Source: Ostrea edulis | Taxonomy: Eukaryota | Assembly (NCBI RefSeq): GCF_947568905.1 | Contig: NC_079173.1 | Location: 29,202,001-29,266,000 of the forward strand | DNA length: 64,000 nucleotides | Direction of reading: 5' to 3' | Part shown: positions 1-64,000 of the stretch, in pieces | Position numbering within the stretch: the stretch's first letter is position 1 | Layout: each line of letters begins with the position of its first letter | Translations under genes and position numbers: made by a program | Notes under the pieces: generated by a model | What the model was told of the DNA's origin: nothing | The model's input: the letters and a program-made list of their open reading frames with translations, nothing else | The model's database searches: none

Positions 1-423
1 ACAGTTGTCACGGATATGCAATTTTGCAATCAAATTAGTTATTCGATAAGATTTGCCTTTAAATAGTCATCAATTCTCATCCATAATTCAAACTCTGGGT
101 GAATGTTCCTAACGTTTACTGCTTTCAAACATCCAACAATCCTCTACCTTTAGGTAAAGGATATCATTATTATGGTCTATAATGTTCAAATTTGAAGTGA
201 ACTTAAAAGACATCTACTTTACTGCAGACATATTTTCTCCTCCCCACAAAAAATCAGAAATATCTGCGTTCTCCAAATGATGTAAATATTAAATGATGCA
301 ATTCATTTCACAACATATGCTTAGATCCGCCTATAAAAAGAATTACAAACAATTGGTAAACGTGCCAACGAACCTTATTGGTCAAGTGAGCGGAATGTAA
401 TGAGATCATTGAACAAAGTGTAC

Positions 424-1671
424 CTGATGGAGTCACGCTTGGTGTAACAGATGGTGTGACACTTGGTGTAACTGATGGTGTGACGCTAGGTGTGACACTT
501 GGAGTAACCGATGGTGTGACACTTGGTGTAACTGAGGGTGTGACGCTTGGTGTGACACTTGGAGTAACCGATGGTGTGACACTTGGTGTAACTGAGGGTG
601 TGACACTTGGTGTTACAGATGGCGTTGGTGTGACGCTTGGTGTAACAGATGGAGTCACGCTGGGAGTAACACTTGGTGTTACAGATGGTGTTGGTGTGAC
701 GCTTGGTGTAACAGAAGGAGTCAGGCTGGGAGTAACACTTGGAGTAACAGATGGTGTGACACTTGGAGTAACCGAGGGTGTGACACTTGGTGTAACTGAT
801 GGTGTGACGCTTGGTGTGACACTTGGAGTAACCGATGGTGTGACACTTGGTGTAACTGAGGGTGTGACACTTGGTGTTACAGATGGCGTTGGTGTGACGC
901 TTGGTGTAACAGATGGAGTCACGCTGGGAGTAACACTTGGTGTTACAGATGGTGTTGGTGTGACGCTTGGTGTAACAGATGGAGTCACGCTGGGAGTAAC
1001 ACTTGGAGTAACATATGGTGTGACACTTGGAGTAACCGAGGGTGTGACACTTGGTGTAACTGATGGTGTGACGCTTGGTGTGACACTTGGAGTAACCGAT
1101 GGTGTGACACTTGGTGTAACTGAGGGTGTGACACTTGGTGTTACAGATGGCGTTGGTGTGACGCTTGGTGTAACAGATGGAGTCACGCTGGGAGTAACAC
1201 TTGGTGTAACAGATGGTGTTGGTGTAACGCTGGGTGTGACAGATGGAGTCACGCTGGGTGTAACACTTGGGGTAACCGATGGTGTGACGCTTGGAGTAAC
1301 AGATGGTGTGACGCTAGGTGTAAGGCTTGGTGTAACAGATGGCGTGACACTTGGTGTTACAGATGGTGTTGGTGTGACGCTTGGTGTAACAGATGGAGTC
1401 ACGCTGGGAGTAACACTTGGTGTAACAGATGGTGTTGGTGTAACGCTGGGTGTGACAGATGGAGTCACGCTGGGTGTAACACTTGGGGTAACCGATGGTG
1501 TGACACTTGGAGTAACAGATGGTGTGACGCTTGGTGTAACAGATGGAGTGACACTTGGTGTAACGGATGGTGTGACACTTGGTGTAACGGATGGTGTGAC
1601 GCTTGGTGTCACAGATGGCGTTGGTGTAACGCTTGGTGTAACAGATGGTGTTGGAGTTACGCTTGGTGTGC
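424..1671 (-). CDS. PTS exon, (VTPS)n, 1248 nt, phase 1-1
   Basis: Acceptor aatgaatag|GCACACC, donor CCATCAG|gtacac, length divisible by 3. Confidence 0.85.
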
Positions 1672-4600
1672 CTATTCATTGAAGAAATGTTAGATACTGT
1701 ATTAACTTTCTGACAAAGGATGAATAGATTTGATGTTTTCTTTTTCCCAGTAAAAGAGTAAGAGACATATGGGGTATAATGAACACCAAGGACAGAAAAA
1801 GGAGCCAATTGATGTGGAATTCACTCCAATTTACACGTGATTTGTAGCTGAGAATAAACAAAACAATTTACACCATACTTATACAAGCATAGTGGATAGT
1901 GAATTTACGTTGAATGGAAAGATGTTAGTCCTTTCAAGCCTTGTTGCATTACAACAAAATCACCTAAACTACGCGATTCATCATCTTTTCAGACGTAGTT
2001 ATATGTAAAGATTGAAATTATGTTGGATCTGAATTAATACAAAGCGGAAGGAGATTGTAAAGTGCTTACAGGGTGGTGTAATTCAAAATAGTGCCATTAT
2101 AACCCCATGGGTAATTAAGTACACATGGCTGATAATAAAGGATTTCTTGCAATTCTACAAGTACTCTTTACTTGTGACATGACGTTTCTAAGTTGTGCAT
2201 CTGAAATGCCTCCAGGGATTTTATATCTGCATCTAACATTAACAGTAGGAAATTCTTAAAGATTTGTCACTTGATGTATACCCATCCAAGATTAAAGCAA
2301 ATTTGAATTCTATCACTGGTAATACTGCATCACATGTATAAATAGAGCCTTACTACACAAGCACCGACAATGAAATTGTTGGGTTGAAAGAAAAACTTCA
2401 AACCTGTTTTGAACTTTGCAATTGTTCTGATGAATTTATATTACTAATGACTACACAAGGGGATTTCTTTACAGTTGTCACGGATATGCAATTTTGCAAT
2501 CAAATTAGTTATTCGATAAGATTTGCCTTTAAATAGTCATCAATTCTCATTCATAATTCAAATTCTGGGTAAATGTTCCTAACGTTTACTGCTTTCAAAA
2601 ATCCAACAATCCTCTACCTTTAGGTAAAGGATATCATTATTGTGGTCTCTAATATTCAAATTTGAAGAAGTGAATTTAAAAGACATCTACTTTACTGCAG
2701 ACATATTTTCTCCTCTCCACAAAAATTCAGAAATATCTCCGTATCCAAATGATATAAATATTAAATGATGCATTTCATTTCACAACCTAGGCTTACATCA
2801 GCCTATAAAAAAGAATTACAAACAATTCATCAACATGCCAACGAACCTTATTGGTCAAGTAATAAGAATGTAATAAGAGCATTGAACAAAGTGTACCTGA
2901 TGGAGTCGCACTTGGTGTAACAGATGGTGTGACACTTGGTGTAACTGATGGTGTGACACTTGGAGTAACCGATGGTGTGACACTTGGTGTAACTGAGGGT
3001 GTGACACTTGGTGTTACAGATGGTGTTGGTGTGACGCTTGGTGTAGCAGATGAAGTCACGCTGGAAGTAACACTTGGAGTAACAGATGGTGTGACACTTG
3101 GAGTAACCGATGGTGTGACACTTGGTGTAACTGATGGTGTGACGCTTGGTGTTACACTTGGAGTAATCGATGGTGTGACACTTGGTGTTACAGATGGTGT
3201 TGGTGTGACGCTTGGTGTAACAGATGGAGTCACGCTGGGAGTAACACTTGGTGTAACAGATGGTGTCGGTGTAACGCTGGGTGTGACAGATGGAGTCACG
3301 CTGGGTGTAACACTTGGGGTAACCGATGGTGTGACACTTGGAGTAACCGATGGTGTAACACTTGGTGTAACTGATGGTGTGACGCTTGGTGTGACACTTG
3401 GAGTAACCGATGGTGTGACACTTGGTGTTACAGATGGTGTTGGTGTGACGCTTGGTGTAACAGATGGAGTCACGCTGGGAGTAACACTTGGTGTAACAGA
3501 TGGTGTTGGTGTAACGCTGGGTGTGACAGATGGAGTCACGCTGGGTGTAACACTTGGGGTAACCGATGGTGTGACACTTGGAGTAACAGATGGTGTGACA
3601 CTTGGTGTGACGCTTGGTGTAACTGATGGTGTGACACTTGGTGTTACAGATGGTGTTGGTGTGATGCTTGGTGTAACAGATGGAGTCACGCTGGGAGTAA
3701 CACTTGGTGTAACAGATGGTGTCGGTGTAACGCTGGGTGTGACAGATGGAGTCACGCTGGGTGTAACACTTGGGGTAACTGATGGTGTGACACTTGGAGT
3801 AACAGATGGTGTGACACTTGGTGTAACGGATGGTGTGACACTTGGTGTTACAGATGGTGTAACTGATGGTGTGACGCTTGGTGTCACAGATGGGGTTGGT
3901 GTTACGCTTGGTGTACCTGAGGGTGTGACACTTGAAGTAGCTGAAGGTGTTACACTTGGGGTAACTGATGGTGTTGATTGAGTAGGGATTGTTATGCTTG
4001 GTGTTGGTGATACTGCAATATTGATCGCACCTGTTTAGTTCGCCTTGTTTGCTTAAAATACTATTGTATTAGTAGTATAGGCTATAGTATAAATGACTGC
4101 AAAATGACAATTATTGAAGAACGTATATGCTTATTTCTAATATATACACAAGAAAGATAAATCAATGCTACGAGCAAAATATCCATGCTTAAATCGTACA
4201 TTTAAGAAAATAAACTAACCATTGTTGGTAGGTATTCGTGGTTGTTGTTTTTTCGATGATCAAGAAATATGTATAGATTTTGACGTCATACATTAGTTAA
4301 ACATTGCGTCACGTTGATAATATAGCTAAACTATTCCGTAGAGAAATAAAGAAATTAAAAATTCGATATGTATTATTAAAATGTATTTTAAATACTATCT
4401 GACTTATGTCTTAGCGGCTGTACTTGTCTTTCACACCCTGCTCCTCCATTTGTAGATTATATTGCTGCCAAGTCCATGAAAGTTTGTTTTTAAATTTACA
4501 ATATCATATGTGACTGCATTTAGGAATACATATTCATAATTAATCTTGCGAATTGAGGGTCTTAAAACAGACAGTACCTTGATATGACAGGAAATGTCCA

Positions 4601-5325
4601 AGGAATATCATTCAAATAAACGATTGCATTTTGGACACATTTCAGTTATTAATAAGCAGAAAGTATACAAAAGTTTCAATGCTGTTAAACATTTTCGTCC
4701 ACTATGAGCACCTTAGATATAATTAATATCACTATGTCTTTATGTATCATTTTCGGATATCTATTTCTATAATAGAAAAATTATGTATCTACATTAATAA
4801 AGCAAACGCTGGGATTAGAAGGGCTTAGCTTTGCAAATAAAGGGTGAGTGAAAAACAGATGAAAACAAATTCTGAGATAAGGTTTACTTTTTAATAAATA
4901 TGTTACATTTTCATATTTATATGATGAAAAGCTTGCAAGAGTATTCCTAAATTGTCATTTTACAATCATTTGAAAATCAAGTTAGATAGGATGATACAAT
5001 TCACCATCACTCCACCACACTATAGAAACTCATAGCAATATTTCATGCTTTAATAAAAAATGAAATTAACAAATAAATAGGAACTTAATTCAAGAATTTC
5101 GGTAACATTTATGAAAAGAAAAACAACTGACCTGAAGAAGGTGTTGTTATGGATGGGGTGGAGACCTTTGTTGCCGGTGTAGACGGGACTGTGATAGATG
5201 TGGTTCCACTTGGTGTTGATCCACTTGGAGTGGTTATTGGTGTCGATTCAGTTGCTTCAGTTGTAGATGGTGGGGTTTGAGGTTTAACACTAGTTGTTCC
5301 TGTCCAAAGAAATTGATTGTACCAC

Positions 5326-5414
<89 letters not shown>

Positions 5415-7809
5415 CATTAATCATGTCACAATAACAAACATGTAAACATTCAATATGAAATTATTGGTCGATACCTTTAAAGACACAGTTGATATTGAGT
5501 TAGAATTTACAGCTGAAGCAACCGGTTCAAGAGAGAATTTACAGTCAGTCACGATTGATCTCTTTTATGATCAGTAAAAAAAAAACAACATGCGATCTAG
5601 GGATTTTTTAGTCTGTCATTAAAATCATTTGCCGTATATACATTTAATCCCTGTTCTTTGATCTTTTCTATCAAGTGATGTTAGATGAAATACATGTATA
5701 CCTGAATTCTGAAAATCTCTTCTGTGAAAACATATATTATTTCTAGATCAGAAAAACTATCAATGCACACAATTGGATATAGACTCTAATATTCGAGCTA
5801 AAAGACTATTCCTAAAATTGTTACCATTACTGTGTTTTCAATAGTATTATATAAACGTCTACATCTATAAGTAGATCATATCCTTACCAGTTTCGAAACA
5901 TGCGCGTAGATCAAGCTCCACTACATAGCCTTGGTTAATATCAATCTTTTCCAGGAGAGTGATGGTCACTTGATCTGCTATTGTCCCCGAAGGGAAAACC
6001 AATGAGTTCGAGTCTGTTACTTCCTAAAAACAAGAGAGGACAAAGGGTTTTATGTGCAGGGGGAAATACTTCACAAATTGACCCGATACCTTAACTCAGT
6101 TCGATATATCATTTTCTGTTTGCAACATATACATAATTAGGAAAAATTATCAACACTCGCCATCAACTTTTGATACCCCATCAAATCAACGTATTACTGC
6201 AGAAATATATCATCGCACGTTTTGAAGCCTAACTGTGGTTCTCCTACTTTAATGGCATTGTGATCGCGCGTACTTGTCTCGGAAAGAACATGTCGGTGTT
6301 GTAATATCAAATATTAAATCAAAATGAATAGAAATGCACGGATGTATAATCATCTACATACAATACCAATTTTACCTTACATTTGGAGGCTTCTACAATA
6401 TTTATTAAAATTGAAGTCCTCTATTGAAGAGGAATTTGAATGATTTCTTTCCGGATAATGCAGGCCATACTATTAAATTTGAGCTGTATGGAATGACTCC
6501 CATGAAAAGGTTAAATATACCGAACATTTATCAATGTCATAACTCCTATAAAGAATACAAGAATACGAGTAGGACAAACGCGGAGCCTCGAGCATACCAG
6601 AGGTGGAATTGGGTACATAAGAGGAGTAAGCATCCTCTGTTTACCGGTCACACACGCCGGTGGGGTCTATATCCTGATTAGGTAAACAGAGTAATCCGTA
6701 GTAAAATCAGTGTGTAAAAGACGGTCTCAATAGGCATGAAAAATGTTAAATAGCATTTTATCCAATGACAGGTTGTATTGGTAAAATTACCCATTAGTTT
6801 TTGATAAGTCTTTTAAGGAGGTACTCTACATCGTCATAATAGCTGACTTCCTTTTAAAACATGGATGAAAATTAAAATATCAGCAATATTTGTCCATTCA
6901 TTTTAAAAACTATCGCCTAACTGAATAGCTCAATAAGTTAGCACGTCGACTGCTGAACTGTAGATCGTGTGTTCGAGTCCAGCAGGGGTTTTAAATTTTT
7001 TTCAGATTGTTTTCTACTTAAACTGTATTTTTTGACTAAATAAAGTAAATTTGAAAGTTTTCAATTTCAAAATATTGTTGTACATATCCTCCACTTTTCA
7101 TCCACATCAAATTTCTCTGGTGTAGCATACCTCCTTAATAGGTCCAATTAGGTTTTCGGCATGTCTATTTATCTAAAATCAAGTCTTTAAACTTCCTTTA
7201 ATCTAGGGACAGTACTTGCAAAAAATTATTTTCAAATTACTCAAGTTTTGTGTTAAACAGATGACTCATGTCTAAATAGACGACAAATAATGTTTTAATA
7301 AAGAAAACTGTAATGAGCTGATACAGTACCGTGTAGAGAGTGGCCGAGATCTCAGTAGATTTCTTCAGATACACTTCAAATTTTTTGATATTTGAGGGTG
7401 ATCCCAAATCAATGGAGCCCAACTCAGTGTCACCAGGCAAATCAATTGTTATTGTAAATGTTGAAATTCCAACTGGTACAACGAGCGACTCATTTCTAAG
7501 CTTGTCCACCTCCGACTGAAGGGATGGTTCGCTTAATGTTATATAGTTGCTAGGAATAATGGCAGAATCAAGCATTCCATTCACTTCAAGACAAGGATTT
7601 CCTGCCATGGAAAAAAATTAAATTTAATTAGAATTTCAAATACAATAGTTTCGTAGTTTCACTCTAACATTTAACGAAACTCTAGTTGAATAACATAAAC
7701 TTAGAACGCTGTTAGAGTTCTTAGTCGTTGTATATCGATACGTATGTGTGATAGTGTTAGAATGGTAAATTGATTGATTGTATCTTGTTTAATATTCCTC
7801 TTGAGAATA

Positions 7810-7855
<46 letters not shown>

Positions 7856-10800
7856 ATTTAGGCATATGTTCGGCGCTTACAGCCATTGAGCAGGGAGGGA
7901 TCTTTATCGTGCCACTCCTGCTGTGACACGGGGCCTCGGTTTTTGCGGTCTCATCCGAAGGACCGACCCATTTAGTCGCCTCTAATGACAAACAAGGGGC
8001 ACTGAGGACCCTTTCTAACCGGGATCCCCACGGGATAGAATGGAAAAAGAGAGGAAGAAATATATAATTTCAACGTCCCGCTTGAGAATTTTTCACTCAT
8101 ATGAAGACGTCTATATATGTGTATGAAAATTATGCATGCTTTGAATCATTTCCAACAACCATATGAACCTGTTGTTGATCTTGGAGTAGTAGATAAGGTT
8201 GTAGTGCCACTTGGGGTACCCGATGGTGTTACACTTGGTGTAGCAGATGGCGTTGGCGTTCCGCTCGGTGTGACACTCGGAGTACCTGATGGTGTTGGTG
8301 TAACGCTTGGTGTAACAGAGGGAGTCACACTGGGTGTGACACTTGGAGTAACTGATGGTGTGACACCTGGAGTAGCTGATGGTGTTGGAGTTATACTTGG
8401 AGTACCTATTTATGACGGAAACGATACACAAAAATCATGCTCTGTGTAAATGACATGAAGCGTGATGAAAGGGGAAGATAACGAACAGTGATCAATCTAT
8501 AAGCTAATATAAGGAATACAAAATAAAGTATTGGGCAAACACGGACCCATGAACATACAATAGGTGGGATCAGGTGCCTAGGAGAAGTAAGCACACCCTG
8601 TCAACCGGTCACACCGGCCTTGCGCCCTATGTCTTAATGAGGTAAACGGAGTACTCCGTAGTCAAACTTAGTGTGTCAAGAACGGCCTATCAATATATTT
8701 TTCACAGTAAAAGAGAGAGAGAGTTTCAGTTTTGGAGTGAGAACAAAATATTTAGCATGAATATAACAAAAATCTTTTATGATTGATTGATGTCCACTTT
8801 ACCCATCATCTGGTCAGTTGTACAATACACTAAATGCATTACAATATAGGGAATAATAAGATTATTATAGAACCTAAACGAATTGACTCCTTACGAAATG
8901 AACAGATTCTGTGACAGTTATAGTCACAAACCATATTCGTTTGAAAAAGTATTCGGATGCAAAGTTGTATCGATTGCGAATGTGTCCAACATGGATTAAT
9001 AATCCCTGTTGAATAATGTTAAATTCTTTACAAAATGCTGTGGTTACGAAATAGTATGGTTAAAACTTCATCGACTATGATTTAGATATTGTTTTGACGA
9101 AAGTGTTTTCCTGCCATTCATAATGCATGCTTTTCAAACCACATAGTCAATGAAATCCCTAAATCCATCTAACATCAACTGTATAGGGCTCACAGTGGGG
9201 TGTGACTGGTCGACAGAGGATGCTTACTCCCCCTACGCATCTGATCCCTAGTATATCCATTGTTTGTTCAACTCTCTATTTTCTATTACTTATAGTAGTT
9301 ATGATATTGATCTCTCTTCGATATCTTCACCTTGCATGTAGCAGTAAAGGTTTGACAACTGTCACCAAATCCAAAATTCCCATTTCAAAATTTAGCACCT
9401 AATGCAGCAAATTTTCAAAACCTCAGTTGATACAGAACTGAGATTGAAATCCTTGCATTTCGAAAAGAAATATTCAGTCATTTGTCTGAGTCCTATTATT
9501 GTGCTAATAAATGTATCTGTCTAATGACATCACGATGAAACATTTTTCAAGTTGTCGTGGATATGCAGTTTTCATTCAAAGTGGGTATTCAATTGCTTTC
9601 ATAGGGTCATCGAATTTCTATCATAATAAAAAAAAAACTCTCGGTGAAGCCTCCTAGCTCTTATTTCGAACGTCTACGTAACAATGTATTGCATAACAGC
9701 ACTAATTCATTAATCTTAAAGTATGCACCAGCATTAAGTTTTAGAACAGAAACCATATTAATGCTATCTATATACGTATAAATATATACACTAGCAATTC
9801 AACAACCCCTTATACACATTAATAACATTTAATATTTAACGAGTATAGATAGGACATTTGCGATTTAAAAAAGACATATTTTCTCCTTCCTAAAAATCGT
9901 TTCCAAAGGCATTCCATTCAAACTGATCCAATTCATTTCACAAAGTATGATGTTTACATTAACCTTAAAAGAATTCAAAGCAAACGATAAACAGTCAGCC
10001 AACCTCAGTAGTCAAGTAAGCACAATGTAATAAAAGAACATTCATTAAAGTGTACCTGATGGCGTCACACTTGGTGTAACAGATGGTGTTGGTGTGACAC
10101 TTGGTGTTACAGATGGAGTTACGCTAGGAGTAACTGATGGTGTAGGTGTAACACTGGGCGTAACACTTGGAGTAACTGATGGTGTGACACTTGGTGTAAC
10201 TGATGGTGTGACGCTTGGTGTAACCGATGGTGTGACACTTGGTGTAACTGATGGTGTGACACTTGGTGTTACAGATGGCGTTGGTGTGACGCTTGGTGTA
10301 ACAGATGGAGTCACGCTGGGAGTAACGCTTGGGGTAACAGACGGTGTGACACTTGGTGTAACTGATGGTGTGACGCTTGGAGTAACCGATGGTGTTACAC
10401 TTGGTGTTACAGATGGCGTTGGTGTAACGCTTGGTGTAACAGATGGAGTCATGCTGGGAGTAACACTTGGTGTTACAGATGGTGTTGGTGTAACACTGGG
10501 TGTGACAGATGGAGTCAAGCTTGGAGTAACACTTGGGGTAACAGATGGTGTAACACTTGGAGTAACTGATGGTGTGACACTTGGTGTAACTGATGGTGTG
10601 ACACTTGGTGTTACAGATTGCGTTGGTGTGACGCTTGGTGTAACAGATGGAGTCACGCTGGGAGTAACGCTTGGAGTAACAGACGGTGTGACACTTGGTG
10701 TAACTGATGGTGTGACGCTTGGTGTAACCGATGGTGTGACACTTGGTGTAACTGATGGTGTGACACTTGGTGTTACAGATGGCGTTGGTGTGACGCTTGG

Positions 10801-13800
10801 TGTAACAGATGGAGTCACGCTGGGAGTAACGCTTGGGGTAACAGACGGTGTGACACTTGGTGTAACTGATGGTGTGACGCTTGGAGTAACCGATGGTGTT
10901 ACACTTGGTGTTACAGATGGCGTTGGTGTAACGCTTGGTGTAACAGATGGAGTCACGCTGGGAGTAACACTTGGGGTAACAGATGGTGTAACACTTGGAG
11001 TAACAGATGGTGTGACACTCGGTGTAACCGATGGTGTGATACTTGGTGTTACAGATGGTGTTGGTGTAACGCTCGGTGTGCCAGTTGGTGTCACGCTAGG
11101 AGTAACACTTGGTGTAACAGATGGAGTCAAGCTGGGTGTAACACTTGGGGTAACAGAGGGTGTAACACTTGGGGTTACAGATGGTGTTGGTGTAATGCTT
11201 GGTGTGATAGATGGAGTCACGCTAGGAGTAACACTTGGAGTAACCGATGGCGTGACACTTGGTGTCACTGATGGTGTTGGTGTAACGCTTGGTGTAACGC
11301 TAGGTGTAACACTTGGAGTAACCGATGGTGTGACACTTGGAGTAACTGATGGTGTGACACTTGGAGTAACAGATGGTGTGACACTTGGAGTAACCGATGG
11401 TGTGACACTTGGTGTTACAGATGGTGTGGGTGTAACGCTTGGTGTTACACTTGGAGTACTTGATGCAGTCACGCTAGGAGTTGCAGATGGTGTTGGTGTA
11501 ACGCTTGGTGTGACAGATGGCGTGACACTTGGTGTAACTGATGGTGTGATACTTGGTGTAACAGATGGAGTTGGTGTGGCACTTGGTGTAACCGATGGTG
11601 TGACACTTGGTGTTACAGATGGTGTTGGTGTAACGCTTGGTGTTACAGATGGAGTCACACTGGGTGTAACACTTGGAGTAACCGATGGCGTGACACTTGG
11701 TGTCACTGATGGTGTTGGTGTAACGCTTGGAGTGACGCTTGGTGTAACAGATGGAGTCACGCTGGGAGTAACACTTGGTGTAACAGATGGTGTTGGTGTA
11801 ACGCTGGGTGTGACTGATGGAGTCACGCTGGGTGTAACACTTGGAGTAACCGATGGTGTGACACTTGGTGTAACTGATGGTGTGACGCTTGGTGTGACAC
11901 TTGGAGTAACTGATGGTGTAACTGATGGTGTGGCACTTGTTGTAACACTTGGAGTAACTGATGGTGTGACACTTGGTGTTACAGATGGTGTTGGTGTAAC
12001 GCTTGGAGTAACAGATGGTGTGACACTTGGTGTTACGGATGGCGTTGGTGTAACGCTTGGTGTGATACTTGGAGTAACTGATGGTGTGATACTTGGAGTA
12101 ACCGATGGTGTGACACTTGGAGTAACCGATGGTGTGACACTTGGTGTTACAGATGGTGTTGGTGTAACACTGGGTGTGACAGATGGAGTCACGCTGGGTG
12201 TAACACTTGGGGTAACAGATGGTGTGACACTTGGTGTAACTGATGGTGTGACACTTGGTGTAACCGATGGTGTGATACTTGGTGTAACAGATGGAGTTGG
12301 TGTGGCACTTGGTGTAACCGATGGTGTGACACTTGGTGTTACAGATGGTGTTGGTGTAACGCTTGGTGTTACAGATGGAGTCACACTGGGTGTAACACTT
12401 GGAGTAACCGATGGCGTGACACTTGGTGTCACTGATGGTGTTGGTGTAACGCTTGGAGTGACGCTTGGTGTAACAGATGGAGTCACGCTGGGAGTAACAC
12501 TTGGGGTAACAGATGGTGTTGGTGTAACGCTGGGTGTGACTGATGGAGTCACGCTGGGTGTAACACTTGGAGTAACCGATGGTGTGACACTTGGTGTAAC
12601 TGATGGTGTGACGCTTGGTGTGACACTTGGAGTAACTGATGGTGTAACTGATGGTGTGGCACTTGTTGTAACACTTGGAGTTACTGATGGTGTGACACTT
12701 GGTGTTACAGATGGTGTTGGTGTAACGCTTGGAGTAACAGATGGTGTGACACTTGGTGTTACGGATGGCGTTGGTGTAACGCTTGGTGTGATACTTGGAG
12801 TAACCGATGGTGTGACACTTGGAGTAACCGATGGTGTGACACTTGGTGTTACAGATGGTGTTGGTGTAACACTGGGTGTGACAGATGGAGTCACGCTGGG
12901 TGTAACACTTGGGGTAACAGATGGTGTGACACTTGGTGTAACTGATGGTGTGACACTTGGTGTAACCGATGGTGTGATACTTGGTGTAACAGATGGTGTT
13001 GGAGTAATACTTGGTGTGCCTATTCATTGAAGAGATAATATATACAGCATTAACGTAATAATAATTTGATGAAGAATGGCATTTGATATTTTCTATTTAA
13101 AAAAGAAAGATACACATAGGCATTGCATATACCAGGAGGAGAACGAGTAGTCATTACTTTACACATGATTTGTTGCTGAAAATAAACAGAGCAATTTACA
13201 CCATATTTATTCAACCATAGTGGATAGGGAATTAACAATCGGAAAGGAATCATTTCTTTCATCCTTGAATGAATGGAAAATATTTCCCCAAACTCATATG
13301 CACTACACGATTCATGAAGTTTTTGGACGCAGTAGTACCGATCGAACGTGTTTTAGATATGAATTCATAACAAAAGGCCCATGGCCACATCGCTCATCAC
13401 ATGAGTCACCTTGGTGCATATTTAAAGATTTCACCTATATATTCGCATCTAAAAGTTTGATCCCCATTTTAGATCAAACCTACCCCCGTTGGCATGATTT
13501 TGTATACAATCTTTAATCTGCATTCTCAAGAAGCTTTTATGTAAATGTAAATTCTCCTGGCCCAGTGGTTCTTAAGAAAATGATTTTAAAAGAGTTTCCA
13601 AATGTATTTGTATGTAAAACTTTGACCCCCTACTGGGGCCCACCCTACCCCCGTGGTCCGTTATGTCAACAGAATTGAATCTCCAGTATATTAGAAAGCT
13701 TTAATGTAAATGTAAAGTTATCTGGCCTAATGGTTCTTCAGAAAAAGTTTAAAGATCTTCACTACATATCTATATGTACACATTTCATCCCCTATTATGA

Positions 13801-15634
13801 CCCCACCCTTCCCACTGGGGGGGACATGATTTTAACAAACTTGAATCTGCATTATGTCAGAAAGCTTTCATGTAAATGTAAACTCCTCTGGACCAATGCT
13901 TCTTGAGAAGAAAACCTTTCAAGATTTTCCTTATATATTTGTGTGTAAACCTTTGATTCCCCTTCGTCGTCTCCCCTTCCCGGGGGGGGGGGGGGGGCGT
14001 GATGTTAACAAACTTGAACTTGCATTATGTCAGGGAGCTGTCATGTAAACTTTTCAGGCTCAGTGAATCTTGAGACAATATTTCAAAAGATTTTCCCTAT
14101 ATATTTATATGTAAAACTTTAATACCTTATTGCAACCCCATCATATCCTTGAGGGTCATGATTTTAACAAACTTGAATCTGTACTATATCAGGAAGCTGC
14201 CATATATGCAAAGGAGAACAATTTATTTTCTGCATAAAAGATGCCTATGTCTGATAACTTATGAAAATGATAACTTTTAGGGAGAATTTTGCAGTACTGT
14301 ATTCGAGATATATTGCCCCAAACTTCATGAAATAAAATAATTTGCTTAAAATTACCACAATGTTGCAATAAATGCTCAAATGTGATATAAAGCACAACCA
14401 TGAATCCAGTACATTATGACATCAATTTTAGAATATCACCATGAAGATTAAATATTGAGAATTTTTCACTTCTCCTGACCTGTCCTGATATCTCCAAACA
14501 AACATATCTTAAATACCAGACTATCAATTTTCAACATACTTTATATATCATAAGAGGGATATGCTTGTGATGAAAGGTGAAGATAACGAACAGTGATCAA
14601 TCTCATAACTCATATAAGCAATACAAAATATGTAGTTGGGCAAACACGGACCCCTGGACACACCAGAGGTGGAATGAGGTGCCTAGGAGGAGTACGCATC
14701 GCCTGTCAACCGGTAACAACCGCCGTGAGCCCTATATCCTGATCAGGTAAACGTAGTTATCCGTAGTCAAAATCAGTGTGCCAAGAACGGCCTAACAATC
14801 TGTATGAAACATGTCAGACAACATTTGACCCAATGATAGGTTGTATTGACCAACTAAATCGTTATAACGACCGTAGAATTTGCGAAATGCTTACTTCAAT
14901 CGAGACTGTTGAAATCCCTGAATTAGTTTCAAGATGGAAACATTGTTTACACTAAGTTTACTATATTTAGTTAAACCCTGTCGTGAAAGTAAACAGACGA
15001 CAAAATTTAAGACCGTCAAAAATGTGCCAATTGAGGGATAAAACTATTCAAAAGAAGGATACAAAGGTGACGATAAAAACCTGCTCACACGCTCTACTAC
15101 ACTAGAACTCAAACTTCATCACTGTCATAGGCTTACAGATATGACCCTGGTTGAACTGTGTTCACGGCATGACGTCAGAGTTGGAAAAGCAAGATAAATT
15201 ATAAACCTGACATTTAGAATTTTTTAACTACATTCACCCTCATTCATTCTCAATGTGCACATAGTATGCTAAGTACTTCGTTACTAGCTTGAAAATACGG
15301 ATGCATATTTAATTACCGTGATAAAATTTAGAAATGAAAGGATTATCTCCCTCACGCATATCTCTTAGACGAATTTGACTCCACTTTTTTGGCACACTGT
15401 TTTGCCATATAATAGCTCTAAAACTTCATTGTTATTTCGGATTTCAAACATTTCGGTCGAGCATCACTGAAGAGACATTATTTGTCGAAATGCACATCTG
15501 GTGAATCAAAATTGTACCGTATAAGTTTTACATACAATATCATTTTTATTACCAAATAGATTGTCAAGTCTTAGATTATCAATTTCTTTCACCAATGTTT
15601 TCAAATAAATATTCAGAGACTGTTACTAGATAAT

Positions 15635-15706
<72 letters not shown>

Positions 15707-18700
15707 TGGGATTTCTTCCTTTCGAATTGAATTGAATGGAAAATATTGCCAAAAACAGATCTCATTTATTGCAGACAGACATATTTTATCCTCCCTACTA
15801 AAATGCTTCTCATGCCAAAATGCTATCAGCACTTTATGATCCATTTCATTTCGCCACCAATGAATAAATACTCCTTGAAAAAGAATCTTAAACATCCCAT
15901 CAAATGGACAGTGAATATTATGGGTCAAGTGAGTGCAATGTAATAAGACAGCATTGACCAAAGTCTACCTGATGGAGTCACACTTGGTGTAACACTTGGT
16001 GTAACAGATGGAGTTGGTGTGGCACTTGGTGTTGCAGATGGAGTCACGCTAGGAGTGATTGATGGTGTAGGTGTAACGCTGGGTGTAACACTTGGTGTAA
16101 AAGATGGAGTCACGCTGGGTGTAACACTTGGTGTAACAGAAGGTGTGACACTTGGTGTAACTGATGGTGTGACACTTGGAGTAACCGATGGTGTGACACT
16201 TGGTGTAACTGATGGTGTGACGCTTGGTGTGACACTTGGAGTAACCGATGGTGTGACACTTGGTGTAACCGATGGTGTGACACTTGGTGTGACAGATGGT
16301 GTTGGTGTAATGCTTGGTGTGGCTTTTTATTGAAGAAAAGAGATATACAGCATTAACTAACTATTAATTGGACGAATAATGCCATTTGATATTTTGTTTT
16401 TCACGGTTAAAGTGAAAGAGACATATAGGGTAAGGTGTACACCAATGAAAGAAGAAGTCATATTATAAAAAAAACCATTCTAACTTTACTCATGATTTCT
16501 TCTTCGTAATAAACAGAACAAAGTACACCATATTTTATCAAGGAAAGTGAAAGGTGAAGATAAGGAGCAGAGGAACTGTAATCAATCTCGTAACTCCTAT
16601 AAAGAATACAAATTACACAGTTGGACAAAAAGAGATATCGGGCACACCAGAGGTGGATTGATGTACATAGGAGGAATAAGCATCCTCTACTGACCGCTCA
16701 CACCCCCAATGAGACATATAGTTTGATCAGGTAATTGGATTTATCGGTAGTCAAAATCACTGTGTTAAGAACGGCCTAACAATCAATATTAAAGACGTCA
16801 GATAGCATTTGACCCAATGATAGTTTGTATTGGCAAACTACATAGTTATAAAGACCGTAGAATTTGGATAGTATATTAACAATGAATCGGAAAGGAACTC
16901 TTCTTTACCAACTTAATTCAATGGAAAATCTTCCCCCAAACAGATTGGATTTCTTGCACACCTATTTTATCCTCCCTACTAAAATGCCTCTCATGCCAAA
17001 CTGTTATCAGCACTAAATGATCAATTTCATTTCGCCACCAATCAATAAATACTCCTTGAAAAAGAATCTTAAACATCCCATCAAATGGACAGTGAATCTT
17101 ATGGGTCAAGTGAGTGCAATGTAATAAGAGCGTATTGAACAAAGTGTACCTGATGGAGTCACGCTTGGTGTAACACTTGGTGTAACAGATGGAGTTGGTG
17201 TGGCACTTGGTGTTACAGATGGAGTCACGCTAGGAGTGACTGATGGTGTAGGTGTAACGCTGGGTGTAACACTTGGTGTAACAGATGGAGTCAAGCTGGG
17301 TGTAACACTTGGTGTAATAGAAGGTGTGACACTTGGTGTAATTGATGGTGTGACACTTGGAGTAACCGATGGTGTGACACTTGGTGTAACCGATGGTGTT
17401 GGTGTAACGCTTGGTGTGACACTTGGAGTAACCGATGGTGTGACACTTGGTGTGACAGATGGTGTTGGTGTAACGCTTGGTGTGACACTTGGTGTAACAG
17501 ATGGAGTTGGTGTGGCACTTGGTGTTGCAGATGGAGTCACGCTAGGAGTGACTGATGGTGTAGGTGTAACGCTGGGTGTAACACTTGGTGTAACAGATGG
17601 AGTCACGCTGGGTGTAACACTTGGTGTAACAGAAGGTGTGACACTTGGTGTAACTGATGGTGTGACACTTGGAGTAACTGATGGTGTGACACTTGGTGTG
17701 ACACTTGGAGTAACCGATGGTGTGACACTTGGTGTAACTGATGGTGTGACGCTTGGTGTGACACTAGGAGTAACCGATGGTGTGACACTTGGTGTAACCG
17801 ATGGTGTTGGTGTAACGCTTGGTGTGACACTTGGAGTAACCGATGGTGTGACACTTGGTGTGACAGATGGTGTTGGTGTAACGCTTGGTGTGACACTTGG
17901 TGTAACAGATGGAGTTGGTGTGGCACTTGGTGTTGCAGATGGAGTCACGCTAGGAGTTACTGATGGTGTAGGTGTAACGCTGGGTGTAACACTTGGTGTA
18001 ACAGATGGAGTCACGCTGGGTGTAACACTTGGTGTAACAGAAGGTGTGACACTTGGTGTAACTGATGGTGTGACACTTGGAGTAACTGATGGTGTGACAC
18101 TTGGTGTGACACTTGGAGTAACCGATGGTGTGACGCTTGGTGTAACTGATGGTGTGACGCTTGGTGTGACACTAGGAGTAACCGATGGTGTGACACTTGG
18201 TGTGACAGATGGTGTTGGTGTAACGCTTGGTGTGGCTTTTTATTGAAGAAAAGAGATATACAGCATTAACTTACCATTAATTGGACGAATAATGCCATTT
18301 GATATTTTGTTTTTCACGGTTAAAGTGAAAGAGACATATAGGGTACGGTGTACACCAGTGAAAGAAGAAGTCATATTAAAAAGAAACCATCCCAACTTTA
18401 CTCATGATTTCTTCTTCGTAATAAACAGAACAAAGTACACCATATTTTATCAAGGAAAGTGAAAGGTGAAGATAAGGAGCAGAGGAACTGTAATCAATCT
18501 CGTAACTCCTATAAAGAATACAAATTACACAGTTGGACAAAAAGGGATATCGGGCACACCAGATGTGGAATGATGTGCATAGGAGGAGTAAGCATCCTCT
18601 AACGACAGCTCACACCCGCCAATGAGACATATAGTTTGATCAGGTAAATGGATGTATCGGTAGTCAAAATCACTGTGTTAAGAACGGCCTAACAATCAAT

Positions 18701-21700
18701 ATTAAACACGTCAGATAGCATTTGACCCAATGATAGTTTGTATTGGCAAACTACATAGTTATAAAGACCGTAGAATTTGGATAGTATATTAACAATGAAT
18801 CGGAAAGGAACTCTTCTTTACCAACTTAATTCAATGGAAAATCTTCCCTAAACAGATTGGATTTCTTCAAGACCTATTTTATCCTCCCTACTAAAATGCC
18901 TCTCATGCCAAAATGCTATCAGCACTAAATGATCCATTTCATTTCGCCACCAATGGATAAATACTCCTTGAAAAAGAATCTTAAACATCCCATTAAATGG
19001 ACAGTGAATCTTATGGGTCAAGTGAGTGCAATGTAATAAGAGCGCATTGAACAAAGTGTACCTGATGGAGTCACGCTTGGTGTCACAGATGGAGTTGGTG
19101 TGGCACTTGGTGTTGCAGATGGAGTCACGCTAGGAGTTACTGATGGTGTAGGTGTAACGCTGGGTGTAACACTTGGTGTTGCAGATGGAGTCACGCTGGG
19201 TGTAACACTTGGTGTAACAGAAGGTGTGACACTTGGTGTAACTGATGGTGTGACACTTGGAGTAACCGATGGTGTGACACTTGGTGTAACTGATGGTGTG
19301 ACGCTTGGTGTGACACTTGGTGTAACCGATGGTGTTGGTGTAACGCTTGGTGTGACACTTGGAGTAACCGATGGTGTGACACTTGGTGTGACAGATGGTG
19401 TTGGTGTAACGCTTGGTGTGGCTTTTTATTGAAGAAAAGAGATATACAGCATTAACTAACTATTAATTGGACGAATAATGCCATTTGATATTTTGTTTTT
19501 CACGGTTAAAGTGAAAGAGACATATAGGGTAAGGTGTACACCAGTGAAAGAAGAAGTCATATTAAAAAGAAACCATTCCAACTTTACTCATGATTTCTTC
19601 TTCGTAATAAACAGAACAATGTACACCATATTTTATCAAGGAAAGTGAAAAGTGAAGATAAGGAACAGTGGAACTGTAATCAATCTCGTAACTCCTATAA
19701 AGAATACAAATTACACAGTTGGACAAAAAGGCATATCGGGCACACCAGAGGTGGAATGATGTACATAGGAGGAGTAAGCATCCTCTAACGACAGCTCACA
19801 ACCCCCAATGAGACATATAGTTTGATCAGGTAAATGGATTTATCGGTAGTCAAAATCACTGTGTTAAGAACGGCCTAACAATCAATATTAAACACGTCAG
19901 ATAGCATTTGACCCAATGATAGTTTGTATTGGCAAACTACATAGTTATAAAGACCGTAGAATTTGGATAGTATATTAACAATGAATCGGAAAGGAACTCT
20001 TCTTTACCAACTTAATTCAATGGAAAATCTTCCCCCAAACAGATTGGATTTCTTCAAGACATATTTTATCCTCCCTACTAAAATGCCTCTCATGCCAAAA
20101 TGCTATCAGCACTAAATGATCCATTTCATTTCGCCACCAATCAATAAATACTCCTTGAGAAAGAATCTTAAACATCCCATCAAATGGACAGTGAATCTTA
20201 TGGGTCAAGTGAGTGCAATGTAATAAGAGCGCATTGAACAAAGTGTACCTGATGGAGTCACGCTTGGTGTAACACTTGGTGTAACAGATGGAGTTGGTGT
20301 GGCACTTGGTGTTACAGATGGAGTCACGCTAGGAGTGACTGATGGTGTAGGTGTAACGCTGGGTGTAACACTTGGTGTAACAGATGGAGTCACGCTGGGT
20401 GTAACACTTGGTGTAATAGAAGGTGTGACACTTGGTGTAACTGATGGTGTGACACTTGGAGTAACCGATGGTGTGACACTTGGTGTAACTGATGGTGTGA
20501 CGCTTGGTGTGACACTTGGAGTAACCGATGGTGTGACACTTGGTGTAACCGATGGTGTTGGTGTAACGCTTGGTGTGACACTTGGAGTAACCGATGGTGT
20601 GACACTTGGTGTGACAGATGGTGTTGGTGTAACGCTTGGTGTGACACTTGGTGTAACAGATGGAGTTGATGTGGCACTTGGTGTTGCAGATGGAGTCACG
20701 CTAGGAGTGACTGATGGTGTAGGTGTAATGCTGGGTGTAACACTTGGTGTAACAGATGGAGTCACGCTGGGTGTAACACTTGGTGTAACAGAAGGTGTGA
20801 CACTTGGAGTAACTGATGGTGTGACACTTGGAGTAACTGATGGTGTGACACTTGGTGTGACACTTGGAGTAACCGATGGTGTGACACTTGGTGTAACTGA
20901 TGGTGTGACGCTTGGTGTGACACTAGGAGTAACCGATGGTGTGACACTTGGTGTAACCGATGGTGTTGGTGTAACGCTTGGTGTGACACTTGGAGTAACC
21001 GATGGTGTGACACTTGGTGTGACAGATGGTGTTGGTGTAACGCTTGGTGTGACACTTGGTGTAACAGATGGAGTTGGTGTGGCACTTGGTGTTGCAGATG
21101 GAGTCACGCTAGGAGTGACTGATGGTGTAGGTGTAACGCTGGGTGTAACACTTGGTGTAACAGATGGAGTCACGCTGGGTGTAACACTTGGTGTAACAGA
21201 AGGTGTGACACTTGGTGTAACTGATGGTGTGACACTTGGAGTAACTGATGGTGTGACACTTGGAGTAACTGATGGTGTGACACTTGGTGTGACACTTGGA
21301 GTAACCGATGGTGTGACACTTGGTGTAACTGATGGTGTGACGCTTGGTGTGACACTAGGAGTAACCGATGGTGTGACACTTGGTGTAACCGATGGTGTTG
21401 GTGTAACGCTTGGTGTGACACTTGGAGTAACCGATGGTGTGACACTTGGTGTGACAGATGGTGTTGGTGTAACGCTTGGTGTGGCTTTTTATTGAAGAAA
21501 AGAGATATACAGCATTAACTAACTATTAATTGGACGAATAATGCCATTTGATATTTTGTTTTTCACGGTTAAAGTGAAAGAGACATATAGGGTAAGGTGT
21601 ACACCAGTGAAAGAAGAAGTCATATTAAAAAGAAACCATTCCAACTTTACTCATGATTTCTTCTTCGTAATAAACAGAACAATGTACACCATATTTTATC

Positions 21701-24700
21701 AAGGAAAGTGAAAAGTGAAGATAAGGAACAGTGGAACTGTAATCAATCTCGTAACTCCTATAAAGAATACAAATTACACAGTTGGACAAAAAGGCATATC
21801 GGGCAAACCAGAGGTGGAATGATGTACATAGGAGGAGTAAGCATCCTCTAACGACAGCTCACAACACCCAATGAGACATATAGTTTGATCAGGTAAATGG
21901 ATTTATCGGTAGTCAAAATCACTGTGTTAAGAACGGCCTAACAATCAATATTAAAGACGTCAGATAGCATTTGACCCAATGATAGTTTGTATTGGCAAAC
22001 TATATAGTTATAAAGACCGTAGAATTTGGATAGTATATTAACAATGAATCGGAAAGGAACTCTTCTTTACCAACTTAATTCAATGGAAAATCTTCCCTAA
22101 ACTGATTGGATTTCTTCAAGACATATTTTATCCTCCCTACTAAAATGCCTCTAATGCCAAAATGCTATCAGCACTAAATGATCCATTTCATTTCGCCACC
22201 AATCAATAAATACTCCTTGAGAAAGAATCTTAAACATCCCATCAAATGGACAGTGAATCTTATGGGTCAAGTGAGTGCAATGTAATAAGAGCGCATTGAA
22301 CAAAGTGTACCTGATGGAGTCACGCTTGGTGTAACACTTGGTGTAACAGATGGAGTTGGTGTGGCACTTGGTGTTACAGATGGAGTCACGCTAGGAGTGA
22401 CTGATGGTGTAGGTGTAACGCTGGGTGTAACACTTGGTGTAACAGATGGAGTCACGCTGGGTGTAACACTTGGTGTAATAGAAGGTGTGACACTTGGTGT
22501 AACTGATGGTGTGACACTTGGAGTAACCGATGGTGTGACACTTGGTGTAACTGATGGTGTGACGCTTGGTGTGACACTTGGAGTAACCGATGGTGTGACA
22601 CTTGGTGTAACCGATGGTGTTGGTGTAACGCTTGGTGTGACACTTGGAGTAACCGATGGTGTGACACTTGGTGTGACAGATGGTGTTGGTGTAACGCTTG
22701 GTGTGGCTTTTTATTGAAGAAAAGAGATATACAGCATTAACTAACTATTAATTGGACGAATAATGCCATTTGATATTTTGTTTTTCACGGTTAAAGTGAA
22801 AGAGACATATAGGGTTAGGTGTACACCAGTGAAAGAAGAAGTCATACTAAAATGAAACCATTCCAACTTTACTCATGATTTCTTCTTCGTAATAAACAGA
22901 ACAATGTACACCATATTTTATCAAGGAAAGTGAAGATAAGGAACAGTGGAACTGTAATCAATCTCGTAACTCCTATAAAGAATACAAATTACACAGTTGG
23001 ACGAAAAGGGATATCGGGCACACCAGAGGTGGAATGATGTACATAGGAGGAGTAAGCATCCTCTAACGACAGCTCACAACCCCCAATGAGACATATAGTT
23101 TGATCAGGTAAATGGATTTATCGGTAGTCAAAATCACTGTGTTAAGAACAGCCTAACAATCAATATTAAACACGTCAGATAGCATTTGACCCAATGATAG
23201 TTTGTATTGGCAAACTACATAGTTATAAAGACCGTAGAATTTGGATAGTATATTAACAATGAATCGGAAAGGAACTCTTCTTTACCAACTTAATTCAATG
23301 GAAAATCTTCCCCCAAACAGATTGGATTTCTTCAAGACATACTTTATCCTCCCTACTAAAATGCCTCTCATGCCAAAATGCTATCAGCACTAAATGATCC
23401 ATTTCATTTCGCCACCAATCAATAAATACTCCTTGAAAAAGAATCTTAAACAGCCCATTAAATGGACAGTGAATCTTATGGGTCAAGTGAGTGCAATGTA
23501 ATAAGAGCGCATTGAACAAAGTGTACCTGATGGAGTCACGCTTGGTGTAACAGATGGAGTTGGTGTGGCACTTGGTGTTGCAGATGGAGTCACGCTAGGA
23601 GTTACTGATGGTGTAGGTGTAACGCTGGGTGTAACACTTGGTGTTGCAGATGGAGTCACGCTGGGTGTAACACTTGGTGTAACAGAAGGTGTGACACTTG
23701 GTGTAACCGATGGTGTGACACTTGGAGTAACTGATGGTGTGACACTTGGTGTGACACTTGGAGTAACCGATGGTGTGACACTTGGTGTAACCGATGGTGT
23801 TGGTGTAACGCTTGGTGTGACACTTGGAGTAACCGATGGTGTGACACTTGGTGTGACAGATGGTGTTGGTGTAACGCTTGGTGTGCCTTTTTATTGAAGA
23901 AAAGAGATATACAGCATGAACTTACTATTAATTGGAGGAATAATGCCATTTGATATTTTGTTTTTCACGGTTAAAGTGAAAGAGACATATAGGGTGAGAT
24001 GTACACTAGTGAAAGAAAAAGTCATACTATAAAGAAACCATTCCAACTTTACTCATGATTTCTTCTTCGTAATAAACAGAACAATGCACACCATATTTTA
24101 TCAAGCAAAGTGAAAGGTGAAGATAACGACCAGTGGAACTGTAATCAATCTCGTAACTCCTATAAGGAATACAAATTACACTGTTGGACAAAAAGGGATA
24201 TCGGGCACACCAGATGTGGAATGATGTACATAGGAGGAGTAAGCATCCCCTACCGACCGCTTACACACCCAATGAGACATATAGTTTGATCAGGTGAATG
24301 GAATTATGGGTAGTCAAAACCACTGTGTTAAGAACGGCCTAACAATCAATATTAAACACGTCAGATAGCATTTGACCCAATGATAGTTTGTATTGGCAAA
24401 CTACATAGTTATAAAGACCATAAAATTTGTATAGTATATTAACAATGAATCGGGAAAGAACTCTTCTTTACCAACTTAATTCAATGGAAAATCTTGCCCC
24501 AAACAGATTGGATTTCGTGCACTCCTATTTTATCCTCCTTACTAAAATGCCTCTCATGCCAAAATGCTATCAGCACTAAATGATCCATTTTATTTCGCCA
24601 CCAATCAATAAATACTCCTTGAAAAAGAATCTTAACATCCCATCAAATGGACAGTGAATCTTATGGGTCAAGTGAGTGCAATGTAATAAGAGCGCATTGA

Positions 24701-27700
24701 ACAAAGTGTACCTGATGGAGTCACGCTTGGTGTAACACTTGGCGTAACAGATGGAGTCACACTGGGTGTAACACTTGGTGTAACAGAAGGTGTGACACTT
24801 GGAGTAACCGATGGTGTGACACTTGGTGTAACCGATGGTGTTGGTGTAACGCTTGGTGTGACACTTGGAGTAACCGATGGAGTTGGTGTGGCACTTGGTG
24901 TTGAAGATGGAGTCACGCTAGGAGTGACTGATGGTGTAGGTGTAACACTGGGTGTAACACTTGGTGTAACAGATGGGGTCACGCTGGGTGTAACACTTGG
25001 TGTAACTGATGGTGTGACACTTGGAGTAACTGATGGTGTGACACTTGGAGTAACTGATGGTGTGACACTTGGTGTGACACTTGGAGTAACCGATGGTGTG
25101 ACACTTGGTGTAACTGATGGTGTGACGCTTGGTGTGACACTAGGAGTAACCGATGGTGTGACACTTGGTGTAACCGATGGTGTTGGTGTAACGCTTGGTG
25201 TGACACTTGGAGTAACCGATGGTGTGACACTTGGTGTGACAGATGGAGTTGGTGTAACGCTTGGTGTGGCTTTTTATTGAAGAAAAGAGATATACAGCAT
25301 TAACTTACTATTAATTGGACGAATAATGCCATTTGATATTTTGTTTTTCACGGTTAAAGTGAAAGAGACATATAGGGTGAGATGTACACCAGTGAAAGAA
25401 GAAGTCATATTAAAAAGAAACCATTCCAACTTTACTCATGATTTCTTCCTGGTAATAAACAGAACAATGTACACCATATTTTATCAAGCAAAGTGAAAAG
25501 TGAGGATAACGAACAGTGGAACTGTAATCAATCTCGTAACTTCTATAAAGAATACAAATTACACAGTTGGACAAAAAGGGATATCGGGCACACCAGAGGT
25601 GGAATAATGTACATAGGAGGAGTAAGCATCCTCTACCGACAGCTCACAACCCCCAATGAGACATATAATTTGTTCAGGTAAATGGATTTATCGGTAGTCA
25701 AAATCACTGTGTTAAGAACGGTCTAACAATCAATATTAAACACGTCAGATAGCATTTGACCCAATGATAGTTTGTATTGGCAAACTACATAGTTATAAAG
25801 ACCGTAGAATTTGGATAGTATATTAACAATGAATCGGAGAGGAACTCTTCTTTACCAACTTAATTCAATCGAAAATCTTGTTCCAAACAGATTGGATTTC
25901 TTCAAGACATATTTTATCCTCCCTATAAAATGCCTCTCATGCCAAAATGCTATCAGCACTAAATGATCCATTTCATTTCGCCACCAATTAATAAATACTC
26001 CTTGAAAAAGAATCTTAAACATCCCATTAAATGGACAGTGAATCTTATGGGTCAAGTGAGTGCAATGTAATAAGAGCGCATTGAACAAAGTGTACCTGAT
26101 GGAGTCACACTTGGTGTAACAGATAGAGTTGGTGTGGCACTTGGTGTTGCAGATGGAGTCACGCTAGGAGTGACTGATGGTGTAGGTGTAACGCTGGGTG
26201 TAACACTTGGTGTAACAGATGGAGTCACGCTGGGTGTAACACTTGGTGTAACAGAAGGTGTGACTGATGGTGTGACACTTGGAGTAACCGATGGTGTGAC
26301 ACTTGGTGTAACTGATGGTGTGACGCTTGGTGTGACACTTGGAGTAACCGATGGTGTGACACTTGGTGTAACCGATGGTGTTGGTGTAACGCTTGGTGTG
26401 ACACTTGGAGTAACCGATGGTGTGACACTTGGTGTGACAGATGGTGTTGGTGTAACGCTTGGTGTGACACTTGGTGTAACAGATGGAGTTGGTGTGGCAC
26501 TTGGTGTTGCAGATGGAGTCACGCTAGGAGTGACTGATGGTGTAGGTGTAACGCTGGGTGTAACACTTGGTGTAACAGATGGAGTCACGCTGGGTGTAAC
26601 ACTTGGTGTAACAGAAGGTGTGACACTTGGTGTAACTGATGGTGTGACACTTGGAGTAACTGATGGTGTGACACTTGGAGTAACTGATGGTGTGACACTT
26701 GGTGTGACACTTGGAGTAACCGATGGTGTGACACTTGGTGTAACTGATGGTGTGACGCTTGGTGTGACACTAGGAGTAACCGATGGTGTGACACTTGGTG
26801 TAACCGATGGTGTTGGTGTAACGCTTGGTGTGACACTTGGAGTAACCGATGGTGTGACACTTGGTGTGACAGATGGAGTTGGTGTAACGCTTGGTGTGGC
26901 TTTTTATTGAAGAAAAGAGATATACAGCATTAACTTACTATTAATTGGACGAATAATGCCATTTGATATTTTGTTTTTCACGGTTAAAGTGAAAGAGACA
27001 TATAGGGTGAGATGTACACTAGTGAAAGAAAAAGTCATATTATAAAGAAACCATTCCAACTTTCCTCATGATTTTTTCTTCGTAATAAACAGAACAATGT
27101 ACACCATATTTTATCAAGCAAAGTGAAAGGTGAAGATAACGACCAGTGGAACTGTAATCAATCTCGTAACTCCTATAAGGAATACAAATTACACAGTTGG
27201 ACAAAAAGGGATATCGGGCACACCAGATGTGGAATGATGTATATAGGAGGAGTAAGCATCCTCAACCGACCGCTTACACATCCAGTGAGACATATAGTTT
27301 GATCAGGTAAATGGAATTATGGGTAGTCAAAACCACTGTGTTAAGAACGGCCTAACAATCAATATTAAACACGTCAGATAGCATTTGACTTAAAGTTGAT
27401 AGTTTGTATTGGCAAACTACATAGTTATAAAGACCATAAAATTTGGATAGTATATTAACAATGAATCGGAAAAGAACTCTTCTTTACCAACTTAATTCAA
27501 TGGAAAATCTTGCCCCAAACAGATTGGATTTCTTGCACTCCTATTTTATCCTCCTTACTAAAATGCCTCTCATGCCAAAATGCTATCAGCACTAAATGAT
27601 CCATTTTATTTCGCCACCAATCAATAAATACTCCTTGAAAAAGAATCTTAACATCCCATCAAATGGACAGTGAATCTTATGGGTCAAGTGAGTGCAATGT

Positions 27701-30700
27701 AATAAGAGCGCATTGAACAAAGTGTACCTGATGGAGTCACGCTTGGTGTAACAGATGGAGTTGGTGTGGCACTTGGTGTTGCAGATGGAGTCACGCTAGG
27801 AGTGACTGATGGTGTAGGTGTAACGCTGGGTGTAACACTTGGTGTTGCAGATGGAGTCACGCTGGGTGTAACACTTGGTGTAACAGAAGGTGTGACACTT
27901 GGTGTAACTGATGGTGTGACACTTGGAGTAACCGATGGTGTGACACTTGGTGTAACTGATGGTGTGACGCTTGGTGTGACACTTGGAGTAACCGATGGTG
28001 TGACACTTGGTGTAACCGATGGTGTTGGTGTAACGCTTGGTGTGACACTTGGAGTAACCGATGGTGTGACACTTGGTGTGACAGATGGTGTTGGTGTAAC
28101 GCTTGGTGTGGCTTTTTATTGAAGAAAAGAGATATACAGCATTAACTAACTATTAATTGGACGAATAATGCCATTTGATATTTTGTTTTTCACGGTTAAA
28201 GTGAAAGAGACATATAGGGTAAGGTGTACACCAGTAAAAGAAGAAGTCATATGAAAAAGAAACCATTCCAACTTTACTCATGATTTCTTCTTCGTAATAA
28301 ACAGAACAATGTACACCATATTTTATCAAGGAAAGTGAAAAGTGAAGATAAGGAACAGTGGAACTGTAATCAATCTCGTAACTCCTATAAAGAATACAAA
28401 TTACACAGTTGGACAAAAAGGGATATCGGGCACACCAGAGGTGGAATGATGTACATAGGAGGAGTAAGCATCCTCTAACGACAGCTCACAACCCCCAATG
28501 AGACATATAGTTTGATCAGGTAAATGGATTTATCGGTAGTCAAAATCACTGTGTTAAGAACGGTCTAACAATCAATATTAAACACGTCAGATAGCATTTG
28601 ACCCAATGATAGTTTGTATTGGCAAACTACATAGTTATAAAGACCGTAGAATTTGGATAGTATATTAACAATGAATCGGAGAGGAACTCTTCTTTACCAA
28701 CTTAATTCAATGGAAAATCTTGTCCCAAACAGATTGGATTTCTTCAAGACATATTTTATCCTCCCTATAAAATGCCTCTCATGCCAAAATGCTATCAGCA
28801 CTAAATGATCCATTTCATTTCGCCACCAATCAATAAATACTCCTTGAAAAAGAATCTTAAACATCCCATTAAATGGACAGTGAATCTTATGGGTCAAGTG
28901 AGTGCAATGTAATAAGAACGCGTTGAACAAAGAATACCTGATGGAGTCACGCTTGGTGTAACACTTGGTGTAACAGATGGAGTTGGTGTGGCACTTGGTG
29001 TTACATATGGAGTCACGCTAGGAGTTACTGATGGTGTAGGTGTAACGCTGGGTGTAACACTTGGTGTAACAGATGGAGTCACGCTGGGTGTAACACTTGG
29101 TGTAACTGATGGTGTGACACTTGGAGTAACCGATGGTGTGACACTTGGTGTAACTGATGGTGTGATGCTTGGTGTGACACTTGGAGTAACCGATGGTGTG
29201 ACACTTGGTGTAACCGATGGTGTTGGTGTAACGCTTGGTGTGCCTTTTTATTGAAGAAAAGAGATATACAGCATGAACTTACTATTAATTAGACGAATAA
29301 TGCCATTTGATATTTTGTTTTTCACGGTTAAAGTGAAAGAGACATATAGGGTGAGATGTACACCAGTGAAAGAAAAAGTCATACTATAAAAAAACCATTC
29401 CAACTTTACTCATGATTTATTCCTCGTATTAAACAGAACAATGTACACCATATTTTATCAAGCAAAGTGAAAGGTGAAGATAACAAACAGTGGAACTGTA
29501 ATCAATCTCGTAACTCCTATAAGGAATACAAATTACACAGTTGGACAAAAAGGGATATCGGGCACACCAGATGTGGAATGATGTACAGAGAAGGAGTAAG
29601 CATCCTCTACCGACCGCTTACACACCCAATGAGACATATAGTTTGATCAGGTGAATGGATTTATGCGTAGTCAAAACCACTGTGTTAAGAACGGCCTAAC
29701 AATCAATATTAAACACGTCAGATAGCATTTGACCCAATGACAGTTTGTATTGGCAAACTACATAGTTATAAAGACCATAAAATTTGTATAGTATATTAAC
29801 AATGAATCGGAAAGGAACTCTTCTTTACCAACTTAATTCAATGGAAAATCTTGTCCCAAACAGATTGGATTTCTTCAAGACATATTTTATCCTCCCTACT
29901 AAAATGCCTCTCATGCCAAAATGCTATCAGCACTAAATGATCCATTTCATTTCGCCACCAATCAATAAATACTCTTTGAAAAAGAATCTTAACATCCCAT
30001 CAAATGGACAGTGAATCTTATGGGTCAAGTGAGTGCAATGTAATAAGAGAGCATTGAACAAAGTGTACCTGATGGAGTCACGCTTGGTGTAACACTTGGC
30101 GTAACAGATGGAGTCACACTGGGTGTAACACTTGGTGTAACAGAAGGTGTGACACTTGGTGTGACACTTGGAGTAACCGATGGTGTGACACTTGGTGTAA
30201 CCGATGGTGTTGGTGTAACGCTTGGTGTGACACTTGGAGTAACCGATGGAGTTGGTGTGGCACTTGGTGTTGCAGATGGAGTCACGCTAGGAGTGACTGA
30301 TGGTGTAGGTGTAACACTGGGTGTAACACTTGGTGTAACAGATGGGGTCACGCTGGGTGTAACACTTGGTGTAACTGATGGTGTGACACTTGGAGTAACT
30401 GATGGTGTGACACTTGGAGTAACTGATGGTGTGACACTTGGTGTGACACTTGGTGTAACTGATGGTGTGACGCTTGGTGTGACATTAGGAGTAACCGATG
30501 GTGTGACACTAGGAGTAACCGATGGTGTGACACTTGGTGTAACCGATGGTGTTGGTGTAACGCTTGGTGTGACACTAGGAGTAACCGATGGTGTGACACT
30601 AGGAGTAACCGATGGTGTGACACTTGGTGTAACCGATGGTGTTGGTGTAACGCTTGGTGTGACACTTGGAGTAACCGATGGTGTGACACTTGGTGTGACA

Positions 30701-33700
30701 GATGGTGTTGGTGTAACGCTTGGTGTGCCTTTTTATTGAAGAAAAGAGATATACAGCATGAACTTACTATTAATTGGAGGAATAATGCCATTTGATATTT
30801 TGTTTTTCACGGTTAAAGTGAAAGAGACATATATGGTAAGATGTACTCCAGTGAAAGAAGAAGTCATATTCAAAAGAAACCATTCCAACTTTACACATGA
30901 TTTCTTCCTCGTAATAAACAGAACAATGTACACCATATTTTATCAAGCAAAGTGAAAAGTTAGGATAACGAACAGTGGAACTGTAATCAATCTCGAACTC
31001 CTATAAAGAATACAAATTACACTGTTGGACAAAAAGGGATATCGGGCACACCAGAGGTGGAATAATGTACATAGGAGGAGTAAGCATCCTCTACCGACAG
31101 CTCACAACCCCCAATGAGACATATAGTTTGTTCAGGTAAATGGATTTATCGGTAGTCAAAATCACTGTGTTAAGAACGGTCTAACAATCAATATTAAACA
31201 CGTCAGATAGCATTTGACCCAATGATAGTTTGTATTGGCAAACTACATAGTTATAAAGACCGTAGAATTTGGATAGTATATTAACAATGAATCGGAGAGG
31301 AACTCTTCTTTACCAACTTAATTCAATGGAAAATCTTGCCCCAAACAGATTGGATTTCTTCAAGACATATTTTATCCTCCCTACTAAAATGCCTCTCATG
31401 CCAAAATGCTATCAGCACTAAATGATCCATTTCATTTCGCCACCAATCAATAAATACTCCTTGAAAAAGAATCTTAAACATCCCATTAAATGGACAGTGA
31501 ATCTTATGGGTCAAGTGAGTGCAATGTAATAAGAGCGCGTTGAACAAAGAGTACCTGATGGAGTCACGCTAGGAGTTACTGATGGCGTAGGTGTAACGCT
31601 GGGTGTAACACTTGGTGTAACAGATGGAGTCACGCTGGGTGTAACACTTGGTGTAACTGATGGTGTGACACTTGGAGTAACCGATGGTGTGACACTTGGT
31701 GTTACTGATGGTGTGACGCTTGGTGTAACCGATGGTGTTGGTGTAACGCTTGGTGTGCCTTTTTATTGAAGAAAAGAGATATACAGCATTAACTTACTAT
31801 TAATTGGACGAATAATGCCATTTGATATTTTGTTTTTCACGGTTAAAGTGAAAGAGACATATAGGGAAGATGTACACCAGTGAAAGAAGTCATATTATAA
31901 AGAAACCATTCCAACTGTACTCATGATTTCTTCCTCGTAATAAACAGAACAATCTACACCATATTTTATCAAGGAAAGTGAAAGGTGAAGATAACAAACA
32001 GTGGAACTGTAATCAATCTCGTAACTCCTATAAGGAATACAAATTACACAGTTGCACAGAAAGGGATATCGGGCACACCAGAGGTGGAATGATGTACATA
32101 GGAGGAGTAACCATCCTCTAACGACCGCTCACAACCCCCAAAGGTGTGACACTTGGAGTAATTGATGGAGTCACGCTTGGTGTAGCAGATGGTGTGACAC
32201 TTGGTGTAACTGATGGTGTGACGCTAGGTGTGAAACTTGGAGTAACCGATGGTGTGACACTTGGTGTAACTGAGGGTGTGACACTTGGTGTTACAGATGG
32301 TGTTGGTGTGACGCTTGGTGTAACAGATGGATTCACGCTGGGAGTAACACTTGGAGTAACAGATGATGTGACACTTGGAGTAACCGATGGTGTGACACTT
32401 GGTGTAACTGATGGTGTGACGCTTGGTGTGACACTAGTAGTAACCGATGGTGTGACACTTGGTGTAACCGATGGTGTTGGTGTAACGCTTGGTGTGACAC
32501 TTGGAGTAACCGATGGTGTTACACTTGGTGTGACAGATGGTGTTGGTGTAACGTTTGGTGTGATACTTGGAGTACCAGATGGGGTAACGCTAGGTGTAAC
32601 AGATGGTGGTGGTGTGACACTTGGTGTAACTGACGGTGAGGTACTTGGAGTACCTGATGGTGTGACGCTTGGTGTGAAACTTACAGTAACTGATGGTGTG
32701 ACGCTTGGTGTGACACTTGGAGTAACCGATGGTGTGCCACTTGGTGTAACAGATGATGTGACGCTTGGCGTAACCGATCGTGTTGGTGTAACGCTTGGTG
32801 TGACACTTGTAGTAACCGATGGTGTTACACTTGGTGTAACTGATGGTGTGACACTTGGTGTGACACTAGGAGTAACCGATTGTGTGACACTTGGTGTGAC
32901 AGATGGTGTTGGTGTGACACTTGTGGCTAGTTGTTGATGAAAGATACATAGAGCATTAACTCACTAATAATTGGATGAATACAATGTAATACCATATGAT
33001 ATTTTCTTTTCCACGGTTAAAGTGAAAGAGAGATAGAGGGTATGATGTACACCGGGACAGAAGTAGAAGTCATATTATGAAGAATCCATTTCAACTTTAC
33101 ACATGGTTTGTTGCTGGGAATTATCGGCACAATTTACACGATATTTATCAAAGCAAAGTGAAAGGCGAAGAACAGTTGTCAATCTCATAACTCCCATAAG
33201 GAATACAAAATAAACAGTTGGATAAATTGAGATCTCAGACACACCAGAGGTGGGATTAGCTATGAGTCATGTATCTTGATAAGGTAAGCGGAGTTTACCG
33301 TAGTCAAAATCAGTGTGTTAAGAACTGCCTAACAATCGGTATGAAACACGTCAGACATCATTTGACCCGATAGTAAAATGTATTGGTAACCTAGGTCATT
33401 GTAGACACAATAGAATTCGGATTGTGAATTAATTGCAAAGGGTTATTCTTTCCAAACTTAATTGAATGGAAAATATTGCCACAAACAGATCTGATTTATT
33501 GCAGACATTTTTCCTCCTCTCCACTAAAATGCCTCTCTTGCTAAAATGTTATTAATACTAAATGATCCTTTTCATTTTGCAACCAATAAAATATCCGCCT
33601 TGAAAAATAATTCCACAAAAACCATCAAATGGCAAGCGAACCTTGTTGATCAAGTGAGTGCAATGTAATAAAAGCGAATTGAACAAAGTGTACCTGATGG

Positions 33701-36700
33701 AGTCACGCTTGGTGTGACACTAGGAGTAACCGATGGAGTTGGTGTAACGCTTGGTGTGACACTTGGTGTAACAGATGGTGTTGGTGTGACACTTGGTGTG
33801 CCTATTAATTGAGGAAAAGATATATACAGCATCAATTTACTAATAATTGGATGAATAATGCTATTTGATACTTCCTTTTTTAAGTGAAAGTGAAGGAGAA
33901 AGTGTAAGCTTTGAAAGCAGTTGAAATAGTAGTTATCAAAATGTTATCAAGAAGTGAACAGTTCTATTTTGACAAATTTAATAACTACCATTTTGGTCCC
34001 ATACTGATACAAAATATATAACCCTGGGATCATCAAATTTAATATTTTGGTAGATGTCTTTCTGCTCTACATCACGATACGTTTATTATTTCTTATACAT
34101 GTGTGGTTGTAGAGAAGAATATTTTTGAAAATTGGTCAATTTTTGGCAGATTTTACTGGAATGGTAGTTATGAAAAAGTTGAATTTTTTTTATTGTTAAC
34201 ACACGACGGAAGTCGAACGCATACAAATTGCAGTAGGTCAATCGAGTTTACTTAAGTGGCCCAAAACATTCATAAGTATAGAGTACTTACTTTTCGTTGT
34301 CATGGTCGTTGTCGTTGTTGCTGGAAATACGAATTCAAGATATATTTACTAAACAGTGAAATAACATACGTATAGTGAATCATAAATGACAATTTTATAC
34401 ATTACTGTATACAAATCAAACATTATAAACCATTCCAAACAGTGGGAAGTGTGAGGCACAGTCACTTATGATCACTGTGTGAATTAGTTGTGACAGCATG
34501 AATTATCGAGTATGACTCAATATATGTACCTTACCGTTTTATATCAAGAAGTTCCTTTGAATTAGTGCGTAAATAAATCAAACTGAAAACTACCACACAA
34601 TAAATAATAGTTGATGTCAACAGTTCAATGATATTATTCGTCAATATATGTACTATACTAATACAACTAAACAGCAAATTAAAATGCATTATGTCCAGGG
34701 ACCAAACAATGATGTAACGGTGTACATGTTTCAGCGTCTACAATTAAAATGAACTGAATTAAAAATACATTAAACACAGAGGCAAACATATTACAAGGAA
34801 AAGGTAAGGGTTGAGCGAAAAGAAATATCCTGATATTTATAACTGCATATAATATCAAATATCACAACATTAAACTATAAACGGGGAATAAGATTAATTG
34901 CAAACAAATAGTGATTTACAGAATAAACATAAGAATAATTTTCAGAATTTGAGTTTTGGTATTCCAATATGCATACATACCCTTTTCAATACATGCTTCG
35001 ATTCCCAAGTTATTGACAGAAATGCTATCTGTTCCATCTGGTTGTGGTTTGAAGACAATCTCTAATTCTTTGCCTTTCAAGCCCGTGAAGTCTGTCTCAA
35101 CAGTACTCTCCTCACTTGGATTGGTTACGATCTGCAAATGTCATACAAAATGCATACATAAAACGTCTCAAACATGAATGATGAAAATCAATTGCACTCA
35201 AAATTACTCGGGACTACATCGTACCTCTTCCTTTCTCAACTCAGTATCCTCTGGAGTTGTAACAATGAAGGTAACGGTTTGTGTATTTTTGGTGGTCACC
35301 GTGATCTTTCCTATGGGAGATTTATCATCCTTGTCTTTAAAGACAATCCTGATTTTCACCTCCTGGCCGGGCTCGCCAGTTACCGTTCCCAGGGTACCAT
35401 TTAGAGGAGACGAAGTAGGAGACTGATGTTCGTCAACAAAGACCTCTACCAGATCGGGTAATTCGTCTATACCAGCATCGTCCAACATGGGAACAGGACA
35501 GACTGAAAGAAGGAAAAACACAAATCTCTCAACAAGCATTCTTCTTGTACCTCTACTCCATGTCTTCATTTCAAATTTGATCTTTGTAATCTTAGTCAAT
35601 TCCATACAACAATTGCTTTTATTGAGGTGTTCTGCGACACTTGTAGCAATTTGAAACATCTTCAAAGAACAATATCGTTAAACGCAATTTTTGTTGTTCT
35701 TTTAGACATATGCTTACAAGGAAGAAGGTTTGTAGTGTATTCTTCCCATATGTCGGTTTTTATACTTCATATCAAGGGTAATTCTTTTTATATACTCAAC
35801 AAACAAAGAAACGCATATTCAGATTATACATAATAATTTAATTCTTCAGTTTACATTTTATTTTTATTTTTTAAAAGTTTAAATGCAGTAAACGGTCCTA
35901 TGATCAAAATCAAACATGTCTCATGTTGCTGTGTTGAACAGATAGGAATAATATCACAGCTTCTCTCGGTCCATACAAGGTAACAATTTAATGACTGCAT
36001 TACAGTGAGTTTTAATATCGCGTATGTCCTCCGTTTGCATCAATTCCAGACTGAACACGTCTTGTCATAGAGTTAATAAGCTTGTTGATGGTAACCTGAG
36101 AGATATTGTTCCATTCCTGCAACAAGGCCTGCTCTAAATCCTGGATGGTGGTTGGTGGACTGGGACGGCGTCTAACTCATTTATCCAGCTCATCCCATAA
36201 ATGTTCAATTGGATTAAGGTCTGGTGAGAACGCTGGCCATGGAAGAACATCCACGTTGTTCGTCTGCAGAAAATCCGAGCACACCCTTGCCACATGCGGC
36301 CTTGTGTTGTCCTGTTGCAGAGTCAGATTGTGCTGATGGACAAATGGAACAGCCAAAGGAGCAAGAATTTCATCACGATATTTTCGTGCATTCATATTGC
36401 CATGAATTACGTGGAGTGGTGTTCTCCTTCCGTAAGCAATACCTCCCCACACCATTACGTTTCCACCACCAAAGCGATCTCTTTCAATGACACAATAGTC
36501 TGCAAAACGCTCATTCTTCCGGCGATACACACGTGAACGACCATCAGCTCTATACAAGTTGAATTTCGACTCATCTGTGAAGAGAACTTGATGCCATTGT
36601 CGTCGCCTCCAAATTCTAGGGCCATGCTGTCTTAACCAATCCATTCGTCCCTGGTGACGTCTCGGCGTTAGTGGATTTCCAATATATGGACGTCGTGCAC

Positions 36701-39700
36701 GAATTCCAGCTCCTCGCAGTCTGTTACGAACAGTTTGAGCACTTATACGCTGATTTCCTCGTCCAGCAATTGTAGCAGCAGTCTCTACAGCAGTTTTGAA
36801 TCGACTGTACAGGTGTTGAAGGCGGATCTGACGGTCCTGCCTGGGAGTGGTAACCCGCAGACGGACAGTTTTTGGCCTGTCATCTGTGCTTCCCAGCTGG
36901 TGGAGACGAACATTTGACCGCTGCACAGTCGATTGATATACTCCAAATGCAGTTGCAACAACCTGTTGCGTAGCTCCGGCTAGTAGCATCGTTACAACCC
37001 GGTTACGTTCATCTTTGTTTAGGCACGACATTGCACATCAAAGATGCCTCAAAATCTTAATTATGGGTTTGATAGGAGTAGTTGTTGTTTCCCCAAATCC
37101 AAAATATTAATGACAATAGACCCCCGATTTACAAGAAACCGTGCAAAACACTCTTTTTATCAACATGATTAACCAAGCGAAACATTTCGACACTGGCGTT
37201 TGAAAGGGCTATGCTGTTTTAAATAGGCCACAGGTATCCATTGATAGACGTGATAGTTATTCCATGTACTGTTTCAAGATTTCTTTGATGAGTGAAAAAT
37301 ATGCCTTTCTTTTTTTGTTGAGTATATAATGCGTTACAATCACGAGCGGTTTACGGAATACAAATGCCAGAAGGTAGTATCCATGTCACATACCGTAGGG
37401 GCTTCTCGGTGGAAAGGGTGAGATTGTTGATGAGTAGGGTGGACCTGGTGGTGTGGTAGTCGTTGGTGTGGACACAGTAGTTGGTGTACTAACAGCTTCT
37501 GAAAAACAAAAACAGGCATCAAATGTCAAAGTATATCCTCCGGTTTTATTCATTTACGGTGTATGTCAACTCAAAAAGCAATTACCAAAACAATTAAAAC
37601 ACAAATATGGACAAAGAGAAAAGAGACGGAAAGAGACAGACCGACGGACATATCAACAGAAAAGCTGAATATGAGGAAAATAGAGAAATAAAACAGCGGG
37701 TATACCTTTTTCAATACATGCTTCGATTCCCAAGTTATTGACAGAAATGCTTTCTGTTTCCTCTGCTTGTGGTTTGAAGACAATCTCTAATTCTTTGCCT
37801 TCCAAGCCCGTGAAGTCTGTCTCAACAGTACTCTCCTCACTTGGATTGGTTACGATCTGCAAATGTCATACAAAATGCATACATAAAACGTCTCAAACAT
37901 GAATGAAGATAATCATTTGCATTCAAAATCACTCGGGACTACATCGTACCTCTTCCTTTCTCAACTCAGTATCCTCTGGAGTTGTAACAATGAAGGTAAC
38001 GGTTTGTGTATTTTTGGTGGTCACCGTGATCTTTCCTATGGGAGATTTATCATCCTTGTCTTTAAAGACAATCCTGATTTTCACCTCCTGGCCGGGCTCG
38101 CCAGTTACCGTTCCCAGGGTACCATTTAGAGGAGACGAAGTAGGAGACTTATGTTCGTCAACAAAGACCTCTACCAGATCGGGTAATTCGTCTGTACCTG
38201 CATCGTCCAACATGGGAACAGGACAGACTGAAAGAAGGAAAAACTCAAATCTCTCAACAAGCATTCTTCTTCTACCTCTATTCCATTTCTTCATTCCAAA
38301 TTTCATCTTTGTAATCTTAGTCAGTTTCATACAATAATTGCTTTTATTGAGGTGTTCTGCGACACTCGTACAAATTTGAAACATCTTCAAAGATGTCAGA
38401 ATTTGAACACTTTTAAAAAAGCATTTAAAAACACATCTTTTAAGACTTGCATATCACTAGTATTATAGGTGGTTAAATCTTTATGGTTTCTTTACCACCA
38501 TTTTAACATGACCTTTTCCAGTTTATAATTGTATATTCATTTCAACTATTGTATTTTATACCATTTGATTGTGCGGCGTGGAACTTTTTTCATGCATATC
38601 ATGTGTTAGATTTTAGTAATTTTACTTCACATTAATCATGTTTTTCTAGCATTGTTTTGATATTATCTGTCTTAGTGCTATTATAATTTCCTTTCATTCC
38701 GTTTACAACATTCTGTATCATTTTTATTGTGTGCAGCGCTTTAGAGTGGTTATTTATAGTCATATAGGGCGCTATATAAATAAATATTAACATTACTATT
38801 ATTAAAGAACAATATCGCGTAAAACGCAATTTTTGGTGTTCCTTTACACATAAGCTTCTAAGGAGGAAAGTTTATAGTCTATTCTTGCCATACTTCGGGT
38901 TCTGTACTTCATATCAAAGGCAAATTCTTTTTATATAATGCGTTACAATCACCAGCGGTTTATGCAATACAAATGCCAGAAGGTAGTATCCATGTCACAT
39001 ACCGTACGGGCTAGTCGGTGCAGATGGTGAGATTGTTGTTGAGTAGGGTGGACCTGGTGGTGTGGTAGTCGTTGGTGTGGACACAGTAGTTGGTGTACTA
39101 ACAGCTTCTGAAAAACAAAAACATGCATCAAATGTCAAAGTATATCCTCCGGTTTTATTCATTTATGGTGTATGTCAACTCAAAAAGCAATTACCAAGAC
39201 AATTAAAACACTAAATGGACAGAGAGAAAAGAGACGGAAAGAGACAGACCGACGGACATATCAACAGAAAAGCCGAATATGAGGAAAATAGAGAAATAAA
39301 ACAGCGGGTATACCTTTTTCAATACATGCTTCGATTCCCAAGTTATTGACAGAAATGCTTTCTGTTTCCTCTGCTTGTGGTTTGAAGACAATCTCTAATT
39401 CTTTGCCTTCCAAGCCCGTGAAGTCTGTCTCAACAGTACTCTCCTCACTTGGATTGGTTACGATCTGCAAATGTCATACAAAATGCATACATAAAACGTC
39501 TCAAACATGAATGAAGATAATCATTTGCATTCAAAATCACTCGGGAATACATCCTACCTCTTCCTTTCTCAACTCAGTATCTTCTGGAGTGGTAACAATG
39601 AAGGTAACGGTTTGTGTATTTTTGGTGGTCACCGTGATCTTTCCTATGGGAGATTTATCATCCTTGTCTTTAAAGACAATCCTGATTTTCACCTCCCGGC

Positions 39701-42700
39701 CGGGCTCGCCAGTTACCGTTCCCAGGGTACCATTTAGAGGAGACGAACTAGGAGACTTATGTTCGTCAACAAAGACCTCTACCAGATCGGGTAATTCATC
39801 TGTACCTGCATCGTCCAACATGGGAACAGGACAGACTGAAAGAAGGAAAAACACAAATCTCTCAACAAGCATTCCTCTTCTACCTCTATTCCATTTCTTC
39901 ATTCCAAATTTCATCTTTGTAATCTTAGTCAGTTTCATACAATAATTGCTTTTATTGAGGTGTTCTGCGACACTCGTACAAATTTGAAACATCTTCAAAG
40001 ATGTCAGAATTTGAACACTTTTAAAAAAGCATTTAAAAACACATCTTTTAAGACTTGCATATCACTAGTATTATAGGTGGTTAAATCTTTATGGTTTCTT
40101 TACCATCATTTTAACATGACCTTTTCCAGTTTATAATTGTATATTCATTTCAACTATTGTATTTTATACCATTTGATTGTACGGCGTGGAACTTTTTTCA
40201 TGCATATCATGTGTTAGATTTTAGTAATTTTACTTCACATTATTCATGTTTTTCTAGCATTGTTTTGATATTATCTGTCCTAGTGCTATTATAATTTCCT
40301 TTCATTACGTTTATAACGTGCTGTATCATTGTTATTGTGTGCAGCGCTTTAGAGTGGTTATTTTTGGTGTTCCTTTACACATAAGCTTCTAAAGAGGAAA
40401 GTTGATAGTCTATTCTTGCCATACTTCGGGTTCTGTACTTCATATCAAAGGGAAATTCTTTTTATATAATGCGTTACAATCACCAGCGGTTTATGCAATA
40501 CAAATGCCAGAAGGTAGTATCCATGTCACATACCGTACGGGCTAGTCGGTGCAGATGGTGAGATTGTTGTTGAGTAGGGTGGACCTGGTGGTGTGGTAGT
40601 CGTTGGTGTGGACACAGTAGTTGGTGTACTAACAGCTTCTGAAAAACAAAAACATGCATCAAATGTCAAAGTATATCCTCCGGTTTTATTCATGTATGGT
40701 GTATGTCAACTCAAAAAGCAATTACCAAGACAATTAAAACACAAAAATGGACAGAGAGAAAAGAGACGGAAAGAGACAGACCGACGGACATATCAACAGA
40801 AAAGTCGAATATGAGGAAAATAGAGAAATAAAACAACGGGTATACCTTTTTCAATACATGCTTCGATTCCCAAGTTATTGACAGAAATGCTTTCTGTTTC
40901 CTCTGGTTCTGGTTTGAAGACAATCTCTAATTCTTTGCCTTCCAAGCCCGTGAAGTCTGTCTCAACAGTACTCTCCTCACTTGGATTGGTTACGATCTGC
41001 AAATGTCATACAAAATGCATACATAAAACGTCTCAAACATGAATGAAGATAATCATTTGCATTCAAAATCACTCGGAACTACATCGTACCTCTTCCTTTC
41101 TCAACTCAGTATCTTCTGGAGTGGTAACAATGAAGGTAACGGTTTGTGTATTTTTGGTGGTCACCGTGATCTTTCCTATGGGAGATTTATCATCCTTGTC
41201 TTTAAAGACAATCCTGATTTTCACCTCCTGGCCGGGCTCGCCAGTTACCGTTCCCAGGGTACCATTTAGAGGAGACGAAGTAGGAGACTTATGTTCGTCA
41301 ACAAAGACCTCTACCAGATCGGGTAATTCGTCTGTACCTGCATCGTCCAACATGGGAACAGGACAGACTGAAAGAAGGAAAAACTCAAATCTCTCAACAA
41401 GCATTCTTCTTCTACCTCTATTCCATTTCTTCATTCCAAATTTCATCTTTGTAATCTTAGTCAGTTTCATACAATAATTGCTTTTATTGAGGTGTTCTGC
41501 GACACTCGTACAAATTTGAAACATCTTCAAAGATGTCAGAATTTGAACACTTTTAAAAAAGCATTTAAAAACACATCTTTTAAGACTTGCATATCACTAG
41601 TATTATAGGTGGTTAAATCTTTATGGTTTCTTTACCACCATTTTAACATGACCTTTTCCAGTTTATAATTGTATATTCATTTCAACTATTGTATTTTATA
41701 CCATTTGATTGTGCGGCGTGGAACTTTTTTCATGCATATCATGTGTTAGATTTTAGTAATTTTACTTCACATTAATCATGTTTTTCTAGCATTGTTTTGA
41801 TATTATCTGTCTTAGTGCTATTATAATTTCCTTTCATTCCGTTTACAACATTCTGTATCATTTTTATTGTGTGCAGCGCTTTAGAGTGGTTATTTATAGT
41901 CATATAGGGCGCTATATAAATAAATATTAACATTACTATTATTAAAGAACAATATCGCGTAAAACGCAATTTTTGGTGTTCCTTTACACATAAGCTTCTA
42001 AGGAGGAAAGTTTATAGTCTATTCTTGCCATACTTCGGGTTCTGTACTTCATATCAAAGGCAAATTCTTTTTATATAATGCGTTACAATCACCAGCGGTT
42101 TATGCAATACAAATGCCAGAAGGTAGTATCCATGTCACATACCGTACGGGCTAGTCGGTGCAGATGGTGAGATTGTTGTTGAGTAGGGTGGACCTGGTGG
42201 TGTGGTAGTCGTTGGTGTGGACACAGTAGTTGGTGTACTAACAGCTTCTGAAAAACAAAAACATGCATCAAATGTCAAAGTATATCCTCCGGTTTTATTC
42301 ATTTATGGTGTATGTCAACTCAAAAAGCAATTACCAAGACAATTAAAACACTAAATGGACAGAGAGAAAAGAGACGGAAAGAGACAGACCGACGGACATA
42401 TCAACAGAAAAGCCGAATATGAGGAAAATAGAGAAATAAAACAGCGGGTATACCTTTTTCAATACATGCTTCGATTCCCAAGTTATTGACAGAAATGCTT
42501 TCTGTTTCCTCTGCTTGTGGTTTGAAGACAATCTCTAATTCTTTGCCTTCCAAGCCCGTGAAGTCTGTCTCAACAGTACTCTCCTCACTTGGATTGGTTA
42601 CGATCTGCAAATGTCATACAAAATGCATACATAAAACGTCTCAAACATGAATGAAGATAATCATTTGCATTCAAAATCACTCGGGAATACATCCTACCTC

Positions 42701-45700
42701 TTCCTTTCTCAACTCAGTATCTTCTGGAGTGGTAACAATGAAGGTAACGGTTTGTGTATTTTTGGTGGTCACCGTGATCTTTCCTATGGGAGATTTATCA
42801 TCCTTGTCTTTAAAGACAATCCTGATTTTCACCTCCCGGCCGGGCTCGCCAGTTACCGTTCCCAGGGTACCATTTAGAGGAGACGAACTAGGAGACTTAT
42901 GTTCGTCAACAAAGACCTCTACCAGATCGGGTAATTCATCTGTACCTGCATCGTCCAACATGGGAACAGGACAGACTGAAAGAAGGAAAAACACAAATCT
43001 CTCAACAAGCATTCCTCTTCTACCTCTATTCCATTTCTTCATTCCAAATTTCATCTTTGTAATCTTAGTCAGTTTCATACAATAATTGCTTTTATTGAGG
43101 TGTTCTGCGACACTCGTACAAATTTGAAACATCTTCAAAGATGTCAGAATTTGAACACTTTTAAAAAAGCATTTAAAAACACATCTTTTAAGACTTGCAT
43201 ATCACTAGTATTATAGGTGGTTAAATCTTTATGGTTTCTTTACCATCATTTTAACATGACCTTTTCCAGTTTATAATTGTATATTCATTTCAACTATTGT
43301 ATTTTATACCATTTGATTGTACGGCGTGGAACTTTTTTCATGCATATCATGTGTTAGATTTTAGTAATTTTACTTCACATTATTCATGTTTTTCTAGCAT
43401 TGTTTTGATATTATCTGTCCTAGTGCTATTATAATTTCCTTTCATTACGTTTATAACGTGCTGTATCATTGTTATTGTGTGCAGCGCTTTAGAGTGGTTA
43501 TTTTTGGTGTTCCTTTACACATAAGCTTCTAAAGAGGAAAGTTGATAGTCTATTCTTGCCATACTTCGGGTTCTGTACTTCATATCAAAGGGAAATTCTT
43601 TTTATATAATGCGTTACAATCACCAGCGGTTTATGCAATACAAATGCCAGAAGGTAGTATCCATGTCACATACCGTACGGGCTAGTCGGTGCAGATGGTG
43701 AGATTGTTGTTGAGTAGGGTGGACCTGGTGGTGTGGTAGTCGTTGGTGTGGACACAGTAGTTGGTGTACTAACAGCTTCTGAAAAACAAAAACATGCATC
43801 AAATGTCAAAGTATATCCTCCGGTTTTATTCATGTATGGTGTATGTCAACTCAAAAAGCAATTACCAAGACAATTAAAACACAAAAATGGACAGAGAGAA
43901 AAGAGACGGAAAGAGACAGACCGACGGACATATCAACAGAAAAGTCGAATATGAGGAAAATAGAGAAATAAAACAACGGGTATACCTTTTTCAATACATG
44001 CTTCGATTCCCAAGTTATTGACAGAAATGCTTTCTGTTTCCTCTGGTTCTGGTTTGAAGACAATCTCTAATTCTTTGCCTTCCAAGCCCGTGAAGTCTGT
44101 CTCAACAGTACTCTCCTCACTTGGATTGGTTACGATCTGCAAATGTCATACAAAATGCATACATAAAACGTCTCAAACATGAATGAAGATAATCATTTGC
44201 ATTCAAAATCACTCGGAACTACATCGTACCTCTTCCTTTCTCAACTCAGTATCTTCTGGAGTGGTAACAATGAAGGTAACGGTTTGTGTATTTTTGGTGG
44301 TCACCGTGATCTTTCCTATGGGAGATTTATCATCCTTGTCTTTAAAGACAATCCTGATTTTCACCTCCTGGCCGGGCTCGCCAGTTACCGTTCCCAGGGT
44401 ACCATTTAGAGGAGACGAAGTAGGAGACTTATGTTCGTCAACAAAGACCTCTACCAGATCGGGTAATTCGTCTGTACCAGCATCGTCCAACATGGGAACA
44501 GGACAGACTGAAAGAAGGAAAAACACAAATCTCTCAACAAGCATTCCTCTTCTACCTCTATTCCATTTCTTCATTCCAAATTTGATCTTTGTAATCTTAG
44601 TCAGTTTCATACAATAATTGCTTTTATTGAGGTGTTCTGCGACACTCGTACAAATTTGAAACATCTTCAAAGATGTCAGAATTTGAACACTTTTAAAAAA
44701 GCATTTAAAAACACATCTTTTAAGACTTGCATATCACTAGTATTATAGGTGGTTAAATCTTTATGGTTTCTTTACCATCATTTTAACATGACCTTTTCCA
44801 GTTTATAATTGTATATTCATTTCAACTATTGTATTTTATACCATTTGATTGTACGGCGTGGAACTTTTTTCATGCATATCATGTGTTAGATTTTAGTAAT
44901 TTTACTTCACATTAATCATGTTTTTCTAGCATTATTTTGATATTATCTGTCTTAGTGCTATTATAATTTCCTTTCATTCCGTTTACAACATTCTGTATCA
45001 TTTTTATTGTGTGCAGCGCTTTAGAGTGGTTATTTATAGTCATATAGGGCGCTATATAAATAAATATTAACATTACTATTATTAAAGAACAATATCGCGT
45101 AAAACGCAATTTTTGGTGTTCCTTTACACATAAGCTTCTAAGGAGGAAAGTTTATAGTCTATTCTTGCCATACTTCGGGTTCTGTACTTCATATCAAAGG
45201 CAAATTCTTTTTATATAATGCGTTACAATCACCAGCGGTTTATGCAATACAAATGCCAGAAGGTAGTATCCATGTCACATACCGTACGGGCTAGTCGGTG
45301 CAGATGGTGAGATTGTTGTTGAGTAGGGTGGACCTGGTGGTGTGGTAGTCGTTGGTGTGGACACAGTAGTTGGTGTACTAACAGCTTCTGAAAAACAAAA
45401 ACATGCATCAAATGTCAAAGTATATCCTCCGGTTTTATTCATTTATGGTGTATGTCAACTCAAAAAGCAATTACCAAGACAATTAAAACACTAAATGGAC
45501 AGAGAGAAAAGAGACGGAAAGAGACAGACCGACGGACATATCAACAGAAAAGCCGAATATGAGGAAAATAGAGAAATAAAACAGCGGGTATACCTTTTTC
45601 AATACATGCTTCGATTCCCAAGTTATTGACAGAAATGCTTTCTGTTTCCTCTGCTTGTGGTTTGAAGACAATCTCTAATTCTTTGCCTTCCAAGCCCGTG

Positions 45701-48700
45701 AAGTCTGTCTCAACAGTACTCTCCTCACTTGGATTGGTTACGATCTGCAAATGTCATACAAAATGCATACATAAAACGTCTCAAACATGAATGAAGATAA
45801 TCATTTGCATTCAAAATCACTCGGAACTACATCGTACCTCTTCCTTTCTCAACTCAGTATCCTCTGGAGTTGTAACAATGAAGGTAACGGTTTGTGTATT
45901 TTTGGTGGTCACCGTGATCTTTCCTATGGGAGATTTATCATCCTTGTCTTTAAAGACAATCCTGATTTTCACCTCCTGGCCGGGCTCGCCAGTTACCGTT
46001 CCCAGGGTACCATTTAGAGGAGACGAACTAGGAGACTTATGTTCGTCAACAAACACCTCTACCAGATCGGGTAATTCGTCTGTACCTGCATCGTCCAACA
46101 TGGGAACAGGACAGACTGAAAGAAGGAAAAACTCAAATCTCTCAACAAGCATTCTTCTTCTACCTCTACTCCATGTCTTCATTCCAAATTTCATCTTTGT
46201 AATCTTAGTCAGTTTCATACAACAATTGCTTTTATTTAGGTGTTCTGCGACAATCATACAAATTTGAAACATCTTCAAAGATGTCAGAATTTGAACACTT
46301 TTAAAAAAGCATTTAAAAACACATCTTTTAAGACTTGCATATCACTAGTATTATAGGTGGTTAAATCTTTATGGTTTCTTTACCATCATTTTAACATGAC
46401 CTTTTCCAGTTTATAATTGTATATTCATTTCAACTATTGTATTTTATACCATTTGATTGTACGGCGTGGAACTTTTTTCATGCATATCATGTGTTAGATT
46501 TTAGTAATTTTACTTCACATTATTCATGTTTTTCTAGCATTGTTTTGATATTATCTGTCCTAGTGCTATTATAATTTCCTTTCATTACGTTTATAACATT
46601 CTGTATCATTGTTATTGTGTGCAGCGCTTTAGAGTGGTTATTTTTGGTGTTCCTTTACACATAAGCTTCTAAAGAGGAAAGTTGATAATCTATTCTTGCC
46701 ATATTTCGGGTTCTGTACTTCATATCAAAGGGAAATTCTTTTTATATAATGCGTTACAATCACCAGCGGTTTATGCAATACAAATGCCAGAAGGTAGTAT
46801 CCATGTCACATACCGTACGGGCTAGTCGGTGCAGATGGTGAGATTGTTGTTGAGTAGGGTGGACCTGGTGGTGTGGTAGTCGTTGGTGTGGACACAGTAG
46901 TTGGTGTACTAACAGCTTCTGAAAAACAAAAACATGCATCAAATGTCAAAGTATATCCTCCGGTTTTATTCATTTATGGTGTATGTCAACTCAAAAAGCA
47001 ATTACCAAGACAATTAAAACACTAAATGGACAGAGAGAAAAGAGACGGAAAGAGACAGACCGACGGACATATCAACAGAAAAGCCGAATATGAGGAAAAT
47101 AGAGAAATAAAACAGCGGGTATACCTTTTTCAATACATGCTTCGATTCCCAAGTTATTGACAGAAATGCTTTCTGTTTCCTCTGGTTCTGGTTTGAAGAC
47201 AATCTCTAATTCTTTGCCTTCCAAGCCCGTGAAGTCTGTCTCAACAGTACTCTCCTCACTTGGATTGGTTACGATCTGCAAATGTCATACAAAATGCATA
47301 CATAAAACGTCTCAAACATGAATGAAGATAATCATTTGCATTCAAAATCACTCGGGACTACATCCTACCTCTTCCTTTCTCAACTCAGTATCCTCTGGAG
47401 TGGTAACAATGAAGGTAACGGTTTGTGTATTTTTGGTGGTCACCGTGATCTTTCCTATGGGAGATTTATCATCCTTGTCTTTAAAGACAATCCTGATTTT
47501 CACCTCCTGGCCGGGCTCGCCAGTTACCGTTCCCAGGGTACCATTTAGAGGAGACGAAGTAGGAGACTTATGTTCGTCAACAAAGACCTCTACCAGATCG
47601 GGTAATTCGTCTGTACCAGCATCGTCCAACATGGGAACAGGACAGACTGAAAGAAGGAAAAACACAAATCTCTCAACAAGCATTCCTCTTCTACCTCTAT
47701 TCCATTTCTTCATTCCAAATTTCATCTTTGTAATCTTAGTCAGTTTCATACAATAATTGCTTTTATTTAGGTGTTCTGCGACACTCGTACAAATTTGAAA
47801 CATCTTCAAAGATGTCAGAATTTGAACACTTTTAAAAATGCATTTAAAAACACATCTTTTAAGACTTGCATATCACTAGTATTATAGGTGGTTAAATCTT
47901 TATGGTTTCTTTACCATCATTTTAACATGACCTTTTCCAGTTTATAATTGTATATTCATTTCAACTATTGTATTTTATACCATTTGATTGTACGGCGTGG
48001 AACTTTTTTCATGCATATCATGTGTTAGATTTTAGTAATTTTACTTCACATTAATCATGTTTTTCTAGCATTGTTTTGATATTATCTGTCTTAGTGCTAT
48101 TATAATTTCCTTTCATTCCGTTTACAACATTCTGTATCATTTTTATTGTGTGCAGCGCTTTAGAGTGGTTATTTATAGTCATATAGGGCGCTATATAAAT
48201 AAATATTAACATTACTATTATTAAAGAACAATATCGCGTAAAACGCAATTTTTGGTGTTCCTTTACACATAAGCTTCTAAGGAGGAAAGTTTATAGTCTA
48301 TTCTTGCCATACTTCGGGTTCTGTACTTCATATCAAAGGGAAATTCTTTTTATATAATGCGTTACAATCACCAGCGGTTTATGCAATACAAATGCCAGAA
48401 GGTAGTATTCATGTCACATACCGTACGGGCTAGTCGGTGCAGATGGTGAGATTGTTGTTGAGTAGGGTGGACCTGGTGGTGTGGTAGTCGTTGGTGTGGA
48501 CACAGTAGTTGGTGTACTAACAGCTTCTGAAAAACAAAAACATGCATCAAATGTCAAAGTATATCCTCCGGTTTTATTCATTTATGGTGTATGTCAACTC
48601 AAAAAGCAATTACCAAGACAATTAAAACACTACATGGACAGAGAGAAAAGAGACGGAAAGAGACAGACCGACGGACATATCAACAGAAAAGCCGAATATG

Positions 48701-51700
48701 AGGAAAATAGAGAAATAAAACAGCGGGTATACCTTTTTCAATACATGCTTCGATTCCCAAGTTATTGACAGAAATGCTTTCTGTTTCCTCTGCTTGTGGT
48801 TTGAAGACAATCTCTAATTCTTTGCCTTCCCAGCCCGTGAAGTCTGTCTCAACAGTACTCTCCTCACTTGGATTGGTTACGATCTGCAAATGTCATACAA
48901 AATGCATACATAAAACGTCTCAAACATGAATGAAGATAATCATTTGCATTCAAAATTACTCGGAACTACATCGTACCTCTTCCTTTCTCAACTCAGTATC
49001 CTCTGGAGTTGTAACAATGAAGGTAACGGTTTGTGTATTTTTGGTGGTCACCGTGATCTTTCCTATGGGAGATTTATCATCCTTGTCTTTAAAGACAATC
49101 CTGATTTTCACCTCCTGGCCGGGCTCGCCAGTTACCGTTCCCAGGGTACCATTTAGAGGAGACGAAGTAGGAGACTTATGTTCGTCAACAAAGACCTCTA
49201 CCAGATCGGGTAATTCGTCTGTACCAGCATCGTCCAACATGGGAACAGGACAGACTGAAAGAAGGAAAAACTCAAATCTCTCAACAAGCATTCTTCTTCT
49301 ACCTCTACTCCATGTCTTCATTCCAAATTTCATCTTTGTAATCTTAGTCAGTTTCATACAACAATTGCTTTTATTTAGGTGTTCTTCGACACTCGTACAA
49401 ATTTGAAACATCTTCAAAGATGTCAGAATTTGAAAAGTTTTAAAAAACATTTAAAAACACATCTTTTAAGACTTGCATATCATTAGTATTATAGGTGGTT
49501 AATCTTTATGGTTTCTTTACCATCATTTTAACATGACCTTTTCCAGTGTATAATTGTATATTTATTTCAACTATTGTATTTTATACCATTTGATTGTACG
49601 GCGTGGAACTTTTTTCATGCATATCATGTGTTAGATTTTAGTAATTTTACTTCACATTATTCATGTTTTTCTAGCATTGTTCTGACATTATCTGTCCTAG
49701 TGCTATTATAATTTCCTTTCATTACGTTTATAACATGCTGTATCATTGTTATTGTCTGCAGCGCTTTAGAGTGGTTATTTTTGGTGTTCCTTTACACATA
49801 AGCTTCTAAAGAGGAAAGTTGATAATCTATTCTTGCCATATTTCGGGTTCTGTACTTCATATCAAAGGGAAATTCTTTTTATATAATGCGTTACAATCAC
49901 CAGCGGTTGATGCAATACAAATGCCAGAAGGTAGTATCCATGTCACATACCGTACGGGCTAGTCGGTGCAGATGGTGAGATTGTTGTTGAGTAGGGTGGA
50001 CCTGGTGGTGTGGTAGTCGTTGGTGTGGACACAGTAGTTGGTGTACTAACAGCTTCTGAAAAACAAAAACATGCATCAAATGTCAAAGTATATCCGTTTT
50101 TATTCATTTATGGTGTATGTCAACTCAAAAAGCAATTACCAAGACAATTAAAACACAAAAATGGACAGAGAGAAAAGAGACGGAAAGAGACAGACCGACG
50201 GACATATCAACAGAAAAGTCGAATATGAGGAAAATAGAGAAATAAAACAGCGGGTATACCTTTTTCAATACATGCTTCGATTCCCAAGTTATTGACAGAA
50301 ATGCTTTCTGTTTCCTCTGCTTCTGGTTTGAAGACAATCTCTAATTCTTTGCCTTCCAAGCCCGTGAAGTCTGTCTCAACAGTACTCTCCTCACTTGGAT
50401 TGGTTACGATCTGCAAATGTCATACAAAATGCATACATAAAACGTCTCAAACATGAATGAAGATAATCATTTGCATTCAAAATCACTCGGGACTACATCC
50501 TACCTCTTCCTTTCTCAACTCAGTATCCTCTGGAGTGGTAACAATGAAGGTAACGGTTTGTGTATTTTTGGTGGTCACCGTGATCTTTCCTATGGGAGAT
50601 TTATCATCCTTGTCTTTAAAGACAATCCTGATTTTCACCTCCTGGCCGGGCTCGCCAGTTACCGTTCCCAGGGTACCATTTAGAGGAGACGAAGTAGGAG
50701 ACTTATGTTCGTCAACAAAGACCTCTACCAGATCGGGTAATTCGTCTGTACCTGCATCGTCCAACATGGGAACAGGACAGACTGAAAGAAGGAAAAACTC
50801 AAATCTCTCAACAAGCATTCTTCTTCTACCTCTACTCCATGTCTTCATTCCAAATTTCATCTTTGTAATCTTAGTCAGTTTCATACAACAATTGCTTTTA
50901 TTTAGGTGTTCTTCGACACTCGTACAAATTTGAAACATTTTCAAAGATGTCAGAATTTGAAAAGTTTTAAAAAACATTTAAAAACACATCTTTTAAGACT
51001 TGCATATCATTAGTATTATAGGTGGTTAATCTTCATGGTTTCTTTACAATCATTTTAACATGACCTTTTCAAGTGTATAATTGTATATTCATTTCAACTA
51101 TTGTATTTTATACCATTTGATTGTACGGCGTGGAACTTTTTTCATGCATATCATGTGTTAGATTTTAGTAATTTTACTTCACATCATTCATGTTTTTCTA
51201 GCATTGTTCTGACATTATCTGTCTTAGTGCTATTATAATTTCCTTTCATTACGTTTATAACATTCTGTATCATTGTTATTGTCTGCAGCGCTTTAGAGTG
51301 GCTATTTTTGGTGTTCCTTTACACATAAGCTTCTAAGGAGGAAAGTTTATAGTCTATTCTTGCCATATTTCGGGTTCTGTACTTCATATCAAAGGGAAAT
51401 TCTGCTTATATAATGCGTTACAATCACCAGCGTTTTATGCAATACAAATGCCAGAAGGTAGTATCCATGTCACATACCGTACGGGCTAGTCGGTGCAGAT
51501 GGTGAGATTGTTGTTGAGTAGGGTGGACCTGGTGGTGTGGTAGTCGTTGGTGTGGACACAGTAGTTGGTGTACTAACAGCTTCTGAAAAACAAAAACATG
51601 CATCAAATGTCAAAGTATATCCTCCGGTTTTATTCATTTATGGTGTATGTCAACTCAAAAAGCAATTACCAAGACAATTAAAACACAAAAATGGACAGAG

Positions 51701-54700
51701 AGAAAAGAGACGGAAAGAGACAGACCGACGGACATATCAACAGAAAAGTCGAATATGAGGAAAATAGAGAAATAAAACAGCGGGTATACCTTTTTCAATA
51801 CATGCTTCGATTCCCAAGTTATTGACAGAAATGCTTTCTGTTTCCTCTGCTTGTGGTTTGAAGACAATCTCTAATGCTTTGCCTTCCAAGCCTGTGAAGT
51901 CTGTCTCAACAGTACTCTCCTCACTTGGATTGGTTACGATCTGCAAATGTCATACAAAATGCATACATAAAACGTCTCAAACATGAATGAAGATAATCAT
52001 TTGCATTCAAAATCACTCGGAACTACATCGTACCTCTTCCTTTCTCAACTCAGTATCCTCTGGAGTTGTAACAATGAAGGTAACGGTTTGTGTATTTTTG
52101 GTGGTCACCGTGATCTTTCCTATGGGAGATTTATCATCCTTGTCTTTAAAGACAATCCTGATTTTCACCTCCTGGCCGGGCTCGCCAGTTACCGTTCCCA
52201 GGGTACCATTTAGAGGAGACGAAGTAGGAGACTTATGTTCGTCAACAAAGACCTCTACCAGATCGGGTAATTCGTCTGTACCAGCATCGTCCAACATGGG
52301 AACAGGACAGACTGAAAGAAGGAAAAACTCAAATCTCTCAACAAGCATTCTTCTTCTACCTCTACTCCATGTCTTCATTCCAAATTTCATCTTTGTAATC
52401 TTAGTCAGTTTCATACAACAATTGCTTTTATTTAGGTGTTCTTCGACACTCGTACAAATTTGAAACATTTTCAAAGATGTCAGAATTTGAAAAGTTTTAA
52501 AAAACATTTAAAAACACATCTTTTAAGACTTGCATATCATTAGTATTATAGGTGGTTAATCTTCATGGTTTCTTTACAATCATTTTAACATGACCTTTTC
52601 AAGTGTATAATTGTATATTCATTTCAACTATTGTATTTTATACCATTTGATTGTACGGCGTGGAACTTTTTTCATGCATATCATGTGTTAGATTTTAGTA
52701 ATTTTACTTCACATCATTCATGTTTTTCTAGCATTGTTCTGACATTATCTGTCTTAGTGCTATTATAATTTCCTTTCATTACGTTTATAACATTCTGTAT
52801 CATTGTTATTGTCTGCAGCGCTTTAGAGTGGCTATTTTTGGTGTTCCTTTACACATAAGCTTCTAAGGAGGAAAGTTTATAGTCTATTCTTGCCATATTT
52901 CGGGTTCTGTACTTCATATCAAAGGGAAATTCTGCTTATATAATGCGTTACAATCACCAGCGTTTTATGCAATACAAATGCCAGAAGGTAGTATCCATGT
53001 CACATACCGTACGGGCTAGTCGGTGCAGATGGTGAGATTGTTGTTGAGTAGGGTGGACCTGGTGGTGTGGTAGTCGTTGGTGTGGACACAGTAGTTGGTG
53101 TACTAACAGCTTCTGAAAAACAAAAACATGCATCAAATGTCAAAGTATATCCTCCGGTTTTATTCATTTATGGTGTATGTCAACTCAAAAAGCAATTACC
53201 AAGACAATTAAAACACAAAAATGGACAGAGAGAAAAGAGACGGAAAGAGACAGACCGACGGACATATCAACAGAAAAGTCGAATATGAGGAAAATAGAGA
53301 AATAAAACAGCGGGTATACCTTTTTCAATACATGCTTCGATTCCCAAGTTATTGACAGAAATGCTTTCTGTTTCCTCTGCTTGTGGTTTGAAGACAATCT
53401 CTAATGCTTTGCCTTCCAAGCCTGTGAAGTCTGTCTCAACAGTACTCTCCTCACTTGGATTGGTTACGATCTGCAAATGTCATACAAAATGCATACATAA
53501 AACGTCTCAAACATGAATGAAGATAATCATTTGCATTCAAAATCACTCGGAACTACATCGTACCTCTTCCTTTCTCAACTCAGTATCCTCTGGAGTTGTA
53601 ACAATGAAGGTAACGGTTTGTGTATTTTTGGTGGTCACCGTGATCTTTCCTATGGGAGATTTATCATCCTTGTCTTTAAAGACAATCCTGATTTTCACCT
53701 CCTGGCCGGGCTCGCCAGTTACCGTTCCCAGGGTACCATTTAGAGGAGACGAAGTAGGAGACTTATGTTCGTCAACAAAGACCTCTACCAGATCGGGTAA
53801 TTCGTCTGTACCTGCATCGTCCAACATGGGAACAGGACAGACTGAAAGAAGGAAAAACTCAAATCTCTCAACAAGCATTCTTCTTCTACCTCTACTCCAT
53901 GTCTTCATTCCAAATTTCATCTTTGTAATCTTAGTCAGTTTCATACAACAATTGCTTTTATTTAGGTGTTCTTCGACACTCGTACAAATTTGAAACATTT
54001 TCAAAGATGTCAGAATTTGAAAAGTTTTAAAAAACATTTAAAAACACATCTTTTAAGACTTGCATATCATTAGTATTATAGGTGGTTAATCTTCATGGTT
54101 TCTTTACAATCATTTTAACATGACCTTTTCAAGTGTATAATTGTATATTCATTTCAACTATTGTATTTTATACCATTTGATTGTACGGCGTGGAACTTTT
54201 TTCATGCATATCATGTGTTAGATTTTAGTAATTTTACTTCACATCATTCATGTTTTTCTAGCATTGTTCTGACATTATCTGTCTTAGTGCTATTATAATT
54301 TCCTTTCATTACGTTTATAACATTCTGTATCATTGTTATTGTCTGCAGCGCTTTAGAGTGGCTATTTTTGGTGTTCCTTTACACATAAGCTTCTAAGGAG
54401 GAAAGTTTATAGTCTATTCTTGCCATATTTCGGGTTCTGTACTTCATATCAAAGGGAAATTCTGCTTATATAATGCGTTACAATCACCAGCGTTTTATGC
54501 AATACAAATGCCAGAAGGTAGTATCCATGTCACATACCGTACGGGCTAGTCGGTGCAGATGGTGAGATTGTTGTTGAGTAGGGTGGACCTGGTGGTGTGG
54601 TAGTCGTTGGTGTGGACACAGTAGTTGGTGTACTAACAGCTTCTGAAAAACAAAAACATGCATCAAATGTCAAAGTATATCCTCCGGTTTTATTCATTTA

Positions 54701-57700
54701 TGGTGTATGTCAACTCAAAAAGCAATTACCAAGACAATTAAAACACAAAAATGGACAGAGAGAAAAGAGACGGAAAGAGACAGACCGACGGACATATCAA
54801 CAGAAAAGTCGAATATGAGGAAAATAGAGAAATAAAACAGCGGGTATACCTTTTTCAATACATGCTTCGATTCCCAAGTTATTGACAGAAATGCTTTCTG
54901 TTTCCTCTGCTTGTGGTTTGAAGACAATCTCTAATGCTTTGCCTTCCAAGCCTGTGAAGTCTGTCTCAACAGTACTCTCCTCACTTGGATTGGTTACGAT
55001 CTGCAAATGTCATACAAAATGCATACATAAAACGTCTCAAACATGAATGAAGATAATCATTTGCATTCAAAATCACTCGGAACTACATCGTACCTCTTCC
55101 TTTCTCAACTCAGTATCCTCTGGAGTTGTAACAATGAAGGTAACGGTTTGTGTATTTTTGGTGGTCACCGTGATCTTTCCTATGGGAGATTTATCATCCT
55201 TGTCTTTAAAGACAATCCTGATTTTCACCTCCTGGCCGGGCTCGCCAGTTACCGTTCCCAGGGTACCATTTAGAGGAGACGAAGTAGGAGACTTATGTTC
55301 GTCAACAAAGACCTCTACCAGATCGGGTAATTCGTCTGTACCAGCATCGTCCAACATGGGAACAGGACAGACTGAAAGAAGGAAAAACTCAAATCTCTCA
55401 ACAAGCATTCTTCTTCTACCTCTACTCCATGTCTTCATTCCAAATTTCATCTTTGTAATCTTAGTCAGTTTCATACAACAATTGCTTTTATTTAGGTGTT
55501 CTTCGACACTCGTACAAATTTGAAACATTTTCAAAGATGTCAGAATTTGAAAAGTTTTAAAAAACATTTAAAAACACATCTTTTAAGACTTGCATATCAT
55601 TAGTATTATAGGTGGTTAATCTTCATGGTTTCTTTACAATCATTTTAACATGACCTTTTCAAGTGTATAATTGTATATTCATTTCAACTATTGTATTTTA
55701 TACCATTTGATTGTACGGCGTGGAACTTTTTTCATGCATATCATGTGTTAGATTTTAGTAATTTTACTTCACATCATTCATGTTTTTCTAGCATTGTTCT
55801 GACATTATCTGTCTTAGTGCTATTATAATTTCCTTTCATTACGTTTATAACATTCTGTATCATTGTTATTGTCTGCAGCGCTTTAGAGTGGCTATTTTTG
55901 GTGTTCCTTTACACATAAGCTTCTAAGGAGGAAAGTTTATAGTCTATTCTTGCCATATTTCGGGTTCTGTACTTCATATCAAAGGGAAATTCTGCTTATA
56001 TAATGCGTTACAATCACCAGCGTTTTATGCAATACAAATGCCAGAAGGTAGTATCCATGTCACATACCGTACGGGCTAGTCGGTGCAGATGGTGAGATTG
56101 TTGTTGAGTAGGGTGGACCTGGTGGTGTGGTAGTCGTTGGTGTGGACACAGTAGTTGGTGTACTAACAGCTTCTGAAAAACAAAAACATGCATCAAATGT
56201 CAAAGTATATCCTCCGGTTTTATTCATTTATGGTGTATGTCAACTCAAAAAGCAATTACCAAGACAATTAAAACACAAAAATGGACAGAGAGAAAAGAGA
56301 CGGAAAGAGACAGACCGACGGACATATCAACAGAAAAGTCGAATATGAGGAAAATAGAGAAATAAAACAGCGGGTATACCTTTTTCAATACATGCTTCGA
56401 TTCCCAAGTTATTGACAGAAATGCTTTCTGTTTCCTCTGCTTGTGGTTTGAAGACAATCTCTAATGCTTTGCCTTCCAAGCCTGTGAAGTCTGTCTCAAC
56501 AGTACTCTCCTCACTTGGATTGGTTACGATCTGCAAATGTCATACAAAATGCATACATAAAACGTCTCAAACATGAATGAAGATAATCATTTGCATTCAA
56601 AATCACTCGGAACTACATCGTACCTCTTCCTTTCTCAACTCAGTATCCTCTGGAGTTGTAACAATGAAGGTAACGGTTTGTGTATTTTTGGTGGTCACCG
56701 TGATCTTTCCTATGGGAGATTTATCATCCTTGTCTTTAAAGACAATCCTGATTTTCACCTCCTGGCCGGGCTCGCCAGTTACCGTTCCCAGGGTACCATT
56801 TAGAGGAGACGAAGTAGGAGACTTATGTTCGTCAACAAAGACCTCTACCAGATCGGGTAATTCGTCTGTACCAGCATCGTCCAACATGGGAACAGGACAG
56901 ACTGAAAGAAGGAAAAACTCAAATCTCTCAACAAGCATTCTTCTTCTACCTCTACTCCATGTCTTCATTCCAAATTTCATCTTTGTAATCTTAGTCAGTT
57001 TCATACAACAATTGCTTTTATTTAGGTGTTCTTCGACACTCGTACAAATTTGAAACATTTTCAAAGATGTCAGAATTTGAAAAGTTTTAAAAAACATTTA
57101 AAAACACATCTTTTAAGACTTGCATATCATTAGTATTATAGGTGGTTAATCTTCATGGTTTCTTTACAATCATTTTAACATGACCTTTTCAAGTGTATAA
57201 TTGTATATTCATTTCAACTATTGTATTTTATACCATTTGATTGTACGGCGTGGAACTTTTTTCATGCATATCATGTGTTAGATTTTAGTAATTTTACTTC
57301 ACATCATTCATGTTTTTCTAGCATTGTTCTGACATTATCTGTCTTAGTGCTATTATAATTTCCTTTCATTACGTTTATAACATTCTGTATCATTGTTATT
57401 GTCTGCAGCGCTTTAGAGTGGCTATTTTTGGTGTTCCTTTACACATAAGCTTCTAAGGAGGAAAGTTTATAGTCTATTCTTGCCATATTTCGGGTTCTGT
57501 ACTTCATATCAAAGGGAAATTCTGCTTATATAATGCGTTACAATCACCAGCGTTTTATGCAATACAAATGCCAGAAGGTAGTATCCATGTCACATACCGT
57601 ACGGGCTAGTCGGTGCAGATGGTGAGATTGTTGTTGAGTAGGGTGGACCTGGTGGTGTGGTAGTCGTTGGTGTGGACACAGTAGTTGGTGTACTAACAGC

Positions 57701-60700
57701 TTCTGAAAAACAAAAACATGCATCAAATGTCAAAGTATATCCTCCGGTTTTATTCATTTATGGTGTATGTCAACTCAAAAAGCAATTACCAAGACAATTA
57801 AAACACAAAAATGGACAGAGAGAAAAGAGACGGAAAGAGACAGACCGACGGACATATCAACAGAAAAGTCGAATATGAGGAAAATAGAGAAATAAAACAG
57901 CGGGTATACCTTTTTCAATACATGCTTCGATTCCCAAGTTATTGACAGAAATGCTTTCTGTTTCCTCTGCTTGTGGTTTGAAGACAATCTCTAATGCTTT
58001 GCCTTCCAAGCCTGTGAAGTCTGTCTCAACAGTACTCTCCTCACTTGGATTGGTTACGATCTGCAAATGTCATACAAAATGCATACATAAAACGTCTCAA
58101 ACATGAATGAAGATAATCATTTGCATTCAAAATCACTCGGAACTACATCGTACCTCTTCCTTTCTCAACTCAGTATCCTCTGGAGTTGTAACAATGAAGG
58201 TAACGGTTTGTGTATTTTTGGTGGTCACCGTGATCTTTCCTATGGGAGATTTATCATCCTTGTCTTTAAAGACAATCCTGATTTTCACCTCCTGGCCGGG
58301 CTCGCCAGTTACCGTTCCCAGGGTACCATTTAGAGGAGACGAAGTAGGAGACTTATGTTCGTCAACAAAGACCTCTACCAGATCGGGTAATTCGTCTGTA
58401 CCAGCATCGTCCAACATGGGAACAGGACAGACTGAAAGAAGGAAAAACTCAAATCTCTCAACAAGCATTCTTCTTCTACCTCTACTCCATGTCTTCATTC
58501 CAAATTTCATCTTTGTAATCTTAGTCAGTTTCATACAACAATTGCTTTTATTTAGGTGTTCTTCGACACTCGTACAAATTTGAAACATTTTCAAAGATGT
58601 CAGAATTTGAAAAGTTTTAAAAAACATTTAAAAACACATCTTTTAAGACTTGCATATCATTAGTATTATAGGTGGTTAATCTTCATGGTTTCTTTACAAT
58701 CATTTTAACATGACCTTTTCAAGTGTATAATTGTATATTCATTTCAACTATTGTATTTTATACCATTTGATTGTACGGCGTGGAACTTTTTTCATGCATA
58801 TCATGTGTTAGATTTTAGTAATTTTACTTCACATCATTCATGTTTTTCTAGCATTGTTCTGACATTATCTGTCTTAGTGCTATTATAATTTCCTTTCATT
58901 ACGTTTATAACATTCTGTATCATTGTTATTGTCTGCAGCGCTTTAGAGTGGCTATTTTTGGTGTTCCTTTACACATAAGCTTCTAAGGAGGAAAGTTTAT
59001 AGTCTATTCTTGCCATATTTCGGGTTCTGTACTTCATATCAAAGGGAAATTCTGCTTATATAATGCGTTACAATCACCAGCGTTTTATGCAATACAAATG
59101 CCAGAAGGTAGTATCCATGTCACATACCGTACGGGCTAGTCGGTGCAGATGGTGAGATTGTTGTTGAGTAGGGTGGACCTGGTGGTGTGGTAGTCGTTGG
59201 TGTGGACACAGTAGTTGGTGTACTAACAGCTTCTGAAAAACAAAAACATGCATCAAATGTCAAAGTATATCCTCCGGTTTTATTCATTTATGGTGTATGT
59301 CAACTCAAAAAGCAATTACCAAGACAATTAAAACACAAAAATGGACAGAGAGAAAAGAGACGGAAAGAGACAGACCGACGGACATATCAACAGAAAAGTC
59401 GAATATGAGGAAAATAGAGAAATAAAACAGCGGGTATACCTTTTTCAATACATGCTTCGATTCCCAAGTTATTGACAGAAATGCTTTCTGTTTCCTCTGC
59501 TTGTGGTTTGAAGACAATCTCTAATGCTTTGCCTTCCAAGCCTGTGAAGTCTGTCTCAACAGTACTCTCCTCACTTGGATTGGTTACGATCTGCAAATGT
59601 CATACAAAATGCATACATAAAACGTCTCAAACATGAATGAAGATAATCATTTGCATTCAAAATCACTCGGAACTACATCGTACCTCTTCCTTTCTCAACT
59701 CAGTATCCTCTGGAGTTGTAACAATGAAGGTAACGGTTTGTGTATTTTTGGTGGTCACCGTGATCTTTCCTATGGGAGATTTATCATCCTTGTCTTTAAA
59801 GACAATCCTGATTTTCACCTCCTGGCCGGGCTCGCCAGTTACCGTTCCCAGGGTACCATTTAGAGGAGACGAAGTAGGAGACTTATGTTCGTCAACAAAG
59901 ACCTCTACCAGATCGGGTAATTCGTCTGTACCTGCATCGTCCAACATGGGAACAGGACAGACTGAAAGAAGGAAAAACTCAAATCTCTCAACAAGCATTC
60001 TTCTTCTACCTCTACTCCATGTCTTCATTCCAAATTTCATCTTTGTAATCTTAGTCAGTTTCATACAACAATTGCTTTTATTTAGGTGTTCTTCGACACT
60101 CGTACAAATTTGAAACATTTTCAAAGATGTCAGAATTTGAAAAGTTTTAAAAAACATTTAAAAACACATCTTTTAAGACTTGCATATCATTAGTATTATA
60201 GGTGGTTAATCTTCATGGTTTCTTTACAATCATTTTAACATGACCTTTTCAAGTGTATAATTGTATATTCATTTCAACTATTGTATTTTATACCATTTGA
60301 TTGTACGGCGTGGAACTTTTTTCATGCATATCATGTGTTAGATTTTAGTAATTTTACTTCACATCATTCATGTTTTTCTAGCATTGTTCTGACATTATCT
60401 GTCTTAGTGCTATTATAATTTCCTTTCATTACGTTTATAACATTCTGTATCATTGTTATTGTCTGCAGCGCTTTAGAGTGGCTATTTTTGGTGTTCCTTT
60501 ACACATAAGCTTCTAAGGAGGAAAGTTTATAGTCTATTCTTGCCATATTTCGGGTTCTGTACTTCATATCAAAGGGAAATTCTGCTTATATAATGCGTTA
60601 CAATCACCAGCGTTTTATGCAATACAAATGCCAGAAGGTAGTATCCATGTCACATACCGTACGGGCTAGTCGGTGCAGATGGTGAGATTGTTGTTGAGTA

Positions 60701-63700
60701 GGGTGGACCTGGTGGTGTGGTAGTCGTTGGTGTGGACACAGTAGTTGGTGTACTAACAGCTTCTGAAAAACAAAAACATGCATCAAATGTCAAAGTATAT
60801 CCTCCGGTTTTATTCATTTATGGTGTATGTCAACTCAAAAAGCAATTACCAAGACAATTAAAACACAAAAATGGACAGAGAGAAAAGAGACGGAAAGAGA
60901 CAGACCGACGGACATATCAACAGAAAAGTCGAATATGAGGAAAATAGAGAAATAAAACAGCGGGTATACCTTTTTCAATACATGCTTCGATTCCCAAGTT
61001 ATTGACAGAAATGCTTTCTGTTTCCTCTGCTTGTGGTTTGAAGACAATCTCTAATGCTTTGCCTTCCAAGCCTGTGAAGTCTGTCTCAACAGTACTCTCC
61101 TCACTTGGATTGGTTACGATCTGCAAATGTCATACAAAATGCATACATAAAACGTCTCAAACATGAATGAAGATAATCATTTGCATTCAAAATCACTCGG
61201 AACTACATCGTACCTCTTCCTTTCTCAACTCAGTATCCTCTGGAGTTGTAACAATGAAGGTAACGGTTTGTGTATTTTTGGTGGTCACCGTGATCTTTCC
61301 TATGGGAGATTTATCATCCTTGTCTTTAAAGACAATCCTGATTTTCACCTCCTGGCCGGGCTCGCCAGTTACCGTTCCCAGGGTACCATTTAGAGGAGAC
61401 GAAGTAGGAGACTTATGTTCGTCAACAAAGACCTCTACCAGATCGGGTAATTCGTCTGTACCAGCATCGTCCAACATGGGAACAGGACAGACTGAAAGAA
61501 GGAAAAACTCAAATCTCTCAACAAGCATTCTTCTTCTACCTCTACTCCATGTCTTCATTCCAAATTTCATCTTTGTAATCTTAGTCAGTTTCATACAACA
61601 ATTGCTTTTATTTAGGTGTTCTTCGACACTCGTACAAATTTGAAACATTTTCAAAGATGTCAGAATTTGAAAAGTTTTAAAAAACATTTAAAAACACATC
61701 TTTTAAGACTTGCATATCATTAGTATTATAGGTGGTTAATCTTCATGGTTTCTTTACAATCATTTTAACATGACCTTTTCAAGTGTATAATTGTATATTC
61801 ATTTCAACTATTGTATTTTATACCATTTGATTGTACGGCGTGGAACTTTTTTCATGCATATCATGTGTTAGATTTTAGTAATTTTACTTCACATCATTCA
61901 TGTTTTTCTAGCATTGTTCTGACATTATCTGTCTTAGTGCTATTATAATTTCCTTTCATTACGTTTATAACATTCTGTATCATTGTTATTGTCTGCAGCG
62001 CTTTAGAGTGGCTATTTTTGGTGTTCCTTTACACATAAGCTTCTAAGGAGGAAAGTTTATAGTCTATTCTTGCCATATTTCGGGTTCTGTACTTCATATC
62101 AAAGGGAAATTCTGCTTATATAATGCGTTACAATCACCAGCGTTTTATGCAATACAAATGCCAGAAGGTAGTATCCATGTCACATACCGTACGGGCTAGT
62201 CGGTGCAGATGGTGAGATTGTTGTTGAGTAGGGTGGACCTGGTGGTGTGGTAGTCGTTGGTGTGGACACAGTAGTTGGTGTACTAACAGCTTCTGAAAAA
62301 CAAAAACATGCATCAAATGTCAAAGTATATCCTCCGGTTTTATTCATTTATGGTGTATGTCAACTCAAAAAGCAATTACCAAGACAATTAAAACACAAAA
62401 ATGGACAGAGAGAAAAGAGACGGAAAGAGACAGACCGACGGACATATCAACAGAAAAGTCGAATATGAGGAAAATAGAGAAATAAAACAGCGGGTATACC
62501 TTTTTCAATACATGCTTCGATTCCCAAGTTATTGACAGAAATGCTTTCTGTTTCCTCTGCTTGTGGTTTGAAGACAATCTCTAATGCTTTGCCTTCCAAG
62601 CCTGTGAAGTCTGTCTCAACAGTACTCTCCTCACTTGGATTGGTTACGATCTGCAAATGTCATACAAAATGCATACATAAAACGTCTCAAACATGAATGA
62701 AGATAATCATTTGCATTCAAAATCACTCGGAACTACATCGTACCTCTTCCTTTCTCAACTCAGTATCCTCTGGAGTTGTAACAATGAAGGTAACGGTTTG
62801 TGTATTTTTGGTGGTCACCGTGATCTTTCCTATGGGAGATTTATCATCCTTGTCTTTAAAGACAATCCTGATTTTCACCTCCTGGCCGGGCTCGCCAGTT
62901 ACCGTTCCCAGGGTACCATTTAGAGGAGACGAAGTAGGAGACTTATGTTCGTCAACAAAGACCTCTACCAGATCGGGTAATTCGTCTGTACCAGCATCGT
63001 CCAACATGGGAACAGGACAGACTGAAAGAAGGAAAAACTCAAATCTCTCAACAAGCATTCTTCTTCTACCTCTACTCCATGTCTTCATTCCAAATTTCAT
63101 CTTTGTAATCTTAGTCAGTTTCATACAACAATTGCTTTTATTTAGGTGTTCTTCGACACTCGTACAAATTTGAAACATTTTCAAAGATGTCAGAATTTGA
63201 AAAGTTTTAAAAAACATTTAAAAACACATCTTTTAAGACTTGCATATCATTAGTATTATAGGTGGTTAATCTTCATGGTTTCTTTACAATCATTTTAACA
63301 TGACCTTTTCAAGTGTATAATTGTATATTCATTTCAACTATTGTATTTTATACCATTTGATTGTACGGCGTGGAACTTTTTTCATGCATATCATGTGTTA
63401 GATTTTAGTAATTTTACTTCACATCATTCATGTTTTTCTAGCATTGTTCTGACATTATCTGTCTTAGTGCTATTATAATTTCCTTTCATTACGTTTATAA
63501 CATTCTGTATCATTGTTATTGTCTGCAGCGCTTTAGAGTGGCTATTTTTGGTGTTCCTTTACACATAAGCTTCTAAGGAGGAAAGTTTATAGTCTATTCT
63601 TGCCATATTTCGGGTTCTGTACTTCATATCAAAGGGAAATTCTGCTTATATAATGCGTTACAATCACCAGCGTTTTATGCAATACAAATGCCAGAAGGTA

Positions 63701-63822
63701 GTATCCATGTCACATACCGTACGGGCTAGTCGGTGCAGATGGTGAGATTGTTGTTGAGTAGGGTGGACCTGGTGGTGTGGTAGTCGTTGGTGTGGACACA
63801 GTAGTTGGTGTACTAACAGCTT
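424..63822 (-). CDS. Giant multi-exon mucin-like glycoprotein gene (partial, open at both window ends): tandem Cys-bounded domains plus (VTPS)n PTS tracts
   Basis: About 75 exons with GT-AG boundaries and matching phases can be chained without an internal stop, about 22.6 kb in total. Thr/Ser/Pro-rich tracts are typical of O-glycosylated mucins. No start or stop is seen. Confidence 0.85.
2897..4012 (-). CDS. PTS exon, [15 protein letters not shown](VTPS)n, 1116 nt, phase 1-1
   Basis: Acceptor tattgcag|TATCACC, donor CCATCAG|gtacac. Confidence 0.85.
5132..5299 (-). CDS. Non-repetitive Thr/Ser/Pro linker exon ([21 protein letters not shown]...), 168 nt, phase 1-1
   Basis: Acceptor ggacag|GAACAAC, donor TTCAG|gtcagt, open frame. 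Confidence 0.8.
5331..5410. repeat. (TC)40 microsatellite
   Basis: Perfect dinucleotide run. Confidence 0.98.
5888..6023 (-). CDS. C-terminal exon of diverged Cys-bounded domain ([13 protein letters not shown]...[11 protein letters not shown]), phase 0-1
   Basis: Acceptor gtttttag|GAAGTA, donor ACTG|gtaagg, 136 nt. The phase matches the 7330-7601 exon. Confidence 0.8.
6817..7134. mobile_element. TTAA-flanked MITE (Kolobok- or piggyBac-like) with an internal tRNA-like segment
   Basis: TTAA at 6813-6816 and 7135-7138, imperfect TIRs GGAGGTACTCTACATC / GGAGGTATGCTACACC, and A-box/B-box-like motifs at ~6925-6980. Confidence 0.7.
7330..7601 (-). CDS. N-terminal exon of diverged Cys-bounded domain ([18 protein letters not shown]...ATLYT), phase 1-0
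   Basis: Acceptor catggcag|GAAAT, donor ACG|gtactg, 272 nt, lies within ORF 7237-7608. Confidence 0.8.
7770..8034 (-). mobile_element. SINE-like interspersed repeat with an (AATC)n tail
   Basis: GC-richer island with a short tandem tail. The core CCCGTGTCACAGCAGGAGTGGCACGATAAAGATCCC recalls bivalve V/Meta-type SINE cores (from memory, unverified). A partial second copy lies at ~8070-8110. Confidence 0.55.
8169..8405 (-). CDS. Degenerate PTS exon (GTPS/VTPS...TTPRSTT), 237 nt, phase 1-1
   Basis: Acceptor taaatag|GTACTCC. The donor ACAG|gttcat is weak. Confidence 0.7.
10056..13019 (-). CDS. Very large PTS exon, 2964 nt (988 codons), phase 1-1
   Basis: Acceptor aatgaatag|GCACACC, donor CCATCAG|gtacac, open frame (ORF 10045-12894). 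Confidence 0.85.
13369..14200. repeat. ~166-bp HindIII-type satellite (about 5 diverged monomers) resembling oyster Cg170/HindIII satDNA in a Helentron-like element
   Basis: AAGCTT-like motif at 13531, 13696, 13862, 14035, 14194, preceded by a left segment ACAAAAGGCCCATGGCCACATCGCTCA. Confidence 0.7.
14570..14920. mobile_element. Interspersed repeat (TGAAAGGTGAAGATAACGAACAGTGATCAATCTC...), family unassigned
   Basis: Further copies at ~6535-6800, ~8465-8690, an inverted fragment at ~9183-9250, ~33160-33420, and one in each cassette intron (e.g. ~16550-16866). Confidence 0.7.
15640..15702. repeat. (GA)n microsatellite, ~31 units
   Basis: Perfect dinucleotide run. Confidence 0.98.
15969..16322 (-). 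CDS. PTS cassette exon, 354 nt
   Basis: aaaaag|CCACACC ... CCATCAG|gtagac. Confidence 0.75.
17150..18235 (-). CDS. PTS cassette exon, 1086 nt
   Basis: Conserved cassette splice sites, phase 1-1. Confidence 0.8.
19062..19421 (-). CDS. PTS cassette exon, 360 nt
   Basis: Conserved cassette splice sites, phase 1-1. Confidence 0.8.
20249..21484 (-). CDS. PTS cassette exon, 1236 nt
   Basis: Conserved cassette splice sites, phase 1-1. Confidence 0.8.
22311..22706 (-). CDS. PTS cassette exon, 396 nt
   Basis: Conserved cassette splice sites, phase 1-1. Confidence 0.8.
23527..23886 (-). CDS. PTS cassette exon, 360 nt
   Basis: Conserved cassette splice sites, phase 1-1. Confidence 0.8.
24712..25269 (-). 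CDS. PTS cassette exon, 558 nt
   Basis: Conserved cassette splice sites, phase 1-1. Confidence 0.8.
26096..26899 (-). CDS. PTS cassette exon, 804 nt
   Basis: Conserved cassette splice sites, phase 1-1. Confidence 0.8.
27728..28111 (-). CDS. PTS cassette exon, 384 nt
   Basis: Conserved cassette splice sites, phase 1-1. Confidence 0.8.
28938..29243 (-). CDS. PTS cassette exon, 306 nt
   Basis: Variant donor CCATCAG|gtattc, phase 1-1. Confidence 0.75.
30069..30728 (-). CDS. PTS cassette exon, 660 nt
   Basis: Conserved cassette splice sites, phase 1-1. Confidence 0.8.
31555..31758 (-). CDS. PTS cassette exon, 204 nt
   Basis: Variant donor CCATCAG|gtactc, phase 1-1. Confidence 0.75.
32118..32926 (-). 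pseudogene. Damaged PTS exon: the canonical donor is deleted and the frame reads into TAG at 32118-32120 (pseudo-exon, or exon shortened through an internal donor)
   Basis: The acceptor aactag|CCACAAG is intact. The repeat is fused directly to mid-intron sequence at ~32141. The repeat carries many degenerate codons. Confidence 0.65.
33694..33801 (-). CDS. Short PTS exon, 108 nt, phase 1-1
   Basis: Acceptor ttaatag|GCACACC, donor CCATCAG|gtacac. Confidence 0.8.
33890..34265. mobile_element. Possible degenerate non-autonomous Helitron/Helentron-like fragment
   Basis: The end ACGACGGA...GCAGTAGGTCAATCGAGTTTACTTAAGTGGCCCAAAA recalls oyster non-autonomous element termini. This is recognition from memory only. 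Confidence 0.3.
34291..34320 (-). CDS. 30-nt Thr-rich mini-exon (ATTTTMTTK), phase 1-1
   Basis: Acceptor tttccag|, strong donor AAAA|gtaagt. Confidence 0.7.
34981..35502 (-). CDS. Terminal (most diverged) Cys-bounded domain copy, exons 35225-35502 and 34981-35131
   Basis: VCPVPMLDD...LRKEE|IVTNPSEE...IEACIEK, phases 1-0-1, 93-nt intron. Confidence 0.85.
35793..37324 (-). mobile_element. Tc1/mariner DNA transposon (DD34E), 1532 bp, inserted in an intron
   Basis: ~26-bp TIRs TACTCAACAAA(C/A)AAAGAAA(C/G)GCATAT and a TA duplication (35791-35792, 37325-37326). The empty site is present in sister modules. Confidence 0.92.
36012..37031 (-). pseudogene. Tc1 transposase with one premature stop (TGA at 36177-36179)
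   Basis: Motifs [26 protein letters not shown] with 34 residues between D and E. The frame continues past the TGA to ...NGGHTRY* at 36012, giving 339 aa if repaired. Confidence 0.9.
37394..38227 (-). CDS. Module 1: exons 37950-38227, 37706-37856 (domain) and 37394-37498 (PT linker)
   Basis: 278+151+105 nt, GT-AG, phases 1-0-1-1. Confidence 0.85.
38394..38808 (+). mobile_element. 5'-truncated non-LTR (L2/CR1-like) 3'-end fragment, carried by all later modules
   Basis: 415 bp absent from the terminal module and flanked by AAAGA direct repeats. It ends in a GCGCTTTA...TAGGGCGC hairpin, TATATAAATAAA and an ATT-rich tail. Confidence 0.6.
39003..39835 (-). CDS. Module 2: exons 39558-39835, 39314-39464, 39003-39107
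   Basis: Same three-exon structure. Confidence 0.85.
40534..41367 (-). CDS. Module 3: exons 41090-41367, 40846-40996, 40534-40638
   Basis: Same three-exon structure. Confidence 0.85.
42143..42975 (-). CDS. Module 4: exons 42698-42975, 42454-42604, 42143-42247
   Basis: Same three-exon structure. Confidence 0.85.
43674..44507 (-). CDS. Module 5: exons 44230-44507, 43986-44136, 43674-43778
   Basis: Same three-exon structure. Confidence 0.85.
45283..46115 (-). CDS. Module 6: exons 45838-46115, 45594-45744, 45283-45387
   Basis: Same three-exon structure. Confidence 0.85.
46814..47646 (-). CDS. Module 7: exons 47369-47646, 47125-47275, 46814-46918
   Basis: Same three-exon structure. Confidence 0.85.
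48422..49254 (-). CDS. Module 8: exons 48977-49254, 48733-48883, 48422-48526
   Basis: Same three-exon structure, with a private L>W change (TGWEG). Confidence 0.85.
49951..50781 (-). CDS. Module 9: exons 50504-50781, 50260-50410, 49951-50055
   Basis: Same three-exon structure. Confidence 0.85.
51478..63822 (-). CDS. Modules 10-17 plus the linker exon of module 18 (63718-63822). First module exons are 52034-52311, 51790-51940 and 51478-51582, then every +1530 bp.
   Basis: ORF track repeats at an exact 1530-bp period with identical translations. Confidence 0.85.
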
Positions 63823-64000
63823 CTGAAAAACAAAAACATGCATCAAATGTCAAAGTATATCCTCCGGTTTTATTCATTTATGGTGTATGTCAACTCAAAA
63901 AGCAATTACCAAGACAATTAAAACACAAAAATGGACAGAGAGAAAAGAGACGGAAAGAGACAGACCGACGGACATATCAACAGAAAAGTCGAATATGAGG

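What the first reader, a model, noticed from the sequence alone, without database searches (positions are those of the whole stretch)
424..63822. One giant, fully modular mucin-like gene in which every building block is frame-symmetric
Seen: about 75 exons chain into at least 7,500 aa with no start or stop in 64 kb. Every PTS exon, linker exon and two-exon domain is a phase 1-1 unit. Established: symmetric exons can be skipped, duplicated or deleted without a frameshift. Inference: this is a length-tunable secreted glycoprotein (mucus, adhesive or shell-matrix type) whose size could vary by alternative splicing and by copy-number alleles. Repeat-masking annotation pipelines probably fragment or miss it.
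Basis: partly seen in the sequence, partly recalled or inferred. Interest (0 to 1): 0.8.

Follow-up and report, generated by a model that had tools for sequence, protein, structure and literature searches.

The report
Middle of a giant oyster mucin gene
The window is the middle third of one very large flat-oyster gene for a polymer-forming slime protein (a mucin related to SCO-spondin). It is built from frame-neutral exon cassettes, a real and tidy example of a known design rather than a new kind of gene.

Summary
On the minus strand, 76 AG..GT-bounded exons (63822 down to 424) chain into 23,400 nt, which is 7,800 codons with no stop. All 38 PTS (Pro/Thr/Ser-rich) and linker exons are multiples of three in phase 1-1. 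All 19 two-exon domains are 1-0/0-1 units.

Spliced contigs from two runs of a close relative join five consecutive exons exactly at predicted sites.

The flanks show what the gene is:
- Upstream lie EGF, three VWD-C8-TIL units and LDLa repeats.
- Downstream lie six TSP1, TIL, VWC and a cystine knot.
- The locus spans about 185 kb and perhaps 20,000 residues. It is a SCO-spondin-like gel-forming mucin of Ostrea edulis.

The repeated 130-140-residue Cys-bounded domain has no Pfam or PDB sequence match. AlphaFold models of two family members fold confidently as a galactose-binding-domain-like (discoidin/CBM32) jelly roll. About 40 copies exist, and 39 of the 40 genome hits lie in this locus.

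The capacity for length change is shown: symmetric units, and copies 99.9-100% identical including their introns. Actual alternative splicing or copy-number alleles were not tested, and no transcript spans the gene.

Frame-symmetric modules and multi-exon mucin domains are already known. This scan also noted cassette-built mucins on other DNA of this genome. I class it as a new variant of a known kind.

The parts
37394..63822 (-). Tandem array of 1.53-1.61 kb cassettes: 18 PTS linker exons of 105 nt alternating with 17 A-type two-exon domains (278 + 151 nt). Two more cassettes lie beyond the window end.
   Evidence: tblastn of one unit against the window; exon table with AG/GT and phases; cassettes 1-8 are 99.9-100% identical including introns; copies beyond the window
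62744..63021 (-). Example A-type domain exon 1 (278 nt, enters in phase 1, leaves in phase 0). It begins with the conserved Cys (CPVPMLDD...).
   Evidence: sequence read directly
62500..62650 (-). Example A-type domain exon 2 (151 nt, phase 0 to 1). It begins [15 protein letters not shown] and ends ...GIEACIEK with the closing Cys.
62188..62292 (-). Example PTS linker exon (105 nt, phase 1-1, 35 residues rich in Thr/Pro/Ser).
34981..35502 (-). 18th A-type domain in the window (exons 35502-35225 and 35131-34981). An intron holding a transposon separates it from the array.
36177..37031 (-). Tc1/mariner-type transposase ORF inside the 1,891-nt intron. It is not part of the coding chain.
   Evidence: Pfam DDE_3 1.1e-13 and HTH_Tnp_Tc3_2 7.3e-09
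34291..34320 (-). 30-nt micro-exon linker (TTTTTMTTK), phase 1-1, with cag| acceptor and |gtaagt donor.
33694..33801 (-). Short TPSV-type PTS exon (108 nt, phase 1-1).
32126..32926 (-). TPSV-type PTS exon that has lost the family's CATCAG|GTAC donor. Only a weak in-phase GCG|GTCGTT remains, so it may be skipped.
15969..31758 (-). Twelve TPSV-type PTS exons of 204-1,236 nt, all phase 1-1, separated by introns of 820-828 nt.
10056..13019 (-). Largest PTS exon in the window (2,964 nt, 988 codons of TPSV-type repeats, phase 1-1).
8169..8405 (-). PTS exon (237 nt, phase 1-1). Its donor at 8169 is confirmed by spliced contigs.
7330..7601 (-). B-type domain exon 1 (272 nt, phase 1 to 0; [16 protein letters not shown]...). 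Both junctions are confirmed by spliced contigs.
   Evidence: orthologue P0038:1-127 folds as a galactose-binding-like jelly roll
5888..6023 (-). B-type domain exon 2 (136 nt, phase 0 to 1; ends ...LDLRACFET). Both junctions are confirmed by spliced contigs.
5132..5299 (-). PTS linker exon after the B domain (168 nt, phase 1-1). Its acceptor is confirmed by contigs, and its donor by the contig running on into exon 4012.
2897..4012 (-). TPSV-type PTS exon (1,116 nt, phase 1-1). Acceptor 4012 matches the end of the X1 contig's extra 36 letters.
424..1671 (-). Last PTS exon in the window (1,248 nt, phase 1-1). Thirteen more PTS-rich open stretches follow downstream of the window.

Best explanation
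The window is the central third of a single minus-strand gene of about 185 kb (G000 C10, roughly 29.166-29.357 Mb) in the European flat oyster. The gene encodes a giant secreted, disulfide-polymerising mucin with the end-architecture of SCO-spondin.

Shown, the architecture:
- N-terminal side: EGF, three VWD-C8-TIL units and at least 6 LDLa repeats, with one more Pfam-confirmed LDLa just upstream of the window.
- Centre: about 40 copies of a Cys-bounded module of 130-140 residues with a galactose-binding-domain-like (discoidin/CBM32) fold. They are separated by PTS linkers and by huge (TPSV)n-type PTS blocks.
- C-terminal side: TSP1 x6, TIL x2, a weak VWC match and a cystine knot.

Inferred from the families:
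- The cystine knot dimerises tails and the D-assemblies link heads, giving linear or net polymers.
- The PTS exons become O-glycan bottle-brushes that hold water.
- The lectin-fold modules are bare globular knots between brushes, playing the part that CysD domains play in vertebrate mucins. They may bind glycans of neighbouring chains.

Shown, the exon design: every cassette (PTS exon, linker exon, two-exon module) starts and ends in phase 1.

Inferred: the array grew by unequal crossing-over of exon-plus-intron cassettes. It can gain, lose or skip cassettes without breaking the frame.
For: - Open 7,800-codon chain of 76 GT-AG exons with uniform phases.
- Spliced contigs across five consecutive exons at the predicted sites.
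- Pfam on same-strand flanks. VWD 1.2e-19, C8 2.1e-09, TIL 5.6e-12, LDLa 4.5e-12, EGF. More LDLa. TSP_1 8.1e-12, TIL, Cys_knot 4.6e-06, VWC 4.9e-04.
- PTS-rich minus-strand open frames run without a break from 23 kb below to 115 kb above the window.
- The module family has 40 hits in this genome, 39 of them in this locus and all on the minus strand.
- The profile finds only 37 proteins among 1.84 billion.
- AF2 models have pLDDT 92.7 and 78.1. VIA Z is 11-13.7 at rmsd 2.4-3.0 over 114-123 residues to IFT25, CBM32, fucose-binding modules, DOC, neuropilin b1/b2, factor VIII C and discoidin II.
- Intronless cDNA-like contigs from other oysters carry the B-linker, J and I modules, TSP1, TIL, VWC and CTCK in one frame.
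- Exon columns vary 2.7-fold less than intron columns among cassettes (12/534 against 60/992, Fisher p 6e-4).
- A candidate signal-peptide exon is phase-compatible with the next Cys-rich exon.
- Literature: invertebrate gel-forming mucins cluster with SCO-spondins (PMC4948705). Limpet pedal mucus holds a VWD/C8/TIL/LDLa protein and a TSP1+CTCK protein, both SCO-spondin-like (PMC7333891).
Against: - No transcript or protein spans the ends and the middle. RNA-like evidence in the window covers only 5 of 76 exons, comes from a relative that is 2-5% different, and the runs are RNA only by guess.
- Nothing shows that the A-type array is expressed. The searches found only exon-sized genomic ORFs.
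- No D4-type VWD was seen before the C-terminus. The VWC match is below Pfam's cut-off. The CCTGW exon gives no EMI hit.
- Magallana cDNA joins the B linker almost directly to the J module. So the large TPSV block is either lineage-specific or skippable.
- Cassettes identical to the base could partly reflect assembly smoothing.
- Glycan binding by the modules is pure inference. The copies share almost no surface residues (alignments A1, A2).
Confidence: 0.75

Rival explanations
1. The locus is real, but the mature message is far shorter than the exon sum. Most cassettes are alternatively skipped or are unused spare exons, so the roughly 20,000-residue protein never exists as such.
For: - Every cassette is frame-neutral, so skipping costs nothing.
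- One exon has already lost its donor.
- Magallana cDNA goes from the B linker almost straight to the J module.
- No expressed sequence of the A array was found.
Against: - All 76 exons keep intact AG/GT sites and open frames.
- Exons vary less than introns.
- The five exons with RNA-like evidence are spliced consecutively with none skipped.
- Short-read assemblies cannot resolve near-identical cassettes, so missing cDNA says little.
Confidence: 0.25
2. There are several independent genes in a row. For example a VWD/LDLa gene, one or more orphan PTS/module genes and a TSP1/CTCK 'SCO-spondin' gene. On this reading the single chain is an artefact of reading through.
For: - Public models and transcript assemblies exist only as end fragments.
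- Limpet mucus proteomics lists the N-type and the C-type proteins as two entries (PMC7333891).
Against: - No in-frame stop, terminal exon or internal signal peptide occurs in 64 kb.
- Strand and phase are uniform throughout.
- The module family occurs on both sides of the window and almost nowhere else in the genome.
- Polymerising ends without a middle, and a middle without ends, would make little sense for secretion.
- The fragments are what short reads give for a PTS-rich gene.
Confidence: 0.1
3. The perfect cassettes are partly an assembly artefact. The true array is shorter, longer or more heterogeneous than the reference shows.
For: Cassettes 1-8 differ by 0-1 base in 1,530. Such arrays are hard to assemble.
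Against: - The older cassettes show an orderly 3.14-kb higher-order pattern with 1.5-2.5% divergence, as natural arrays do.
- The window has no N.
- DNA runs of the species hold 83-85% of the sampled words of the unique part.
- This rival changes the count of cassettes, not what the gene is.
Confidence: 0.1

Closest known systems
Vertebrate gel-forming mucins (MUC2, MUC5AC, MUC5B, MUC19)
   Same: - N-terminal VWD-C8-TIL x3.
- Very long PTS regions interrupted by small non-glycosylated globular domains.
- C-terminal VWC and cystine knot.
- Presumed head-to-head and tail-to-tail disulfide polymerisation.
   Different: - The PTS region is split into dozens of phase 1-1 exons, not one giant exon.
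- The interrupting domains have a discoidin/CBM32-like fold, not CysD.
- LDLa and TSP1 repeats are present.
- No D4 assembly was found.
SCO-spondin (vertebrate Reissner-fibre protein) and the invertebrate 'SCO-spondin-like mucins' of Lang et al. 2016 (PMC4948705)
   Same: - VWD x3, then LDLa repeats, then TSP1 alternating with TIL, then VWC and CTCK.
- The Magallana orthologue's C-terminus is auto-named SCO-spondin.
   Different: - About 14,000 residues of PTS and about 40 lectin-fold modules are inserted between the LDLa and TSP1 parts.
- Only 6 TSP1 repeats, against about 25 in vertebrates.
- EMI is not confirmed.
- Orthology was not tested by a tree.
Limpet pedal-mucus proteins P-vulgata_3 and P-vulgata_6 (PMC7333891)
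   Same: P-vulgata_3 has VWD x3, C8, TIL and LDLa x5. P-vulgata_6 has TSP1 x4 and a cystine knot. These are the two ends seen here, found by proteomics in molluscan adhesive mucus.
   Different: They are reported as two separate, partly incomplete proteins with no mucin middle. Whether they are the two ends of one orthologous gene is my inference and was not tested.
Insect hemolectin/hemocytin and lophotrochozoan F5/8C-bearing mucin-like proteins (PMC4948705)
   Same: VWD-C8-TIL units combined with discoidin-fold domains and small PTS stretches.
   Different: - Those carry Pfam-recognisable F5_F8_type_C domains and a 3+2 VWD layout.
- Here the modules escape Pfam, number about 40, and no second VWD block is seen.
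Multi-exon mucin domains: chicken Muc13 (PMC1552070) and Schistosoma SmPoMuc (PMC2576457); symmetric disordered exons in general (PMC3632108)
   Same: - Repeated frame-symmetric exons encode the mucin domain.
- In SmPoMuc, variable repeat-exon number and splicing generate polymorphism.
   Different: - The scale differs: 76 exons in this window alone.
- Folded two-exon modules are included in the cassettes.
- Polymorphism or alternative splicing is not shown here.

Membership tests
Gel-forming mucin | Three N-terminal VWD-C8-TIL assemblies | tested here: met
   Pfam on same-strand exons 70-85 kb upstream of the window: VWD (1.1e-07, 3.1e-04, 1.2e-19), C8 (7.1e-07, 2.1e-09), TIL (5.6e-12, 4.7e-11, 3.5e-10). 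The link to the window rests on strand, phase and unbroken coding, not on a transcript.
Gel-forming mucin | Long central Pro/Thr/Ser-rich domain | tested here: met
   The window chain is 22% Thr, 19% Pro, 17% Ser and 16% Val over 7,533-7,800 residues. PTS open frames of 2,702, 1,290 and 1,221 residues lie upstream.
Gel-forming mucin | C-terminal cystine knot (CTCK) | tested here: met
   Cys_knot 4.6e-06, 27.3 bits against a cut-off of 24. It is conserved in cDNA-derived P0017, P0038 and P0078.
Gel-forming mucin | C-terminal D4 (VWD) and VWC domains | tested here: inconclusive
   No VWD was seen among the downstream open frames read and scanned. VWC scores 20.8 bits, below the 27.6 cut-off. P0017 shows 3 weak VWC stretches.
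Gel-forming mucin | All parts on one secreted polypeptide | tested here: inconclusive
   The frame is open and uniform, and there is a candidate signal peptide. Spliced contigs cover only 5 exons. There is no end-to-end transcript.
SCO-spondin | N-terminal EMI domain | tested here: inconclusive
   An exon holds a CCTGW motif, but Pfam gives no EMI hit on it. Earlier EMI exons were not identified.
SCO-spondin | LDL-receptor class A repeats after the VWD block | tested here: met
   Six LDLa exons follow the third TIL. One more, plus a Cys-rich look-alike without a Pfam hit, lies just upstream of the A array.
SCO-spondin | Many TSP1 repeats interleaved with TIL, then VWC and CTCK | tested here: met
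   Six TSP_1/TSP1_spondin exons and two TIL. P0017 has 6 TSP1 stretches, TSP1_spondin 8.6e-37. The number is far lower than in vertebrates.
SCO-spondin | Orthology to vertebrate SSPO by phylogeny | not tested
   I built no tree. The name comes from an automatic UniRef label and from Lang et al. 2016.
F5/8 type C (discoidin) / CBM32 domain | Sequence match to the family profile | tested here: not met
   No PF00754 or any other Pfam hit, whether exon by exon or on whole modules from P0017, P0007 and P0024 at E up to 1. The profile against PDB sequences gives nothing below E 0.2.
F5/8 type C (discoidin) / CBM32 domain | Galactose-binding-domain-like beta jelly roll | tested here: met
   Two AF2 models (pLDDT 92.7 and 78.1). 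Foldseek E 1e-06 with probability 1.00. VIA Z 11-13.7, rmsd 2.4-3.0 over 114-123 of 127-131 residues. The models are of orthologous I-type and B-type modules, not of the A type.
F5/8 type C (discoidin) / CBM32 domain | Cys at the start and near the end of the domain (termini tied together) | tested here: met
   The first Cys is invariant in alignment A1. Every full-length module ends ...AC(I/F/T)(E/Q) or VCYTP. The disulfide itself was not measured in the models.
F5/8 type C (discoidin) / CBM32 domain | Conserved ligand-binding loops or sugar binding | not testable with these tools
   The copies share 8-26% identity, with only the Cys and one Asn conserved. Binding needs an assay.
Phase 1-1 symmetric module genes (exon-shuffling rule for extracellular proteins) | Each module bounded by phase-1 introns | tested here: met
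   All 38 single-exon units and all 19 two-exon units in the window.

The most novel reading that the evidence does not exclude
A single polypeptide of roughly 20,000 residues is made. Its 40 or so lectin-fold modules bind the O-glycans of neighbouring chains, giving reversible cross-links. The number of modules and PTS cassettes differs between individuals, and between tissues by exon skipping. This would let the oyster set mucus stiffness or stickiness by cassette count. It would also mean that the 'SCO-spondin' entries in molluscan mucus and larval proteomes are the ends of such mucins rather than neural proteins.
Probability: 0.15. Interest if true: 0.7.

Novelty: new variant of a known kind. 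Interest (0 to 1): 0.5.

Why it matters
- It gives molluscan mucus a concrete backbone gene. The gene joins two protein types that proteomics has so far reported separately under the name SCO-spondin-like.
- It warns that automatic 'SCO-spondin' labels in bivalves may point to mucins, not to nervous-system proteins.
- It adds a module family with a lectin fold that no profile library recognises. This is a candidate functional stand-in for CysD domains.
- The perfectly frame-neutral cassette array is a clean natural system. It can test whether mucin length varies by unequal crossing-over or by exon skipping.
- It is a hard test case for gene annotation.
- The design principle itself is textbook, so the value is in the example, not in a new rule.

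Tried and rejected
- **Plus-strand reading.** The long [10 protein letters not shown] ORFs are the reverse complement of the TPSV codons. They have no consistent splice sites, and the spliced contigs give GT..AG only on the minus strand. Rejected.
- **Pfam on the repeated domain.** Exon-by-exon and whole-module scans gave nothing.
- **PDB sequence profile.** Nothing below E 0.2.
- **Word-index protein search with the A-type exon-1 ORF.** The aim was a spliced A-type protein usable as a reference. Only five exon-sized genomic ORFs came back. So the joined A-type domain was never searched or folded. A spliced model has no reference, and that step was left out. The exon chain was joined only inside scripts, to count codons, stops and variable sites.
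- **Search with P0038 for annotated models.** Only two cDNA-derived C-terminal fragments were found.
- **RNA runs of the window's own species.** None was found. X7 and X8 proved to be genomic DNA, with contigs running through introns.
- **EMI domain.** Not confirmed.
- **Simple hydrophobicity scan for a signal peptide.** A looser pass gave one good candidate, which remains unverified.
- **Shell-matrix or cement role.** No evidence either way.

Full report
**What is in the window.** The window is G000 contig C10, 29,202,001-29,266,000. The genome is the Ostrea edulis reference. Contig C2 has the same length (109,476,225) as the contig recorded for XP_056009747.1 of that species, and it encodes part of that protein at 100% identity.

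The window holds two kinds of minus-strand coding sequence.
- From about 300 to 33,000 there are long open frames of TPSV-type Pro/Thr/Ser repeats.
- From 37,400 to the window end there is a tandem array with a 1.53-kb period.

The plus-strand ORFs are mirror images of the repeats. The strong positive GC skew over the PTS parts fits ACN, CCN and TCN codons on the minus strand.

**Checking the exon claim.** I read one unit base by base. I located all copies with tblastn, listed in-phase acceptors and donors, and chained the result.
- There are 76 exons, all bounded by AG and GT.
- They total 23,400 nt, or 7,800 codons, with no stop.
- The 38 PTS or linker exons are multiples of three and lie in phase 1-1.
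- The 18 A-type domains (278 + 151 nt) and the one B-type domain (272 + 136 nt) enter and leave in phase 1, with a phase-0 intron inside.
- Intron lengths are stereotyped: 696/93/207 nt in the young cassettes and 820-828 nt between the TPSV exons.
- One exon (32926-32126) has lost the family donor. Leaving it out keeps the frame, giving 7,533 codons.

The chain was joined only inside scripts, to count codons and stops.

**Evidence of splicing.** No RNA run of the species itself was found. Two runs of a close relative (organism A, 2-5% different, RNA by guess) each hold one contig that skips three introns. The contig joins 8315-8169, 7601-7330, 6023-5888 and 5299-5132, with GT..AG on the minus strand. 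Each junction is the one predicted from sequence. The X1 contig then continues with 36 letters identical to 3977-4012, ending at the predicted acceptor. Runs X7 and X8 of the species itself run through the introns and are genomic. The A-type array and the 826-nt-intron series remain untested.

**What the gene is.** I fetched 240 kb of flanks. PTS-rich minus-strand frames run from 23 kb below to 115 kb above the window, including single open frames of 2,702, 1,290 and 1,221 residues.
- Further upstream, on the same strand, lie an EGF, three VWD-C8-TIL sets and six LDLa exons. One more LDLa lies just above the A array.
- About 5 kb beyond a CCTGW-motif exon lies a good signal-peptide candidate, MERGSIPIHLGLLLWILTLTPAVLTQ. 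Its phase-2 donor fits that exon's acceptor. Pfam does not confirm an EMI domain.
- Downstream lie two to three more modules, six TSP1 exons, two TIL, a weak VWC match and a cystine knot. The gene ends near 35.7 kb below the window.

This is the end-architecture of SCO-spondin, and the polymerising ends of gel-forming mucins, with a mucin middle. A rough sum gives on the order of 20,000 residues: about 14,000 of PTS, about 40 modules of about 135, and about 2,200 for the two ends. That figure is an estimate, not a verified product.

**The repeated domain.** Exon by exon it matches nothing in Pfam. A profile of nine diverged exon-1 copies (alignment A1, 8-26% identity; only the first Cys and one Asn invariant) found just 37 proteins among 1.84 billion representatives. 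Most were exon-sized ORFs from oyster DNA. Within this genome, 39 of 40 hits lie in this locus, all on the minus strand. The single outlier is a gene with two CUB domains, one module, a PTS stretch and a transmembrane segment, annotated 'mucin-2-like'.

Three hits gave contiguous whole modules:
- P0038/P0017, the cDNA-derived C-terminus of the Magallana orthologue. UniRef A0A8W8MB95 is auto-named SCO-spondin and starts inside the B module.
- P0007.
- P0024, from an unidentified organism.

Whole modules still have no Pfam or PDB sequence match. AlphaFold2 on P0038:346-476 gave pLDDT 92.7 and pTM 0.87. On P0038:1-127, the orthologue of the window's B module, it gave pLDDT 78.1. Both are beta jelly rolls of the galactose-binding-domain-like class.
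- Foldseek E is about 1e-06.
- VIA Z is 11-13.7 at rmsd 2.4-3.0 over 114-123 residues.
- The matches include IFT25, CBM32 modules, pneumococcal fucose-binding modules, DOC/APC10, neuropilin b1/b2, factor VIII C and discoidin II.

The fold is therefore known, while the sequence family is unrecognised. The A type itself could not be folded because no reference holds its two exons joined.

**How it most likely works.**
- Shown: the domain make-up, the frame-neutral cassettes and the fold.
- Inferred from the families: tails dimerise through the cystine knot and heads link through the D assemblies. The PTS exons become dense O-glycan brushes. The modules are bare knots between brushes, as CysD domains are in MUC2 and MUC5AC.
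- Speculative: many structural neighbours bind Gal, GalNAc or Fuc, so glycan cross-linking is possible. The copies share almost no surface residues, which favours a spacer role as much as a lectin one.

**Length tuning.**
- Cassettes 1-8 differ by 0-1 base in 1,530, introns included.
- Cassettes 11-17 form a 3.14-kb two-cassette higher-order repeat.
- Exon columns vary 2.7-fold less than intron columns (12/534 against 60/992, p 6e-4).

This is the signature of recent unequal crossing-over under constraint. Copy number is therefore likely to be labile, but no second allele was examined. A Magallana cDNA contig joins the B linker almost directly to the J module. Here about 4,000 residues of TPSV exons lie between them, and the relative's contig includes the first of these exons. 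The block is either a lineage expansion or skippable. Alternative splicing itself was not observed.

**Comparison with what is known.**
- Lang et al. 2016 (PMC4948705) report that invertebrate gel-forming mucins sit closest to SCO-spondins, and that F5/8C domains typify lophotrochozoan mucin-like proteins.
- Limpet pedal mucus holds a VWD/C8/TIL/LDLa protein and a TSP1+CTCK protein, both called SCO-spondin-like (PMC7333891). I suspect, without test, that these are the two ends of such a gene.
- Oyster larval proteomes list 'SCO-spondin' and read it as neural, by name only (PMC7525975). I did not link those entries to this gene.
- Symmetric exons encoding disordered extracellular segments (PMC3632108) and multi-exon mucin domains (PMC1552070, PMC2576457) are established.
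- Earlier notes of this scan describe other cassette-built mucins elsewhere in this genome.

**Verdict.** It is untested on actual length variation. The gene is a new variant of a known kind, and its most original element is the unrecognised lectin-fold module family. Interest is moderate.

Noticed in passing
window 36177-37031 (-): A Tc1/mariner-type transposase ORF (DDE_3, HTH_Tnp_Tc3_2) sits inside one intron of the array. It stretches that intron to 1,891 nt, against 696-775 nt in sister cassettes.
   Followed up: partly
window 6428-7203, 7786-8173, 8368-8755, 9144-9337: Intronic stretches collect thousands-fold contig depth and many variant letters in all four runs laid. They are dispersed repeats (MITE- or SINE-like) and were not classified.
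   Followed up: no
window 32126-32926 (-): One TPSV exon has lost the CATCAG|GTAC donor that its 16 sister exons keep. A weak in-phase GCG|GTCGTT remains, and read-through meets TAG two codons later.
   Followed up: partly
G000 C2:32512147-32512386 (+), locus L027: The only copy of the module family outside the big locus lies in a gene annotated mucin-2-like / LOC125682221 (XP_056009747.1). That gene has two CUB domains, one G-type module, a PTS stretch and a transmembrane tail. The module is about 85% identical to the G-type copies of the giant gene, which suggests exon transfer between the two genes.
   Followed up: partly
L007-L008 (window-relative +104 to +116 kb) and L008-L009 (+119 to +126 kb): Two further cassette arrays of the same gene. 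One has nine 1,423-bp units with an H-type module plus a linker of about 60 residues. The other has three units of about 2.8 kb with a G-type module.
   Followed up: partly
L006 / L005 / L002 (window-relative +76 to +104 kb): Three single PTS open frames of 1,221, 1,290 and 2,702 residues, with repeat types different from TPSV. The same gene therefore mixes giant single-exon PTS blocks with finely split ones.
   Followed up: no
L026:2-430 (Magallana-like cDNA contig from SRR14803176): The cDNA joins the linker after the B module almost directly to the J module. Ostrea has about 15 TPSV exons between them. This is a between-genus length difference at one defined site.
   Followed up: partly
window 5300-5460 and 15640-15700: (GA)n/(CT)n microsatellites lie in introns close to exon boundaries. 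The read-laying output notes that reads seem cut at 5322-5418.
   Followed up: no

What the first reader, a model, noticed from the sequence alone, without database searches (positions are those of the whole stretch)
15969..31758. Two-level VNTR: fixed ~826-bp introns around PTS exons that vary six-fold in length
Seen: 12 cassette exons of 354, 1086, 360, 1236, 396, 360, 558, 804, 384, 306, 660 and 204 nt, all multiples of 6, separated by introns of 820-828 bp. Established: vertebrate gel-forming mucins usually encode their PTS tract in one huge exon. Inference: here the tract expands both by slippage inside exons and by whole-cassette duplication, and its length could additionally be set by cassette skipping.
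Basis: partly seen in the sequence, partly recalled or inferred. Interest (0 to 1): 0.7.

Follow-up and report, generated by a model that had tools for sequence, protein, structure and literature searches.

The report
Oyster mucin exon-intron cassette array
A giant oyster mucin-like gene encodes part of its sugar-carrying (Thr-Pro-Ser-Val)n stalk as 12 exons of very unequal length separated by near-identical ~826-bp introns; the layout is real, but it is a known kind of gene architecture, and splicing and variation between animals remain untested.

Summary
On the minus strand, 12 open exons of 204-1236 nt, all multiples of 6, encode almost pure (TPSV)n. They are separated by 11 introns of 820-828 bp that are 93.8-99.2% identical. 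All have CAG|GTA donors, a pyrimidine tract with AG acceptors, and phase 1-1.

The organism is an oyster, not a vertebrate. The gene appears to be giant (>140 kb), with LDLa, a repeated 143-aa domain, and TSP1/TIL/VWC/cystine-knot exons on the same strand.

The two-level idea is supported from within the array. A three-cassette block (~3.8 kb) was duplicated. Since then its introns changed by 1-7 bp, while its exons changed by 12-78 bp, always in multiples of 6.

Most of the six-fold exon range has another cause. The long exons are two or three whole exon-equivalents joined without an intron, giving 19 equivalents in 12 exons. I read this as intron loss by recombination between the repeats that flank each intron (about 0.65).

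Polymorphism ("VNTR") and cassette skipping are untested, and the RNA evidence is only suggestive. Iterated homogenised introns are known from spider silk genes, schistosome SmPoMuc and chicken Muc13. This scan also found a similar array in another gene of this genome (s1-301750).

The parts
31555..31758 (-). E1, cassette exon, 204 nt, one truncated exon-equivalent (lacks the first 66-nt sub-repeat)
30729..31554 (-). I1, intron, 826 bp; closest to I5 (97.8%)
30069..30728 (-). E2, 660 nt, two exon-equivalents; type-2 intron-less junction near 30244; paralogue of E6
29244..30068 (-). I2, intron, 825 bp, subfamily B (with I4 and I6)
28938..29243 (-). E3, 306 nt, one exon-equivalent lacking the first 66 nt; paralogue of E7
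28112..28937 (-). I3, intron, 826 bp; paralogue of I7 (97.9%)
27728..28111 (-). E4, 384 nt, one exon-equivalent; paralogue of E8 (99.0%, one 12-nt indel)
26900..27727 (-). I4, intron, 828 bp, subfamily B
26096..26899 (-). E5, 804 nt, two exon-equivalents (432+372); intron-less junction type 1 at 26467; its first 632 nt differ from E9 at 2 positions
25270..26095 (-). I5, intron, 826 bp
24712..25269 (-). E6, 558 nt, two exon-equivalents; type-2 junction near 24875
23887..24711 (-). I6, intron, 825 bp, subfamily B
23527..23886 (-). E7, 360 nt, one exon-equivalent
22707..23526 (-). I7, intron, 820 bp; 22921-23243 is a ~320-bp dispersed repeat with thousands of ~80%-identical copies genome-wide
22311..22706 (-). 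E8, 396 nt, one exon-equivalent; differs from the last 396 nt of E9 at 1 position
21485..22310 (-). I8, intron, 826 bp; 99.2% identical to I9
20249..21484 (-). E9, 1236 nt, three exon-equivalents (432+408+396); type-1 junctions at 21052 and 20644
19422..20248 (-). I9, intron, 827 bp
19062..19421 (-). E10, 360 nt, one exon-equivalent
18236..19061 (-). I10, intron, 826 bp
17150..18235 (-). E11, 1086 nt, three exon-equivalents (342+408+336); type-1 junctions at 17893 and 17485
16323..17149 (-). I11, intron, 827 bp; an edge copy, among the more diverged (12 private differences, second to I7)
15969..16322 (-). E12, 354 nt, last cassette exon, one exon-equivalent
13020..15968 (-). 2949-bp intron after the array; its first 255 bp (88%) and last ~70 bp (82%) are homologous to the 826-bp intron
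31759..33801 (-). Older edge of the same family: exon 33694-33801 (108 nt), intron 32931-33693 (77% identical), exon 32142-32926 whose donor and first ~440 intron bases are deleted, and the remnant intron 31759-32141

Best explanation
This is a tandem array of exon-plus-intron cassettes inside a giant, probably secreted, mucin-like gene of an oyster, on the minus strand. Each exon encodes an O-glycosylation-type (TPSV)n tract. All exons are phase 1-1, so the spliced product is one uninterrupted PTS stalk of about 2,236 residues from these 12 exons.

The array grows and shrinks by homologous recombination or slippage between direct repeats at several nested scales:
- 12-nt units (SVTP);
- 66-78-nt sub-repeats;
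- whole exon-equivalents of ~340-430 nt;
- single cassettes of ~1.2-2 kb;
- a three-cassette block of ~3.8 kb.

The introns look fixed in length because they are young, non-repetitive copies (1-6% diverged), not because their length is constrained.

The longest exons (E5, E9, E11, and differently E2 and E6) are two or three exon-equivalents joined without an intron. The most likely cause is an in-frame genomic deletion of the intron by recombination between the PTS repeats that bracket it. An 11-nt direct repeat sits 11 nt upstream of every donor and 2 nt downstream of every acceptor.

Shown: the anatomy, coding constraint, block duplication, indel asymmetry and intron-less junctions. Inferred: the direction (intron loss rather than gain), that the cassettes belong to one gene with the cystine-knot end, and that they are spliced as drawn.
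For: Geometry and splice sites.

Coding constraint:
- 471 SVTP units are written in 25 different DNA versions, and both serine codon families are used (AGY 305, TCN 221).
- Variation sits at third codon positions, while positions 7, 8, 10 and 11 of the 12-nt unit are invariant in 512 units.
- Paralogous stretches differ at 33 synonymous and 8 non-synonymous codons.
- There are no stops in 6,708 nt in the TPSV frame.

Cassette duplication: identity matrix and tree, and mosaic informative sites.

Block duplication: [I1 E2 I2 E3 I3 E4] aligns colinearly with [I5 E6 I6 E7 I7 E8] at 96.4-99.0%. Exon indels are all multiples of 6 (78, 12, 12, 66, 12, 12) and intron indels are 1, 1, 1 and 7.

Fused exons:
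- A probe made of the last 90 nt of E7 plus the first 90 nt of E8 matches internal sites of E9, E11 and E5 at 166-167 of 168 nt, with one 12-nt gap at the junction.
- Exon-start and exon-end marker motifs recur 2-3 times in the long exons, in the right order.
- The same test in the second array gives only background, 87-88%.

Recent exchange: E8 differs from the end of E9 at 1 of 396 positions, and E5 from E9 at 2 of 632, while the upstream flanking introns I4 and I8 differ by 5.3%.

The intron is ancestral: homologous intron ends occur in the second array, in the 2949-bp intron and in the 77% upstream copy.

Gene context: TSP_1, TIL, VWC, Cys_knot and Ldl_recept_a exons lie on the same strand, as do VWD hits about 75-85 kb beyond the window's high-coordinate end.

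Reads: two runs guessed to be RNA cover exon bins at word depth ~900-8000 but give 0-1 in most repeat-free intron bins. A DNA run covers those intron bins and an exon/intron boundary.
Against: - No exon-exon joint at the predicted sites was listed in the reads. The two 'RNA?' runs are only guessed to be RNA and carry another organism label.
- No annotated or related protein could be recovered to check the model.
- Cassette order rests on one assembly. Independent DNA contigs confirm local sequence only.
- The donor GTACAC lacks the usual G at +5, and the acceptor is AAG, so the sites are weak.
- One upstream family member (32142-32926) has no canonical donor, so the gene may be partly decayed or may need a cryptic site.
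- The direction of the intron-less junctions is not proven. They could be uninterrupted sites of an older higher-order repeat.
Confidence: 0.75

Rival explanations
1. The intron-less junctions are ancestral. The PTS exon originally carried a ~400-nt higher-order repeat, an intron entered one unit, and unequal crossing-over then produced exons with one, two or three units. On this reading the array shows intron spread, not intron loss.
For: The intron-less site and the intron-bearing site differ only by the intron plus 12-24 nt of ordinary repeat units, so the comparison has no built-in direction. All five type-1 junctions are identical, as expected if one old junction was copied.
Against: Homologous introns sit at the same codon position in the diverged upstream copy (77%), in the 2949-bp intron and in the second array, so the intron predates this array's 94-99%-identical units. 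Two different junction types both join an exon-end-proximal motif to an exon-start-proximal motif, as deletion across an intron predicts. Recurrent deletion at the same 11-nt direct repeat would also give identical junctions.
Confidence: 0.25
2. The array is a decaying or non-expressed part of the locus, that is, pseudo-exons in a satellite-like repeat. Its open frames persist only because the copies are young.
For: No run on record as RNA holds the stretch. One family member has lost its donor. The splice sites are weak. The mirror frame on the opposite strand is also open.
Against: Variation among 512 repeat units is almost entirely synonymous, and both serine codon families are used, which takes long-term selection on the peptide. 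Differences between paralogous stretches are 33 synonymous to 8 non-synonymous. All six exon indels since the block duplication keep the frame. All 12 donors and acceptors are intact. Exon-biased, intron-poor coverage is seen in two probable RNA runs.
Confidence: 0.1
3. The exon length differences or the cassette order are assembly artefacts of a collapsed or mis-joined repeat.
For: Arrays with 94-99%-identical units are hard to assemble. I could not lay long genomic reads on it.
Against: There are no N runs and no frameshift in 6.7 kb of repetitive coding sequence. Each intron carries private and shared variants in a consistent mosaic. The three-cassette blocks are colinear. Contigs from an independent DNA run match four intron or boundary stretches without a difference (pieces 10 and 12-14).
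Confidence: 0.07

Closest known systems
Spider silk genes with iterated, homogenised introns (flagelliform spidroin; Argiope MaSp2), PMC9779670
   Same: Repetitive low-complexity coding exons are delimited by near-identical introns (97.6% on average within a gene in MaSp2). Alternating intron types form multi-cassette core units. Unequal crossing-over and slippage are invoked. Here the introns are 93.8-99.2% identical, and types alternate over I1-I6.
   Different: The protein class is different (mucin-type PTS rather than fibroin). The exons here differ six-fold in length, and several are multi-unit fusions without an intron. The introns here carry an old dispersed repeat.
Schistosoma mansoni polymorphic mucins (SmPoMuc), PMC2576457
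   Same: The mucin repeat is encoded by tandem ~1-kb genomic units of one exon plus intron. The intron parts are >94% identical. Unequal crossing-over or gene conversion is proposed, and repeat number differs between individuals.
   Different: The SmPoMuc exon 2 is a fixed 27 bp. Here the exons are 204-1236 nt and are themselves internally repetitive and unstable. Polymorphism was not tested here.
Chicken Muc13 PTS domain encoded by multiple exons, PMC1552070
   Same: [quoted passage not shown] The authors already proposed that alternative splicing could set PTS length.
   Different: Muc13 is a transmembrane SEA mucin of a vertebrate. No variable exon length or intron-less fusions were reported in the passages read.
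Vertebrate gel-forming mucins (MUC2, MUC5AC, MUC5B, MUC6) with a single central VNTR exon, PMC6269512 and PMC13345508 (abstracts)
   Same: There is a PTS stalk of tandem repeats. A cystine-knot and VWC end, and VWD exons, lie on the same strand near this locus.
   Different: In the vertebrate genes the PTS tract is one large exon. Here it is cut into cassettes. The locus also carries TSP1, TIL and LDLa exons and a 143-aa repeated domain, more like SCO-spondin-type mosaics.
MUC4-like cassette mucin elsewhere in this oyster genome (scan note s1-301750)
   Same: Same genome and same architecture of about 30 exon-plus-intron units.
   Different: It is a different gene on another chromosome piece. 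Its units are reported as near-identical, with no variable exon length or fused units noted.

Membership tests
Exon-intron cassette repeat gene under concerted evolution (silk Flag/MaSp2, SmPoMuc type) | The tandem genomic unit is one coding exon plus one intron | tested here: met
   12 exons and 11 introns in strict alternation
Exon-intron cassette repeat gene under concerted evolution (silk Flag/MaSp2, SmPoMuc type) | The iterated introns are highly similar within the gene | tested here: met
   93.8-99.2% pairwise identity. The edge copy is 77% and the flank 88%
Exon-intron cassette repeat gene under concerted evolution (silk Flag/MaSp2, SmPoMuc type) | The exons are symmetric and in frame, so units can be added or removed | tested here: met
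   All are phase 1-1, multiples of 6 and free of stops
Exon-intron cassette repeat gene under concerted evolution (silk Flag/MaSp2, SmPoMuc type) | The cassettes are spliced into mature mRNA | tested here: inconclusive
   Exon-rich, intron-poor coverage in two runs only guessed to be RNA. No exon-exon joint was listed
VNTR in the population sense | Copy number or length differs between individuals or haplotypes | not tested
   The single reads call returned only short contigs and about 27 raw reads. No spanning record was found
Gel-forming mucin (VWD - PTS - VWC - cystine knot) | Long PTS domain | tested here: met
   The 12 exons give 2,224 whole codons (about 2,236 residues spliced), of which 98% are T, P, S or V. 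More PTS exons lie on both sides
Gel-forming mucin (VWD - PTS - VWC - cystine knot) | C-terminal VWC and cystine-knot domain in the same protein | tested here: inconclusive
   Pfam Cys_knot (E 4.6e-6) and VWC (below cut-off) exons lie on the same strand about 50 kb downstream. Continuity of the transcript is not shown
Gel-forming mucin (VWD - PTS - VWC - cystine knot) | N-terminal VWD assemblies in the same protein | tested here: inconclusive
   VWD hits on the same strand at C10:29340108-29350515, about 106-117 kb upstream of the array. The link to this gene is not shown
Gel-forming mucin (VWD - PTS - VWC - cystine knot) | PTS tract in one large central exon (the usual vertebrate layout) | tested here: not met
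   The tract is split into at least 20 exons in two cassette families

The most novel reading that the evidence does not exclude
The cassette exons are alternatively skipped, so that one gene yields mucin stalks of many lengths, and introns are being lost recurrently by recombination between the repeats that flank them. That would make this locus a live series of imprecise intron losses inside one gene. The donor-less family member at 32142-32926 would then have to be skipped, or rescued by the in-phase GT at 32654, for the reading frame to survive.
Probability: 0.25. Interest if true: 0.6.

Novelty: new member of a known kind. Interest (0 to 1): 0.35.

Why it matters
The locus shows, inside one gene, how a mucin stalk changes length. 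A datable three-cassette duplication gives an internal control: repetitive exons gained or lost 12-78 bp, always in frame, while the neighbouring introns barely changed. The intron-less junctions offer a testable case of imprecise, repeat-mediated intron loss. Mucin length affects barrier and lubrication properties, so in a filter-feeding bivalve such a gene could be a source of heritable, and perhaps splice-regulated, variation in mucus. The architecture itself is already known from silk genes, SmPoMuc and chicken Muc13, so the value lies in detail and as a study system, not as a new principle.

Tried and rejected
- Word-index protein search with the E9 translation: it returned only unrelated bacterial and phage proteins with Pro/Thr linkers (checked). 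It says nothing about orthologues.
- Exhaustive representative search with the neighbouring 143-aa domain, meant to reach orthologous loci in other oysters: six short fragments only. The two contigs I fetched were 1.4-1.7 kb and uninformative, so no cross-species comparison of the cassette layout was possible.
- Sequencing runs: no holder is on record as RNA.
- Reads laid on 19300-25269: short contigs, heavy multi-mapping among cassettes, and no spanning record. One joint in a DNA run (21052 to 24712) looked at first like a new fusion. It is explained by an ordinary repeat variant that also occurs in the 2964-nt exon.
- tRNA scan of an intron for a SINE head: nothing found.
- Fused-junction test in the second array: background only, so exon length there varies by internal expansion.
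- Length constraint on the intron: rejected, because small indels do occur (1-7 bp) and the copies are simply young.
Exons were searched singly by reference. The only joined object was a 180-nt junction probe used inside a script for alignment within the window.
Full report
**1. What is there**

Stop-free frames on the minus strand each begin just after a pyrimidine-rich tract ending in AAAAG. They end at CCATCAG followed by GTACAC.

Taking AG and GT as splice sites gives 12 exons of 204, 660, 306, 384, 804, 558, 360, 396, 1236, 360, 1086 and 354 nt in transcription order. I call them E1 to E12. The 11 introns between them (I1 to I11) measure 820-828 bp.

- Every intron interrupts a codon after its first base, so the junction codon becomes GCC (Ala) or GGC (Gly).
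- All exons are therefore symmetric, phase 1-1.
- The window holds no N.

**2. Is it coding, and on which strand?**

Of the six frames, only the TPSV frame and its mirror on the other strand are open in all 12 exons. Canonical splice signals exist only for the minus strand.

- The peptide is almost pure (TPSV)n, punctuated by extra TP and by SATP. Of 2,224 whole codons, only 43 encode anything other than T, P, S or V.
- The DNA is far less uniform. The 471 SVTP units occur in 25 nucleotide versions. Serine uses both AGY (305) and TCN (221) codons, and valine uses four codons.
- In 512 aligned units, variation is confined to third positions and the serine switch. Four positions never vary.
- Paralogous stretches that align without gaps differ at 33 synonymous and 8 non-synonymous codons.

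This is the signature of selection on the peptide, not of a non-coding satellite.

**3. Organism and gene**

Earlier notes of this scan, and the labels of the sequencing runs, identify the genome as an oyster's, ~895 Mb. I fetched 40 kb on each side.

In the direction of transcription, the same strand carries:
- giant PTS exons of up to 2,702 codons;
- an LDL-receptor class A exon;
- about 20 copies of a ~1.53-kb unit with a 143-aa domain (scan note s1-301917 calls it discoidin-like; I did not test that);
- the cassette array of this finding;
- a 2,964-nt PTS exon;
- a second cassette array;
- five cassettes of another PTS type;
- exons matching TSP_1, TIL, TSP_1, TSP_1, VWC (below cut-off) and Cys_knot.

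VWD matches lie on the same strand about 75-85 kb beyond the window's upper end. The locus therefore looks like one giant secreted mosaic, mucin-like with SCO-spondin-like parts. That all of this is one transcript is an inference.

**4. The cassettes are copies of each other**

- The introns are 93.8-99.2% identical.
- The only matches elsewhere in the genome come from a ~320-bp dispersed repeat embedded in each intron. It has thousands of copies at about 80% identity.
- The tree and the informative sites show clades (I1,I5), (I8,I9) and (I2,(I4,I6)), with mosaic patterns that indicate exchange.
- Over I1 to I6, two intron types alternate.
- The copies at the edges are much older: 77% for the intron at 32931-33693, and 88% for the first 255 bp of the intron after E12. 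This is the edge effect expected when unequal exchange homogenises the middle of an array (the argument as set out in PMC2576457).

**5. A built-in experiment supports two levels**

The segment I1-E2-I2-E3-I3-E4 aligns colinearly with I5-E6-I6-E7-I7-E8. All six features are 96.4-99.0% identical, so a block of three cassettes (~3.8 kb) was duplicated.

| Since the duplication | Indels (bp) | Over |
|---|---|---|
| Introns | 1, 1, 1, 7 | ~2.5 kb |
| Exons | 78, 12, 12, 66, 12, 12 | ~1.2 kb |

Every exon indel is a multiple of 6.

Exon length is therefore much less stable than intron length, and it changes by whole repeat units. The near-constant 826 bp needs no constraint: the introns are young and not internally repetitive. 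The multiple-of-6 rule follows from the building blocks, SVTP (12 nt) and TP (6 nt). It also holds for the seven other PTS exons mapped.

**6. Where the six-fold range really comes from**

A probe made of the last 90 nt of E7 joined to the first 90 nt of E8 matches internal positions of E9, E11 and E5 at 166-167 of 168 nt. The single gap is 12 nt, exactly at the junction.

Marker motifs behave the same way. The motifs that in single-unit exons occur only at the start (positions 3 and 69) and only ~50-60 nt before the end recur in order:
- three times in E9 and E11;
- twice in E5;
- in a second configuration in E2 and E6.

So E9 is 432+408+396, E11 is 342+408+336, and E5 is 432+372. The 12 exons hold 19 exon-equivalents. 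The same probe test in the second array gives only the background of 87-88%.

Tracts inside these exons are almost identical to other cassettes:
- E8 against the last 396 nt of E9: 1 difference;
- E5 against E9 over the first 632 nt: 2 differences;
- the E11 middle unit against the E9 middle unit: 3 differences.

Yet the introns upstream of E5 and E9 differ by 5.3%. Exchange therefore runs mainly through the exons.

**7. Direction of the intron-less junctions (inference, about 0.65)**

- Every intron is bracketed by the same 11-nt direct repeat. It ends 11 nt before the donor and starts 2 nt after the acceptor.
- Deletion between these repeats in a cassette with the E8-type end reproduces the type-1 junction with one synonymous difference.
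- Relative to the spliced message it removes 24 nt in frame, or 12 nt relative to the shorter E7-type end.
- The type-2 junction in E2 and E6 joins a motif ~40 nt before an exon end to a motif ~45 nt after an exon start, at a shared CCATC.
- Both junction types thus join end-proximal to start-proximal sequence, as deletion across an intron predicts.
- Homologous intron ends in the second array, in the 2949-bp intron and in the 77% copy show that the intron is older than these units.
- The loss is imprecise and flanked by direct repeats. This fits the genomic-deletion or microhomology models rather than the reverse-transcriptase model, as these are set out in PMC4683709.
- The rival, an old higher-order repeat into which the intron spread, is not excluded.

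**8. Expression**

One search for runs found 18 DNA holders of the species and none on record as RNA. It also found two low-share runs guessed to be RNA under another organism label.

Laid on 19300-25269:
- The two guessed-RNA runs cover exon bins at word depth ~900-8000. They also cover the dispersed-repeat part of the introns.
- They give 0-1 in most repeat-free intron bins. The exception is one bin at an intron's 3' end, at ~420.
- A DNA run covers those intron bins at 155-920 and includes a contig across the E8 acceptor.

This is what an abundant spliced transcript would give. But the contigs are 60-130 nt and most fit several places, and no exon-exon joint at a predicted site was among those listed. 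Splicing is likely but not shown. Skipping is only frame-compatible, and polymorphism is untested.

**9. Comparison with what is known**

- Iterated, homogenised introns that delimit repetitive exons, including alternating intron types and the proposal that they guide unequal exchange, are described for spider MaSp2 and flagelliform silk genes (PMC9779670).
- SmPoMuc mucins of Schistosoma carry tandem ~1-kb units, each with a 27-bp exon, and introns more than 94% identical (PMC2576457).
- Chicken Muc13 has a multi-exon PTS domain. Its authors already suggested that alternative splicing sets PTS length (PMC1552070).
- This scan found a similar array in a MUC4-like gene of the same genome (s1-301750).

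The present array is a further member of this kind. It sits in a VWD/cystine-knot-type locus whose vertebrate analogues use one giant exon. Its particular features are the strongly unequal exons, the intron-less fusions, and the clean internal contrast between exon and intron indels.

**10. Verdict**

- Observation: confirmed.
- Interpretation: partly supported.
- Novelty: modest.
- Interest: 0.35.

Noticed in passing
window 1-1671 and beyond, to G000:C10:29192695 (window -9306): There is a second cassette family in the same gene. Its exons are 1248, 984, 936, 984 and 1938 nt, all multiples of 6, and its introns are fixed at 1222-1225 bp. Two of the 984-nt exons are 100% identical. The intron ends are homologous to the 826-bp intron. 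No intron-less junction was detected.
   Followed up: partly
window 32142-32926 (-): This cassette exon has lost its 3' end, its donor and the first ~440 bp of its intron to a deletion, and reading through hits a stop. An in-phase donor-like CAG|GTAC lies inside the exon at 32654. The exon must be skipped or cryptically spliced if the gene is intact (compare scan note s1-302339).
   Followed up: partly
window 22921-23243 (in I7; the same position in every 826-bp intron): A ~320-bp dispersed repeat with thousands of ~80%-identical copies on all chromosomes. It is also present in the 77%-identical upstream intron, so it was inserted before the array expanded. No tRNA-like head was found.
   Followed up: partly
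G000:C10:29340108-29350515 (-), and window -27000 to -35200 (L002, L006): VWD matches lie upstream, and TSP_1, TIL, VWC and Cys_knot exons lie downstream, all on the gene's strand. An LDLa exon is at window 71400-71687. This suggests a gene of about 185 kb with a mucin/SCO-spondin-like mosaic.
   Followed up: partly
window -14045 to -21432 (L001, L006): Five further tandem cassettes encode a different PTS exon of about 240-290 aa, each beginning WIATTSEGTES, with a period of ~1.65 kb.
   Followed up: no
window 36180-37037 (-): An open frame with Tc1/mariner-type transposase domains (HTH_Tnp_Tc3_2, DDE_3) is inserted at the low-coordinate edge of the 1.53-kb domain array.
   Followed up: no
window 35000-66200 (-): The 143-aa domain of the 1.53-kb array has only six short relatives (68-273 aa) among 1.84 billion representative proteins, and no Pfam match above noise.
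   Followed up: partly
window 15640-15703 and 5331-5410: Perfect (GA)32 and (TC)40 microsatellites. The first sits in the intron just outside the last cassette. SmPoMuc genomic repeats are likewise separated by GA microsatellites.
   Followed up: no

What the first reader, a model, noticed from the sequence alone, without database searches (positions are those of the whole stretch)
34981..63021. Unrecognised ~143-aa two-cysteine domain repeated 18 times like beads on Pro/Thr linkers
Seen: VCPVPMLDD...KIRIVF...IGKITV...TVTFIV...|IVTNP...ELEIVF...[11 protein letters not shown] has one Cys at each end, alternating hydrophobic beta-strand patterns, acidic character and an N-G-T sequon. Established: discoidin/F5-8 type C (galactose-binding-like) domains start C-x-x-x-x-M and end ...ELxGC with a disulfide joining the termini. 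Inference: this is a highly diverged discoidin-like beta-sandwich or a new family, and it would give a multivalent lectin or cross-linking array.
Basis: partly seen in the sequence, partly recalled or inferred. Interest (0 to 1): 0.75.

Follow-up and report, generated by a model that had tools for sequence, protein, structure and literature searches.

The report
Discoidin-like domain array in oyster mucin
A giant oyster mucin gene carries 20 near-identical copies of a 143-residue domain that matches no catalogued family but is predicted to fold like discoidin-type sugar-binding modules, so the mucin may carry its own lectin-like beads; no binding has been tested.

Summary
On the minus strand, 18 units in the window (20 in the genome, all in this one array) each hold three exons with intact AG/GT sites: a 35-aa Pro/Thr linker, a 93-aa exon and a 50-aa exon. 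All three splice joints appear in a 564-nt cyclic contig of two public runs that look like RNA.

The 143-aa domain has no Pfam or PDB sequence match. An exhaustive HMMER search found relatives only as fragmentary "uncharacterized" oyster models (C. gigas, C. angulata, C. virginica) and a few unnamed contigs.

AlphaFold models of two oyster relatives are confident (pLDDT 82-88). They match only galactose-binding-domain-like jelly rolls over the whole domain: IFT25 (Z 12), CBM32/F5-8 type C, DOC domains and F-type lectins. It does not hold for family membership, because Pfam finds nothing and hhalign gives under 1% probability.

dN/dS against another oyster is 0.36, and 0.12 for the N-terminal 44 residues.

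The terminal disulfide and any lectin activity are untested. I did not fold the window's own spliced domain, because the joined step was left out by rule. I rate it a new sequence family of a known fold in an unusual 20-fold mucin array, of moderate interest.

The parts
34981..64000 (-). Tandem array of domain-plus-linker units. 18 complete domains lie in the window. The array runs on about 2.1 kb past the window end, to 20 copies in all.
62500..63822 (-). Unit 1: linker exon 63822-63718, exon A 63021-62744, exon B 62650-62500
   Evidence: AG/GT at every exon
60970..62292 (-). Unit 2: linker 62292-62188, exon A 61491-61214, exon B 61120-60970
59440..60762 (-). Unit 3: linker 60762-60658, exon A 59961-59684, exon B 59590-59440
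57910..59232 (-). Unit 4: linker 59232-59128, exon A 58431-58154, exon B 58060-57910
56380..57702 (-). Unit 5, the reference unit: linker 57702-57598, exon A 56901-56624, exon B 56530-56380. Introns are 696, 93 and 207 nt.
   Evidence: the splice joints are seen in contigs of runs X1 and X2
54850..56172 (-). Unit 6: linker 56172-56068, exon A 55371-55094, exon B 55000-54850
53320..54642 (-). Unit 7: linker 54642-54538, exon A 53841-53564, exon B 53470-53320
51790..53112 (-). Unit 8: linker 53112-53008, exon A 52311-52034, exon B 51940-51790
50260..51582 (-). Unit 9: linker 51582-51478, exon A 50781-50504, exon B 50410-50260
48733..50055 (-). Unit 10: linker 50055-49951, exon A 49254-48977, exon B 48883-48733
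47125..48526 (-). Unit 11: linker 48526-48422, exon A 47646-47369, exon B 47275-47125
45594..46918 (-). Unit 12: linker 46918-46814, exon A 46115-45838, exon B 45744-45594
43986..45387 (-). Unit 13: linker 45387-45283, exon A 44507-44230, exon B 44136-43986
42454..43778 (-). Unit 14: linker 43778-43674, exon A 42975-42698, exon B 42604-42454
40846..42247 (-). Unit 15: linker 42247-42143, exon A 41367-41090, exon B 40996-40846
39314..40638 (-). Unit 16: linker 40638-40534, exon A 39835-39558, exon B 39464-39314
37706..39107 (-). Unit 17: linker 39107-39003, exon A 38227-37950, exon B 37856-37706
34981..37498 (-). Unit 18, the 3'-most: linker 37498-37394, exon A 35502-35225, exon B 35131-34981. 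Its long intron is enlarged to 1891 nt by a Tc1/mariner insertion.

Best explanation
Anatomy (shown): the region is the central part of a very large minus-strand oyster mucin gene. It encodes 20 tandem copies of a 143-residue, acidic, two-cysteine domain, each followed by a 35-residue Ser/Thr/Pro linker. Each unit of 178 codons starts and ends in phase 1, so units can be gained, lost or skipped without breaking the frame. The units are spliced as predicted in public run contigs, and the coding sequence is under purifying selection between oyster species.

Fold (shown on orthologues): the domain is a lineage-restricted sequence family. It adopts the galactose-binding-domain-like jelly-roll fold of discoidin/F5-8 type C, CBM32, IFT25 and DOC domains. 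The conserved N-terminal 45 residues supply the first strands, and the two Cys sit at the two chain ends.

Mechanism (inferred): the O-glycosylated linkers hold the domains apart like beads on a stiff string. This would present about 20 identical weak binding sites, most likely for glycans, that act together by avidity. They could cross-link mucus polymers or capture glycan-coated particles and microbes on oyster mucosal surfaces.

Odds: fold about 0.85, glycan binding about 0.4.
For: Exons, frames and splice sites.

Splice joints: a 564-nt cyclic contig in two runs.

Copy number and absence of paralogues: 20 copies, none elsewhere in the genome.

Orthologues: another oyster contig has the same three-exon layout. 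dN/dS is 0.36 overall and 0.12 for the N-terminal 44 codons.

Fold: models reach pLDDT 87.9 with pTM 0.81, and pLDDT 81.7 with pTM 0.77. Foldseek gives 267 PDB chains at E<=0.001. In the VIA-align exhaustive search the top 50 rows all score Z>=8, the best is IFT25 at Z 12.0 with rmsd 2.7 over 116 residues, and the rows I recognise are all galactose-binding-domain-like folds. ESM Atlas matches are F5/8 type C clusters at TM about 0.7 over residues 5-132.

Mucin context: Pro/Ser/Val/Thr repeat exons lie on both sides, with two LDLa-type exons upstream, one of them a Pfam match.

End motifs: a canonical discoidin exon of this genome starts C-K-V-P-M and others end L-G-C. The domain starts C-P-V-P-M and ends E-A-C.
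Against: No binding data exist. The same fold also serves protein-protein contacts (IFT25, DOC), lipid binding and collagen binding.

The domain has no Trp or Tyr, residues that I recall usually line sugar sites in CBM32 and discoidin domains.

The models are of Crassostrea orthologues (56% and 47-53% identity to the window exons), not of the window's own spliced sequence.

The runs showing the joints are only guessed to be RNA, come from one study, and are 95-99% rather than 100% identical.

It is not shown that the array, the LDLa exons and the flanking mucin exons belong to one transcript, and neither end of the gene was found.

Ten units are 100% identical including introns, so the copy number could be an assembly estimate.
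Confidence: 0.6

Rival explanations
1. The fold is as described, but the domains are not lectins. They would act as protein-protein or homotypic contact modules, or simply as folded spacers that stiffen or reversibly cross-link the mucin. The CysD and SEA modules of other mucins would be the analogy.
For: The closest structural neighbours are IFT25 and DOC domains, which bind proteins. There are no aromatic Trp or Tyr residues. The strongest constraint falls on the N-terminal segment and on the K-D-x-D-D-x-S-P-x-G-K-I segment, not on an obvious sugar-site motif.
Against: Most neighbours in the structure lists are carbohydrate-binding modules, many from mucin-degrading enzymes. Twenty identical copies on spacers is the classic avidity design for weak glycan binding.
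Confidence: 0.25
2. The domain is a fast-evolving offshoot of the canonical F5/8 type C (discoidin) family, not an independent family of the galactose-binding-like superfamily. This concerns ancestry and can be true together with either functional reading.
For: It shares the C-x-V-P-M start and a Cys just after the last strand with this genome's canonical discoidin exons. The only hhalign alignment places the first strand and the following strand in the register expected from the fold. ESM Atlas neighbours are F5/8 type C clusters.
Against: PF00754 gives no hit even at E<=10. hhalign probability is 0.75%. The W-L-Q-V-D and T-Q-G motifs seen in this genome's discoidin exons are absent. The best structural match is IFT25, not a classical discoidin domain.
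Confidence: 0.35
3. It is an acidic calcium- or mineral-binding module of a mantle or shell-associated glycoprotein.
For: Net charge is -16 per domain, and a D-K-D-D loop is conserved. From memory, many domains of this fold hold a structural calcium ion.
Against: There are no poly-Asp or poly-Glu runs typical of shell-matrix proteins. The flanks are classical mucin repeats. No tissue data are available.
Confidence: 0.07
4. It is an assembly artefact or a dead repeat that is not translated.
For: Ten units are 100% identical including introns. Public annotations in other oysters hold only fragments of 143-190 aa.
Against: All 54 exons are open with intact splice sites. Spliced contigs are seen in two runs. 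dN/dS is 0.36 against another oyster. DNA runs from several studies hold the unit.
Confidence: 0.03

Closest known systems
F5/8 type C (discoidin) domain / CBM32, Pfam PF00754, clan GBD
   Same: Predicted fold over the whole 130-140 residues. Size is similar. One Cys lies near each chain end, with a C-x-V-P-M start like this genome's own discoidin exon. It is extracellular.
   Different: There is no sequence-profile match. The W-L-Q-V-D and T-Q-G motifs seen in this genome's discoidin exons are absent, and there is no Trp or Tyr. The disulfide is not shown.
IFT25 / HSPB11 (PDB 2yc2, 1tvg, 8ruy)
   Same: Best structural match: Z 12.0, rmsd 2.7 A over 116 of 132 residues, end to end.
   Different: From my own knowledge, IFT25 is a single-domain cytoplasmic protein of the ciliary transport machinery that binds IFT27. 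Sequence identity is 10-20% with no sequence-level signal. It has no repeats and no mucin context.
Tandem CBM32 arrays of bacterial mucin-degrading enzymes, such as the Clostridium perfringens GH84/GH89 and ZmpB entries listed
   Same: Several copies of the same fold in one chain, in proteins described as acting on mucin glycans. Avidity through multivalency is my inference.
   Different: Those are bacterial, attached to catalytic domains and recognisable by Pfam. This one is an animal mucin with 20 copies on O-glycosylated linkers and no enzyme domain seen.
Animal secreted discoidin-domain glycoproteins: MFG-E8/lactadherin with its Pro/Thr-rich insert, and insect hemolectin/hemocytin (from my own knowledge, not tested here)
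   Same: Discoidin-fold modules combined with mucin-like or adhesive extracellular architecture.
   Different: Those have one or two canonical discoidin domains, not a 20-fold array of a divergent family.
CysD and SEA modules of vertebrate mucins (from my own knowledge)
   Same: Small folded domains that interrupt the Pro/Thr/Ser regions of a mucin.
   Different: Their folds and cysteine patterns are unrelated.

Membership tests
F5/8 type C (discoidin), PF00754 | Match to the family profile at or above Pfam's gathering score | tested here: not met
   No PF00754 hit at E<=10 for exon A, exon B, or the whole-domain orthologues P0011, P0042:1-137, P0015 and P0019. hhalign against 8 canonical discoidin exons of this genome gives probability 0.75% and E 0.075.
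F5/8 type C (discoidin), PF00754 | Distorted jelly-roll beta-sandwich of about 130-150 residues | tested here: met
   Models of orthologues match over the whole domain: Z 8-12 to IFT25, CBM32, discoidin I, DDR1 and neuropilin b1, and TM about 0.7 to F5/8 type C clusters. The window's own spliced domain was not folded.
F5/8 type C (discoidin), PF00754 | Disulfide between a Cys at the N-terminus and a Cys at the C-terminus | tested here: inconclusive
   Both Cys are present in all 18 copies and in oyster orthologues. The foldable orthologue starts after the first Cys, and model residues 1-6 have pLDDT under 50. Distant relatives lack the N-terminal segment and some lack the C-terminal Cys.
F5/8 type C (discoidin), PF00754 | Ligand binding by loops at the end of the sandwich opposite the termini | not testable with these tools
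   No model coordinates and no binding assay are available. The domain has no Trp or Tyr.
Galactose-binding-domain-like superfamily (Pfam clan GBD) | The shared fold, with structural neighbours drawn from the clan | tested here: met
   The top 50 rows of two exhaustive structure searches score Z>=7.6 and Z>=8.0. The rows I recognise belong to this superfamily.
Mucin | Long Pro/Thr/Ser-rich tandem repeats in the same gene | tested here: inconclusive
   Minus-strand Pro/Ser/Val/Thr exons lie on both sides for more than 50 kb, and the 35-aa linkers are 50% Ser/Thr and 26% Pro. One continuous transcript and O-glycosylation are not shown.

The most novel reading that the evidence does not exclude
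The domain is a new, oyster-restricted lectin family. The gene would then be a 'lectin-mucin' hybrid: a gel-forming or surface mucin carrying its own array of 20 glycan-binding beads. The array could cross-link mucus or select and trap algal and microbial particles, and its copy number could be tuned by unequal crossing-over or cassette skipping.
Probability: 0.3. Interest if true: 0.7.

Novelty: new variant of a known kind. Interest (0 to 1): 0.5.

Why it matters
The domain fits no catalogued sequence family, and public oyster annotations show it only as short "uncharacterized" fragments. Giving it a fold, boundaries and a gene context makes it testable. If it binds glycans, it would be a mucin with built-in multivalent lectin activity. 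That bears on how bivalve mucus captures and sorts particles and microbes, a process in which the bivalve literature implicates soluble mucosal lectins (my recollection, not read here). It is also a clear case of a symmetric three-exon cassette amplified to 20 copies, some identical down to the introns, which means copy number can change quickly.

Tried and rejected
- Pfam on each exon, on the linker and on whole-domain orthologues: only sub-threshold noise (RimM PRC barrel, Wzt_C, TMEM131L Ig, GH49).
- PDB sequence searches with exon A and with the family profile: nothing usable.
- ESM Atlas feature searches: no usable hit for exon A and only scores below 0.85 for the orthologue.
- Word-index protein searches: only ORF fragments from oyster contigs and the fragmentary Crassostrea models.
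- Exhaustive HMMER search: besides 7 true relatives, 24 long bacterial proteins hit only on a 20-45-residue stretch resembling their G-K-T-I-K-V-x-V-S-F-T-D-D repeat. I treat this as local resemblance, not homology.
- Family profile against other beta-rich exons of the same gene (L006:1149-1424, L004:9122-9394, window 7240-7617): no match.
- hhalign against canonical discoidin exons: not significant.
- Papers: no hit for the Crassostrea locus or accession names, or for the run accession of a distant relative. The oyster, mucin and discoidin search returned only seven unrelated-looking titles, none of which I read.
- Earlier scan notes: none on this domain.
- Not done: folding or searching the window's own joined exon A + exon B sequence, because the joined step is left out by rule. 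I used referenced orthologues and exon-by-exon rows instead.
- Not done: complex prediction was not used, because no binding between separate proteins is claimed.
- Not found: the ends of the gene, within about 30 kb upstream and 20 kb downstream of the window.
Full report
**What is there**

The window is G000:C10:29202001-29266000 of an 895-Mb genome that earlier scan notes call an oyster. On the minus strand, between 34981 and the window end, lies a tandem array. Its unit holds three exons:
- a 105-nt exon encoding a 35-residue linker that is 50% Ser/Thr and 26% Pro;
- a 278-nt exon A (93 codons counting the split first codon);
- a 151-nt exon B (50 codons).

All 18 units in the window have open frames and AG/GT at all 54 exon borders.

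Exon A plus exon B give the 143-residue domain. It has one Cys at position 2, one Cys five residues from the end, one N-G-T sequon, no Trp or Tyr, and a net charge of -16.

**Copy number and array structure**

A protein search and a profile search of the whole genome find 20 copies, all in this array and none elsewhere. Two of them lie just past the window end.

Upstream of the 5'-most copy sits a decayed exon A with an in-frame stop, the relic of a 21st unit.

Ten units of exactly 1530 bp are 100% identical, introns included. Four dimers of 1608+1532 bp follow, 99-100% identical between alternate units. The last unit is stretched by a Tc1/mariner insertion in its long intron. Amplification is therefore very recent, or the array is kept uniform by crossing-over. 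The exact number rests on the assembly.

**Is it expressed and spliced as read?**

Two runs of one study, flagged only as "RNA?", each hold one 564-nt contig that lies on the three exons and nowhere in the introns. It carries the joints 56530/56624 (skips 93), 56901/57598 (skips 696) and 56380 back to 57702, which joins exon B to the linker exon of the next unit. All are GT..AG on the minus strand. 564 equals 534 plus a 30-nt k-mer overlap, which is what a cyclic unitig of a tandemly repeated spliced unit looks like. The DNA-type runs cover the introns and show none of these joints. I take this as good, though not independent-replicate, evidence for the exon model.

**Relatives**

Pfam finds nothing for either exon. 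The word-index search returns only ORF fragments.

A profile of exon A was run with HMMER against 1.84 billion representative proteins. It finds seven true relatives. The long bacterial hits match only a short stretch resembling their own G-K-T-I-K-V-x-V-S-F-T-D-D repeat.

The named relatives are fragmentary models:
- C. virginica LOC111113999, 143 aa;
- C. gigas LOC105326793, 152 and 190 aa;
- C. angulata LOC128163027.

No paper in the library names them.

Two transcript-like contigs of unknown origin (P0015/P0039 and P0019) carry 2-3 copies of a shorter, roughly 100-residue version. It lacks the N-terminal 45 residues and does not keep the Cys consistently.

A 1.7-kb metagenome contig from another oyster has the same linker, exon A and exon B layout. 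Against it, dN/dS is 0.36 for the domain and 0.12 for the first 44 codons. The N-terminal segment is therefore a constrained part of the domain, not a spacer.

**Fold**

The window's own 143-residue sequence was not folded or searched as one piece.

Instead I folded two referenced orthologues, with the window exons as separate alignment rows:
- the C. virginica core (105 aa): pLDDT 87.9, pTM 0.81, eight strands;
- C. gigas P0042:1-137, the whole domain minus its first five residues: pLDDT 81.7, pTM 0.77. Here the N-terminal segment adds a short helix and two strands at moderate confidence, and residues 1-6 are unplaced.

The structure searches agree:
- Foldseek gives 267 PDB chains at E<=0.001 for the long model.
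- The Foldseek-independent search of 48,161 representative chains gives IFT25 first (Z 12.0, rmsd 2.7 A, 116 residues, model 10-134 on chain 7-134). CBM32 modules, DOC domains, GH29 C-terminal domains, galactose oxidase domain 1, F-type lectin, DDR1, neuropilin, discoidin I and muskelin follow, and all 50 rows score Z>=8 (for the core).
- ESM Atlas neighbours are F5/8 type C clusters at TM 0.68-0.72 over residues 5-132.

**Is it a discoidin domain?**

By fold, yes. By sequence family, not demonstrably.
- PF00754 does not match.
- This genome has canonical discoidin exons elsewhere on the same chromosome. An alignment of eight of them compared with the family alignment by hhalign gives 0.75% probability.
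- Suggestive but not proof: one canonical exon starts C-K-V-P-M-G-M-E and three others end L-G-C (a fourth ends L-D-C), against C-P-V-P-M-L-D-D and I-E-A-C here. The one hhalign alignment also has the register expected from the fold.
- The terminal disulfide is plausible but could not be measured. My recollection is that the chain ends of this fold lie side by side.

**Surroundings**

Downstream, at lower coordinates, the same strand carries cassettes of Pro/Ser/Val/Thr exons through the rest of the window and at least 20 kb beyond. Upstream lie, in order:
- two LDLa-type exons, one a Pfam match at E 1.2e-5;
- two further beta-rich exons with no family match;
- Pro/Ser/Val/Thr open frames of more than 2,500 and about 1,300 codons.

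I read this as one very large mucin gene. Neither end was found, and no single transcript has been shown.

**How it probably works**

Shown: the anatomy, the splice joints in run contigs, the constraint and the fold.

Inferred: the linkers are O-glycosylated and extended, so the protein presents about 20 identical small jelly-roll modules along a stiff stalk. Most neighbours of this fold in extracellular settings bind glycans weakly, and copy number gives avidity. My best reading, at about 0.4, is a multivalent glycan-binding array that cross-links mucus or captures glycan-coated particles and microbes. The main rival, at about 0.25, is a non-lectin contact or spacer module. The nearest structures (IFT25, DOC) bind proteins and the domain lacks the usual aromatic sugar-site residues. 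An acidic calcium- or mineral-binding role is a minor rival. The artefact or pseudogene reading is largely excluded.

**Novelty and score**

This is a new sequence family of a well-known fold, apparently confined to oysters plus a few unplaced relatives, and it is amplified to 20 copies inside a mucin. I found no description of it. I rate it a new variant of a known kind, interest 0.5. It would rise if glycan binding were shown.

Noticed in passing
window 36177-37031 (-): A 284-codon Tc1/mariner transposase frame (DDE_3, HTH_Tnp_Tc3_2, HTH_23) is inserted in the long intron of the 3'-most unit. It stretches that unit's spacing to 2725 bp against 1530-1608 bp for the others.
   Followed up: partly
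window 57065-57421, and the same stretch of every unit's long intron: Contig depth in DNA-type runs is 20-100 times that of the flanking unit sequence, with many variant contigs. This points to a dispersed high-copy repeat (SINE- or MITE-like) sitting inside the intron.
   Followed up: no
L004:2376-2475 (-), = G000:C10:29268376-29268475: A decayed exon A relic upstream of the 5'-most unit. It reads C-P-V-P-I-stop, then a recognisable N-terminal segment (profile E 8e-5), then another stop. It is the dead 21st unit at the array edge.
   Followed up: partly
L004:7400-7687 (-) and L004:6840-7103 (-): Two cysteine-rich exons lie just upstream of the array. The first matches Pfam Ldl_recept_a (E 1.2e-5). 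The second has an LDLa-like Cys/Asp pattern but no Pfam hit.
   Followed up: partly
L006:1149-1424 (-), L004:9122-9394 (-), window 7240-7617 (-): Three further beta-strand-rich exons sit between mucin repeats, with no Pfam match and no match to the domain profile. The one in the window starts with a C...M-L-D motif reminiscent of the domain's start. These may be other divergent sandwich domains.
   Followed up: partly
window 34981-64000 plus L004:1-2150: The array has two layers: ten 1530-bp monomers that are 100% identical, then four 1608+1532-bp dimers that are 99-100% identical between alternate units and about 93% identical within a dimer.
   Followed up: yes
L006:2384-10000 and L007:3664-7533 (-): Uninterrupted Pro/Ser/Val/Thr open frames of more than 2,500 and about 1,300 codons lie upstream. 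In contrast, the 3' half of the gene encodes similar repeats as many short exon cassettes.
   Followed up: no
G000:C10:24.956-24.999 Mb (L017-L023): A cluster of canonical F5/8 type C exons lies on the same chromosome, about 4.2 Mb from the array. Two of the matches contain a stop codon.
   Followed up: no
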